Assembly (NCBI GenBank): GCA_013425325.1
Contig: JACCLL010000085.1
Location: forward strand, 1 to 39,392
Direction of reading: 5' to 3'
Length of the DNA: 39,392 nucleotides
Origin: Candidatus Micrarchaeota archaeon
Lineage (GTDB): Archaea > Micrarchaeota > Micrarchaeia > Norongarragalinales > UBA8480
In this document: positions 1-39,392 of the stretch, piece by piece
Layout of the letters: every line of letters starts with the position of its first letter
Position numbering within the stretch: the stretch's first letter is position 1
Notes under the pieces: model-generated
Seen by the model: the letters and a program-made list of their open reading frames with translations, nothing else
What the model was told of the DNA's origin: nothing
Databases searched by the model: none
Made by a program: the position numbers and the translations under genes

Positions 1-2
1 CT

Positions 3-608
3 GGTGTTCCAGTCGAAAGTCGCGTTGGCCATCCTGCTTCCGAATTCGTCGGTTGCGTAAGCGCTTACCGTGGCGTTGTCGCCGGAGTTCAAGTAAGCCG
101 TTGAAGTGTTTATGTAAACGCGAGTCGGCTGGCGGGGAATGTGGATGTCGGGAACGCGAGCCTCTTCAAAACGGTCGTCGAAAAGGTCGGCGACGGGAGC
201 TATTGGCGAGCCTCCGCCGGAAGTGATTATAACGGACGCGGTTGCGTTCACTCTCCTGGCCGGCACAAGCTGCCAAGGCTCGGCGGAGAGGCTGGGCGTC
301 GAGGCGGTTACCGTAACGGTTCCCTCGCTCACGGCAGTCAGCAAGCCCTTTGAGGAAATGGTGGCCTGCGGGCCGGAAACGCTCCACGTTATTGAAGCGT
401 TTTTGACGAGTTTTCCATTAGAGTAGTAATAGGCGGTGAACTGCTGGGTTTCGCCAACGTCAAGAGATACGTTGATCGGAGAGAGCTTGATGTACTCCCT
501 CTTAACGTCTTTTACAACTGATTTCGTCACGAAAACGGCGCTCGCCTGAGCGGCGAGGCCGATTATCAAAACTAGTGCTACGAAAGTGAATACGTTCCGC
601 CAATTCAT
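3..608 (-). CDS. Secreted Ig-like (Big_2-type) domain surface protein, 3' end truncated by the window edge
   Basis: Not in the ORF track; translated by hand from ATG at 608. MNWRNVFTFVALVLIIGLAAQASA is a signal peptide with an AxA site. It is followed by LSPINVSLDVGETQQFTA...ITWSVSG..ATISSKGLLTAVSEGTVTVTAS (Big_2 pattern), and a second Ig-like unit begins near the edge. The frame is open to the edge. There is a GGTGG SD-like element and a TTTAAATA box upstream. Confidence 0.85.
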   Translation of the reverse strand, partial: MNWRNVFTFVALVLIIGLAAQASAVFVTKSVVKDVKREYIKLSPINVSLDVGETQQFTAYYYSNGKLVKNASITWSVSGPQATISSKGLLTAVSEGTVTVTASTPSLSAEPWQLVPARRVNATASVIITSGGGSPIAPVADLFDDRFEEARVPDIHIPRQPTRVYINTSTAYLNSGDNATVSAYATDEFGSRMANATFDWNT

Positions 609-650
609 TTCAATGCCCACCTTTGCCGGATAGTATTAGCGAAAAACTAG

Positions 651-658
651 TATTTAAA
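651..658 (-). promoter_or_regulatory. Putative TATA box for the Big_2 protein gene
   Basis: TTTAAATA on the minus strand, about 43 nt upstream of ATG 608. Confidence 0.5.
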
Positions 659-688
659 GTATGCACTCCGCAGTAGTTACAAACCTAA

Positions 689-1600
689 CTACTGTTTAGT
701 GGGAACCAGCGGCTTGCAGCCGTTTTCTTCCACTACCACGGTGGTTTCGCTTTGGGAAACCACGCCTCCCGTCGACTCGCGCAGGCCGTGATACGGATAG
801 ATTACTTCCTGACGGACCAAGTCGGCTACCGCCAGCTTGAATTGAGTAGAGGAAACGTCGAACTTGGGCGCCAGCCAGCGCACGGCGAAAGGCAGTAGCT
901 TGTACTCTTCTCCCGCGTACTCGGCTAGCGCGCGGCTTGACGGCAGGCGGACTTTCTTTTCGCCGACCATCGAGTAAATCTGCAGGAAATCCGAGTCGGA
1001 AACCCTTCCTTTTCCGGTTGTTGCAAAGGGTTCGACTGCAAAAAAGTCTCCTTCCTGCAGCACGTAGGAACCGGTTTCAATGTTGGGAATCTCTTCGCCC
1101 GCGTGCAAAACGTAGGGGAGGAGAGAGTGGCCGCACAAGTTGGAAATAGGCTCGTAGCCCCTTCCCCTTATTTCAAAAGCAATGGCTTTGCCGACTTCGC
1201 TGACTGAAACGCCTGCCTTTATTTTTGACAACGCCGCTTCGAGGGCCGCGTCGCTTGCTTCAATCAAGTCCGCGTGCTCTCCTGAAAAGTCGACGGTAAA
1301 CGCGACGTCGGCAATGCATCCTTCCACGTGGCAGCCGAAGTCCACTTTCAGCACGTCTTTCTCGCCCACGAAACAAACGTCGCCGGCGCAGGGAGTGAAG
1401 TGAGCGGCTTCGTCGTTGCGCGACAAGTTCGTCGGAAAAGCAGGTTGGGCGCCGAGTTCGCGGATTTTTGCCTCGATTTTCTCCGCTAACTCCAAGAGTT
1501 TCACGCCGGGCTTTGTTTCGGCTCGCGCGAACGCCTTGACGCCAGCGGCTATTTCGCCTGCTTTCAAGTAGTTTTTGAGTTCTTCCTCGAAGCCTTCCAT
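689..1600 (-). CDS. map: Methionine aminopeptidase, type II (archaeal)
   Basis: AFPTNLSRN..AAHFTP, KVDFGCHVEGCIADVAFT, NLCGHSL..YVLHAG, AVEPFATTG, SQSETT metal-ligand motifs, plus the type II helical insert. Confidence 0.97.
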   Translation of the reverse strand: MEGFEEELKNYLKAGEIAAGVKAFARAETKPGVKLLELAEKIEAKIRELGAQPAFPTNLSRNDEAAHFTPCAGDVCFVGEKDVLKVDFGCHVEGCIADVAFTVDFSGEHADLIEASDAALEAALSKIKAGVSVSEVGKAIAFEIRGRGYEPISNLCGHSLLPYVLHAGEEIPNIETGSYVLQEGDFFAVEPFATTGKGRVSDSDFLQIYSMVGEKKVRLPSSRALAEYAGEEYKLLPFAVRWLAPKFDVSSTQFKLAVADLVRQEVIYPYHGLRESTGGVVSQSETTVVVEENGCKPLVPTKQ

Positions 1601-1623
1601 GCAAGGTTTTTCGTCGGCGCTTC

Positions 1624-1631
1624 AATAAAAA
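1624..1631 (-). promoter_or_regulatory. Putative TATA box for map (likely leaderless transcript)
   Basis: TTTTTATT on the minus strand about 24 nt upstream of ATG 1600; no SD. Confidence 0.45.
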
Positions 1632-1640
1632 GCAGTAGCG

Positions 1641-4052
1641 TCACCAGTCGCCGAGTCCCTTCTGCGTTCCCTTGGTCTTCAGGTCTTCGGCGTCGACGCC
1701 AAGCGCCCCGAGTATTTTCAGCACCGCCGGAAGCACTTGGTTGTTTACGTAGTAGTCGGCGTCGTAGTCTTTCGCGAGTTCGATGGGCTGGGCTTTTTCG
1801 GAAATGCTTTTGCCAGAGCGGGTAATCACGTAGCCTATGGTTGAGTACTCGCCGTAAGGCAAACCAGCTTCCTGGGCTTTCTGCAGCGCCGACACTTCGG
1901 GGCTCATTATTTCGTATGCCTTTATTTTTTTCCTGACTTGAGTGTAGATGACGCAGTCTTCCAAAGGAGTTTTTCCGCTCTTGAGTTCTACAATGACTTT
2001 CAAAACCATTTCCTTCGCCTTCTTGACGTCGCCTTCCTTCAACAGCACTTCCAACACGCTGCGCTGCAGCCTGCGGGCAACGCGGCTCCAATCGCGTCGA
2101 ACGAGTTCGAATCCGCGTATCTTTATTTTCCCGTCCCGGTTGATCAACGCGTATTTCTTTTTCGCTCCGGCGTCGCCTTGTTTCTTGGAAACGAATATTC
2201 CGCGGGGGTAAAAGTCCTCCAACTCGAGTTCCATGCGCTCCGGAAGCAGTGAATTGACGGATTTCCTGAATTCTTCTATCTTCTTTTCCTCGCCCGGCTT
2301 GAACTGCAGCAACGCCGAGTCGGTGTCGGCGTACAACACTTTGAACCCCGCCTTTTCGGCTTGCTCAATAGCCTGCTTGATGTAGTGCCGCGCCCAGGCG
2401 GTAGTGCTTTCCGCGCATTCGCGCGAGTACCAGCGAGCGCGTGCATAGCCGAGGAAACCGTAGTAACTGTTTGCTAAAATCTTAAGTCCCCACTGGCGTG
2501 CGTACAACTGCTTGTACTCGTTGCTTTCCTTCGGCGTTTTCTTCATTTGCGCCTGCACCGCGCGGCGCGCGTCAATTATTTCTTCAAGCGTAGTGGGAAC
2601 CAGTCCCTTTATTTTGGAACAAAACTTGTGGCCCTGCGGCGAAACGTGCGCTTCCTTCGAGCAACAATCGCAGTTCAAAGCAAACGGGTCTATGTTGTGG
2701 GAAATGATTATCGACGGATACATTGACTTGAAGTCGAGCATGGCCAGGTTCTCGTAAACCCCGGCTTCCGGAGTTTTTACGTACGCTCCTTCAATCGGGT
2801 TCTGCTGACGGGCCTGAACTTCCGGCTCTTTGGGCTTGTTTGGAATGACTTCGCCGCGCTCGAACGAACGCCGCATCAACAGGCTCTCGACCAACTGTCC
2901 GGTAGTGCTGCGCGAGGTGTCGAAAAGCGTTTCGCCCGACAAGCGCGACAACTCGACTTCCAAGGAAAGAGTATGCTGCGCCAGCTCCAGGCACGCGACC
3001 GAGTCGTGCAAGTTGTATTTCGCCAGGTGTTCTAACGCAGCTCCGCCCGCGTCCCACGCCTTGTGGATTTCAAGCTTGTTTATGTCCGTCTTCTGCTTGC
3101 CGAGTATTTCCGCGTAAGCGTGGCCGAGAGTCATGCGGGGCAACCTCACCGCCCCCACGGTGTCGAGAAAATCTACTACCGGGTAGACGTCGTAGTGGAT
3201 TCTTCCCGGAACGCGGGTTACCGGACGGATTCCGGCTTGACGAGTTCGCAGGTTGGACAATACCCTTCCCGGGTAGAAAGACGCGTGGATTTTCTTGGAC
3301 CGCTCGCGCAAGTAAGGCAAGTCAAAGGCGTCGCCGTTGTACGAGCAAAGCAAGTCCACTTTCTTTTCGCGCAGCAGTTCGCAGAACCGCTCAATAGCCG
3401 CTTTTTCCGAAGGCACTGTTTCGACGAAGTCGGCGGAAAACTTTTTGGAGTAAGAGATAACCATCGGGGAATCTCCAGGCGAAGCGGCTGAAATCATTAT
3501 CACCGGGTCTTTCGCAGGGTTTGGGGCGTTGGCGGGAGTGTAGACTTCAATGTCAAACGCAAGAGTGCTGAACTCCGGCTGCGCAGGCGATTCAATGGGT
3601 TTTATCGACTTGATCATGCGGCCGTCCAACTCGACTTCGCACAGCGAGCACGGAAAGAGTCCGTTGTCTATCAGAAAACGTTTGGCGAAGGAAATGCGGT
3701 GTTCGTAACTCTGGCCGAATTCCTTCGTCGCCTCGTGCAGCTTCGGCACGTGCAACGGATCCTGCGCAAACACTTTCAAGAGCTGTACGCGCTTGCGGCC
3801 GATGACGCGCTCGACTTCTTCAACGGAAGTCGCGCCGAATTCCTTTCCCCGATCGCGGACTTTCAGGGAAACAATTTTTTTGGCCACTGCCTTGAAGTCG
3901 CCTTTGGGCAGCAGGTAGTAGTAGGGCTTGAAGGCGTTGTCGTAGGCGGGGAAGCTGCGCTTCGTCTTCTCGTCTTTCAGGAAAAGCCGCAGGGCGTGCT
4001 TTCCCCTGAGCGAAGTGCTTTCGACGTCCAGGAGGAAAGCGCGTGTTTTCAT
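1641..4052 (-). CDS. polB: DNA polymerase family B (archaeal PolB3-type) with 3'-5' exonuclease
   Basis: ExoI FDIEVY, ExoII YNGDAFDLPYL, ExoIII YNLHD, motif A DFKSMYPSII, motif B KILANSYYG, motif C YADTDS, KKKY, RGFELVRRDWS, and C-terminal PIP box QKGLGDW. Start is ATG 4052 (alternative 4061). No intein. Confidence 0.97.
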   Translation of the reverse strand: MKTRAFLLDVESTSLRGKHALRLFLKDEKTKRSFPAYDNAFKPYYYLLPKGDFKAVAKKIVSLKVRDRGKEFGATSVEEVERVIGRKRVQLLKVFAQDPLHVPKLHEATKEFGQSYEHRISFAKRFLIDNGLFPCSLCEVELDGRMIKSIKPIESPAQPEFSTLAFDIEVYTPANAPNPAKDPVIMISAASPGDSPMVISYSKKFSADFVETVPSEKAAIERFCELLREKKVDLLCSYNGDAFDLPYLRERSKKIHASFYPGRVLSNLRTRQAGIRPVTRVPGRIHYDVYPVVDFLDTVGAVRLPRMTLGHAYAEILGKQKTDINKLEIHKAWDAGGAALEHLAKYNLHDSVACLELAQHTLSLEVELSRLSGETLFDTSRSTTGQLVESLLMRRSFERGEVIPNKPKEPEVQARQQNPIEGAYVKTPEAGVYENLAMLDFKSMYPSIIISHNIDPFALNCDCCSKEAHVSPQGHKFCSKIKGLVPTTLEEIIDARRAVQAQMKKTPKESNEYKQLYARQWGLKILANSYYGFLGYARARWYSRECAESTTAWARHYIKQAIEQAEKAGFKVLYADTDSALLQFKPGEEKKIEEFRKSVNSLLPERMELELEDFYPRGIFVSKKQGDAGAKKKYALINRDGKIKIRGFELVRRDWSRVARRLQRSVLEVLLKEGDVKKAKEMVLKVIVELKSGKTPLEDCVIYTQVRKKIKAYEIMSPEVSALQKAQEAGLPYGEYSTIGYVITRSGKSISEKAQPIELAKDYDADYYVNNQVLPAVLKILGALGVDAEDLKTKGTQKGLGDW

Positions 4053-4100
4053 GCAACGCATTAGGGGAAACGCGGATTAAATCGTTTGCCGCAAGCCTTC

Positions 4101-4115
4101 GAAAGGGTTTAATAA
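4101..4115 (+). promoter_or_regulatory. BRE + TATA box for the coiled-coil gene at 4148
   Basis: GAAAGGG followed by TTTAATAA; GGTGA SD just upstream of ATG 4148. Confidence 0.55.
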
Positions 4116-4147
4116 TTGGCCAAGGTGGTTTCTGCGGTGAAACAATA

Positions 4148-4531
4148 ATGCCCGAGCCAATACGTCCTTTGGATGCAATAAAAGCGGACATGCGGACGCT
4201 CGACTCCAAAATCAACTTGATTGCCCAGAAAATCCGCATGATGGAAAAAAACGAGGAAGTCATCGGCAGGACAATGGTCGCGCTGAACGAAAAAATCAAG
4301 AAACTCGAGGAAGGCGGGGCAAGGACCGCGGCCGGAGCCGCCAAGGCAGGCGAGTCAAGCGCGGACATGGAGTCGCTGAAAGAACAGCTGAAAGCCTTGG
4401 AAGAAAAAGTAGAGGCTGCTCACTCGCAGTTACTTGAATTAAAGTACGTAATCGACTCGATCAACCCCTTGGAGTACGCTTCGCTCGACCAAGTAAAGGA
4501 ACTCCTGGAAGAAAAACTGGGCAAAAAGTAG
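4148..4531 (+). CDS. Coiled-coil hypothetical protein (127 aa)
   Basis: Start placed at ATG 4148 (SD GGTGA) rather than the ORF-track 4043, which overlaps polB. Two heptad-rich helices are separated by an Ala/Gly linker; C-terminal LKYVIDSINPLEY motif. Confidence 0.85.
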   Translation: MPEPIRPLDAIKADMRTLDSKINLIAQKIRMMEKNEEVIGRTMVALNEKIKKLEEGGARTAAGAAKAGESSADMESLKEQLKALEEKVEAAHSQLLELKYVIDSINPLEYASLDQVKELLEEKLGKK

Positions 4532-4534
4532 CGA

Positions 4535-6253
4535 CTATATTTTTTCGACTGTCAACGACCCTTCCTCAACCGGCTCTTCCGGAGCGGGCGCCGCGGGCTT
4601 CTCCTCTTTCTTCTCTTCAACAGCCTTTCTGCCGAAGCCGAACAGGGACTTTTTCTGCGGAGCAGGCTGTGGCGCCGGCGCGGTTGGCTTAGGCACCGGC
4701 GAAGGCAGCATCTGCTGCGCGACCGGCTTTTGCTGAAGCGCTTGCAAAGCGGACGGGGACTGAACAGGCGCCGCGGGAGCCGCAACGACTGCAACTGCCT
4801 CCGTGCAAGCGGAGTACGCAGGGCGGAGAGTGAAACGCGTCTGGCGTTCTCCTGCTTCGGCTCCTATTGCCGCTCCGTCGACTGCCTCGAACCTTACGTT
4901 GAAGTCGCCGAGCTTCTGCAAGTCCACCTCGTGCTGCGCGTGAACAACCATTCCAACTCCCTGTTTCTTGTACTTTGAGACGACCATTGCCGCCTCGTGC
5001 GCGATTTGCTCGGCATCCTCCTCGAACGCCAAAACCAGCGAAAGCGACGTCGTCGGAGGAACGGGAATCGACTCTATTATAGTCGCGATGAGCATGCGCT
5101 GTATTTCAATAGGATACTTCTTCATGCTCAGCATGAAGACTTTGCCTATCGCGTCGCGCCACGGCGTAGCCAGGTCCGCCGAAATGTTTTTGGCGAAAAG
5201 CGAGGGATAGATTTTCTGCAGCACCAGCAGAGTGCGCACCGCCCGCTTGATGTTGAAGAGAGTGACCGCCTTTGTTTCGCGCATTGAAGACAATTCAGTG
5301 ATTACGTCCGACAGAGAGAACAGCGAAGCGCGCTTCGAGTCGTAAGCCGCCTTGATTGGTTCGGCCACCTCGCTTCCGGTCAAGCCGAAGGCGCGGAGGA
5401 AGACGTCGGAATCCATTTTGCTCATGTCAACGTACAGTCCTTCGCCTAAGTCGAACGCCTTGAACGGAAATCCAGTCGGAGTTCCAGAAATGCCGAATTC
5501 GGCGAAGTGCGACGCGTCCTTGTTCGGCAAGGCAAATCCCTTGAACGACTCGTGAGCATCGAAAATCAGTACGGGAACGCTGTTCTGCAGCGCGCCCTCG
5601 AGCAAAAGGTGCATCAAGTGCAGCCTTGACTCGCGGTTTCCGCCGGTTATCGCAGCGGAGTATAGCGACTCTAGTTTCACTTCAAAGTCTTTTTTCTCGC
5701 GGTCCAGCCCGAGCATGAGCTTCGGAATGCGGAAGGCAGTTTCCACTCCCGTGCCCAACGGCCCTCCGCCGCCGATTGAAGTGTATGAAAACAGCGTAAA
5801 GGGGTCGCCAAGCAGCACCTGGGCTCTTGCGTCGTCGACTGCGCTCAAGTCCTGTATCTTGAATCCGTAAGCGGCGGCAGTGTCTTTCGTCAGAGAAGTT
5901 ATTCCCTCAAGTTCCAAGTGCTGTTTCTTAATCATTTCAACAAGCGCGTCCTGCGAGTAAGGCGCGTACTCCGGCGTTCCTCCCACCAACAAGTAGCGGC
6001 CCGCGTTTTCCTTGGAGTATTTTTCCACCAACGTGACTTCGCGTTTTTGGGCCTGCATGAAGCGCGCCAAGTCGCCTTCCACGTAAAAGATTTTCTTGAG
6101 AAGCATTACCACGCCGGTAATCTTGTCCTCCTGTTTTTCGAACACGAGGAGTAAAACAAGTTTTTCGGGGTTTTGGTAGATGGCCATGGGGTACTTGCCC
6201 CACTGGGCGCTGACCAGCCGAGTCCAAGGCCCGAAGGGCAAATCTAGTTCCAT
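4535..6253 (-). CDS. HerA/FtsK/VirB4-superfamily (DUF87-like) protein with degenerate, probably inactive ATPase motifs
   Basis: LG..., AAITGGNRESR at the Walker A position, VPVLIFDAHESF (HerA strand-2 hhhhD.HGEY), LVLAFEEDAE at the Walker B position, and KYKKQGVGMVVHAQHEVDL (cf. RKYGhGhhhASQRPSDL). It has an extra N-terminal domain and a Pro/Ala/Lys-rich C-terminal tail. Confidence 0.75.
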   Translation of the reverse strand: MELDLPFGPWTRLVSAQWGKYPMAIYQNPEKLVLLLVFEKQEDKITGVVMLLKKIFYVEGDLARFMQAQKREVTLVEKYSKENAGRYLLVGGTPEYAPYSQDALVEMIKKQHLELEGITSLTKDTAAAYGFKIQDLSAVDDARAQVLLGDPFTLFSYTSIGGGGPLGTGVETAFRIPKLMLGLDREKKDFEVKLESLYSAAITGGNRESRLHLMHLLLEGALQNSVPVLIFDAHESFKGFALPNKDASHFAEFGISGTPTGFPFKAFDLGEGLYVDMSKMDSDVFLRAFGLTGSEVAEPIKAAYDSKRASLFSLSDVITELSSMRETKAVTLFNIKRAVRTLLVLQKIYPSLFAKNISADLATPWRDAIGKVFMLSMKKYPIEIQRMLIATIIESIPVPPTTSLSLVLAFEEDAEQIAHEAAMVVSKYKKQGVGMVVHAQHEVDLQKLGDFNVRFEAVDGAAIGAEAGERQTRFTLRPAYSACTEAVAVVAAPAAPVQSPSALQALQQKPVAQQMLPSPVPKPTAPAPQPAPQKKSLFGFGRKAVEEKKEEKPAAPAPEEPVEEGSLTVEKI

Positions 6254-6298
6254 TGCAAAGCCACTTTCCTGCGTTTAAGAAACACTACTTGCGTTGTC

Positions 6299-6340
6299 AA
6301 TAAATAGGTTGCGGGCTTTGCCGCAAAGCAGGTTTAAAAA
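6299..6340. promoter_or_regulatory. Divergent promoter pair between the HerA-like gene and the 145-aa gene
   Basis: Minus-strand TATTTATT at 6299-6306. Plus-strand TTTAAAAA at 6333-6340, about 23 nt before ATG 6363 (leaderless spacing). Confidence 0.5.
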
Positions 6341-6362
6341 CAGCTTGCAGTAATTAGTTTCG

Positions 6363-6800
6363 ATGGACGTAAAACTCATTGTTCGCCAAATGAAGGCAAG
6401 GGGACTCAGCGAAGACGAAATAAAGAAAAACCTCGAGGCACTTGGAGTCCCGAACCCGGACGAAGTGTACGCGCAGGCAGTCGAACGCGCGACCGAAGTG
6501 CAGCTCGAACCCGCTCCAAAGGAAGAAGAAAAACCGGCCAAGGAAGCTCCAGAGGAAGCGCCTTTTGTCATGACGAGCATAAGCGGCGAAGAGGAAAAGT
6601 CTGTTGAAGTCGGCAAAAAAGCCGCATCGTCAATGCCCGCAGAGGCAGCGGAACTCATGACCGCCATGCCGAAAACCGTTTCTTCAGACGTTGGCGCGAA
6701 AATGGATGAAACCATTGCGTTGCTGAAGGCGCTTCAGGACGTGAACAAAAAGATTCTCGAAACAAACCGGGAAATGCTCATGCGCCTGAAAATGCAGTGA
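6363..6800 (+). CDS. Hypothetical protein: N-terminal small helical domain, acidic linker, C-terminal coiled coil
   Basis: MKARGLSEDEIKKNLEALG helix-turn pattern; E/P/K-rich linker; heptad C-terminus (MDETIALLKALQDVNKKIL). Has its own TATA box. Confidence 0.85.
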   Translation: MDVKLIVRQMKARGLSEDEIKKNLEALGVPNPDEVYAQAVERATEVQLEPAPKEEEKPAKEAPEEAPFVMTSISGEEEKSVEVGKKAASSMPAEAAELMTAMPKTVSSDVGAKMDETIALLKALQDVNKKILETNREMLMRLKMQ

Positions 6801-6813
6801 GCAAAAGAAGTAC

Positions 6814-7158
6814 TCACTTTTTTTTGGGTTCGTAGTGTATTACATACTCGGGAACGTTTTTTTTCTTCTCAGGCTCTTTGCCGAAAGAATTCCAGAAAAA
6901 GCCGAACAACTGGCCCAAGAAATTCAAGAACAAGCCGAAGCGCTCGCCCAACTCTTTTTCGCCGCCGAACGCCTTCTTCTCGGTTCCGCCCAAGCCCGAA
7001 GGCGCGTGCTGCGACGCGGAAGGCCGTGCTCCGCCGGAGCTTTCAAGCAACAGTGCCACCGCAAGGGCGGCTATAACTAAAAACGCGAAGAACACCTGCC
7101 CCGAGTACAGGAAGAAAAGCGCAACCCCAAGCAGAATCAGCGTAATGAATGCGTTCAA
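6814..7158 (-). CDS. Small membrane protein (2 N-terminal TM helices plus an amphipathic helix)
   Basis: Hydrophobic hairpin at aa 3-39; Phe-rich amphipathic FGLFLNFLGQLFGFFW. ATGA overlap with the upstream gene. Confidence 0.8.
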   Translation of the reverse strand: MNAFITLILLGVALFFLYSGQVFFAFLVIAALAVALLLESSGGARPSASQHAPSGLGGTEKKAFGGEKELGERFGLFLNFLGQLFGFFWNSFGKEPEKKKNVPEYVIHYEPKKK

Positions 7159-7436
7159 GCATACCCGCCTCCGTAGCCTTCCGGCTTTGCAGTGTCTCCC
7201 TTAATCAACAAAACAAGCACGATAAACAAGCCTATTAAGTAAACCCACGGGGGAACGCCGCTGCCGCCGAAGTAAACCAGTGCAACCAGCACTCCGCCGA
7301 CTGCCGCCGCCAGAAGCAGGAGCTTGCTCTTGGCAATCAACAGCAGCACGACAAGCAGGCCTACGGCAACCCACCACAAGCCGCTTTGGACCGCTATTAT
7401 CATGAGAACGATTATGAACAGGAAAGTAAAGTCCAA
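7155..7436 (-). CDS. Small polytopic membrane protein (93 aa)
   Basis: Almost entirely hydrophobic (3-4 TM segments), ending in GYGGGYA. TTG start 10 nt after the upstream stop, with a GAGG-like SD. Confidence 0.8.
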   Translation of the reverse strand: MDFTFLFIIVLMIIAVQSGLWWVAVGLLVVLLLIAKSKLLLLAAAVGGVLVALVYFGGSGVPPWVYLIGLFIVLVLLIKGDTAKPEGYGGGYA

Positions 7437-7446
7437 GTTTTTTGCC

Positions 7447-7647
7447 TCACCATCTCAACAAAAAGAACTCCTTTATTCCCACCAAGTTGATCCACATCAT
7501 GCCAAGCAAGTCGTCCGCGCGGACTGCAAAGACCAACAAGGCGCATAACGCTAATATAGAAAGCGTCAAGTCTACGAACTCGGCGAACACGGCGACGGCA
7601 ATAGCCGCAATCAGGAAAGTGCTCCAGCCAAACACGCCTTCAGCCAT
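7447..7647 (-). CDS. Small membrane protein (66 aa)
   Basis: Hydrophobic hairpin; tightly packed in the operon (6-nt gap from the upstream stop); GTGA SD-like element. Confidence 0.75.
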   Translation of the reverse strand: MAEGVFGWSTFLIAAIAVAVFAEFVDLTLSILALCALLVFAVRADDLLGMMWINLVGIKEFFLLRW

Positions 7648-7653
7648 TTTGCA

Positions 7654-7917
7654 TCACTTGAGCCACTCGCCGGGCTTCATTACGGTAAACATTCCGTACA
7701 TTACGAGCACGACGAACAACAAGTACTTGAACCAGTCGTAGGGAATCACGAGTAAAAACATTACCAGCGCGGTTACGAGAAGCGCGAGAAGAGGGTGGCG
7801 GATGAAGTTGTTGGTAAGCAGGTTGTACAACGTAAAGAAAATCAGTATGAGCGCGATCAAGCCGAAGGCTTCCCAGAAGTCAGCGTAGAACAACACTGGA
7901 AGCAGCGAGAACGGCAT
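7654..7917 (-). CDS. Small membrane protein (87 aa), paralogue of 8365-8628
   Basis: Three hydrophobic segments; motif YN-x9-PLLALLVTALVMFLLVIPYDW. TATA-like TTTAAAT at 7942-7948. Confidence 0.8.
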   Translation of the reverse strand: MPFSLLPVLFYADFWEAFGLIALILIFFTLYNLLTNNFIRHPLLALLVTALVMFLLVIPYDWFKYLLFVVLVMYGMFTVMKPGEWLK

Positions 7918-7941
7918 GAATACGTTTTTGGAATTCCGTGG

Positions 7942-7948
7942 ATTTAAA
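7942..7948 (-). promoter_or_regulatory. Putative internal TATA box within the membrane-protein cluster
   Basis: TTTAAAT on the minus strand about 25 nt upstream of ATG 7917, in a 41-nt gap. Confidence 0.4.
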
Positions 7949-7958
7949 GCCTGCTGCT

Positions 7959-8342
7959 CTAACGCCGTTTCGCCGGCTTTTTCCCGATTTTGCCGGAAGG
8001 AAAGAACTTGACGAACTCTTTTTCAAGCTCTTTCGACACTTTCCGAGTTCCCAGGAAGAATTCGCCTTCCAGGAGAACCGCGAACAACAGCGCGCCAAGC
8101 ATCAGCCCGCCCGCGAACCACGAGAAAACCCGTTCCCCGAGCATCATCCCCGGCTGCAGGTCGGAAACCACCGCGCCGTTGTACTGCGGGTATTCAGTAC
8201 TCAGGTGCTGCCACACGAAAAACGAAATGACTACCGCAGCCAGGATTACGGCGAGCCGCCACTTCGCGTTAAACCAATTTGCGCGCTGCAGGCTCGCGAA
8301 GTGGTACAAGTCGTAGAAACCTATCTTCTGTTTTTCATCCAT
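7959..8342 (-). CDS. Membrane protein with 2 TM helices and a basic C-terminus (127 aa)
   Basis: TM1 LAVILAAVVISFFVW, TM2 FSWFAGGLMLGALLFAVLL; GAGGGAG SD upstream of ATG 8342. Confidence 0.8.
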   Translation of the reverse strand: MDEKQKIGFYDLYHFASLQRANWFNAKWRLAVILAAVVISFFVWQHLSTEYPQYNGAVVSDLQPGMMLGERVFSWFAGGLMLGALLFAVLLEGEFFLGTRKVSKELEKEFVKFFPSGKIGKKPAKRR

Positions 8343-8364
8343 TCAAAACAACTCCCTCAAAAAC

Positions 8365-8628
8365 TCACTTCGGCCTGGCGCGGAACAGGAAAGGCGCGAA
8401 AACGGCGCCCATGAACAGCAAGCCGGAGAACATTATGATTGAAACAAACCAGCCGAGCAACCCCGCCCACGGGTAGACTATCACGAGGTAGTAAATGAGG
8501 ATTGCGGCGACGACGAGCGTGAGAACAGGAGAAAACGCCAGGTGTTCCTGCGCCCAGTTGTAGTAATAGTAGGCCATGAGGAAGATAATTATCCACCACA
8601 CCCACTGCAGTTCTTCCAAGAAAAGCAT
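8365..8628 (-). CDS. Small membrane protein (87 aa), paralogue of 7654-7917
   Basis: True start is ATG 8628 (MLFLEELQW), 5 nt after the upstream stop. Motif YN-x9-PVLTLVVAAILIYYLVIVYPW. Confidence 0.8.
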   Translation of the reverse strand: MLFLEELQWVWWIIIFLMAYYYYNWAQEHLAFSPVLTLVVAAILIYYLVIVYPWAGLLGWFVSIIMFSGLLFMGAVFAPFLFRARPK

Positions 8629-8633
8629 TAGTT

Positions 8634-9101
8634 TTACCCCATTCTGCGCCGCATCTGCTGTTCCTGCATCTGGCCGGTCATCTGCTGCGCCCTCATCTGC
8701 TTTGCGCTGTACTGCTGCATGAAATTCATTTCGCTTGCGCCCAATGTCTCGCCCTGCGCAACCTTCTGCTCCAAGCGCATGAACTCGTTCTGCTCCAAGT
8801 GAAACCTTCCGGAACCGATTCCGAACACGCCCAGCAACGGCTCTAGACCGAACATTACGAGCATCTGCAGCTGGTTGCCGAATACCACGAACAGGAAGAA
8901 ACACAGCATGAGAATGGTTACGGAGACGGCGTGCACGAAAATAAAGTACGCGGAAACGATTACGGCCATTCCGAAAATGATTTGGCTGTCGCGGAACATC
9001 AAGTACAACTGAAACAAGAGGTAAGAGAAAACGAGTATGCGCACTACGAACCACAAGTCGGCGGTCACTTGAAGCAACGGCAGTGCGGCTAATTCAATCA
9101 A
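8634..9101 (-). CDS. Membrane protein (about 3 TM) with a Gln/Met-rich C-terminal tail
   Basis: Hydrophobic N-terminal half, then QQYSAKQMRAQQMTGQMQEQQMRRRMG. TTG 9101 is preferred over 9125 because the TATA box at 9138-9145 puts the TSS near 9115. Confidence 0.8.
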   Translation of the reverse strand: MIELAALPLLQVTADLWFVVRILVFSYLLFQLYLMFRDSQIIFGMAVIVSAYFIFVHAVSVTILMLCFFLFVVFGNQLQMLVMFGLEPLLGVFGIGSGRFHLEQNEFMRLEQKVAQGETLGASEMNFMQQYSAKQMRAQQMTGQMQEQQMRRRMG

Positions 9102-9137
9102 TCGAATGCACTCTCGCACAAACAAACAGTCACGCGG

Positions 9138-9200
9138 TTAAAAAACGTTTTCAGCGCCTTCCTGCGAAGCAATTAAAAGCCGCGAAAAAGAACTATTTAA
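9138..9200. promoter_or_regulatory. Divergent BRE/TATA promoters for the membrane cluster (-) and the four-gene operon (+)
   Basis: Minus strand: GAAAACG+TTTTTTAA (9138-9152). Plus strand: GAAAAAGAAC+TATTTAA (9184-9200), then a GGAGGA element at 9205-9210 before ATG 9222. Confidence 0.55.
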
Positions 9201-9221
9201 CCGGGGAGGAACGAGAGTAAA

Positions 9222-10445
9222 ATGCCGCTGAAAATGCTTGTCCGAAGACCGGAAACCTTCAGGACGGAAGCAGTCGAAACAAACGTCGCCGTGCACGCGC
9301 TGACGGAAGGAAAAACTCTTTGGGGCAGAAAAGAAAAAAGACTGCAGCAGATAGGCGGCGACCTGGCCGACATGGTGAACGCGCCTTCTCCGGCAGTCGA
9401 GCACTGGCTTCACCACGTGTTCAAGAACTCCGGTTACTTCCAAGACCACCAGGCTAAAAACCTGGCCGGGTACTTGGCTTTCGACAGAAACTTGCTTGGT
9501 AGAGTAGCGCAAGACGGAGTAGTACACCAAGCGATTCTCGAGCAAACGCGCGCCATTCCGGCAAGCAGCAAAGTGTGGGGAAAAGAACCGCGCATAAAAG
9601 TGCCCGCGACAACCGAGGCAATAGTCAAGCTAAAGTCACCCCGCGTCGCAGACGCGTTAATAAAAGCGCTGGAAGCAAGGCAAGACGGCAGGGAATTACT
9701 TGAAGAAATACGCCGCGCGCCAGCCGAGCCAGAGCACTTTCCGGTCCCCGAAGAACCCGGGGAAAAAGAAGGCGGAGCCGAAGAAGAACCCGCAGGAAAA
9801 GGCGGCAAGCCTCCCTACGGCGTAGAAGAAGGCGAAGAACCACGCGGCGCAAAGGAAGAGCCAGAAAAACCAGCGGAAAAACAAGTTTCTTTACGCGACC
9901 TCATTTGGAAGCACGCGCTCGCCCACCACATTCAACAAAAAGACTCTTCAACGCTTCCGGCGCTGGGCAAAGTCAACGCCAGTCTCCAAGAAAAAAGGCT
10001 TACCGAACTGCTCTTGCGCTCACAGATGTTCGTAAACGAAATGTTTCCGGCGTTGAGGCCGCACAACGTGGAAAACCTGTTTAACGCGGCAGTGCACGCG
10101 GAAGACCACGGCGCGTTCATGAAAAAACTCGGCCAAATGATTGAAGCCAGCACCGGCGAAGACGGCGAACAATACGTTGAAGACCACCGGTTTGAAGGAA
10201 AGCTGCACGAAGACCACAAAACCATTTCCATACTCAACGCCCACAAGCTCAAAGACGAGACGGGAAGGGAGTTGACGGAAAAACAGAAGAACGCCCACGC
10301 GTTTCAGCTGCTCGCAAAATATTTTTCGCACGCTCTGCCGGAGGAAAGGGCGGCGTTGCACAATTACTTGCTCGGCGAAGCCACGGACCAAAACAAGGCC
10401 GCGGCACAAGTCCTGCGTAAGAAAATAGTTGTTTCAGAGGAATGA
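9222..10445 (+). CDS. Hypothetical protein with an acidic/Pro linker and a 188-aa C-terminal domain shared with the next gene
   Basis: 407-aa ORF with its own promoter and SD. The C-terminal domain aligns without gaps to that of 10470-12569. Confidence 0.9.
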   Translation: MPLKMLVRRPETFRTEAVETNVAVHALTEGKTLWGRKEKRLQQIGGDLADMVNAPSPAVEHWLHHVFKNSGYFQDHQAKNLAGYLAFDRNLLGRVAQDGVVHQAILEQTRAIPASSKVWGKEPRIKVPATTEAIVKLKSPRVADALIKALEARQDGRELLEEIRRAPAEPEHFPVPEEPGEKEGGAEEEPAGKGGKPPYGVEEGEEPRGAKEEPEKPAEKQVSLRDLIWKHALAHHIQQKDSSTLPALGKVNASLQEKRLTELLLRSQMFVNEMFPALRPHNVENLFNAAVHAEDHGAFMKKLGQMIEASTGEDGEQYVEDHRFEGKLHEDHKTISILNAHKLKDETGRELTEKQKNAHAFQLLAKYFSHALPEERAALHNYLLGEATDQNKAAAQVLRKKIVVSEE

Positions 10446-12566
10446 TTGTCTAGAGGGAGGTAGAAGTGCTTGACATGGTATGAAACGGAGAAAGGAATCT
10501 ACAAGAAAATGACTGGCAGCTCTCCGCTGGCTCCGCGCGACATTAAAACCGCGGTCTTGAACATCGGAACTCAAGTGGCGGGCGTTGCGCTCGCGGGAGC
10601 GCTTTCGGGAGGAATCACTCTTCCAGCGGCAATGGTTGCCGCAAACGGCTTGCGCCGCATAGACGAGTCAACCGTTTCAATGCTGCCCGCGCGCCGAACG
10701 CGCGACATGGTCGACCACGCGCTGGTAGGCAATTTGACTCCCCGCGACGTCGTCTTGAGCAAGCAAACCAGGCAAACGCTCGACCGCGTTTTCGGAAGCC
10801 ACGACGTGTTCCACATCTGGCAGACGCACGGCCCGGCCGCGGCGGACTCCCTCGCCGTAAGACGCAAGTACACCCTCAGAAGCCAGCAGGACCCCACTGT
10901 TCCCGCGTCCGAAAGAACAGTCGGCGAACGAGCGTACTCGGAAGCCGTGAGCGCGCTCGGAATAGTGGCTCTGCACGACTGGGCCCGAAACCGCGTTGTT
11001 CCGCACATGGGCGGCCCCGTAGCAGGAGCGTCGCACTACAAAACCATAAAGGCAATGACGCCGCACCAGCGAACTGAGTTCTGGAGAAACCTCGACACTC
11101 ACTTGACTCCTGAAGAAAAAGAGATTTACCACAACCTGTGGATCACTAAAATGCAGTCCGGCGCGCAGTTCAGCGGAAGCATGAGCAAAATGATCGGCGG
11201 CTTCCTCGCAATCGGAGCCGGCTCGTGGCTGGAAGGCAAGTTCGGAGTAAACGCCCACACTCACCAGATTTCAATGCAGCATAACCTGAACCAGCTCTCG
11301 CAGGCGGCGCAGGACTTCAGAAGCGCGGCGGACGCAATGCAAAACCTGCACATCGACCCCACTTCGCACACGCCGGTTTTGACCGGCGCGGAAGTAAAGC
11401 TGCAGGGAATAGTCGGACGAGTCGACCCTGAGTTGGTTGCCCGCATCGACGCAGGCGCAGGACAACTTGCTTCCCACGCCGCGCTTCAAGCGCCGGCGAA
11501 CATGGGTTTGCTCGTGCAGTCGCTGCACATGCAAGGCGTTCCCGTGGACGTCGCGCTCGGCTACGCTCTGAACAAAGCCGGGCCCGAAGCAGTGGCGAAT
11601 TACTTGAGCCAGGCCGCAAACCACTTGGACGGAATTACGGCAACGCTTTCATCCGGCGGAATAATGACTCCCGCGCAGTTCGCTTCGCTTCCAGCAGCAT
11701 TGGTTCCACTTATTGCAAGCTACTCGCGCAAGCAATTCCCGCAGTGGCCCCGCGCGCCCGAGGGAACCGGGCCGTACGGCGCGCCCTACGGAAAAACGCC
11801 TTACGGAGCAGGACCGTACGGCGCCCCCGAAGGAAAAGGGCCTTACGGCGCCGAACCAAAAGGCGGTGCTTACGGCGTTTCCGAAGAAGAACCGACGGCG
11901 CCGAAAGGCGGAAAGAAAGCGAAGCCGAAAGCACCCAAGCCAAAGACAACAAAAGAACCCTTGGAAGCAGAGGAAGGCGAAGAAACCGAGGCAGCCGGCG
12001 GAAGGGAAGTCACTTTACGCAACTTCCTGTGGGAATTGGTGCGCAACCACCACTTGACGGAAGCCGACACTTCAACGCTTCCCGCGCTGGGCAAAGTCAA
12101 TTCCAGCCAGCAGGAACAACGGCTTGCAGAGTTATTGGACGGCTCGCTGCGCTTCCTCTACACAATCCACCCGTCGATGAGACAGCACTCCATTGAAACG
12201 TTCTTCAACAAAGCCGGTTCCGCGGAAGGCCATGAGCAGTTCATCGCAAACATGAAGGCCGCGATAAACACGAGCGTAGGCGAAGACCCGGAGCAATACC
12301 TTGACCAACACCACTTCAAAGGAGAACTGCACGACCGCCACAAAATAGTCTCGATAGTAAACCTGCACCAACTGCGGGACAACAAGGAAACCCTCTTGCC
12401 CCAAGAACAACGCGACGCCTTCTCTTTCCACTACCTGTCAAAGCTGTTGAACAACGCCCTGCCCGAAGAAAGGACGGCGTTCGTCAACTTCATGCTCGAC
12501 CACGCGCAGGACTCGCACGACGAACTCAAGCGCGCTCTGCGCACGAAACTCAAGATAGCCCCGGCG
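9879..12566 (+). repeat. Duplicated 188-codon domain (9879-10442 and 12003-12566)
   Basis: Ungapped protein alignment, about 42% identity by hand count. Includes a 30/31-nt DNA match (9946-9976 vs 12070-12100) encoding STLPALGKVN. Confidence 0.9.
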
Positions 12567-12569
12567 TAA
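10470..12569 (+). CDS. Hypothetical protein with Gly/Ala-rich hydrophobic helices, PYG repeats and the shared C-terminal domain
   Basis: TTG start with a GGAGGT SD 8 nt upstream. Hydrophobic segments VAGVALAGALSGGITLPAAMVAA and MIGGFLAIGAGSW; six (P/A)YG units; paralogous C-terminus. Confidence 0.9.
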   Translation: MTWYETEKGIYKKMTGSSPLAPRDIKTAVLNIGTQVAGVALAGALSGGITLPAAMVAANGLRRIDESTVSMLPARRTRDMVDHALVGNLTPRDVVLSKQTRQTLDRVFGSHDVFHIWQTHGPAAADSLAVRRKYTLRSQQDPTVPASERTVGERAYSEAVSALGIVALHDWARNRVVPHMGGPVAGASHYKTIKAMTPHQRTEFWRNLDTHLTPEEKEIYHNLWITKMQSGAQFSGSMSKMIGGFLAIGAGSWLEGKFGVNAHTHQISMQHNLNQLSQAAQDFRSAADAMQNLHIDPTSHTPVLTGAEVKLQGIVGRVDPELVARIDAGAGQLASHAALQAPANMGLLVQSLHMQGVPVDVALGYALNKAGPEAVANYLSQAANHLDGITATLSSGGIMTPAQFASLPAALVPLIASYSRKQFPQWPRAPEGTGPYGAPYGKTPYGAGPYGAPEGKGPYGAEPKGGAYGVSEEEPTAPKGGKKAKPKAPKPKTTKEPLEAEEGEETEAAGGREVTLRNFLWELVRNHHLTEADTSTLPALGKVNSSQQEQRLAELLDGSLRFLYTIHPSMRQHSIETFFNKAGSAEGHEQFIANMKAAINTSVGEDPEQYLDQHHFKGELHDRHKIVSIVNLHQLRDNKETLLPQEQRDAFSFHYLSKLLNNALPEERTAFVNFMLDHAQDSHDELKRALRTKLKIAPA
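11769..11879 (+). repeat. Tandem imperfect GPYGA peptide repeat (6 units)
   Basis: GPYGAPYGKTPYGAGPYGAPEGKGPYGAEPKGGAYGV; TACGG recurs six times in the DNA. Confidence 0.85.
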
Positions 12570-12579
12570 GATGGTTTGA

Positions 12580-14331
12580 ATGGCTGAAAGGCTCCGCGTG
12601 AGGCCCCGCGGCCGGCTGCGCCTCGGCGGCGCGCCCGAAGCCCAGCGGGAAGAAAAAGAAGAGCGGAAGCCCCCTGTTTTTGCCCCAAAGCCGTCTTTAG
12701 GCAAGCCAAGCGGACTAAGGCTGCCAGTCGAAAGGCCCCGCCTGCGAATCCCGGTTCCAAAACCCGCTGAAGAAAAGCCCGTTGAAAAACCCGCGGCGAA
12801 ACCGATTGAACCGGCGGCCGAAGAAAAACCGCTGGCGCCAACTCCAGCCCCAAAAAAGCCGGTTGCTCTTTTTCCCGAGTCCAATCACGTGGTCGTAATT
12901 CCAACGCGCAACCGCCCGGGAAGACTGGCGACGCTGCTTGAAAGTATTCTTGAGAACACCAAGAAATTCGGTTACGACAAGCGCATCAAAATAGTGGTGG
13001 TCGACGACTCGGACGCGGCGGAGGCGGCGAGAAACCAGGCAAGGGTAAGCACGCTCGAGAAAAAGTCCGGCGGACGGCTCGAGCTCCACTACTACGACAA
13101 GTCGGACCAACAGCGTTTGGTGAAATCGCTGGAAGAACAACTCGCGTTGTCGGGAATAGACCCCAAGGAATTCATTTACGAGGAAGGAAACCGCAAGGGA
13201 TTCGGCGGAGTGCGCAACATGGCGTCGTTGATTGCGCAAAGACATGCCAAGACCGACAGCATCCTCACTTTCCTGGACGACGACACCATGCTGAAGAACC
13301 TAGTGTTCAAAGGCGGGGAACACAAGCTGGCGTACACAAAGAGCTTCTTCCACGAGCTCGACAAAACTTTTGCCGCTCCCGACGTGAACATGATCGGCGG
13401 CGAAGTGACGGGCGACGGAAGCGGCGGAATGTTCTACCGCGTTTCCGACGGCTTGAGTTACTTGGAAAAGTTTTTCCTCAACGCCCGCGAAAAAAGCCCG
13501 CGTTCTTCCTCGGACGACGCCCAGAGGCAAATGATTGGAACCGTCGCGTTGCCCGGGCTTTCAATGAAAGACGGGCTCAAGAAAATGGGCAGCCTCACGG
13601 CACAACTTCCTTCAGGAAGAGACCGCTTCAGGGTAATCACTACCGACGTCCTCTCCAAGCAATACAAGTTCGACAAGAAAACCGTGCACCGGACGGACTT
13701 GGTTCCCGGCGCGAACGTCAGCCTCCGCGCCAGCGTAGTAAACCAGATTCCCTACTTCCAGTACAAGGGCCTGCGCGGGGAAGACGTGATAATGAGCTGC
13801 GCGGTCAACTCACTTCTCGGAGGAGTGTACATAATCAACAACCCCGTCGCGCACTTCAGGGACCAGGCAAACCGCGACGTCGTCCGCGAGTCAATTGCGG
13901 ACATGACGTGCCACCCAGTAATAGAAGCGCTGAGGGAAGCAGCTGGCGGCAAGGGAAGCTTCGTCGAAGCACTAAAAGCGTATTCTACTGACAAGGCAAA
14001 GCCACACGTCGAAGGCATTCTTTACTCCTACCCCGGCAACCGCATAAGCATCTGGCAGAACAGGCTGCCGATGCTCAAGCAAATAATTCACGGGGAGAAA
14101 AGCGCGTGGTGGCTCAAGCCCGAGCACGCGAACTCAATGAAGAAAATCAATTCATTCCTGCAGCACCTGGAAACACGCCTGCCAACAGCAAGAAGGGAAT
14201 TGCATGACAGCATTTCCGCCGACAAAGTCGCGCAGGCGCTGCGCAAGTACGGCAGAATGCTTGAAACCTGGCGCCAGGTAACCGAAGCGGCCCGGTTGGC
14301 AGAATTGAAGGAACGGAGGCGCGCGGCTTGA
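12580..14331 (+). CDS. Glycosyltransferase family 2 (GT-A fold) with a ~100-aa Arg/Pro/Lys-rich N-terminal extension
   Basis: VVVIPTRNRP, IVVVDDS, GFGGVRN, FLDDD (DxD), GANVS, RGED motifs. Confidence 0.88.
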   Translation: MAERLRVRPRGRLRLGGAPEAQREEKEERKPPVFAPKPSLGKPSGLRLPVERPRLRIPVPKPAEEKPVEKPAAKPIEPAAEEKPLAPTPAPKKPVALFPESNHVVVIPTRNRPGRLATLLESILENTKKFGYDKRIKIVVVDDSDAAEAARNQARVSTLEKKSGGRLELHYYDKSDQQRLVKSLEEQLALSGIDPKEFIYEEGNRKGFGGVRNMASLIAQRHAKTDSILTFLDDDTMLKNLVFKGGEHKLAYTKSFFHELDKTFAAPDVNMIGGEVTGDGSGGMFYRVSDGLSYLEKFFLNAREKSPRSSSDDAQRQMIGTVALPGLSMKDGLKKMGSLTAQLPSGRDRFRVITTDVLSKQYKFDKKTVHRTDLVPGANVSLRASVVNQIPYFQYKGLRGEDVIMSCAVNSLLGGVYIINNPVAHFRDQANRDVVRESIADMTCHPVIEALREAAGGKGSFVEALKAYSTDKAKPHVEGILYSYPGNRISIWQNRLPMLKQIIHGEKSAWWLKPEHANSMKKINSFLQHLETRLPTARRELHDSISADKVAQALRKYGRMLETWRQVTEAARLAELKERRRAA

Positions 14332-15680
14332 AAGAAAAACTTCCGGAACTGAAGATAATCGGCCACTCCACCGGCGCAGTCGGCGAAGTGACGAACGCCT
14401 CCAAAATACTCGGAATAGCGCGCGAACACGGAATCCGCGCTTCGCTTCACGACGTGTACCACGCGCTCGACGTTTCCGAAGAAGAGTTGAACAGCGTATC
14501 CGACTACCACTGGAAAGTCCTCAACAAGGGAGGCGTCGTGAAAAGCGTTCAAGAAATCAAGGACATGGGCCCGAGAGTAAACGCAATGCGCGTAAACGCC
14601 GGAATCAAGTCGCTTGTCGACCCCGACGCGCCCCGCGGCCAGCAAGTCGCCTACTTGATTACAATGCCCTGGCGCCAGATAGGCATCATTGCTTCCGGCG
14701 TAACCAAGGAAATGCCCACAATTTCAAGGTACTACCCGACCAAAGTAGAGAACTCCAACACCTACGCAAAAGCCCTTTCCGCCGCCCACGTGGTAAGCAC
14801 AATCAGCCCAACTGGCTTGTTGAGCGCCGAGCGAATAGGCATTCCAGCTGGAAAAACCATTTTGATCCAACACAGCTACCCCCCTGAAGCCGACGCGTTG
14901 TTCAAGACAAGCGAGGAAGAACGCGAGGAAGGAAAACGCCGGCTCATCCAAGGCGTTGCAGCCGCGATGGGAAAGAAAACCAGCGTTTCCAAGAACGCCG
15001 TCTTGTTCGCGTCAGTCAACCGGCTCGTTCCTGAAAAAAACCAAGTGCAGTTGATTCGCGCGTTCAAGAAAATAGCGGCAGAAAACCCCAACGCGTTTCT
15101 CCTGATTAAAGACGAGGGATGGCGCACGCCCCACGAGCGCGAGGAATTCGAGAAAGTCATCGAGGAAGTGAAGGACGAGCCGTGGTTCCTGTGGGACAAG
15201 ACGCGAACGCCTTTCCCGGACGTGCTGCGCACGCACTACCTGCCGGCGGACGTGATGGTCAACTTGAGCGGAAGCGAAGGCGCGGCCACCAACTTGATTG
15301 AAGCAGCCGCGCTCGGAAGGCCCATTCTCACTCTCGACGCAACAACCCACCCCCATTTATTCAAGGGAGCCGCGTTGTTCGCGAAAAGCACTCCCGAAAG
15401 GAAGATAGGACCGGTTTACTCCGCAGGAGTTGACGAAGAAGACCTGGCGCAAAAGCTGTCGCTGCTGGCGAAAGACGAGGGCCTGCGCAGGGAACTCGGC
15501 GGCAAAGCCAGGCAAGCGGCAGTAAACCGTTTTTCCAGGGAAGCCGTTCGCAGGAAAATAGAGACCGCAATTCAAGCAGCGCGCGCGTTCCACTCGGGAA
15601 ACGCGGAAGAACGGGAAAAGTACAAGCGCATTCTGGAAAAAATGCGGGAAGACGACTTGAAGCTGTTCGGCTTGAAGTAA
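14328..15680 (+). CDS. Glycosyltransferase family 4 (GT-B fold)
   Basis: VNRLVPEKNQVQLIRAF, ADVMV..S.SEGAATNLIEAAALGRPIL (EX7E), LRRELGGKARQAAVNRFS. TTGA overlap with the GT2 stop. Confidence 0.9.
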   Translation: MKEKLPELKIIGHSTGAVGEVTNASKILGIAREHGIRASLHDVYHALDVSEEELNSVSDYHWKVLNKGGVVKSVQEIKDMGPRVNAMRVNAGIKSLVDPDAPRGQQVAYLITMPWRQIGIIASGVTKEMPTISRYYPTKVENSNTYAKALSAAHVVSTISPTGLLSAERIGIPAGKTILIQHSYPPEADALFKTSEEEREEGKRRLIQGVAAAMGKKTSVSKNAVLFASVNRLVPEKNQVQLIRAFKKIAAENPNAFLLIKDEGWRTPHEREEFEKVIEEVKDEPWFLWDKTRTPFPDVLRTHYLPADVMVNLSGSEGAATNLIEAAALGRPILTLDATTHPHLFKGAALFAKSTPERKIGPVYSAGVDEEDLAQKLSLLAKDEGLRRELGGKARQAAVNRFSREAVRRKIETAIQAARAFHSGNAEEREKYKRILEKMREDDLKLFGLK

Positions 15681-15716
15681 AAAAAAGAGGAAGTTGAGCG
15701 GGAAAAAGACCCGCTC
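15679..15716 (-). terminator. Hairpin plus oligo-T terminator between convergent genes
   Basis: 7-bp stem GAGCGGG/CCCGCTC (15696-15702/15710-15716). On the minus strand it is followed by a T8 tract (15679-15686), just after the stop of 15727-16194. Confidence 0.5.
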
Positions 15717-15726
15717 TGTAAAGAAG

Positions 15727-16194
15727 TTAGCGCCGGATTTTCGTCCAGATTTTCTTGAACCACGCGCCGCGCGCTTGTTTCTTGCGGAGCTTGAGTTCCA
15801 GTCCGCGGGTGTACGCCTGCGCGTAGCTGCGGTGAAGCTTTGCTTCTTCCTGATAGTTGGTAATGGCTTTTTCGACCAGCGACTTGGCCGTGCTCGGGTC
15901 CACTAAGTGGGCTTGCGAAATTACGTGGTGCTTCGTTGCCTCGAAGAGCCTCTTTTTCTCGGGAGATTCCTTTATCACGCGAGCCGTCAGGTCCTTCGTC
16001 CAGTTGTGTATAAAGTGGTTTTTGTTGCCGTGAATGAAATTAGCTTTCTTCTCGCTTTCCTCGGCCATTGCCAAGTGCCTTTCAACTGCCTTCTGGGTTC
16101 CCTTGATAGTAACTTTCGTCATGACCAAGGGCTTGTTGAACTTTGCCGGCTCTCTTTTCGCGAGAGCGGCTTCGGCTGGTTTCGCGGGCTCCAT
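15727..16194 (-). CDS. Basic helical hypothetical protein with an amphipathic C-terminus
   Basis: AAGGTGA SD at 16201-16207; ATG 16194 (or TTG 16197); TATA TTTTATAT at 16229-16236; ends ARGAWFKKIWTKIRR. Confidence 0.8.
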   Translation of the reverse strand: MEPAKPAEAALAKREPAKFNKPLVMTKVTIKGTQKAVERHLAMAEESEKKANFIHGNKNHFIHNWTKDLTARVIKESPEKKRLFEATKHHVISQAHLVDPSTAKSLVEKAITNYQEEAKLHRSYAQAYTRGLELKLRKKQARGAWFKKIWTKIRR

Positions 16195-16228
16195 CAAAAA
16201 TCACCTTGCACTACTAGTGTCGCGAACG

Positions 16229-16269
16229 ATATAAAATGGTTTGCTGTCGAGGCAAAAAGGATTTATTAA
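16229..16269. promoter_or_regulatory. Divergent TATA boxes
   Basis: Minus-strand TTTTATAT at 16229-16236. Plus-strand AAAAAGG+ATTTATTAA at 16254-16269, then a GGAGG SD before ATG 16314. Confidence 0.5.
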
Positions 16270-16313
16270 GCTGAAAAACCAACAGTTTTCCAAGTTAATG
16301 CGGAGGCAGCAAA

Positions 16314-17849
16314 ATGGAGAAATCAAGGTTTCCTCTCAAACTGGTAGGAATAGAGGGAGAGCTAAAGGGAAAGGAAATAGTCTTAAACCGCGAACACTCG
16401 AGCATCGGAACCAAGAAAGGATTCCACATACGCCTTTTGAAAGACCGCCGCATAGATGCCTTCCACGCCACGATAGAACGACGCGAGGGACCCAACGGCT
16501 TTGCGTACTCCATTTCCCCACGAGACGGCCTCGTTTTCTTAAACCACGATTTTATCTTTGACCGACGGCCCCTAAAGTACGGCGACGAAATAAAAGTAGG
16601 CAGAACGAAATTCGTATTACAAAAACACTACCAGCCAGAGTTCACGGACCAGGAAGTGCAGGACTTCTTCCTAAAAACCGCGGGAACGGCGCACGTTTGG
16701 TTCCCGCCCGCACTGAAGAAAAAAATATACTCCGCGTGGACTGTTGAAAAAGCAACAGGCTATTTTCTCCCAGACCGACTTAAGGAAAACGAGATTGCCC
16801 AGGCGGCGACCGCCGCGGAAACAATAGTGTCGGCCCTTGAAAAAGCCGGCGCGACGGGCGTAGGCCACAAAATAGTTAACAGCGTAATGAAAAAAGCAAA
16901 CGAAGCCATAACCCCCTCGGAAGCCATTAACGCACTAGAGTCGCTTGTTCCAATAGCCAAGCAAATTCCCTCGATAGTAAATCAGAGCGAGGCCTACACC
17001 TACTCGGACTTGGCCAAAAAATACCTCGATGACCAAGTAAAAAAACTTGCGGCGTTCCCCGACCAAGAACTAGACAAGACGAAAACGCCTCCAGAAATAA
17101 TAAAAGAGATTCACGCCCGCGGAGTCACTCCGGAAATACAGACACGAAGCGGCGAACCCACCTTAGTCCTGACGCTGCCAGAAATAACGCCCAGAGACAT
17201 GAGGGCAATGAAAGCGGAAATAGGCTGGGAAGCCGAATACCCGCAGTACGCGGCACGAATTGCAACCGACACGGCCACCGACTTGTTCTCCTCGACGCTC
17301 GACGCGCGGCACTTCGACTGGTGGCTCGAACATGAAAAAACCACCACTAAAAAAGGATGGAGCCTAGTAGTATCGCCGCGCACCAACGAAGGCACCAGGC
17401 TTCTGGCTAAAATGCGAACAACTATTCCAATGGAAGCCGGCAAGCACAAGGAAGCCGCGCAGGCCGTCATGGAAGCAATAGCGAAACAGCCCGTTCCTCT
17501 CGAGACCAGCGTGCAACTACTCGGAGAACCAAGGAAGCCGACCCTCATACTCAACATGCCGGCGGTCACCTACGAACACCTGAAGAAGGCAGGCTGGCCC
17601 GCCAAGGAAAAAGAAGTCAACGCCCACCGGGACGCCTTGACCGACCTCATGGCCGACCAAGTTAAAAGCAACCTGTTCACAAACGCGATAGACCGCTCCC
17701 ACTTCGCGGCAAAAATCCAAATTCCTTCCGTAATAATAGGAAACTCGGTAAGCCGGCAAATAATATTAACTCCCAAAACCAACGAGGGAGAACACTTGTT
17801 CGAACAACTCGCGAAAATAATTGAAGAAAAAGCACGCAAACGCAAGTAA
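16314..17849 (+). CDS. FHA-domain protein (degenerate pThr site) with a duplicated C-terminal domain
   Basis: N-terminal FHA pattern: L..IEG..KG.EI.L....SIG......I.L....I...HATI...GLVFLN...PLKYGDEIKVG.TKF. C-terminal internal repeat. Confidence 0.82.
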   Translation: MEKSRFPLKLVGIEGELKGKEIVLNREHSSIGTKKGFHIRLLKDRRIDAFHATIERREGPNGFAYSISPRDGLVFLNHDFIFDRRPLKYGDEIKVGRTKFVLQKHYQPEFTDQEVQDFFLKTAGTAHVWFPPALKKKIYSAWTVEKATGYFLPDRLKENEIAQAATAAETIVSALEKAGATGVGHKIVNSVMKKANEAITPSEAINALESLVPIAKQIPSIVNQSEAYTYSDLAKKYLDDQVKKLAAFPDQELDKTKTPPEIIKEIHARGVTPEIQTRSGEPTLVLTLPEITPRDMRAMKAEIGWEAEYPQYAARIATDTATDLFSSTLDARHFDWWLEHEKTTTKKGWSLVVSPRTNEGTRLLAKMRTTIPMEAGKHKEAAQAVMEAIAKQPVPLETSVQLLGEPRKPTLILNMPAVTYEHLKKAGWPAKEKEVNAHRDALTDLMADQVKSNLFTNAIDRSHFAAKIQIPSVIIGNSVSRQIILTPKTNEGEHLFEQLAKIIEEKARKRK

Positions 17850-17852
17850 TCT

Positions 17853-18185
17853 TCAAACGCGATACACTTGAGCGTGCGGCACTCCCGCCACTTTCTTCAC
17901 GCTTTTTTCACCCAACGAAGGCAGTACCTTGCGCAGGCAGGCAACCGACTTTTCTCCAACCACGTTAAGGCTTGAGCGCGAGTCTTCCAAAGCGTTCTTC
18001 AGCATTTTTTCGGCTTCTTTTTCTCCGACTTTCTCTCCCTTGTAGAAGGAAGCATTTACCTTCAAATCCAAGACTACTTTTCCTTCCTCGAAAGACTTGC
18101 CTAACAGCGCAGCATCGCAGAGCGCAAGCACTCTGCGCGCCGAGCCGTCGGCGAAAGTGCGCGAATGCTTTTTGGCGTACAGCAA
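17853..18185 (-). CDS. DUF424 family protein
   Basis: VLALCDAALLGKSFEEG, SFYKG, LNVVGEKSV, VAGVPHAQVY. TTG start at 18185, 2 nt after the upstream stop; the ORF-track start overlaps the upstream gene. Confidence 0.88.
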   Translation of the reverse strand: MLYAKKHSRTFADGSARRVLALCDAALLGKSFEEGKVVLDLKVNASFYKGEKVGEKEAEKMLKNALEDSRSSLNVVGEKSVACLRKVLPSLGEKSVKKVAGVPHAQVYRV

Positions 18186-18187
18186 AA

Positions 18188-18835
18188 TCAGCTCGTGCAG
18201 TTGAAAGTGGAGACCATGTAGTCGAAGGTCACGGAGTCTTGTTGAAGAGAATCCGGAATTGCGGCCATCAACGCGGCCACGTACGAAGTTCCATCCGGCT
18301 TCCTGCAGTTGAAGAAAGCGCCGCGCAGGAAAACCCGTTCGTCTTGCTCGACGAATCCCCTTGTTTCTCCTCTTCCGGTCCAAACCGTTTTTCCGCTTAA
18401 AGTGGTTTGGTTGAGTGAATAGCCTTCAACTCCCTCGAAGGCGTTGGCTGCAACTTCTTCGACTGAAAGCCGTTCGTTAACGCCGACGTCTATCACTTCA
18501 GCAGACAGGATCCTGTCGTAAGAAGAAAACGGGTTGTTCGCGGTAAAACGCAGGCGCAGGCCGAAGTCCGGGTCGACGTCCGCGCGGTATCCCGCGGGGT
18601 AATTGATTTCAAAACCGTACAAGTCGTCGTAGTAATGCATCATTTCAGTTGAAGCAACTTGCTGCGGCAGCGCCATTGGCTCGCCCCGCGCAGCCAACGC
18701 AACGGGAGTCTGGCCGGTCATCTGCTGTGCCTGCTGCTGGACGTAGAAAGACATTGCAACCATGAAGACGATTACGACAATAAACAACGCAATCAGCGTG
18801 CGCCTTCCTCTTTTCGCCAAAGTACTCAAAACCAT
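18188..18835 (-). CDS. Signal-anchored extracellular protein, PsbP/Mog1-like fold probable
   Basis: Basic N-region plus TM (LIALFIVVIVFMVAM); YYDDLYGFEINYPAGY is a typical PsbP-like start; ends FDYMVSTF. Co-oriented 11 nt after the giant gene. Confidence 0.75.
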   Translation of the reverse strand: MVLSTLAKRGRRTLIALFIVVIVFMVAMSFYVQQQAQQMTGQTPVALAARGEPMALPQQVASTEMMHYYDDLYGFEINYPAGYRADVDPDFGLRLRFTANNPFSSYDRILSAEVIDVGVNERLSVEEVAANAFEGVEGYSLNQTTLSGKTVWTGRGETRGFVEQDERVFLRGAFFNCRKPDGTSYVAALMAAIPDSLQQDSVTFDYMVSTFNCTS

Positions 18836-18846
18836 TTTTCTTCTCC

Positions 18847-21800
18847 TCAGCTAGCGCTTTCTCCGGCTCCCCTTCCAGTTCCCGTGTCCTCGCGCTGGCT
18901 CTGCAGCCTGCTTATTTCAGCGGCGCCAAGCGTTCCTCCCTTGACTGCCACGTTGGTCAGAGGCGCGTCGTCGGGCGCGAACACCGACTTGAAGAACTGC
19001 TCGGCGTTAACGCGCGGGTTGTTTATTGCCATCAGCAAGTCGTATCCCTGTGGCGAAGCGGCTGCAAACGACGTAACCGGCGTCTGCAGCAGGCACGCGG
19101 CGTAATTCGAGTTGCAGGCGTTGCCCAAGTAGAACGACTCTTCCGCAATGCAGCCCTGCGCCGTCTTGACGCAGAGCCTGTCGACGGTCGAGAAGTACGA
19201 GTCTCCGGGACTGCCGCTCAAGTGGTATGAAACAATGTGCGACGGAACAAGCGGGTCCAACTCGGCTTGCACTGGCCTCATGTCAGTAGTAAACAACAGC
19301 GTCGACGCAACCTGCAGTGCAATCCTGCCTGCCTGCGCGCGGCGCAGCGCGTCCCTTGCCCGTGAAATCCGTCCTCCGCTCGCGGCAGCGCCTGCGTCGG
19401 CGGCAGCAGCCGCGGCAGCCTCTTCTCCGGCAACGCGCGTTGCCGCTTCGGCGGCGGGAGTGCGGATTACCGAACGCTCTATCAGGTTAGTCGTTTCTAC
19501 CGCTCGGGCGGTAGTGAGCAGTTGTTGGTCTAACAGTCCTGCGGGCGAGTTGACAAAACCCGGCGTGCGCCATCGTTGAACGACTTGTCTTGCCACGTCT
19601 TCTGTGATGGTAGTAGTTGTAGGCAAGCCGGAAGTGCGTGCCAAGAAAGTTCTCTGGAAGTTTCCTTCAACGAATTGCGCGAGGCTGCCCTGTGACTCGG
19701 CTTCGGCAAGTAATTGTTCGAAAGCCATTCCAGGAGTGAGTTGCCCGTTGCTCGCAAATACTCTTTGCGCTATTTCAGCGCGGATTGGCGCGGGCGCGGC
19801 AGTAAGAGGAGATTGAGTGTAAAGCATGGTGTAGCCCCTGCCTCCCGCGGTACCGATGCCGTTTACGTTACCCATTTCACTAGCCAAAGCAACGTCATCG
19901 ATAATGTTCGCCGGAAGCCCTTGGGTTACCGTGACTCTGCTGAACGTGCCTGCGTCAATTAGTTCATCCGCGCCCCTCCTGAACAAAATGCGCAGTTCTC
20001 CTGCCGCAGTTCTTTCGACTGCAGCGTCGCCCACTAGCTGCCTCAGAAAATCTTCGGTTCTCTGCGCTCCAAGCACGCGAGCCCTGGCTAATCCAGTGAT
20101 TGCCGCATCGTCAGTCAAGGAAACGGCTTGCAGGCCGTGTTCTTGAGCGATTCCGTTCAGCGTATTCTGCGGCAGCCCCGCAAGTCTCGTTGCTTCCGCT
20201 TGAACCAGCGCGTCTTGCGCTTCACGCAAGGCCACGTCGGCAGCGGCCCCGCCCCTGACGCGGTTTCCTATTTCCCCGGCGAGGGCGCCGTCGGCAACTA
20301 TTCCGTTTGCCGCAAAGAAGGCAGCCAAGTCCGCTTCCGCTCCGGCAACGGCAGTGGGCGCGGTTGTTTGCGCAACTGCTTCCGCGGGCGTGGCCTTAAT
20401 TCTTGAGGCGTAAACTGCGCTTGCCGCAAGCGGAACCGTGGCCGAACTGGTTTCGCTAGCGTCCGAAGCAAGCAGGTTGACTGCCGCGCTGGTGCCGCCG
20501 GCAATTCCGGCTAAAACCAGTCCGCTGCGAAGCGCCTGGCGGCGCGTAATGTCTTCTGCAGTCCTCGTGACTATATTACTGCCTACTCTCGCGGCAAGGC
20601 CTCTTCCCAACGCAACTTGTCCTCCGGTGGGCAGCAGTGCGCTGACTATTCCGTATATTCCGGATGAAATGCAGTCGTTGACCATTCCACAAACGGCTCC
20701 GCCTGGCGGCGAAGTAGCCGTTTCGGCTATGCCCATGCCGGCGCATATTGCGACTGCCTGTGCCATGCCTTGGGCAACGCGTATGCACACGCCTTGCCCG
20801 CCTGGAATCAAGCAGGACGCCAGAAGGCCAGTGCCGATGCCGTACATGGTTCCGAGAATGTATTTTCCGTGGTCCCAGCAGAACTCGCCGTCGTCGTAGT
20901 AAGCAGCCGGCGCGGCGTAGTGTTCCTGGCCGCCGTACAAGTACTGGTACAACGACGTTGCCGCTTTAGCGTCGCGTTCGTTGGGTTCGGTTGCGTAAGG
21001 CCCGACGGCCATTACGCCGATGTCAAACATGTTGAGTAAAGTCGACGGACTCGAGAAGTCAACGCTGCGCGCGTTGCTCATGATGCGTTCGGGCAAGTCG
21101 AGGACTCTGCTGAATTCGCTTGGCCAGTCGGACAGCCTGTGCCCCACATTGACTCCGAGTTCGTCGGGCGAGTTGCCTCGCAGGAACAACGCGGCGTTGG
21201 CGAGGTTTTGCTCGCAGTCCTGTATTTTCTGCACGCGCACGCGGATGCCGACTTCGTTGCGCCAGCTGGCGTCGGCGTGAGAACCGGCGGCCTTGCACGC
21301 GTCGATGGTTGCAGTGACTTTGTACCACCCGCAGCCGCGCACGCTTCCGCCGGTAATGCCTTCGAAGTAGTCGCGGTAGCTGTTCGAGACTTGTGCGCCG
21401 CCCGCTTCCTGGCGAAGCATTTTGTTGAACTCGTCAAGCGACTGGTTTGCAGCAACTTTCTGTAAAATAATCGATTTAGTCAGCAGGCCCTGGCTTCCCA
21501 AGACCGTGTGCTCGCAGAAGAACGTGTTCGTTTCCTGCGACTTGGTTATGGAGTCCAGGTAGGACTTCATGTTCGAAAGGAATGAAACGTATGCGGAACG
21601 CGTTTGTTCGGCGTCGCAGAAAAACTTCTGGCACGTAATGAAACTCGTGTCCGCCTCGGGCATTTCTTCGACTGCGGACTGGACTACGACGCGTTCCTGA
21701 AGCGGGGCAGGGGGCTCGTCCGCTCCCTCGTCTTGCAGGCTTACTTTTTGTTTTGCGGCCATTTGCTCGCTTGAAGCGGCTTGGGTTACCGCCTGCGGGG

Positions 21801-24800
21801 GAGCGAGTTCGCCGACGGGCGAAGCCGAGTAAAGTTCGCGCGCTTCCGGCGTGGCGGGCTCCGGGAAGACGACCACCAATACGCTCTTTTCAGTCGAGTT
21901 TCCCGTGCGCGTTCCAGTGAAAGTGATTTTCAGGTTTCCGTCTCCCTGCCTTACGGAAGTGCAGCGCACGAGCTGCGCGTCCCCAGCGGACATTGAGGCG
22001 GGAAGCTCGCATTCGACTGGAGCGTCTCCGCTTGCGGAAATTTCCGCCGGCTCGAGCAAGTTGTTCGCAAGGGTCAGGAAGCGGTATTGGCCGGGCGACT
22101 TGAACGACAGTTTCATTGGGCCCTGGGTCCGCTCGTTGTTCCAGTCGTCCGCGTAGTTGACGAAAACGCCGTGCAGCGAGTTGTTGACGTCGAACACGCG
22201 GTTGTAGACGCAGCCGTTCCTGCTCCTTGAAATCTTTATTTTCACTGGAAGAGCCCAAGTGCCCTGCCAGTCCTTCTGGTTCTTTGCATGGAACGTGATC
22301 GAACCGTTTATCCAACCGTCTTTGGCGACGCAGCCGTTTGCGTCAATCCAATCCGAACTCGCGGCCGAGAGGCTGGCTTCAATTACGAGGCGGTTGCACT
22401 GGCGGTTCTGGAAGTCAAGCGCAAGGTTCGCGGGAGTTCCAACGAGTTGGCCCGAGAAGTAAATGCGGTCGCGGGAAATTATTTGGGAGAACGCCTGCTG
22501 GTCTATTGGCGACGAAATGCTTTCCACGTAATGCTCTCCCGAGTAGGGGTAGAGCAACTGGCTTCCTGAATTGTAGAGGCAGACTTCCTTCTTGTCGCTC
22601 TGGTGCTCGTCGCTAAGCGAGAAAGTGAGGTTGGCGGGCGAGCCGCTCAAGTAATCGCCGGTTCCGTGCACGCTGACCGGACCGGACGCGTCGCACGGCA
22701 GAATCGACCACTCTTCTCCTTCGGGAATGGTTGTTTCCCACAGCGTTGAACCGTCGGCTTGCTTGACTTCCCGGCCTATGGCACTTTCGGGGAAAACTAT
22801 TCTGCGGACTGACGAAACGCTTACGGCAACCGAGCCGCGTACGTCAAGCGGCATGCACGAGTCGAAGTCTACTTTATAGCGCCTCGGCGGTCCCTCGTAG
22901 CCCGGCGGAAGAATTATTGTCACCGGCTGGCGCTGGGTAATAGACAAAAGTTTTTGGTCGTCGTCGGTAATGTCGAGGCAGGTGTAAACCTTTATTTTAG
23001 AGCCGGGCGGAACGCGTATTCTTCCGCTCCTGCCGGTTCCTTCAAGGGAAGCGCCTTCGACGAAAACCGCTCTCGCTGCGGGCGTCGTGTGCGTGAACTT
23101 GCCGCTTTTCGCGCGAATAGTCAAACGAGTGCACTCGGACAAGTTTGCCATGACGCCGCCGGCGACTTGATAGGCTTGCGCGTCGGACGGGAGTTCGAGA
23201 ATCGTTTCCTCGTCGTACTGGAAATCCATTTCGCCCAAGTCGGTTCCCGTTCTTCCGAAGGCAACCGGAGTGTTGGGCGGAATTTGCGCGATTACTCCGT
23301 AGCCAGGCGCTTGCGCAATCGGAGTGTTCGGCGGAAGAATGACGTACGCATTGCGCAGGTTCACCCTCAAGCCCATTGCATCGGGTTGTTGCTGCGCGTC
23401 GGCCGGAAGCTGGATGAAAACCACTGTCGGAAAACGCACTATCACGCTGTTGCTCGACAGCGAGAGGGGCGAAACAGGGCCGACCGACTGGGCGTAGCGG
23501 GACGACATTACGAATGGAACGCCTGCCGGAACAACGGCCTGTTGCTGGTTTACTGAAGCCGTTTGTTCGAATGAAGTTCCCGACGAGTACAACGACGGGT
23601 CGCGGTAGTAAGCGGAAGTCGCGGTGGACGAGTAGTAAGGAGTATTGCCGTACGGGTCGTAGCTAAGCGAGTTCTGCGCGCGTTCGGCCGCGTAGCCGCC
23701 GTACATTGAAGAGCCTTGGTAGAACACGAGCTTGTCCTTCGAAGGCAGGAGCACTGGAATCGAGCCGTCGTCCGCAGGCTGTCCGCGGATTACGGTTCCA
23801 ACCGGGAACTTGAAGACAACCGGAACGGGAAGCGTGAACACGAGTCCGTCGTCCAGATAGCACCTCGAGGAAGCAAGGATTTCGACGTTGGCCTTGACGA
23901 GTTTCTTTACCGAAATGGACTGCATTGCAATCCTGAACTCGAGGTCCACTTCCTGCGTCGTGTCCTCGACTATGCAGCGGTCGTTCAGCGACTCGCGCGG
24001 AAGAGTTGCGGTGACGGTGAACTCGCGGGATTGCCCGGGAGCGATTTGGGCCGACAATGGCGTTATGCGGACGTTGCGCTGGCTCGACTGCTGGTTTACT
24101 ATTACGGGAAACGGACTGAGATTGGTTACGTTCAGTTTCTCGGTCTTCTTGGCTTCGCGAGGCGGGTTGATCGAAAAATCTATTTCTTCAGTCGACACTT
24201 CAACCAAGTCAGCCAACGCCTGTTGCTGAACAGAAGTCGAGGCGGTGAAGCGAACGTCGGCCTCTTGCGTGGTTTGCGCAAGCTGGCCCAACACGTGTAC
24301 TCTCCCCGAAACTTTTTCGGAAAGCGTCCCCGCCTTCATTGCAACAGTCAGAATCGCTTGGGAAACCACTGCGCTGAACCTCAACTGCTTTTCTTCCTTT
24401 GCGCGCAGCGTGAAAGCCGGTTCGCTCAGCAACAAATTAGTGTACAAGGGATTTTCGTCGGGAATTACCGCGGCGCTGACGCGCACGTCGTTCTCCAACA
24501 AGTTGGTCAAAGAAATTTCGGCGGGCTCCTGTTCGCCTTTCTCGGTTCCCGTAGTTACGCTGACTGAACTTGGTTCTATCGAAAACAGTTTTTGTGTCAC
24601 TACGTTCAGCGTTCCCTTCTTTGTACGGAAGCCTTCGGCGCTTACTTGGTAGTCGACTTCGCCGATTCTCTGCGGCTCTATTCCGTCTATTACGTAAACG
24701 CCTTCCGCGTGCTGCGCGCTTCCTTCCTCGGACGCGCCAGACGACTCGAAGGTTGTTCCGAGCGCGTCGTCCTCCACTCCCAACGAAACTCTTGCGCTGG

Positions 24801-27693
24801 AAACGGGTTGGCCGTACGCGTCGGTTACTGTAAACGTGACTTTGTTTTGCTCAAGCGCCTTCAGCAAGGTCGGCCTTACTTCGACTTTGAGGCTGTTGCG
24901 GCTGTTTGAAACGCTGACTGAAAAAGTTTTTTCAACCGAGTCCTCGCCGCTTGAAACAGCCAGCGAAAGCAGGGCGTCCTGCGCGTAAGCCCTTGCTTTT
25001 ATTCTGAAGCTTCCGTCGCCTGTGACGGACGGCAGCGAAATTTCCTGCGTGCCTTCCGCAGCGGGCTTGGCCGGCACGCGGCTGCCGCCGCTTATTGCCT
25101 CAATTAATTGCAGGGCAGTGCTCTCGGTTGAAAGCGTTGCCTGCGCCTTTGCCTGTGAAACTACTTTAAACTTTAAGTTGAATTCCTCGGGAACGACTGC
25201 CTCGAACGTCCCGGAACCCGTTTTTCCGGTCACGCCCTCCAAGTACGCCTGCACGCACAGGCTTCCGGAGCACTCGCCTTGGAAGCTTACTTCAAAGTTT
25301 CCCGACAGCGTGGTAGTTGCAAGGAGCTCTGGCTTGGAAACTCCCGCTGCCGCGTCCTGGGGGTCGCGCAGGACTCCCGTCGCAGTGGTGAAAGCAGTCC
25401 TGTGGCTGAGCGAAACAGTTGCCAAGGAAACTGCTTTCGTCCTGAACACTACCTTGATTTCTTTCGACCCGTTGAACGAGCCGAAGCGGAACCGCGCCCA
25501 CTTGTAGCCTTCCTGGTTCAAGGAATGGGAAGTGCCGACTGTCGACGGAAGCTGTGGAACGCCGCCGGTTGCGCTTGCATTGATTTGTTCGGTGGTGTTC
25601 AACACTTCAAGCGAAATGGGAGTGGGCGTAGCCGGAGTAGTTCCTTGTTCTTCGTAGGCCGCCGCGGAAAAGTCCGCGCCTCCCTCGACGAAAGCGTCGG
25701 GAGCGTAGTAATCAATTATTTCAGCAGGCTCCTGGTCGAGGCCGCCTTGCGGGTTTCCCAGCAAGACAAACGCTTCGGCCGAGTCGAACGAAGCGGGGGG
25801 CGCTCGAATCAAGTACTTCGCCGAGTAAACGGTTGCAGGATCGAGGGTTGAAACCTTCTTGCCCTTCGAGTCGAAGACGCCGAGGAAAGTCAAGCGAATC
25901 GACGCGGCGACCGCCGAGCTGACTATTCTAACCGACTCGTTCAACGAAGCGCCGCCCGTAACTTGAACGGTTGCAGAATGCGTTCCATAACCGGAAGCGG
26001 CGACGGAGTAGGTTGCGGTTCCTTCTTCCGCTTGAACCGAACACTTGCCGTTGTTGCCGGCAGTGCAGTTGACCGCGTTTCCGGCTGCATCGCTCAACGA
26101 AACCAGCGCGCCTGCAACGGGAGCGTTGGAATAGTAGTCGATTACTTCGAATTCAATGCTTGCCTTCGCGGGCGCAAGCTGTACTGCTACAATGTTAGTT
26201 TGGCCGGGCGTGAGCGTGAACTGCGTCGAGCCAACTTGGTTGCCGGAAGTGGCGCGGGCTTCGTAGCCGCCGACCGCGAAGTTAGTGAAACTGGTTTTTC
26301 CGTCCAACCCAGTGCGTTGCTCGGGAACTCCGGTCGGATAGCCGTTGGAATAGAATACGGCGACTTGAGCAGCCGGCGCCGGCACGCCGTTCTTGTCGGA
26401 AACTCTTACTTCCAGTTCAGCGGAGTTAGAGGAAGTAGGCGTTTCGAGGGTTAACGTGAATTCTCCTCCGCCGCCGACGAACAGCGACGACGGAAGCAGT
26501 CCTTGCTTGAAAGCAGTCACGAGACAGTCTTCGCCTGCCGGCGCGTCGAACGAAGTGACTCCCTCCGCCGGCGTTGACTCCTCTCTCTTCGACAAAGGCA
26601 GGCCGCAGTAAAGCATTATAGTCGGGCTTTCAACGAAATTGCCGTCCTCGTCAACCACGCTTACTGCAATGGCTTTTGAGTTGTCGGCGGTTTTTTTGAC
26701 TAGGCGGATGGTTACGTAGTTGTCGCCGGCTTCCGCGGTCTGCACTGCACTTGATTTTGACAGAAATCCGTCCGCTTTTGCCAAGACGCTGAACGAAGCG
26801 CCGACTGGAACGTCGACTGCCTCGGTTGCGCCGTCAGCGTCAGTAGAAAGAGTTGCGAGGGTGCCGTCGGTTCCGTTTACCCTGACTTCGACAGTAGCGT
26901 TTTCTATTGACGCGCCTTCCAAGCCCGTTGACTCGCGCACGAAAACGTGGAGTTTCGCCTGCGGCGTTTCCCCTATTTTCCACATTCTTATTACTTGAGG
27001 GGCAGTGTTAACCAAGCCAACCGGAATAGTTCTTTCCTCGGGCCTGTAACCGGGCGCGTCCGCAGTAACAACGTAGTTAGTGTTGGCGTCCACGTCGAAG
27101 GAAACAATTGAACCGAAACGCGTTTCTATCTGCCGGCCCTTGTTTTCCGTCCACAGCGAAACGTTGGCTGCAAGCGGGCCGTCTATCTGAATCCGGAGGG
27201 TAACCCGCAACAAAAGTTTTTTAGTCAGCTTGAGCGAACTGCTCTTCGGCGTTCCGGCCGCAAGAGTATACGAATCGGTAGTCGGCTCGTAGTCCGGGCC
27301 GGCATTCGCTTCGGCGGTCACTTCGCCGGCCGGAACATTGGAGAAGTAAACGTATCCGTTTTCGTCGGTAGTATTCTGGCCGATCGGGCCTACTCCCGCA
27401 AGGCGGAGTGCGACGACGGCTCCCGACAAGGGCGAGCCGGCTTCGTCGACTACCCGCAGCCTCAGCGTAGTGGAAGTCGGAATCAGCATGGGGCCGACTA
27501 CGCTGAACCACAGCGCGGCAAAAACGATTGCAAGAATGATTGCCACGAACAAGGGCAGGGCCGGAATTCCTCTTTCCTCAAGCGCGTCGCAAACGCCCCT
27601 GAGCGGAATGCCTTTTTCGTCGCACCACTCTAGAAAGCCTTCCCACTTTTCCTGCACGCCGGCATAGAATTCTTCCAAACTCAATCCTTTCAA
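18847..27693 (-). CDS. Giant (2948 aa) signal-anchored surface protein with CarboxypepD_reg/Ig-like repeats and a hydrophobic C-terminal module
   Basis: Cytoplasmic N-terminal motif plus TM. Many V.V.D..G.P..GA.V...T...G...F...A.G(Y/F) beta-sandwich repeats and many NxS/T sequons. Cys-rich and hydrophobic C-terminal region. TTG start is uncertain. Confidence 0.9.
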   Translation of the reverse strand: MKGLSLEEFYAGVQEKWEGFLEWCDEKGIPLRGVCDALEERGIPALPLFVAIILAIVFAALWFSVVGPMLIPTSTTLRLRVVDEAGSPLSGAVVALRLAGVGPIGQNTTDENGYVYFSNVPAGEVTAEANAGPDYEPTTDSYTLAAGTPKSSSLKLTKKLLLRVTLRIQIDGPLAANVSLWTENKGRQIETRFGSIVSFDVDANTNYVVTADAPGYRPEERTIPVGLVNTAPQVIRMWKIGETPQAKLHVFVRESTGLEGASIENATVEVRVNGTDGTLATLSTDADGATEAVDVPVGASFSVLAKADGFLSKSSAVQTAEAGDNYVTIRLVKKTADNSKAIAVSVVDEDGNFVESPTIMLYCGLPLSKREESTPAEGVTSFDAPAGEDCLVTAFKQGLLPSSLFVGGGGEFTLTLETPTSSNSAELEVRVSDKNGVPAPAAQVAVFYSNGYPTGVPEQRTGLDGKTSFTNFAVGGYEARATSGNQVGSTQFTLTPGQTNIVAVQLAPAKASIEFEVIDYYSNAPVAGALVSLSDAAGNAVNCTAGNNGKCSVQAEEGTATYSVAASGYGTHSATVQVTGGASLNESVRIVSSAVAASIRLTFLGVFDSKGKKVSTLDPATVYSAKYLIRAPPASFDSAEAFVLLGNPQGGLDQEPAEIIDYYAPDAFVEGGADFSAAAYEEQGTTPATPTPISLEVLNTTEQINASATGGVPQLPSTVGTSHSLNQEGYKWARFRFGSFNGSKEIKVVFRTKAVSLATVSLSHRTAFTTATGVLRDPQDAAAGVSKPELLATTTLSGNFEVSFQGECSGSLCVQAYLEGVTGKTGSGTFEAVVPEEFNLKFKVVSQAKAQATLSTESTALQLIEAISGGSRVPAKPAAEGTQEISLPSVTGDGSFRIKARAYAQDALLSLAVSSGEDSVEKTFSVSVSNSRNSLKVEVRPTLLKALEQNKVTFTVTDAYGQPVSSARVSLGVEDDALGTTFESSGASEEGSAQHAEGVYVIDGIEPQRIGEVDYQVSAEGFRTKKGTLNVVTQKLFSIEPSSVSVTTGTEKGEQEPAEISLTNLLENDVRVSAAVIPDENPLYTNLLLSEPAFTLRAKEEKQLRFSAVVSQAILTVAMKAGTLSEKVSGRVHVLGQLAQTTQEADVRFTASTSVQQQALADLVEVSTEEIDFSINPPREAKKTEKLNVTNLSPFPVIVNQQSSQRNVRITPLSAQIAPGQSREFTVTATLPRESLNDRCIVEDTTQEVDLEFRIAMQSISVKKLVKANVEILASSRCYLDDGLVFTLPVPVVFKFPVGTVIRGQPADDGSIPVLLPSKDKLVFYQGSSMYGGYAAERAQNSLSYDPYGNTPYYSSTATSAYYRDPSLYSSGTSFEQTASVNQQQAVVPAGVPFVMSSRYAQSVGPVSPLSLSSNSVIVRFPTVVFIQLPADAQQQPDAMGLRVNLRNAYVILPPNTPIAQAPGYGVIAQIPPNTPVAFGRTGTDLGEMDFQYDEETILELPSDAQAYQVAGGVMANLSECTRLTIRAKSGKFTHTTPAARAVFVEGASLEGTGRSGRIRVPPGSKIKVYTCLDITDDDQKLLSITQRQPVTIILPPGYEGPPRRYKVDFDSCMPLDVRGSVAVSVSSVRRIVFPESAIGREVKQADGSTLWETTIPEGEEWSILPCDASGPVSVHGTGDYLSGSPANLTFSLSDEHQSDKKEVCLYNSGSQLLYPYSGEHYVESISSPIDQQAFSQIISRDRIYFSGQLVGTPANLALDFQNRQCNRLVIEASLSAASSDWIDANGCVAKDGWINGSITFHAKNQKDWQGTWALPVKIKISRSRNGCVYNRVFDVNNSLHGVFVNYADDWNNERTQGPMKLSFKSPGQYRFLTLANNLLEPAEISASGDAPVECELPASMSAGDAQLVRCTSVRQGDGNLKITFTGTRTGNSTEKSVLVVVFPEPATPEARELYSASPVGELAPPQAVTQAASSEQMAAKQKVSLQDEGADEPPAPLQERVVVQSAVEEMPEADTSFITCQKFFCDAEQTRSAYVSFLSNMKSYLDSITKSQETNTFFCEHTVLGSQGLLTKSIILQKVAANQSLDEFNKMLRQEAGGAQVSNSYRDYFEGITGGSVRGCGWYKVTATIDACKAAGSHADASWRNEVGIRVRVQKIQDCEQNLANAALFLRGNSPDELGVNVGHRLSDWPSEFSRVLDLPERIMSNARSVDFSSPSTLLNMFDIGVMAVGPYATEPNERDAKAATSLYQYLYGGQEHYAAPAAYYDDGEFCWDHGKYILGTMYGIGTGLLASCLIPGGQGVCIRVAQGMAQAVAICAGMGIAETATSPPGGAVCGMVNDCISSGIYGIVSALLPTGGQVALGRGLAARVGSNIVTRTAEDITRRQALRSGLVLAGIAGGTSAAVNLLASDASETSSATVPLAASAVYASRIKATPAEAVAQTTAPTAVAGAEADLAAFFAANGIVADGALAGEIGNRVRGGAAADVALREAQDALVQAEATRLAGLPQNTLNGIAQEHGLQAVSLTDDAAITGLARARVLGAQRTEDFLRQLVGDAAVERTAAGELRILFRRGADELIDAGTFSRVTVTQGLPANIIDDVALASEMGNVNGIGTAGGRGYTMLYTQSPLTAAPAPIRAEIAQRVFASNGQLTPGMAFEQLLAEAESQGSLAQFVEGNFQRTFLARTSGLPTTTTITEDVARQVVQRWRTPGFVNSPAGLLDQQLLTTARAVETTNLIERSVIRTPAAEAATRVAGEEAAAAAAADAGAAASGGRISRARDALRRAQAGRIALQVASTLLFTTDMRPVQAELDPLVPSHIVSYHLSGSPGDSYFSTVDRLCVKTAQGCIAEESFYLGNACNSNYAACLLQTPVTSFAAASPQGYDLLMAINNPRVNAEQFFKSVFAPDDAPLTNVAVKGGTLGAAEISRLQSQREDTGTGRGAGESAS

Positions 27694-27719
27694 CCCATGT
27701 TTTACAATGCTTTTTCGTC

Positions 27720-27742
27720 CTTAAAAAAGGAAAGGAAAAAAA
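27720..27742 (-). terminator. T-rich tract after the 2784-aa gene (terminator and/or TATA box of the next gene)
   Basis: TTTTTTTCCTTTCCTTTTTTAAG directly after the TGA; TTTTTAAG lies about 27 nt before TTG 27693. Confidence 0.45.
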
Positions 27743-30700
27743 TCAAATGCTTGACAACGGCGCGTAAACCCACGCGCAGTGCTGCTGCACGGCCTCCGTT
27801 CTTCCGGAACGCGTGTGGATTGCACGGAGTTGTAAGTTGTGCGCGTTCTGGCTTATCACCCAGCCTTCTTCGCAGACGAACAACTCTATTATGAAGTTAG
27901 CCCACGAAGACGAGACGCCAGTTAGCGTGGCAGTCTGTTCGCCGGTGGCGTCACCTGAAGCCACTTTCTTCCACACCCAACCCGAGGAACCGCTTGTGTT
28001 AACAGCTGCAAGGACGTAGACGTTGCCTGGAGTTGCCTTAAAGCGAGCCGTGACGGTATTGCCTTGGCTTTGGAATTCAGCGCCGTCAATTGAAACGTCC
28101 CCGTCGCCACTCTGCGAGTGGCTTCCAATTGCTCTCGACCATCCGGAGGTGTACGTAAAGGAAGGTTGAGCGCTAATTGCTGGTTGGCTGCTCGACGGCT
28201 GCGCAAGTCCGCCGCCGGCTTCGACTGCAGGAACTTGCGGAATAGTGTACTCCAACAAGTTAGCCTGCATTCCGATGACGCTTACGCGCACAATTGTTTG
28301 GCCGTTATCGTCGCTGTTCAGTTGCTTGAGGCCTATGGCAAGAAGCAGCGTGTCTCCGAACGAGTTCGACTTCAAGTCTATTCCAGTACAGCCGGCGTCA
28401 CGATTCGCAGGCACGTCGGAGTGGCCGAGCAAAGCGATTCCGGAGTAAGTGCAGGTTTGCGTCCGGTCCGACTGGCCGGATGTTTTCTTGATCACATCTA
28501 TTTGTATTTTGCGGTTTGCTTTCACAAACGCGAAAGCAGGATAGGCTCGTGTAAATGAGGGTTGGTTTCCCCACGCGAAGATTATGTTCGGCTGGAATTC
28601 AACCGTCAAGCCGCACGTCGCAAAGGATGAAAGGGGACATGCGAGGTCGTAGTCGAATGCCGTAAACGCAGGCACGTGAATAGAGGTTACTGCAGACGTG
28701 GTTGGTGCCGACGGCTGCGTTGGCGGCCGTGGTTCGACAATGCGCAAGTGAGTAAGGCTGGCTCCGGCTGGGGTAATCTCTGCGCCCGGACAGCGTGCAA
28801 CTAGTTCGAAGGGTTCCTGGCTCTGCGACAGTATAATCGTCTTGCAAGGCAGGTTAGTTCCGCGGAAGTAGCTCAAGTCGTACGACTCGTCTGCGAAGTA
28901 CTGCAAAACGGCCTTCGTGAAGTTCAAAGCACTGTCGTCTTGCGCAACGCCGGCGGGGTATGCCCACGGGTGTTTCACGAACACTCTCAGCTCGGGCCTG
29001 CCGAAATCGCCTTCGGGCAGCATGCGGATGATTACTACGCCGTCGGTGGCGTTGATGCACTTCTTTCCGCTTACTTCGCCGCTTGCGGGGCAGTCGTTGT
29101 TCTGCCGCACGTCAAGCCAGGCCGGCGGAATACTATCGTCGTTGTAACCGCATTTTGCGGTCTCGATGTTTCCGCCCGTGTCCTCGCAGCTTACCACCAG
29201 AATTTCTTTGCCCGGCTTCAGCTCGGCGTTGGCGGACATGGGGGCGCTTACCGTTGTCGAGGTTGCAGAAGCAGCGGGAGCGCCAGTTGTTTGCGTTCCT
29301 GTTCCAGCTGGGGGCGTTTGCGTTCCAGTCGACGGCGAGCTCAGATCGCTCGCAGTCAATTGAGTAGCTGGCAAAATTATGTTTGAGTCAAGAGGAATGT
29401 TGTTGAAAGATTTTTTGTAGTTCGTACCACTACAATCAATGCCCGCGAAACCGATGGTCACGTGTTCATTGTCGCTCAACAAGACACTGAACAACAGGGA
29501 ATCGATAGTAAAACTGAAAACGGCCTGGCCCGCTTCGAAAGTATTGCCTACTTCTGAAGCATATACCGATGTTCCGTCACTCAGTTCTATCCACGCCATT
29601 TGCACGTCGCCGACGCAAGGTTGTCCTGAAGGATTGTTGAAAATAGCTGAAACGCCCACTTCTGTCTCGGCAGGAGACAGGCTCAACGGCAGTTCACTTC
29701 GAGCGTGTGAAACGGTGGCAGGCGCCTGGCCTGTTTGCGTTCCTTGCAGGAAGCCGACGATGTCGAGTTGGTCGTAGTTGATTTCCGCGGGCGTGCCTTT
29801 CACTGGTTCAGTGAGCGCCTTGAGCTTGTACTTGTTTAGCGTCGGCAGGGTTGGCGCGTCGCTGACTTGCACTTGGTAGTAGCCGCTTGGAGCTCCCGAT
29901 TGCTGGTTTGTCAAGCTCTTGTAAGCGAGGTAGGGGAAGCGGTTTTCTATTTCTGGCGTCGCCAGCCAGTCGCTTATGCCGGTTGCGGCATTGCCTATTA
30001 CGGTTTTTATCCAGCGGTAGGGCAGCGAACCGAGTTGCTGGAACCACTTGGGCTTGTTCGTTAACGTGAATGCTCCTGGCTCGTGGTAGACTGAAACCCA
30101 GTTTTGTCCGTTTGCGTCAGTGTTTCCGGCGGCTATTTGGTCGAGGATGCCCTGCAAGTCCTTTGCCCTGAGCTGCAGCAAGCGCGGCCCGTTTCCTTCC
30201 TCTCCTCCGCCGAGCGTGTCTGCTTTCTTCAGGACCAGGAAGAAGTCGGGCAACTCGCCTTGCTGGTCTATCAACGGCGACGCCGGCGGGGTAACCAATT
30301 GTCCCTGGCCCAGCGCTCTTCCAAACGCCTGGCGCAAGAGGTTTCTGGCGCGCTCGTCTCCGAAAATGCTTTCCATTGACTGCAGGTTTTGTCCCATTTG
30401 AGTTCCTTGGCAGAACACGTTCTCTATTGCGGTCCCAGCCGAGGAAGTTATTGAACCGAAGTTGACGTTTTCGTCTTCGCCTTCCTCTATTTCCTCTTCT
30501 TCTTCGTCGTAATTGTTGTCGCTGCAGGCTTTCATGAACGTCTTGCACACTGCTTCGCTCGCGCGGTCGGCAATCATTTCCGTAGCCAACTGGTTCAAGC
30601 AGTTTTCGAATCCCGCGTCCTGCAAGTCAGTGAAACTGCGTTTGTAGACGTACGGCACTTGAGAATAGGACTTGACTACGCCCAAGCGCACGGCTTCCTG

Positions 30701-33700
30701 GAACGCGTTCGCAGAAGCGTTGGTTTCGGCTTGCTTGCAGTACTTGGTTCCACTGCACTGCAAGGCAGTCTGCACGTCGTTCGAAGTGGCTGCGCCGCCA
30801 ACGCTTATTTTCTCTTTATCGTTGCCTACGCTTCCGACTACGTCGTAGTTAAGCAACTCGCTGTCTGTGATGGACGAAGGAATAGTAACGGAAGTGACGG
30901 GGGTTGTTAGTGTTAGCGTGAGTGGAACCGGCAGGGGCTGGTCTCCTATTTGCGTTACGTTTACAGTCAAGTCGCTTGCGGAAACCGAGGCGAAGCTTAG
31001 CTTGACTCTGTCTTCGCCGCTTCCCGGAAGATTCTGTTCAGTCTCGATTTGGCCGGTATTTTCGTTCACTCCCTTCATGCTGAAGACGACGGCTTTGTTG
31101 GGAATGTTGTTTATCAAGAAATATGGCTCCACCTGTTCCGTGTTGGGCTTGGCGCGAGTGACTATGTCTCCGCCCGCAGGCACTGCAAGCAAGTAGTAAG
31201 GCGCCGCGGGGTCGTCGGCCGGGTTGGTTCCTTCGACTTTAAGCGTCATGTAGTAATAGGATCCGACGCCGGTCGAGATCTTGAACCTGGCGCGTTTAAC
31301 TACTGGCTCTACGCCGAGCCGGCCGTCTTTGTAGACGTATTTGATGCATGCGTCGCGGTCGTTTTCGTTGAACAAAACCGCGAAGCTGCGCGTAAGTGGA
31401 ACTGCGGCCATGCCGGTAACTGCTTGGAATCCTCTGCCGAGAGCTTCTCCCAGGGAAGTGCCGGCGCCCATTAGTCCTTCCTTGTCCAAGTCTTTCAAGC
31501 GGTAGCAGCTTGCCAGCTGGGGGTCGACTTGTCCCTCGCCGGTGTCGGCAGTTGACATTGACACGTCCAAGTAAGGCAAGACGTTCATGTCAACGTTGTC
31601 GAACGCAATCGGAAAGCCGCCGTAGCGCATCATTGGAGTAATTTTTACTGTACAGTCGACTCCGCTAGAAGTAAACGTGCACATGCCAGGAATTTCCTTG
31701 GCCTGCGGCCAGCTCATTAACTGCTGGTTGCCGTAACACGAAGTGGGCTGCTGTAAGTAACCTCCTTGGCTGTAAGGACTTCCGCCATAGGACGAGCCAT
31801 AACCTCCGGTGCTGCCATACGCACCGACTTGGCCGTAGCCGCCTTGGGTTTGCCACATGCCGTTCGCGTAAGTGGAGCCTTGCGGCGCGCCGGTCCAACT
31901 CTGCGGAGCACAAGTTGGCATGCCGTTGTTGACGGCGCCGGTAGTCGACATGGCCGGGTTGGGGTACATCATGCGCGCTTGCTCGACGGGAATGCGTGAA
32001 AATCCGCCCAAGACGTTAACGTGGTAGGGAATGCTTGCAGCTACTTCCCACGCGCTTGCACCGAAGTTTACTATGTCGCCGAGCGGCGTTCCTTTCATCA
32101 CGTTTTCGCGGAACAAGCACGCGGCCATGAATCCCGAGTAGTAGCTCCAGCTGTGGTGCGGGCACCTGCTCTTTATTTTCAAGCGCGCTTCGTTGCCGTT
32201 TTCAAGCTTGCACTTGAACAGACCCGCTTTAGTGAAAAGGCCTACTACTATTGCGCCGGGGCCGAATTGCGCTTCGGTTGCGCCGAACACGACGTCACCC
32301 ACGCGGTTCTTGCATACGAAAGAATGGTTTACTGAGTCCTGGTTCCAGAACGACACGCTTACGTTAATTATTTCCGCGTTCGTGTCTTCGTTGATGTCGG
32401 TTGCGTTGACTTTCACGCGGGCGGGGTTGCTTCCGCCGTTGGGGTCGTACCAAATGCTTCCCTGCGCGCGGAAATAGAATTCAGTGCTGACGTTCGTCGG
32501 CAGGCCGATTATTCCCGCGTATTCGGTGCACAAGTTCGAGACTTCGTACTCGTAGTAGTAATTCGCTCCGGTCCGCGCGTCGCGCGACGAGAACGACACT
32601 GAACAGTCTCCGGGCGAAATCGGCGTGAGCTTCAAGCGCTTGCTTTTTCCGGCACGCAGGTTCTTGATTGCGTAAACGGCTTCGCCTTCCTCGCCGCCGC
32701 GGATTTTCGTCACTCCTATTCCGGAAATGTTTACGCAAGGCGTGTTCAAGTCGCCCGGCCCGACGCTGGCGATTACGTCAAGCGAAGAATCGAGAATGTT
32801 GTCTATAGTGACTTGCCCGCCGTTGCAGTCGAGCTCCGTTCCTTCTTCCGGCGAAAATCCGAGGAAGTCGCTGGTAGTGGAAGTGAGTTCCTCGGTTGTC
32901 TCGGCGTAGCCCTCCTTCCTTATTTTTATAATGAATATTCCAGGTGCCTTGGTTCGAATCTTGGGAATCTTGTAATAACCGTCGAGGCCGTTGTCTTCGG
33001 ACGCGTCGCCGACCGTTGCCGCAGGCGGTTCGCCGGCGAACGGCGCTCCGTCTGCTTCGTCGTCTGTTTCCTCTAAGGATATTCTGGCGTCTTCAATCGG
33101 CTGCTGTTCTCCCGAAAGAATGCGCAGCCTCACGTCTTTTTTCTTGCCTACCTCGAACGTCGTCGGTGAAAGCTCTGCTAGGACCAGCCTTCCTTTTCCT
33201 TCCACCATTACGAACGGGTTGCTTGTTGAAAGAATTGGTCCGCGGGCGTCGCCGAACTCAACTTGCAGGCGGGCGAGTTGAGTTGGAGAAATTCCTTCTG
33301 CTTGAAGGGTTCCCGCAAAGTCGGGGCCTGCGCTTCCCAAGACGATTCTGGAGTCGAAGTCCGAGTTCTTTACCGCGTTTCCGTCGCCCTCGTAGTTGCT
33401 CAAGCGCAGCACTTTGTCGGGACTGGAAATGCGTACGTAGGCCTCTGCGGCTTCGATTGGAGTGAAGGCGCGTACTTCGTAATTAACGTAAAACGATTCG
33501 CCCAGGCTTACCTTGAACGGAGAGGGATACTTCGTTTCTGGGTTGTTTGTGCTGCTGAACGAAACGACGAGGCAGGCGCTGCCTTCCGGGTTGCAGTAGT
33601 ACTTTCCGTCGGTAATCGCGTATGACTTGGAGTTTGACTTGGCGTACAAAAAGTCTTTTCCGCCGCCGGTTTGCGCAGTGCCCAGTATGTCGTCGCGGGG

Positions 33701-36097
33701 CGCGCGGTCGAACACCAGCCCGGTCTGCGACCAAGCGCGGTAATACAGTTTAACTTGGTCTTCCTGCGAGCGGGCGGTTGGTTTTATGAACACTCTTGCC
33801 GACAATTCCACGGTTCCGGAAAGCCCTTGGTACTCGACGTAAGCCCACTTGAATGGCTTTCCTGCTTCGGGCGAGTTTAGCAAGTCGGTCGAGGCGTCGC
33901 TGGATTCCTTGTATGAAACTCCTTTTGCTAGAGTCGGCTGGCCCAGTTCCTGCGGCGTGTAGTCAACGGCGGTGAAGTAAACGTTTTCTTCCGCAACGTT
34001 TTGCTTGTCGCCGACGCGCACGAAAACCCCTTGCTTCTCGTTCGTGCTCGGGAAGTTTGCGACAAGCCTGGCGGTATAGTAGCCTCCTTTGGAAAGCATT
34101 TCGTTCGCGGTCACGTCGTTGCCCTGCTCGTCGGTAACTTGAGCCAGGAAAATGGAGGTCTGGTTTGCGAGAGCAGAGGGAACCAGGTAAAAGCTTTTCT
34201 TCAAAGTCGATTCGGCGGTCGCCGCAAAGGAATCGCTTGAAAACGCGGCGTACCCGGAGGCAGTGACTCTAGCGACGTACTCGCGGTTTGCGACTACGGA
34301 GTCGATGCTGCAAGCGCCTTGGCTCGTAATGCAAGAGCCGCTTGGTTCGCGCACGTAATCAATTTCAACAATGGCGCCGTCAATCGGCTTGAGGGTCGCG
34401 ACGTCGTAGACCGAGAACTCGGTTTTTCCGGTTGCGTAAGAAAGCGTTAAGGAAACTATGCGTTCTTCGTCCGCCGCGGAGAGCGTGAAGACGTCGCTCG
34501 TTCCGTACTGGTTGTGGTACCTTGCCTTAGCGTGCAAGTTCACGCCAACAGGCATTTCGTTGAACCCAGCAAGGCCGGAGAAGTCGGTTTCAATCGTCGG
34601 CGCTCCGAAAAAGCGTCCGTCGCCGTCCACCAGCGACACCTTGGCGCCGCTTACTGTGAGTCCGTCGGGGTCGGTGACTTCGACGTCGAAAGCGGCGTTG
34701 TTGCCTGCGAGCAACGGATGCAAAACCATTGCAGACGAAGACGAAGTAATCAACAGATTCGCCGGAAGGAATCCCGACGCAGAAGCAGTTGCATAGAAAG
34801 AACCGAGTTCGAATGAAGACGAGATTACGAAGGATGCGTTGCCTTCCTCGTCGGCGGCCTGGCTGCCTATCAACGAGTTGGTTGAATCCGAGTAGAGCGT
34901 CACTGAAGCGTATTGAACCGGGTTTCCCTCGTCGTCTTTCACTACGACGCTGACGTCGCGGCTGGTTTCAACAGTCCTGGCTTCCAAGACGACGTTGAAC
35001 TCCAAGTCGCCGTCGGAAGTTGCAGTCTGCGCGTCGGTCGTCTGCGGAACAAATGCTTCAGCGTCTTCCGGCTGCACTACGGCGTACACTGAAGTTCCTG
35101 AGTCAACCGCGTCCTCGAAGTAGAACACGCCCGTGCTCTGCTTGTCCGAGTCAAGGGGCTCTCCCGTCTCGTCGTCGTACAACGTGACAGTCGAGGAAAC
35201 GCCGTTGTCGTTCTGGTCTTTTACGAAAATCCTCACCGAAACAGGGAACGGAGTTGAGTAATCGTTGTAGTCGCCGTAAGTCGACCCGCCAGTCGAATCG
35301 CCGGAAGTGTCGAATGAAGTTGCGGACGCTTGCACTAACGCCACTTCAACTGTTGCAGTGCGGGCTTGCGCGGCCTTGGAGCCGTCGACGTATCCCTCGG
35401 CGGTTACTGTAAGCATTAGAATCTGGTCTAAAGTCGACAACCCCAGCACGGCCTGGCCTGTTGAGTCAGTATACTTGGAGCCGCGGTCTCCTCCCCTGCT
35501 TGGACTCGAGTAACTAACCAACGCCCCCGAAATAGGCGTGCCTGAAGTGTCGACTACCTTAACCAGGAAATTGTATGCCGCTCTAGCGGGAGGAGTCGGA
35601 GTCGCGCCGGCGCCCCTCGTCTGAAGCGAAGCAGTAAGCGAAGTTGGTTCAAGCGAAAGAGACACGTCCTCCTCGTAAGTATCGTAACCCGACTTCAAAA
35701 CCCTGACTCGGTAAGCCCCTGCAACTGGAACGTTTTCGAAAGTCGCGACGCCGTCAACGCTTTTCGTGCGCTGGAACTCGTTCGAGTTCCTCAAAAGAAT
35801 TACGTCAGCGCCGTCTATCGGCGTTGTTCCGCTCATCACCTGGACTTCAAGCGTGGTTGTCGCGCCGCCGATTCCAAAAGCGGGAAGAACGACGAACGCA
35901 ACCGCGCCGACTATTGCAAGGCAGAGCAGCACGAAGAACGGGAAAGAGGGCAGGCCATTGCTTTCAATTGGGTCGACGAAATACTTTACAACCGGCAAGC
36001 CGACTTTGTCGTTCAGGAAATCGATTAAAGCATAATACTTGTCTTCAACCGCGTAATAGATTTTCTTCAAGAAATTAGGTTCCTTATCACTGGCCAT
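27743..36097 (-). CDS. Giant (2784 aa) signal-anchored surface protein, paralogue of 18847-27693
   Basis: Same N-terminal motif and TM, CarboxypepD_reg-like repeats, shared Y.A....FV..G...KWA...G..E...R.P.D domain. Divergent, linker-separated C-terminal modules. Confidence 0.9.
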   Translation of the reverse strand: MASDKEPNFLKKIYYAVEDKYYALIDFLNDKVGLPVVKYFVDPIESNGLPSFPFFVLLCLAIVGAVAFVVLPAFGIGGATTTLEVQVMSGTTPIDGADVILLRNSNEFQRTKSVDGVATFENVPVAGAYRVRVLKSGYDTYEEDVSLSLEPTSLTASLQTRGAGATPTPPARAAYNFLVKVVDTSGTPISGALVSYSSPSRGGDRGSKYTDSTGQAVLGLSTLDQILMLTVTAEGYVDGSKAAQARTATVEVALVQASATSFDTSGDSTGGSTYGDYNDYSTPFPVSVRIFVKDQNDNGVSSTVTLYDDETGEPLDSDKQSTGVFYFEDAVDSGTSVYAVVQPEDAEAFVPQTTDAQTATSDGDLEFNVVLEARTVETSRDVSVVVKDDEGNPVQYASVTLYSDSTNSLIGSQAADEEGNASFVISSSFELGSFYATASASGFLPANLLITSSSSAMVLHPLLAGNNAAFDVEVTDPDGLTVSGAKVSLVDGDGRFFGAPTIETDFSGLAGFNEMPVGVNLHAKARYHNQYGTSDVFTLSAADEERIVSLTLSYATGKTEFSVYDVATLKPIDGAIVEIDYVREPSGSCITSQGACSIDSVVANREYVARVTASGYAAFSSDSFAATAESTLKKSFYLVPSALANQTSIFLAQVTDEQGNDVTANEMLSKGGYYTARLVANFPSTNEKQGVFVRVGDKQNVAEENVYFTAVDYTPQELGQPTLAKGVSYKESSDASTDLLNSPEAGKPFKWAYVEYQGLSGTVELSARVFIKPTARSQEDQVKLYYRAWSQTGLVFDRAPRDDILGTAQTGGGKDFLYAKSNSKSYAITDGKYYCNPEGSACLVVSFSSTNNPETKYPSPFKVSLGESFYVNYEVRAFTPIEAAEAYVRISSPDKVLRLSNYEGDGNAVKNSDFDSRIVLGSAGPDFAGTLQAEGISPTQLARLQVEFGDARGPILSTSNPFVMVEGKGRLVLAELSPTTFEVGKKKDVRLRILSGEQQPIEDARISLEETDDEADGAPFAGEPPAATVGDASEDNGLDGYYKIPKIRTKAPGIFIIKIRKEGYAETTEELTSTTSDFLGFSPEEGTELDCNGGQVTIDNILDSSLDVIASVGPGDLNTPCVNISGIGVTKIRGGEEGEAVYAIKNLRAGKSKRLKLTPISPGDCSVSFSSRDARTGANYYYEYEVSNLCTEYAGIIGLPTNVSTEFYFRAQGSIWYDPNGGSNPARVKVNATDINEDTNAEIINVSVSFWNQDSVNHSFVCKNRVGDVVFGATEAQFGPGAIVVGLFTKAGLFKCKLENGNEARLKIKSRCPHHSWSYYSGFMAACLFRENVMKGTPLGDIVNFGASAWEVAASIPYHVNVLGGFSRIPVEQARMMYPNPAMSTTGAVNNGMPTCAPQSWTGAPQGSTYANGMWQTQGGYGQVGAYGSTGGYGSSYGGSPYSQGGYLQQPTSCYGNQQLMSWPQAKEIPGMCTFTSSGVDCTVKITPMMRYGGFPIAFDNVDMNVLPYLDVSMSTADTGEGQVDPQLASCYRLKDLDKEGLMGAGTSLGEALGRGFQAVTGMAAVPLTRSFAVLFNENDRDACIKYVYKDGRLGVEPVVKRARFKISTGVGSYYYMTLKVEGTNPADDPAAPYYLLAVPAGGDIVTRAKPNTEQVEPYFLINNIPNKAVVFSMKGVNENTGQIETEQNLPGSGEDRVKLSFASVSASDLTVNVTQIGDQPLPVPLTLTLTTPVTSVTIPSSITDSELLNYDVVGSVGNDKEKISVGGAATSNDVQTALQCSGTKYCKQAETNASANAFQEAVRLGVVKSYSQVPYVYKRSFTDLQDAGFENCLNQLATEMIADRASEAVCKTFMKACSDNNYDEEEEEIEEGEDENVNFGSITSSAGTAIENVFCQGTQMGQNLQSMESIFGDERARNLLRQAFGRALGQGQLVTPPASPLIDQQGELPDFFLVLKKADTLGGGEEGNGPRLLQLRAKDLQGILDQIAAGNTDANGQNWVSVYHEPGAFTLTNKPKWFQQLGSLPYRWIKTVIGNAATGISDWLATPEIENRFPYLAYKSLTNQQSGAPSGYYQVQVSDAPTLPTLNKYKLKALTEPVKGTPAEINYDQLDIVGFLQGTQTGQAPATVSHARSELPLSLSPAETEVGVSAIFNNPSGQPCVGDVQMAWIELSDGTSVYASEVGNTFEAGQAVFSFTIDSLLFSVLLSDNEHVTIGFAGIDCSGTNYKKSFNNIPLDSNIILPATQLTASDLSSPSTGTQTPPAGTGTQTTGAPAASATSTTVSAPMSANAELKPGKEILVVSCEDTGGNIETAKCGYNDDSIPPAWLDVRQNNDCPASGEVSGKKCINATDGVVIIRMLPEGDFGRPELRVFVKHPWAYPAGVAQDDSALNFTKAVLQYFADESYDLSYFRGTNLPCKTIILSQSQEPFELVARCPGAEITPAGASLTHLRIVEPRPPTQPSAPTTSAVTSIHVPAFTAFDYDLACPLSSFATCGLTVEFQPNIIFAWGNQPSFTRAYPAFAFVKANRKIQIDVIKKTSGQSDRTQTCTYSGIALLGHSDVPANRDAGCTGIDLKSNSFGDTLLLAIGLKQLNSDDNGQTIVRVSVIGMQANLLEYTIPQVPAVEAGGGLAQPSSSQPAISAQPSFTYTSGWSRAIGSHSQSGDGDVSIDGAEFQSQGNTVTARFKATPGNVYVLAAVNTSGSSGWVWKKVASGDATGEQTATLTGVSSSWANFIIELFVCEEGWVISQNAHNLQLRAIHTRSGRTEAVQQHCAWVYAPLSSI

Positions 36098-36146
36098 ACA
36101 GTCGACCCCGCCCCTGGTTTTTACGAGTAAAAATTGCCTCGCTGCC

Positions 36147-36167
36147 TATAAAAAGAGTTCGTTTAAA
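36147..36167. promoter_or_regulatory. Divergent TATA boxes for the giant-protein locus (-) and the hydrolase (+)
   Basis: Minus-strand GAACTC+TTTTTATA (36147-36160); plus-strand TTTAAA at 36162-36167. Confidence 0.45.
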
Positions 36168-36183
36168 CCAATACGGAGATTGC

Positions 36184-36639
36184 GTGAATTCAACAGCACA
36201 CTTGATTGCAGGCTTTGCCGTCGCAATAGCCATCTCATTACTCTTGGCTCCCGTCGGGTGGGGCGCGCCGCTTTCAGTAGACCTTGTGGTGGTAGCGGGG
36301 TTGGGCGCGTTGCTCCCCGATCTTGATCATCGTCAAACGAAAATCTTCCGCTTTACGCTGGCGTTGTTGTTCGTCGCTGGCGTAATGCTCGCGTGGCCCA
36401 TCGCACCCTCGCTAACGCATTCTACCGACTTATTCCTCAACGCAGGGATTGCAGTCGCCGTCGGAGCGGTTGCTGCAGTTGCTTTCTTTGTGTTAAAGCC
36501 GCGGCACAGGGGGCCGACTCACTCGCTTGCCGCGGCAATCGCATTCGCCGCGATTGTCTTGGCGCTTACGCTGAACTGGGGATTGGGAATAGCCGCTTTC
36601 GTGGCGTACGCCAGCCACTTGGCGTTGGACCGGCTCTAG
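36184..36639 (+). CDS. YdjM-like membrane-bound metal-dependent hydrolase
   Basis: M...AH, GALLPDLDH, HRGPTHS, YASHLALD motifs with TM helices. Confidence 0.9.
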   Translation: MNSTAHLIAGFAVAIAISLLLAPVGWGAPLSVDLVVVAGLGALLPDLDHRQTKIFRFTLALLFVAGVMLAWPIAPSLTHSTDLFLNAGIAVAVGAVAAVAFFVLKPRHRGPTHSLAAAIAFAAIVLALTLNWGLGIAAFVAYASHLALDRL

Positions 36640-36643
36640 CGGT

Positions 36644-39391
36644 TTAGTCGTGCCAGATTATGCACAGGCGGGCGTCTTCTTCTGCTGAAGTAACCGCGTC
36701 GCTTCCCGCGAAAAGGTTGCAGTTTATTCTAGTCTGTATTTCGCAGTTGAGATACCACGGCGCGCAACCCTCGGGGTTTACGTAAGCTAAATAGCAGTAA
36801 ATTGCATAACGCGTGGAGCCGATGGTTTTATCGAATATTTTGTGGGGGCACTGCAAGCCTTCCAACTCACCGCCGGATGAAGTCGAGCACCCCAAGCTGT
36901 CGTCATCAATGTTGGTCGAACCGGAGTTGTATGCAGTGTACGGCCCGGCTGCTATCTCAACGCTCTGCGCGTCTGCAACGCGAGTAACGCGGGCGCTATA
37001 ACCGGCGTAGTCGACAACGCCGCCAATAGAATCACAGCTGTCGTCGGTTATGAGGGAATACATCCCGGAATTTCCGTAAGTCGCGCTGGGCCGAAGAACC
37101 ACGTCGCGCGACTGTCCTGACCACAGGGGCGTGTCTTCAGCGTTGTAGCCGCCATAAGGCCTTACTGAAACGTGGAAAGCGGCAGGCGTCTGCGCAGGTG
37201 CTTGGCCGGCTCCGCCGTAGTGAGCCAAAATCTTGAGTGCCTGGCTCTGTTGCGTAACGAGGTTGCCGTCCGCGCCGACCCACCTTTCGAAAGTCCGGCC
37301 GTCGGAGTGGTGTATCGTGAGCTTTATCCTGGACAGCGTTTCGGCGGTTATCTGCGAGGGCAGCAGCCTGAAAACTTTTTGGACTGAAGTGAATGTTGTC
37401 TGGGCGTTTGTTATTTGGCAAGTGCCGCTGCCGCTTACCGGGAAACACTCCGCGGAAGCGCTGGTCAGCAAACCAGTAAAGGTGTACTGCAGTTCGCCAG
37501 ACTCCCATTCCGCATTGCCTTCAACCATCGACCAGCTTGGCGCGGAAACGACGTAAGTAAAGTCCGAGGGCGTTCCGGCGCCGGAGGTAGTTGAAGCGCA
37601 GCCGCTTACTGCCTCTTGGCTGATGGATATTGCGTCGGCCTCGTTTTGAACAAGAGTCGGATGACCTCCAGAATAGCCGACCCACCTCGGCACGGTGTCG
37701 CCGCTTACTTGAAACTCTAGCTTAATCTTGTACCGCCTGCCGCTAAGACTACACACGGGCACCAGAGTAAGGGCTCCACTTGACATAGTTAGATTAACAG
37801 AGACCGGGCCTGCCAATCGCTCACTGGTTGCTCCGCTGGCGTTAATCCACGTTACGGCAACGCTGGTTGCCGAAGTGAGTCCGGTATATCTTATTCTACC
37901 GTCGGAAGCCAGTACGTAAAGCCCGCCCGCAAACGAGAGAGTTCCTCCGGCGAAGCTGATTGCGCGCTCGTCTCTTCCCGCCAAAGTTCCCGCCGCAGTC
38001 AAACCCGTTGCCGAAGAACCGTAGTTTCCAAGCAGGGGGTCGCTGTGCGAGCCGCTTGGAGGATGATGAGTGCTTGGAGAGGCTCCGCTTCCAGCGGCAA
38101 CGCCGAAGTGAACTGAACTAACTCCACTGCACATTGGATCGGGGGCAAGGCCGTTGTTGCCCGCGTAGCCCGCGGCAATGCCTGCGCCGTAGACTATTGC
38201 GTCGGACTCGCCGCCTGAAGGCAGGCCGTAGCTCGTCTGCGTAGAAGCCGCGCGGCGGTCAAGAGGCCATGCCTGGCAGTAAAAGCGTTTCTGGAACTCG
38301 CTTATTCCAGTTGGAGTATAGTCGTAAAAGCGCGCAATCATCTGGCTTGCGTCAACTACGGTCTTGAGCGTTGCGCTGGATGAAGACAGCGAGTCAGCGA
38401 AATCACGCACTGGCCTTGAGTCGCTGCGGCAGTCGTAGAATTGCTTGGCATCGACCGAAACGCGAGTGCAGCTGAAGCGAATGTCCTTGTTGAAGTCAAC
38501 CAAAGAAATATCGCTCACTGAAGACGGAACGAATTTGACTTTAATTGGCGCGTTCGACAAGTCGCTTATTTGCTCGTCGCTGCGAATGCATACTCGGACG
38601 TATGCTTCGCTGTTCTGGTTCGAAAAGTGGTTGCCCGAAGTCCTAACTACTGCGTTGCCGCGAGCAACATTGTACACAACTATGTTGCGTATGGGGTGCA
38701 TGCTTGGCGTGTCGCAGAAGCTCGAGTACCGTCCCACTTCGGTTTCCAAGCTCGGCGGCTGGTTCGGCGCAGCCGGCTGGATCGGCGCGTAGACGATAAA
38801 CGGGCAGTCGGCTTGGCTCAGGCTTCCGCCCAAGTTGTAAATCATTCTCCAAATGTACTGACCGCCCGCTGCGTTGGACGGAATAGTGAACGCAGTTGAA
38901 GCCGAGTCGCGTATTGCCCCTAGGTTTATCATGCTTGACTGGCTTCCCTCTGGGTCGAGCAACACTAAGCTGTGTTCGGTGCTGCCTCGCGGGAACTGGT
39001 ACGTAAGCGCGGCCGCTTCGCCGCGCGCTATTTCTCCGTTCTGTGCATCGGTGTCAATGTTGCACAAGTACTGGATGCTAGTAGACGGCCGCATTGCCAA
39101 GCGCGGCACTTCGTCGGCGCCAGGCGTCTTGACTAAAACTATTTCAATCGTTGCTTGCAAGCGTGCGCTCGGGTTTTCCGGCGAAGCAATGTCGAGGTCG
39201 AGGTAAGCAACGGTTTCTCCATCAGGCATGTTCTGCTGGAATTGTTCGTCAAAGTTGCAGCTTACTTCGAGGCTGCCGCCTTGACCGGATGCCTTGCCTT
39301 CGACTTTGCAGACTTGCTGGTCGCCTTGCCCGGTTTCCATGCGCAGCGACGTGCGGGTCAACGGGAACGTGTACGGACAACTGTAGCTCAA
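36644..39391 (-). CDS. C-terminal part (>=915 aa) of a large extracellular beta-rich, Cys-containing protein, 5' end beyond the window
   Basis: The frame is open to the window edge, so TTG 39391 is probably an internal Leu. S/G/T/A-rich, paired Cys, Pro-rich linkers, internal repeat. Confidence 0.8.
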   Translation of the reverse strand: MSYSCPYTFPLTRTSLRMETGQGDQQVCKVEGKASGQGGSLEVSCNFDEQFQQNMPDGETVAYLDLDIASPENPSARLQATIEIVLVKTPGADEVPRLAMRPSTSIQYLCNIDTDAQNGEIARGEAAALTYQFPRGSTEHSLVLLDPEGSQSSMINLGAIRDSASTAFTIPSNAAGGQYIWRMIYNLGGSLSQADCPFIVYAPIQPAAPNQPPSLETEVGRYSSFCDTPSMHPIRNIVVYNVARGNAVVRTSGNHFSNQNSEAYVRVCIRSDEQISDLSNAPIKVKFVPSSVSDISLVDFNKDIRFSCTRVSVDAKQFYDCRSDSRPVRDFADSLSSSSATLKTVVDASQMIARFYDYTPTGISEFQKRFYCQAWPLDRRAASTQTSYGLPSGGESDAIVYGAGIAAGYAGNNGLAPDPMCSGVSSVHFGVAAGSGASPSTHHPPSGSHSDPLLGNYGSSATGLTAAGTLAGRDERAISFAGGTLSFAGGLYVLASDGRIRYTGLTSATSVAVTWINASGATSERLAGPVSVNLTMSSGALTLVPVCSLSGRRYKIKLEFQVSGDTVPRWVGYSGGHPTLVQNEADAISISQEAVSGCASTTSGAGTPSDFTYVVSAPSWSMVEGNAEWESGELQYTFTGLLTSASAECFPVSGSGTCQITNAQTTFTSVQKVFRLLPSQITAETLSRIKLTIHHSDGRTFERWVGADGNLVTQQSQALKILAHYGGAGQAPAQTPAAFHVSVRPYGGYNAEDTPLWSGQSRDVVLRPSATYGNSGMYSLITDDSCDSIGGVVDYAGYSARVTRVADAQSVEIAAGPYTAYNSGSTNIDDDSLGCSTSSGGELEGLQCPHKIFDKTIGSTRYAIYCYLAYVNPEGCAPWYLNCEIQTRINCNLFAGSDAVTSAEEDARLCIIWHD

Positions 39392-39392
39392 G

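Follow-up and report, generated by a model that had tools for sequence, protein, structure and literature searches.

The window analyzed here, a stretch of 39,392 nucleotides from a Micrarchaeota genome, carries at positions 4148 to 9125 ten real, conserved genes, as judged from the list of open reading frames and from homology, which as a set are specific to the lineage, occur in single copy, and belong to the core genes of one order of Micrarchaeia, probably Norongarragalinales. The set has also been kept by a second deep clade labeled Diapherotrites/Iainarchaeota (clade B). Its products are a protein with the HerA/VirB4 fold that has lost the P-loop (atp), two small helical proteins (cc1 and cc2), and seven membrane mini-proteins (m1 to m7) (Table 1). 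Our tentative reading, which stops somewhat short of being probable, is that the set encodes a small complex in the membrane and, coupled to it through cc2, a HerA-like platform that does not work as a motor.

Organization of the locus

The earlier note on this DNA had treated the ten genes as one cluster; they are arranged in four transcription units on alternating strands rather than in a single operon, with cc2 lying head-to-head with atp on one side and tail-to-tail with m1 on the other. Their description as uncharacterized was correct: all ten stay below every Pfam and NCBIfam cutoff, and a literature search found no description of the gene set. The polB gene falls outside the finding proper but is the conserved neighbor of cc1 and a member of the apparently ancestral gene block. 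Two further features that had been offered as context, an operon of effector-like proteins transcribed divergently and nearby giant surface proteins, did not hold up as such. The divergent operon codes for two unnamed proteins and for GT2 and GT4 glycosyltransferases, and its genes d1 to d3 have no match in any of 13 related loci; the giant proteins of the window contain only Ig-like and CarboxypepD_reg domains. Neither the operon nor the giant proteins are conserved neighbors of the ten-gene set.

Table 1. Genes of the ten-gene set and the adjacent polB gene (positions in the window)
Gene	Position	Strand	Product and remarks
polB	1641-4061	-	Family B DNA polymerase; Pfam DNA_pol_B, E 8.6e-56
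cc1	4148-4531	+	127 aa; start set by alignment
atp	4535-6253	-	572 aa; HerA/VirB4-fold pseudo-ATPase
cc2	6363-6800	+	145 aa
m1	6814-7158	-	114 aa; membrane protein
m2	7155-7436	-	93 aa; membrane protein
m3	7447-7647	-	66 aa; membrane protein
m4	7654-7917	-	87 aa; membrane protein, paralogue of m6
m5	7959-8342	-	127 aa; membrane protein
m6	8365-8625	-	86 aa; membrane protein; start set by homology
m7	8634-9101/9125	-	155/163 aa; membrane protein; first gene of the m operon

A HerA/VirB4-type core without a P-loop

The atp protein consists of an N-terminal alpha/beta domain (residues 1 to ~160), a core of P-loop type into which a helical bundle is inserted (residues 173 to 486), and a disordered tail rich in Pro, Ala, Gln, and Lys (residues 487 to 572). 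Its AF2 model (pLDDT 72.5) matched Sulfolobus HerA (4d2i_B) in Foldseek with an E value of 1.8e-10, and in VIA-align the core (residues 173 to 486) was matched to HerA from Deinococcus radiodurans (7wrx; Z 20.9, rmsd 4.1, 304 aa), Sulfolobus (4d2i; Z 20.8), and Thermococcus (9X1M; Z 18.5), to VirB4 (4ag6; Z 20.6), and to DndH-C (Z 20.5), bearing out the fold assignment of the earlier note. By sequence, HerA is the only family among PDB entries that the atp family profile reached (Sulfolobus HerA, E 2.8e-7, in the Walker B/sensor region); on the DUF87 (PF01935) model, atp scores 13.7 bits against a cutoff of 23.2.

The inference of a dead ATPase was likewise confirmed, now for the whole family (223 clusters at 50% identity, E≤0.001): not one of the 149 full-length representatives has the Lys and Ser/Thr at the P-loop position. 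At certain other positions there is almost no variation (E219 and G182 in 149/149, R340 in 148/149, R477 in 147/149), which together with the missing P-loop residues indicates that motor function was lost under selection. The alignment and a reading of its columns show two acidic residues (AFEED) kept in the window's atp at the Walker B pair of HerA, and some residual nucleotide-related function may persist. Fusions of atp to a membrane or cc protein were not seen, and four longer representatives owe their extra length solely to extensions at the N terminus or to low-complexity tails at the C terminus.

When folded alone (pLDDT 85.3), the N-terminal domain resembles type III secretion class I chaperones and YbjN proteins, which by title make up eight and one, respectively, of the 15 top-ranking VIA matches (Z 5.6 to 7.3). 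The best of these for residues 1 to ~130, AvrPphF ORF1 (Z 7.3), STM2138 (Z 7.0), and AmyR (Z 6.9), align over ~100 to 111 residues, and Z values of about 7 are the tool's noise level, as obtained for models with no true relative. This domain had no Foldseek match at E≤0.001, no match to HerA, and no sequence similarity to type III chaperones or YbjN, and it differs from these proteins in being fused to a P-loop core.

The membrane mini-proteins and cc proteins

The m1 to m7 genes form a tight seven-gene operon coding for proteins of 66 to 163 aa that belong to six families, m4 and m6 being paralogous; a combined m4/m6 profile has two matches in most genomes. Kyte-Doolittle plots give all seven one or more hydrophobic segments of membrane-spanning length, in line with their description as membrane proteins in the earlier note, and give cc1, cc2, and atp none. 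Homologs of m1, m2, m4, m5, m6, and m7 (26 to 83% identity) are found in the same order in the related loci L002, L003, and L007 and, with m1 missing but within the same identity range, in L014; this matching order argues that these small reading frames are real genes. The least conserved of the seven, m3, matched only its copy in L002 (34% over 56 aa, E 2e-6 for the pair), with no tblastn match in the other related loci. Individual members show a hydrophobic hairpin at the N terminus and an amphipathic segment at the C terminus (m1, found by profile search beside m2, m4, and cc2 in genome G132), an MD(F/S)FT motif conserved at the N terminus and a C-terminal tail rich in Gly and Tyr (m2), a pair of hydrophobic segments and a basic tail at the C terminus (m5), or a hydrophobic N-terminal two-thirds and a Gln/Met-rich C-terminal tail (m7, whose ESM Atlas record begins at residue 9, base 9101). 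The m6 frame is nested in a longer, 229-aa GTG frame.

The cc1 and cc2 products had been called coiled-coil proteins. Both are indeed small and helical, but cc2 does not look like a long coiled coil: a ~40-aa N-terminal helical domain is followed by an acidic linker that varies among homologs and then by a single conserved helix at the C terminus, and there is no Pfam match. In cc1, a low-complexity linker separates two conserved helical segments, and all coiled-coil matches in Pfam are below the threshold.

Phyletic distribution

Five profiles were searched against 61 genomes of the order, and three of them (atp, m7, and cc1) were also run outside it in a sample of 251 genomes of the phylum, 29 from inside the window's order and 222 from outside. 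Among the 61, atp was found in 55, m7 in 54, at least one m4/m6 copy in 56, cc1 in 60, and cc2 in 57. All five were found together in 52, so these genes are not scattered among relatives but co-occur. The earlier note's parts list is real, conserved, and specific to the lineage. In the phylum sample, full-length atp was present in 27, m7 in 28, and cc1 in all of the 29 genomes inside the order; none of the 222 other genomes has a true match to any of the three, m7 yielding no match there and cc1 a single weak one. The best outside match to atp had an E value of 7.7e-20, and the six outside matches inspected were rejected as members because they are ordinary HerA_C/DUF87/AAA_10 ATPases. The genes occur in one copy each; a search of the window's own genome gave one match per profile, except that the m4/m6 profile finds its two genes.

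In the atp tree, all 10 of the order genomes sampled fall into the window's clade and the metagenome loci into the other, whose sampled atp representatives are 17 to 25% identical to the window's protein. The shared phyletic pattern in effect amounts to one or two evolutionary events rather than many independent ones.

Gene order and the case for separate modules

Gene order alone says little here, because polB and MAP, an unrelated control pair, are adjacent (25/57 genomes) as often as atp and m7 (22/52 genomes of the order) or atp and cc1 (22/55), the latter being the most often broken link within the set. It is possible that the block is no more than an ancestral gene order in slow decay. 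Taken with the four transcription units on alternating strands, these figures speak for a reading in which separate modules share nothing more than an old neighborhood. The m operon, with or without cc2, would then specify an unrelated small membrane complex, such as one for envelope, lipid, or ion homeostasis; atp would be a soluble, non-catalytic HerA relative, e.g., a nucleic acid or protein scaffold; and cc1 would be a partner of the replicative polymerase PolB or co-regulated with it. In keeping with such a division, atp stands between aCPSF1-like and TFE-like genes, with no cc or m gene nearby, in loci L006 and L008 to L011. The cc1 gene is found within 8 kb (the criterion for linkage of cc1 and cc2 pairs) of polB in 39 of 58 genomes, within 1 kb in 36, and in 17 of 18 genomes of family f3, and so keeps company with polB more often than with atp (22 of 55). 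Transcribed divergently from polB, it is a doubtful member of the set and more likely belongs with polB.

On the other side stands cc2, the sole link between the atp part and the m operon, which, where rearrangements have occurred independently, stays with atp or with the m4-m1 half-operon. The distance from cc2 to an m4/m6 gene is within 8 kb in 39 of 55 genomes; for cc2 and atp, the count is 32 of 55. In family f2, cc2 is near an m4/m6 gene in 10 of 11 genomes even though atp has moved away, and in family f4 the cc2-atp-cc1 trio is found apart from the m operon in four genomes (G253, G255, G259, and G262). Clade B, for which five of the 13 metagenome loci found (those of at least 5.7 kb) were used, keeps the order m-operon/cc2/atp/cc1: cc2 adjoins atp in all five, while all four loci with the respective flank have small membrane genes upstream of cc2, all with m4/m6-profile matches, and all four with the other flank have cc1 and then polB. 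Also, all the families are alike in being order-restricted, near-universal, and single copy. We consider separate modules possible, if doubtful. The earlier claim of one machine thus fares unevenly: cc2 is linked to both parts, but the adjacency of atp and m7 is no better than that of the control pair.

Comparison with known systems

HerA translocases share with atp the core with its inserted helical bundle and a similar overall length. However, atp lacks Walker A and has a secretion chaperone/YbjN-like N-terminal domain, and its neighbors are membrane mini-proteins rather than nuclease or defense genes; no NurA was found in the genome.

The core is about as close to VirB4 as to HerA, and chains of R388 TrwK/VirB4 also extend over the N-terminal region (model range 19 to 487, Z 15.5; Z 5.0 for the N-terminal domain alone). 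In the Ced system, CedB, a HerA/VirB4-type protein, is paired with CedA/A1/A2, and the combination seen here, with several membrane proteins of two to three helices, recalls it. A Ced/Ted- or type IV secretion-like conduit for DNA or protein would have the small hydrophobic proteins as channel or pilin-like subunits and a docking collar formed by the dead HerA/VirB4-like ring, with energy coming from another ATPase or the membrane potential. Such a conduit appears unlikely. A search for an active HerA/VirB4/VirD4-type paralogue, which the earlier note had suggested, found none in the genome (88.5% complete), where the only secretion-type ATPase found was a T2SSE of the PilB/FlaI type, located with its partner T2SSF on a different contig. 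Searches of Pfam, of NCBIfam, and, with profiles of the m families, of PDB sequences revealed no pilin, VirB, or Ced/Ted chain, in agreement with the earlier view that no component is recognizably Ced or Vir, and no Mrp or export-gate protein; hydropathy gives none of the seven m proteins the polytopic look of VirB6 or CedA. Unlike conjugation genes, the set belongs to the chromosomal core, universal and in single copy, and sits in a stable housekeeping neighborhood; it is neither mobile nor inducible. No result supports the suggested role in host contact, and PMC12892359 argues that Norongarragalinales depend little on hosts, as may hold for this lineage.

A tether for the chromosome or replisome, in which a HerA-like ring free of nucleotide would clamp DNA, with cc1 as its connection to PolB and with cc2 and the m proteins as its membrane anchor, is rather improbable. 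The nearest relatives by sequence are DNA translocases, polB and cc1 are conserved neighbors in both deep clades, and, judging from sequence, the invariant arginines R340, R473, and R477 could contact DNA. Against this, the polB-MAP control suggests a neighborhood that is simply stable, the link between atp and cc1 is the one most often broken within the set, and the presence of FtsZ (2 copies) and SepF shows that ordinary division machinery exists. A virus or plasmid remnant fixed in the chromosome, suggested by the pairing of an FtsK/HerA-type ATPase with small membrane proteins at the packaging vertices of PRD1-like, membrane-containing viruses, is highly improbable for single-copy, near-universal genes at a fixed housekeeping locus with a G+C content of 0.50 to 0.55 (over 4 to 9 kb; 0.53 to 0.57 in the flanks) and no capsid, integrase, or repeat feature among the ten.

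A proposed non-motor platform at a membrane complex

The reading that we favor, a membrane complex with a non-motor HerA-like platform, has a precedent in type VII secretion, where degenerate FtsK/HerA-type domains of EssC/EccC take on a non-catalytic role in regulation or docking at the membrane machinery. These domains belong to the superfamily of atp (5fv0, Z 13.5; 4nh0, Z 13.2; E 0.004 with the atp family profile), but they are fused to an active domain and transmembrane helices, whereas atp stands alone, with no active domain found. In the proposed complex, the seven mini-proteins of six families would form a small hetero-oligomer in the cytoplasmic membrane, and atp, unable to bind ATP in the usual way, would dock on its cytoplasmic face as a platform, probably ring-shaped as in its relatives. 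The cc2 protein may join the two, binding one through its N-terminal helical domain and the other through its conserved C-terminal helix, and cc1 would more likely belong with polB. The chaperone-like domain of atp could hold extended segments of its partners, candidates being the low-complexity tails of m7 or m2 and the cc2 linker. Such a platform would gate or organize the complex instead of pumping.

Composition of the gene block

Gene calling resolves the ten-gene set described in the earlier note, which is hereby confirmed and extended, into two genes for small helical proteins (cc1 and cc2), the gene for a pseudo-ATPase with the HerA/VirB4 fold (atp), and a tight operon encoding seven membrane mini-proteins (m7-m6-m5-m4-m3-m2-m1), in which neighboring genes overlap by 4 bases at one extreme and stand 41 bases apart at the other. 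Membrane-length hydrophobic segments are found by hydropathy analysis in all seven m proteins and in none of Atp, Cc1, and Cc2, and searches of Pfam and NCBIfam assign none of the ten genes at the cut-off. The genes for the family B DNA polymerase (polB; Pfam E-value, 8.6e-56) and methionine aminopeptidase (MAP) follow cc1, both on the minus strand. A promoter motif common to the set was sought by eye in three intergenic regions of the window and three relatives, with just ordinary A/T-rich TATA-like boxes of the TTTTTAAACC type being found. A search for RNA sequencing runs for positions 4148 to 9101 listed none.

Coordinates of the features discussed, by sequence and strand
Sequence	Feature	Position	Strand	Size or comment
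Window	polB	1641-4061	-	
Window	polB-cc1 spacer	4062-4147		86 bases, head-to-head genes
Window	polB-cc1 pair	1641-4531		
Window	Ten-gene block	4148-9125	alternating	
Window	cc1		+	127 aa
Window	atp		-	572 aa
Window	cc2		+	145 aa
Window	m1		-	114 aa
Window	m2	7155-7436	-	93 aa
Window	m3		-	66 aa
Window	m4		-	87 aa
Window	m5		-	127 aa
Window	m6		-	86 aa
Window	m7	8634-9125	-	163 (or 155) aa
Window	Operon divergent from m7	9222-15680	+	407, 699, 583 (GT2), and 450 (GT4) aa
Window	The same, with the gene after GT4	9222-17849	+	511 aa (last gene)
Window	Giant protein	18847-27693	-	2948 aa
Window	Giant protein	27743-36097	-	2784 aa
Window	Frame leaving the window	36644-39391	-	at least 915 aa
L001 (window's genome, C40)	PilB/FlaI-type ATPase	421-2220		
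L018 (another order)	DUF87/AAA_10 ATPase locus	4431-7596		ATPase ~477 aa
L019 (another order)	DUF87/AAA_10 ATPase locus	5294-7564		ATPase ~477 aa
L034 (G142, C14)	Giant protein, family f2	150-8888		2912 aa
L035 (G173, C57)	Giant protein, family f2	8723-12778		
L036 (G132, C2)	Giant protein, family f2	14138-15871		

A HerA-type protein without a P-loop

The AF2 model of Atp (pLDDT 72.5) begins with a beta-rich domain at the N terminus, followed by a core and a disordered tail. In VIA-align comparisons, the core (residues 173 to 486), a RecA/P-loop core with an inserted helical bundle like that of solved HerA structures, matches HerA (7wrx, Z 20.9 over 304 aa, rmsd 4.1; 4d2i, Z 20.8, Foldseek E-value 1.8e-10), VirB4 (4ag6, Z 20.6 over 275 aa, rmsd 3.4), and DndH-C (Z 20.5); TrwB (15.9), EssC (13.5), and FtsK (12.9) score lower. 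In the comparison of the family profile with PDB sequences, HerA was the sole convincing match (4d2i, E-value 2.8e-7). The Pfam DUF87 model (PF01935) covers residues 213 to 247 alone, missing the gathering score (13.7 bits versus 23.2; E-value, 0.07). A divergent ATP synthase was rejected as an identity for Atp: its core matches HerA/VirB4, and the A/B subunit of the A/V-type ATP synthase (PF00006) was not found in the window's genome (88.5% complete).

A word-indexed search returned 12 homologs, with the source names "Micrarchaeota" and "Micrarchaeia," and an exhaustive profile search delineated a family of 223 clusters at 50% identity (E-value of ≤0.001). A few of 20 representatives carry the taxon names Micrarchaeota, Norongarragalinales, or Diapherotrites, and one further representative is listed as "archaeon" with the product name "DUF87 domain-containing protein." Four of the longer members contain N-terminal extensions or low-complexity C-terminal tails only, with no informative fusion. 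The suggestion in the earlier note that the ATPase looks dead holds family-wide at the P-loop, as none of the 149 full-length representatives has Lys followed by Ser/Thr at the aligned P-loop position. The window protein has GGNRESR there, lacking the Walker A motif GxxxxGK[ST], and the 11 matches to this pattern elsewhere in the representatives all lie away from the P-loop. The same 149 sequences show no or almost no variation at E219, G182, R340, and R477. At the Walker B site, in an alignment read by eye, E411-E412 of the window protein corresponds to the EE of HerA; family-wide, position 411 is Pro in 64, Glu in 43, and Asp in 12 of the 149 proteins. An active paralog was looked for in the window's genome at its 88.5% completeness, and neither a DUF87 protein above the cut-off nor a second Atp-like open reading frame was found.

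Folded separately, the N-terminal domain of Atp reaches a pLDDT of 85.3 and has no Foldseek match at an E-value of ≤0.001. Type III secretion chaperones and one YbjN protein provide its best VIA rows (9 of the top 15, judged by title), at Z values of 5.6 to 7.3, the noise level of the tool; the chaperone/YbjN theme of this predicted domain appears consistent, yet remains at noise-level Z. An N-terminal HAS barrel is a feature of HerA, and the N-domain matches listed include no HerA N-domain.

Phylogenetic distribution

The phylum was sampled with 251 genomes, 29 from the window's order of Micrarchaeia (probably Norongarragalinales, a name carried by one related locus and one family representative) and 222 from outside it, including two (G198 and G029) flagged as unpublished. 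Full-length Atp is encoded in 27 of the 29 order genomes. Outside the order, the atp profile gave weak partial matches only, in 92 of the 222 genomes (best E-value, 7.7e-20), and the six inspected were ordinary HerA_C/DUF87/AAA_10 ATPases. The m7 gene was detected in 28 of 29 genomes within the order and 0 of 222 outside, and cc1 in all 29, with 1 weak match among the 222; searches beyond the order used the profiles of atp, m7, and cc1, and those for cc2 and m4/m6 were run within it. In a larger order sample of 61 genomes, atp was found in 55, m7 in 54, m4/m6 in 56, cc1 in 60, and cc2 in 57, with all five together in 52; the nine genomes missing at least one profile are 61 to 90% complete. Since DPANN genomes are tiny and this unnamed set is present as a single copy in nearly every genome of the order, it is probably basic to the lineage.

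Ordinary DUF87/AAA_10 ATPases of other orders of the same class (L018 and L019) are encoded directly downstream of a 259- to 277-aa two-helix membrane protein, accompanied in L018 by a 315-aa seven-helix protein; these sister-order genes may represent an active VirB4/HerA-type membrane system.

The midpoint-rooted tree of the Atp family splits into two clades, the window's own (support, 0.98), which holds all ten sampled order genomes, from four families, and a larger one (clade B) with one Diapherotrites-labeled protein and metagenome loci. A metagenome scan with the six-row alignment A8 yielded 13 clade B loci, of which the five that are 5.7 kb or longer were examined. The cc2 gene adjoins atp in all five. 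Upstream small membrane genes with m4/m6-profile matches are present in 4 of 4 loci with flank, and cc1 and then polB come next in 4 of 4 with flank; L022 has seven small membrane genes, as does the window. MAP comes next after polB in L022 and L024; in L028, it is found at a greater distance downstream. A spread over two phyla is suggested by a single NCBI label and by metagenome contigs, together with taxa from the ESM Atlas, which are leads only.

Gene order: one complex or separate modules

Linkage was scored in the 61-genome sample as location on the same contig within 8 kb, with polB and MAP, searched in the same genomes, as the control pair; owing to the fragmentation of the MAGs, all counts are lower bounds. 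The control genes are adjacent in 25 of 57 genomes. The m7 and m4/m6 genes stay together in 53 of the 54 genomes that have both, and the control level is surpassed by the links of cc2 with the operon's distal half (39/55, for m4/m6), cc2 with atp (32/55), and cc1 with polB (39/58, 36 of them within 1 kb). Given the control, atp-m7 (22/52) and atp-cc1 (22/55) are kept no better than an unrelated pair. In family f2, the operon is split into m7-m6-m5 and m4-m2-m1-cc2 at separate sites, with atp and cc1 elsewhere; in family f4, cc2-atp-cc1 is often found away from the m operon. Judging from these rearrangements and the link counts, cc2 alone ties atp to the membrane proteins.

The proposal of a single machine survives in part: the set is conserved and the cc2 links exceed the control, but atp-m7 linkage does not. 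The likeliest reading, put forward tentatively, is that m1 to m7 form a small membrane complex that bears a non-motor HerA-type platform via cc2. Almost as likely, the genes could be separate modules in an old, stable neighborhood, with cc1 tied to polB; Cc1 could be a polymerase partner specific to the lineage or a factor co-regulated with polB. The predicted complex of Atp (residues 1 to 490) with Cc2 scored 0.15 and 0.20, below the 0.32 mark, and weighs neither way.

In eight genomes (G193, G251, G258, G142, G282, G254, G114, and G199), the polB match is split (query residues 1 to ~581 and ~574 to 806) within a single open frame of ~1130 to 1280 aa, as if interrupted by an intein-type insertion; the window's polB has none.

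Small proteins and comparison with known systems

Profile searches of Pfam and PDB sequences provided no name for any small protein of the set. The m4 and m6 proteins are paralogs; between the other m families, hhalign detected no relatedness in 15 pairs of six alignments (best probabilities, 31% for m1-m2 and 19% for m4/6-m7). The m2 protein starts with a conserved MD(F/S)FT motif; its tail is rich in Gly/Tyr, and the C-terminal tail of m7 is rich in Gln/Met. Such low-complexity tails are unusual for such small membrane proteins, and that of m2 is longer in clade B (20 to 40 residues in the L022, L023, L026, and L028 counterparts). Two helical segments of Cc1 are strongly conserved, with invariant D19-S20-K21 and I105-N106-P107-L108, and Cc2 combines a helical domain of ~40 aa at the N terminus with a conserved C-terminal helix, the two being joined by a linker that varies; neither protein matched PDB sequences at an E-value of <0.05. 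ESM Atlas neighbors of m7 and cc1 are unnamed Iainarchaeota clusters (0.89 to 0.91) and, for cc1, also a FlaC_arch cluster (0.80), all leads only.

An ion pump or Mrp antiporter, named in the earlier note as a refuting case, finds no counterpart here: m1 to m7 matched no family of Pfam or NCBIfam, Mnh/Mrp and other pump subunits included, at an E-value of ≤0.1 with a cut-off-level score, and their L022 and L026 counterparts likewise had no cut-off-level match. A likeness to the Vir and Ced/Ted systems is seen in the VirB4-type core fold of Atp. No Pfam match to VirB2/CedA1/TedC-like pilins or VirB3/VirB6/CedA-like subunits was obtained for m1 to m7 or their clade B counterparts, no such pilin, VirB, Ced, or Ted chain was matched by the sequence profiles of m4/m6 and m7 in the PDB, and no Pfam match to FliP/Q/R or FlhA/B was found for the window set or its clade B counterparts. 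A Ced/T4SS-like conduit is unlikely, and the active ATPase motifs of its VirB4/CedB component are missing family-wide in spite of the common core. In type III secretion and flagellar systems, the export gate works with FliI/H/J, whereas, among the matches listed, the core of Atp resembles HerA/VirB4 rather than F1/FliI, and PF00006, expected for their F1-type ATPase, has no match in the window's genome.

From HerA itself, whose solved structures share the core and helical bundle, Atp differs in lacking Walker A and falling below the DUF87 cut-off. Archaeal HerA is partnered by the NurA nuclease (PF09376), unmatched in the window's genome at an E-value of ≤0.01 (88.5% complete). A DNA tether, a further reading, is improbable. 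G+C content is even over the ten-gene region, and a mobile-element remnant is very improbable.

Genomic surroundings

The operon divergent from m7 encodes two unnamed proteins and glycosyltransferases of the GT2 and GT4 types, followed by a protein with a sub-threshold FHA/YscD-like N terminus; judging from these domains, it looks more like an envelope glycosylation locus than a set of effectors. Matches to its genes d1 to d3 were absent from 13 related loci. The two adjacent giant proteins contain CarboxypepD_reg, Big_1, and other Ig-like domains, and the frame leaving the window has no Pfam match. Because neither the operon nor the giants are conserved neighbors, the role in host contact that had been drawn from them is unsupported. 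The Norongarragalinales have been argued to be perhaps little host-dependent (PMC12892359).

Giant proteins of family f2 carry Ig-like repeats (Big_13, NPCBM_assoc, FlgD_ig) and, at the C terminus, a DUF87/HerA P-loop domain that exceeds the Pfam cut-off (45 bits versus 23.2), and are encoded 6 to 8 kb away from the m7-m6-m5 half-operon. Similar giant frames of 1306 to 5337 aa with weak atp-profile matches occur in G154, G119, G086, G178, G200, and G004; no Ig-like/DUF87 giant was found in the window's own genome. That genome encodes, on another contig, a PilB/FlaI-type ATPase (T2SSE, E-value 1.1e-36) followed by a T2SSF platform gene; the N-terminal stretch of the ATPase has sub-threshold 4Fe-4S matches (Fer4_2, 22.1 bits versus 24.5). 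Replacement of the division machinery was rejected, as the genome has two FtsZ genes and SepF, and a search for Snf7 found none.

Implications

Literature searches turned up no description of the family or the cluster. The main text of PMC12892359 contains none of the terms HerA, secretion, ATPase, ATP synthase, pili, and "unknown function," although its supplementary datasets could list the genes.

A bolder extension of the membrane complex reading, which we regard as doubtful, is an as yet unseen archaeal envelope machine, in which a nucleotide-free HerA-type ring would act passively, as the portal or gate of a channel made up of seven mini-proteins, and Cc2 would be the coupling rod. Inherited as a core organelle by Norongarragalinales-like Micrarchaeia and Iainarchaeota, such a machine would exchange macromolecules or lipids with the surroundings or other cells.

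In the Atp family, nature offers a clean example of a HerA/FtsK-type protein that has remained strongly selected since an ancient loss of its P-loop (223 clusters at 50% identity), so that what this fold can do without ATP can be tested directly. With it come six new families of membrane mini-proteins. Should the parts assemble into a single particle, this would add a new envelope structure to a group about whose cell biology almost nothing is known; should they be separate, the cc1-polB pair would still be a lead to a lineage-specific polymerase partner.

Follow-up and report, generated by a model that had tools for sequence, protein, structure and literature searches.

Little is known at the molecular level of how DPANN archaea grip their hosts and exploit them, and the window analysed here, a stretch of 39,392 nucleotides from a Micrarchaeota genome, raises this question in a concrete form. 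It carries giant genes in tandem whose products open with the same short motif, placed directly before a membrane helix. What are these proteins, and what purpose could so conserved an N-terminus serve? The answer favoured here, with moderate confidence, is that the giants are adhesin-like fibres held by a family-specific, uncleaved signal-anchor, the cytoplasmic part of which acts as a handle for one shared factor.

Two giant genes with a common beta-sandwich extender

The two complete giant genes and the region common to their products are as follows.

27743..36097, minus strand: P0001, giant surface protein of 2784 aa, family-restricted paralogue (ORF, translation, mass)
18847..27693, minus strand: P0002, giant surface protein of 2948 aa with a TTG start codon, order-wide conserved terminal giant (ORF, translation)
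32750..35878, minus strand: beta-sandwich extender of P0001, aa ~74-1116, common to all paralogues (Pfam, BLASTP, Foldseek)

The predicted masses, 297.0 kDa for P0001 and 311.6 kDa for P0002, agree with the first-pass annotation, which had described tandem membrane proteins of about 300 kDa. By hydropathy, each protein has one strong hydrophobic helix near its N-terminus (aa 53-71 in P0001, aa 48-66 in P0002), and no C-terminal membrane helix was found in either translation. An N-in (type II) orientation is the likely one for this arrangement; the positive-inside rule leaves the orientation unfixed because the N-terminal segment is net acidic.

Behind the helix, the two proteins share a beta-sandwich stalk over about their first 1100 aa, as had been noticed at first pass. 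BLASTP aligns aa 346-1116 of P0001 with aa 307-1080 of P0002 at 23% identity over 824 aa (E 4e-26), and CarboxypepD_reg (PF13620, cut-off 32.3 bits) is recognized in both, with 75.3 bits in P0001 and 101.7 bits in P0002. In P0001, three CarboxypepD_reg domains and an Ig_DR_A0283-like domain pass the Pfam cut-offs, while Big_1 (cut-off 34.9 bits) passes in P0002 at 54.1 bits and stays below it in P0001 at 24.8 bits. All Pfam matches of the two proteins fall within the first ~1240 aa. The same plan recurs in the wider family: CarboxypepD_reg domains lie near the N-terminus in 15 of 17 long members, with tips that are mostly unannotated, and the P0001 extender has BLASTP matches to giants of six other genomes. 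Foldseek relates the N-terminal beta-sandwich to transthyretin-like (carboxypeptidase D), CnaB and pilin domains. PDB sequence searches with P0001 and P0002 gave no meaningful match, and RTX repeats, LPXTG and a T1SS signal are absent from both by Pfam.

A conserved N-terminal module before the membrane helix

The extender is preceded by a compact module and the membrane helix, which occupy the following positions.

35942..36097, minus strand: N-terminal module of P0001, aa 1-52, with helix 9-32, helix 36-46, then G-L-P-S-F-P (alignments A1, A2 and A6, AlphaFold2)
35879..35941, minus strand: membrane helix of P0001, aa 53-73 (hydropathy 2.89; modelled helix 51-73)
27490..27693, minus strand: N-terminal module, aa 1-47, and membrane helix, aa 48-68, of P0002 (BLASTP, alignment, hydropathy)

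The shared motif of ~45 aa described at first pass proved to be real and sharply conserved. The two N-termini are 30% identical over 119 aa by BLASTP (E 3e-9), and a profile of the motif recovers P0001 and P0002 at E 1e-42 and 7e-34, respectively. In general form, the module comprises ~45-50 aa in two helices and ends in G-[IV]-P-S-F-P, with the membrane helix directly after. Among 149 cluster representatives, conservation reaches 96% for Y9, 99% for E13, 97% for Y17, 93% for P38, 100% for E40, 92% for G43, 98% for P45, 97% for S46 and 95% for P48. P0002 carries a variant, W..FL[ED]W..EKG[IL]P....LEE.G.P.LP, that recurs in the P0002-type orthologues of five relatives (G005, G012, G017, G020 and G028). 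The AlphaFold2 model, built from 43 alignment rows, predicts helices 9-32 and 36-46, a membrane helix 51-73 and then the beta-sandwich (pLDDT 92.8). No Pfam or NCBIfam model covers the module, and literature searches found no description of it or of the family.

Such a position invites the view that the module is a specialised, lengthened signal peptide that directs very long proteins to export and is cut off afterwards, the mature giants being released or held otherwise; it would then be comparable to the ESPR, YSIRK or KxYKxGKxW extensions of bacterial giant adhesins. The module is indeed always at the extreme N-terminus (the match starts within 39 residues of it in 149 of 150 listed representatives), immediately ahead of a hydrophobic segment, and is nearly confined to very long proteins; the residues just past the helix are often small (G, A, S). 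However, a segment of ~20 residues is long for a cleaved signal, and the short, variable linker behind it holds no conserved small-x-small site. Moreover, the model shows an unbroken membrane helix, from which a short linker leads to the first beta-sandwich, and with C-termini that have no membrane helix, no alternative anchor is available. Cleavage is thus considered unlikely, and an uncleaved signal-anchor is preferred.

Copies, arrays and phyletic range

The window ends within a further member of the family.

36644..39391, minus strand: C-terminal part (915 aa) of giant A, a third giant of ~2350 aa that continues on contig C84

The C84 ORF ends with the 45 aa that open this ORF, and the fragment matches a 2371-aa giant of G005 over aa 1431-1983 of the latter at 33% identity (E 3e-67). 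Giant A is headed by a short form of the module. Three more large genes bearing the motif lie elsewhere in the assembly, giving six to seven in the genome overall; with at least three giants in the array, the pair is not the closed two-protein unit that it had seemed at first pass. The family takes up ~4.5% of the 863-kb assembly (88.6% complete), which is a large share for a reduced genome.

The first-pass annotation had also raised the question of whether the family is widespread in archaea as an ordinary S-layer component. Every genome examined of one Micrarchaeota order has the motif (41/41), with 1-9 matches each; nearly all of these head ORFs of 1000-5182 aa, which often stand in tandem. 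In a sample of the phylum, it occurs in 19/19 genomes of this order, compared with 0/132 from other orders. By this range, the family is not a general component of archaeal S-layers. Among 1.84e9 proteins, 878 cluster representatives carry the module at E<=1e-3. NCBI gives the relatives, which come from Candidatus Micrarchaeota, no more specific names than 'hypothetical' or 'carboxypeptidase regulatory-like domain' protein. P0004, the top match of the representative search, is an unrelated protein made of a perfect 53-aa tandem repeat and was set aside. The DNA sequencing runs that were matched are sediment metagenomes, and the list of matched runs contains no RNA run.

Within the order, the giants could nevertheless be ordinary cell-envelope proteins (S-layer or stalk) rather than adhesins. 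A scan with S_layer_N (PF05123) gave no match in this genome, including P0001 and P0002 at E<=0.1, and the SlaB stalk of Sulfolobus ranks sixth in the Foldseek search with the N-terminal beta-sandwich, among many others. Yet PF05123 is insensitive in this phylum, matching 5/151 genomes with one above the cut-off, and a 929-aa ORF of G005 with a weak match suggests that a separate S-layer protein may exist. Furthermore, 1-9 paralogues per genome with divergent tips differ from the known Micrarchaeota S-layer protein, described as a single abundant protein of 101 kDa (10.1101/2021.04.28.441871). An S-layer or stalk identity is accordingly judged very unlikely.

The paralogues differ in how widely they are kept. 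The C-terminal 1709 aa of P0002 match inside giant ORFs of 31/41 relatives, in 20/28 genera, whereas the C-terminal 1635 aa of P0001 were found in only 11/41; by these matches, the P0002-type is the only giant type conserved order-wide. In several families, the array runs from an A-type giant through one or more middle paralogues to the P0002-type giant and P0003, a small anchored protein described below (G001, G005, G017, G020, G023, G025 and G027), and each of the three positions has its own variant of the module, kept among orthologues. This constancy could be taken to mean that P0001 and P0002, with giant A, form one heteromeric bridge, their modules docked next to one another on a shared inner partner. 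Against this, the P0002-type giant stands alone in G012, G019, G022, G028 and G036, and further paralogues lie on other contigs. The bridge is therefore held to be unlikely. The heteromer, the spanning of the S-layer, the attachment to a host and the docking on an inner partner proposed at first pass are each conjectural.

Distal domains of P0002 and its follower with a predicted PsbP fold

Beyond the extender, the following features were delimited.

20362..21699, minus strand: conserved distal domain of P0002, aa 1999-2444, in which a Cys-rich alpha/beta part of disulfide type precedes an apolar helical region rich in Gly/Ala
18850..19359, minus strand: C-terminal 4-Cys domain of P0002, aa 2779-2948 (alignment A5, 18 rows; C63, C70, C82 and C89 conserved)
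18188..18835, minus strand: P0003, N-terminally anchored protein of 215 aa with a predicted PsbP/DcrB fold, starting 11 nt after P0002

The distal domain holds six invariant and two near-invariant cysteines in a 16-row alignment (A3), and its apolar tail has 6-14% charged residues compared with mostly 20-25% before the tail. Invariant cysteines in the distal parts fit an extracellular location. An AlphaFold2 model of aa 1999-2444 is of low confidence (pLDDT 55.6), and a VIA-align search for its fold returned only generic helical bundles with Z<8, so no fold is claimed. A search for homologous proteins with aa 1990-2948 recovered only four close relatives, and no known ligand-binding domain was found past aa ~1240 of P0001 or P0002 in Pfam, NCBIfam and PDB sequence searches. 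The later C...(F/Y)C motif, regarded at first pass as common to both giants, did not hold up: BLAST and phmmer produced no HSP linking these regions, and hhalign, given segments already cut in register, aligned 34 columns with a probability of 3% (P 0.014).

P0003 has a membrane helix at aa 14-32 by hydropathy. It had been called a PsbP-like anchored protein following the giants in the same direction. It lies on the same strand, and a homologue is kept in 35/41 relatives, within 1 kb downstream of a giant's end in 26/35 genomes (coordinates read by eye). Its ESM Atlas model aligns with a PsbP_2 cluster (TM 0.63/0.67) and with DcrB (0.58/0.66). The Pfam assignment itself is sub-threshold (PsbP_2, PF18933: E 0.13, 12.7 bits, cut-off 27). 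A complex prediction of the C-terminal domain of P0002 (alignment A5) with the P0003 ectodomain (alignment A4) gave no support for a contact (score 0.01, mark 0.32), a result that carries no weight for or against one.

Neighbouring genes and possible machinery

The window also holds the following elements.

4535-6253, minus strand: HerA/DUF87-like protein of 572 aa with degenerate Walker A, within a linked cluster at 4535..9137
6814-7158, 7155-7436, ~7654-8022, 7959-8342, 8365-8631 and 8634-9125, minus strand: about six small membrane or unknown proteins
36184..36639, plus strand: YdjM-family membrane protein between giants (PF04307, 52.5 bits), in the same place in G005

The first-pass annotation had suggested co-occurrence with the cluster at 4148-9101 as a check, and the HerA-like cluster is syntenic with giant arrays in G005, G012, G017, G020, G025 and G028. 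The HerA-like gene occurs in 18/19 genomes of the order and 0/132 outside. Its product matches DUF87 (PF01935) below the cut-off (E 0.07, 13.7 bits; cut-off 23.2), and a PDB sequence search gave no meaningful match. By ESM features, the ten matches listed as best per family set, of 30, are all P-loop ATPase clusters (top score 0.94), and among these ten, nine carry DUF87 and most TrwB_AAD_bind. Walker A (GxxGxGK[ST]) is degenerate in 5/5 aligned orthologues; the protein, whose likeness is one of ESM features, looks like an inactive relative of the HerA/FtsK/VirB4 superfamily.

Upstream of giant A, C84 carries an archaeosortase-family gene (Pfam 28.2 bits, cut-off 25.7; TIGR04178 35 bits, cut-off 23). 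A gene for a pilin-like Cys-rich protein comes after it, and the archaeosortase-family gene faces a divergent FlaI/TadA-like ATPase. A T2SSE ATPase adjoins the array in G000 and G005, but a tRNA synthetase takes that place in G017, and the ATPase was rejected as a fixed neighbour. Homologues of the archaeosortase-family gene occur in 19/19 genomes of the order and 1/132 outside, and in 8/19 genomes a motif-bearing giant lies downstream of the homologue at a distance of 1.5-2.5 kb. The linkage of the giants to the archaeosortase/pilin cassette and to the HerA-like cluster suggests an order-wide surface super-locus. The HerA-like and archaeosortase-family genes match the motif in phyletic pattern; this match concerns one clade and hence counts as one event.

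These neighbours bear on whether the module is a processed sorting signal. It might be an N-terminal equivalent of PGF-CTERM that the neighbouring archaeosortase-family enzyme cleaves at PSFP, or a long class III leader that a prepilin peptidase removes behind [RK]-G, in which case the giants would be linked to pili. The signals read by archaeosortases sit at the C-terminus and have their motif on the outer face, and class III signals have a short charged leader, a [KR]-[GA] cleavage site and hydrophobic residues at +1 to +4. Besides the archaeosortase-family gene and its phyletic pattern, this idea can draw on the [RK]-G directly ahead of the hydrophobic stretch (R/K 62%, G 92% in 149 representatives) and on two A24 peptidases in the genome. 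With the N-terminus inside, however, PSFP would lie at the inner face. Two secreted proteins of the genome with conventional tails (VPE[LT]HWL, helix, KKK) are likelier substrates, and the genome holds a second exosortase-family gene. The giants themselves have no PGF-CTERM/PEF-CTERM-type tail: no hydrophobic C-terminal helix was found in P0001, P0002 or giant A, nor any NCBIfam CTERM match. As to class III processing, [RK]-G precedes the helix, but Pro at +2 (98%) is unlike archaeal class III signals, and a folded, conserved leader of ~43 aa is unlike pilin leaders. Processing of either kind is regarded as highly improbable.

A bolder scheme unites the clusters. The module might dock every giant into an order-specific T4SS-like machine of the inner membrane, composed of the Walker-A-degenerate HerA/VirB4-like protein and about six small membrane proteins, while the conserved apolar helical region close to the tip of the P0002-type giant would enter the partner membrane, yielding a tethered conduit between symbiont and host. 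In Micrarchaeota, such a conduit would parallel the 'straw' suggested for the giants of Nanohaloarchaeota. In G017, the HerA-like cluster also has SLT and NlpC/P60 wall hydrolases. This scheme is considered quite unlikely as a whole.

Proposed role of the module and its significance

In the signal-anchor reading preferred here, module and helix would together stay uncleaved, keeping the N-terminus in the cytoplasm. The handle, conserved in all paralogues, would bind one shared cytoplasmic or membrane-embedded factor serving the insertion, positioning or retention of the giants; the module thus probably ties them to one shared membrane partner. The transthyretin-/Ig-like extender of ~1000-1300 aa would set the variable tips tens of nanometres from the cell, and the Cys-rich distal part, which differs between paralogues, would form the binding tip. 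Judged by this architecture, the giants may act like fibre adhesins that contact a host or a surface. The end of the array is fixed, with a P0002-type giant followed by the PsbP-fold anchored protein.

Altogether, a family that is universal in one Micrarchaeota order is defined by a sharply conserved and confidently folded module that is unnamed in databases. Its HMM offers a way to find the family in metagenomes, the 50-aa module could serve as bait for the partner, and the P0002-type giant with the PsbP-fold protein provides a conserved core pair for cryo-ET and proteomics.

Comparison with known systems

Bacterial fibre adhesins include RTX/BAP proteins (LapA, MpIBP) and Gram-positive proteins of the CnaB/SpaA type. 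The Micrarchaeota giants resemble them in having an N-terminal retention element, a long run of beta-sandwiches and distal binding regions, but differ in being anchored by a membrane helix with a two-helix module, predicted to be cytoplasmic, and in coming from an archaeon. Bacterial giant adhesins may also carry N-terminal export tags, namely ESPR, YSIRK and KxYKxGKxW. Like these tags and PGF-CTERM, the module is a short family-wide tag beside a hydrophobic segment on large surface proteins. Unlike them, it spans ~50 aa, is predicted by AlphaFold2 to fold as two helices and has no Pfam or NCBIfam tag match; the ESPR, YSIRK and KxYKxGKxW models gave no match to the giants (Pfam E<=0.1, NCBIfam E<=0.01). 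In contrast to PGF-CTERM, the Micrarchaeota tag is N-terminal. An archaeosortase-family gene is nearby.

Among DPANN archaea, the 'SPEARE' giants of Nanohaloarchaeota (SVXNc_0300 and BNXNv_0298) are reported to combine a Sec signal peptide with beta-propellers and an ATPase domain of the VirB4/TraG type within the chain (PMC10266531). Both groups are DPANN proteins of several thousand residues with Ig-like domains and a proposed host contact, and VirB4/HerA-superfamily ATPase genes lie nearby in both, as far as the published account goes (PMC10266531). In contrast to that account, P0001 and P0002 have no P-loop domain or propeller (no such family at Pfam E<=0.1 or in NCBIfam) and measure 2.8-2.9 kaa rather than 5-9 kaa. 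The Micrarchaeota family is further set apart by its multigene arrays and N-terminal helical module, and no sequence relation between the SPEARE giants and P0001 or P0002 was found. Closer in phylogeny are the giants of 'Ca. Mancarchaeum acidiphilum' Mia14, reported as secreted, partly horizontally acquired proteins with PKD, beta-propeller and CARDB domains (PMC5498576). Compared by published description, they differ in that no shared N-terminal module is reported there (PMC5498576). In other respects, the published picture is similar: Mia14 is likewise a member of the Micrarchaeota, devotes a notable part of its ~1-Mb genome to several very large proteins of the cell surface, and is proposed to contact its host through them (PMC5498576).

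Tandem array of giant surface proteins

The giants of this locus belong to a real, order-wide and unnamed family that carries a new N-terminal module and falls among the giant surface proteins of DPANN archaea, themselves known. P0001, P0002 and P0003 are three successive minus-strand ORFs with intergenic gaps of 49 nt and 11 nt, and further ORFs at two contig ends belong to another giant, A.

27743-36097, minus strand: P0001, ORF of 2784 aa, ATG start
18847-27693, minus strand: P0002, ORF of 2948 aa, TTG start
18188-18835, minus strand: P0003, ORF of 215 aa
36644-39391, minus strand: C-terminal part of giant A, ORF running past the window end
L057 (contig C84 of the source genome, G000) 3-4451, minus strand: remainder of giant A, 1483-aa ORF at the contig end

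The two tandem proteins of about 300 kDa proposed in the first-pass annotation are both present, with calculated masses of 297.0 kDa (P0001) and 311.6 kDa (P0002), pI values of 4.6 and 4.9, and a single strong hydrophobic helix each by Kyte-Doolittle scan (aa 53-71 and aa 48-66, respectively). However, the array is larger than a two-giant locus. ORF 36644-39391 begins with the same 45 residues with which the C84 ORF ends; the two contigs are therefore adjacent, and P0001 has a third giant (A, ~2350 aa) upstream of it. The window part of A aligns with residues 1431-1983 of a giant of 2371 aa in a relative, G005 (33% identity, E 3e-67).

The common N-terminal motif and the stalk said to be shared over about the first 1,000-1,100 aa were both recovered by BLASTP: the initial 119 aa are 30% identical (E 3e-9), and P0001 346-1116 aligns with P0002 307-1080 at 23% identity over 824 aa (E 4e-26). 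The proposed later likeness in a C...(F/Y)C motif did not hold: no BLAST or phmmer HSP joins the two regions, and profile-profile hhalign on segments pre-cut in register gave a probability of 3% (P 0.014). The only Pfam families in P0001 and P0002 are beta-sandwich ones (CarboxypepD_reg, Big_1, SpaA, MG-type), none of which extends beyond aa ~1240, and an NCBIfam scan of the giants found nothing beyond these.

The G000 assembly comprises 863,371 bp in 105 contigs (53.7% G+C, 88.6% complete), of which the window is C25. Close relatives of these proteins are named "Candidatus Micrarchaeota archaeon" at NCBI, and genes near the giants in the window are of archaeal type, with a family B DNA polymerase, DUF424 and an M24 peptidase. 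By phmmer, with the N-terminal 80 aa of both giants as queries against all ORFs of G000, three more genes with the motif were found.

C17:4969-10413: motif gene, 1814 aa
C17:12985-18075: motif gene, 1696 aa
C96:3868-4344: motif gene, 158 aa, overlapping a 1114-aa ORF that comes next

Together with the window giants, these genes account for some 38.6 kb, which is 4.5% of the assembly. On C96 (L002, 543-4344, minus strand), the 158-aa ORF consists of motif, helix and one beta-sandwich, and overlaps the 1114-aa ORF by 20 nt in a different frame. Motif ORFs of 158-175 aa recur in five relatives (G001, G002, G003, G007, G009) as well as in other assemblies (P0033, P0161), and reflect either a genuine short form or a frameshift that is conserved.

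A conserved N-terminal module

Conservation of the motif, claimed from the two giants, extends across relatives. A profile built from 5 sequences (A1) had one to nine matches in each of 41/41 genomes from the order to which G000 belongs, spanning 11 families and 28 genera; nearly all matches open ORFs of 1000-5182 aa, frequently in tandem. When the phylum was sampled evenly, A1 was found in 19/19 genomes of the order and in 0/132 genomes from 14 other families. Furthermore, a profile from 14 sequences restricted to motif and helix (A2) retrieved 878 cluster representatives at E<=1e-3, 364 of them at E<=1e-10, from 1.84 billion proteins. For 149 of the 150 matches listed, in proteins of up to 3689 aa, the match begins in the first 39 residues. 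The one exception, P0004, was rejected as a family member, being a perfect tandem repeat and unrelated.

Over the 149 representatives, conservation reaches 96% for Y9, 99% for E13, 90% for Y16, 97% for Y17, 85% for D21, 84% for P30, 81% for Y32, 84% for F35, 93% for P38, 100% for E40, 92% for G43, 98% for P45, 97% for S46, 83% for F47 and 95% for P48, after which about 20 hydrophobic residues follow. This conservation is striking, as the rest of these proteins diverges fast. Three orthologously conserved variants were distinguished.

Variant 1: full form, P0001-like
Variant 2: W..FL[ED]W..EKG[IL]P...LEE.G.P.LP, P0002-type proteins
Variant 3: short form, helix plus EKGIPSP, A-type proteins, including the N-terminus of giant A

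AlphaFold2 modelling of P0001 aa 1-165 with a 43-row alignment (pLDDT 92.8) placed helices at 9-32 and 36-46 and a membrane helix at 51-73, followed by a beta-sandwich. In a Foldseek search with this model, only the beta-sandwich was matched, not the two-helix module, and no account of the module was found in the literature. A generic signal is unlikely, given how strongly conserved and how confidently folded the module is. The module could instead be a cleaved specialised signal, but the length of the membrane-spanning segment, the lack of a conserved cleavage site after it and the lack of any other anchor favour an uncleaved one. On balance, we lean towards giants held by an uncleaved signal-anchor, the membrane helix being retained in the mature protein, with a cytoplasmic two-helix handle that would bind one shared factor; handle function and partner are both putative. 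Less favoured readings make the giants a fixed heteromer or an ordinary envelope protein, or the module a processed sorting signal. Given this anchor, a beta-sandwich extender of ~1000-1300 aa and variable Cys-rich tips, the giants may be read as adhesin-like fibres.

The conserved giant and the gene that follows it

The C-terminal 1709 aa of P0002 have a match within giant ORFs in 31/41 relatives (20/28 genera), and the C-terminal 1635 aa of P0001 in only 11/41, mostly of its own family. P0002 is best preserved at aa ~2000-2440, with six invariant and two near-invariant cysteines, and over the last ~170 aa, with four conserved cysteines. Within the former, the cysteines are followed by an apolar Gly/Ala/Ser/Thr-rich region (6-14% charged residues vs mostly 20-25% before it), modelled with low confidence as long helices.

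P0003, previously described as a PsbP-like anchored protein, has one N-terminal helix (aa 14-32, Kyte-Doolittle scan). Its ESM Atlas model is PsbP/DcrB-like (TM 0.63/0.67), although the Pfam match is sub-threshold (E 0.13). A single-copy homologue is kept in 35/41 relatives and, by coordinates, lies <=1 kb downstream of a giant's end in 26 of these 35, often with overlapping stop and start.

In two families, represented by G012 (L035, C2 2383-17919) and G022 (C8 near 13106-28622), a P0002-type giant of 5178-5182 aa stands alone, with the PsbP-fold gene still next; P0003-type genes trail the 5182-aa and 5172-aa giants of these genomes.

Neighbouring gene clusters

Upstream of giant A, C84 carries a cassette on the same strand, with a divergent ATPase gene.

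L057, within 4564-9578, same strand as giant A: exosortase/archaeosortase-family protein, 244 aa
C84, after the 244-aa gene, same strand: charged coiled-coil protein, 185 aa
C84, after the 185-aa gene, same strand: Cys-rich protein, 566 aa, pilin-like N-terminus KRSRA/FIAAPLIG...
C84, divergent from the cassette: FlaI/TadA-type ATPase

The 244-aa protein scores 28.2 bits against PF09721 (cut-off 25.7) and 35 bits against TIGR04178 (cut-off 23). The cassette order is the same in G017 and in part in G005; beside the G005 array, a type IV pilus-type ATPase (L032, C15 955-4038, minus strand) carries an intein. Archaeosortase homologues occur in 19/19 genomes of the order and 1/132 outside it, that match being weak, and in 8/19 they sit 1.5-2.5 kb upstream of a giant that bears the motif. 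One rival reading takes the module as a processed sorting signal. Against this stand a second exosortase-family gene in G000 (C31, besides C84) and two secreted proteins (C55:9895-10890 and C75:322-870) that end in VPE[LT]HWL, a membrane helix and KKK, a conventional-looking, unnamed archaeosortase-type tail.

Downstream of P0003, G005 runs directly on, along the same strand, into DUF424, then several small membrane proteins and a protein of 641 aa. The same gene set occupies window 4535-9137 (minus strand); its small-membrane-protein cluster is parted from P0003 and DUF424 by an 8.6-kb plus-strand block that is absent in G005.

9222-17849, plus strand: intervening block with a pair of unknown paralogues, the glycosyltransferases GT2 and GT1, and an FHA-domain protein
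6814-9137, minus strand: run of roughly six small genes, several of whose products have 2-3 membrane helices
4535-6253, minus strand: HerA/VirB4-like protein, 572 aa

The paralogous unknowns (407 and 699 aa) are 36-41% identical over ~210-270 aa, and the GT2 and GT1 might modify the giants. The small genes had no family match, and their order is kept beside the HerA-like gene in G005, G012, G020, G025 and G028. For the 572-aa protein, all ten ESM-feature hits listed are P-loop ATPase clusters, nine with DUF87 (Pfam DUF87 E 0.07). Since its Walker A is degenerate in 5/5 orthologues aligned, it is probably an inactive ATPase relative.

Co-occurrence of the motif with this cluster (4148-9101 in the first-pass annotation) was borne out at the level of genomes, the HerA-like gene being present in 18/19 genomes of the order and 0/132 outside; by coordinates, a giant with the motif lies no more than ~15 kb away from it in 8/18. 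The phyletic matches of motif, HerA-like gene and archaeosortase-family gene come from one clade and therefore count as one event. In G017 (L023, C1 5006-9860), two genes come after the HerA-like one: the first encodes a 765-aa protein with an SLT lytic transglycosylase domain, the second a protein of 897 aa that combines NlpC/P60 and SLT domains; such murein hydrolases in an archaeon recall conjugation-type systems.

Comparison with known systems

In their plan of anchor, extender and variable tips, the giants resemble bacterial fibre adhesins. The S-layer protein of Micrarchaeum harzensis is a 101-kDa PF05123 protein (10.1101/2021.04.28.441871), whereas no PF05123 domain is present in the giants. 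In Mia14, large surface proteins that are specific to the strain and bear PKD, propeller and CARDB domains have been reported (PMC5498576), and the sections examined of a cryo-ET study of Micrarchaeon ARM-1 do not discuss such giant proteins (PMC11329633). Nanohaloarchaeal giants have been tied to VirB4/TraG ATPases and proposed as secretion conduits (PMC10266531), and offer the closest parallel to the HerA-like linkage described here.
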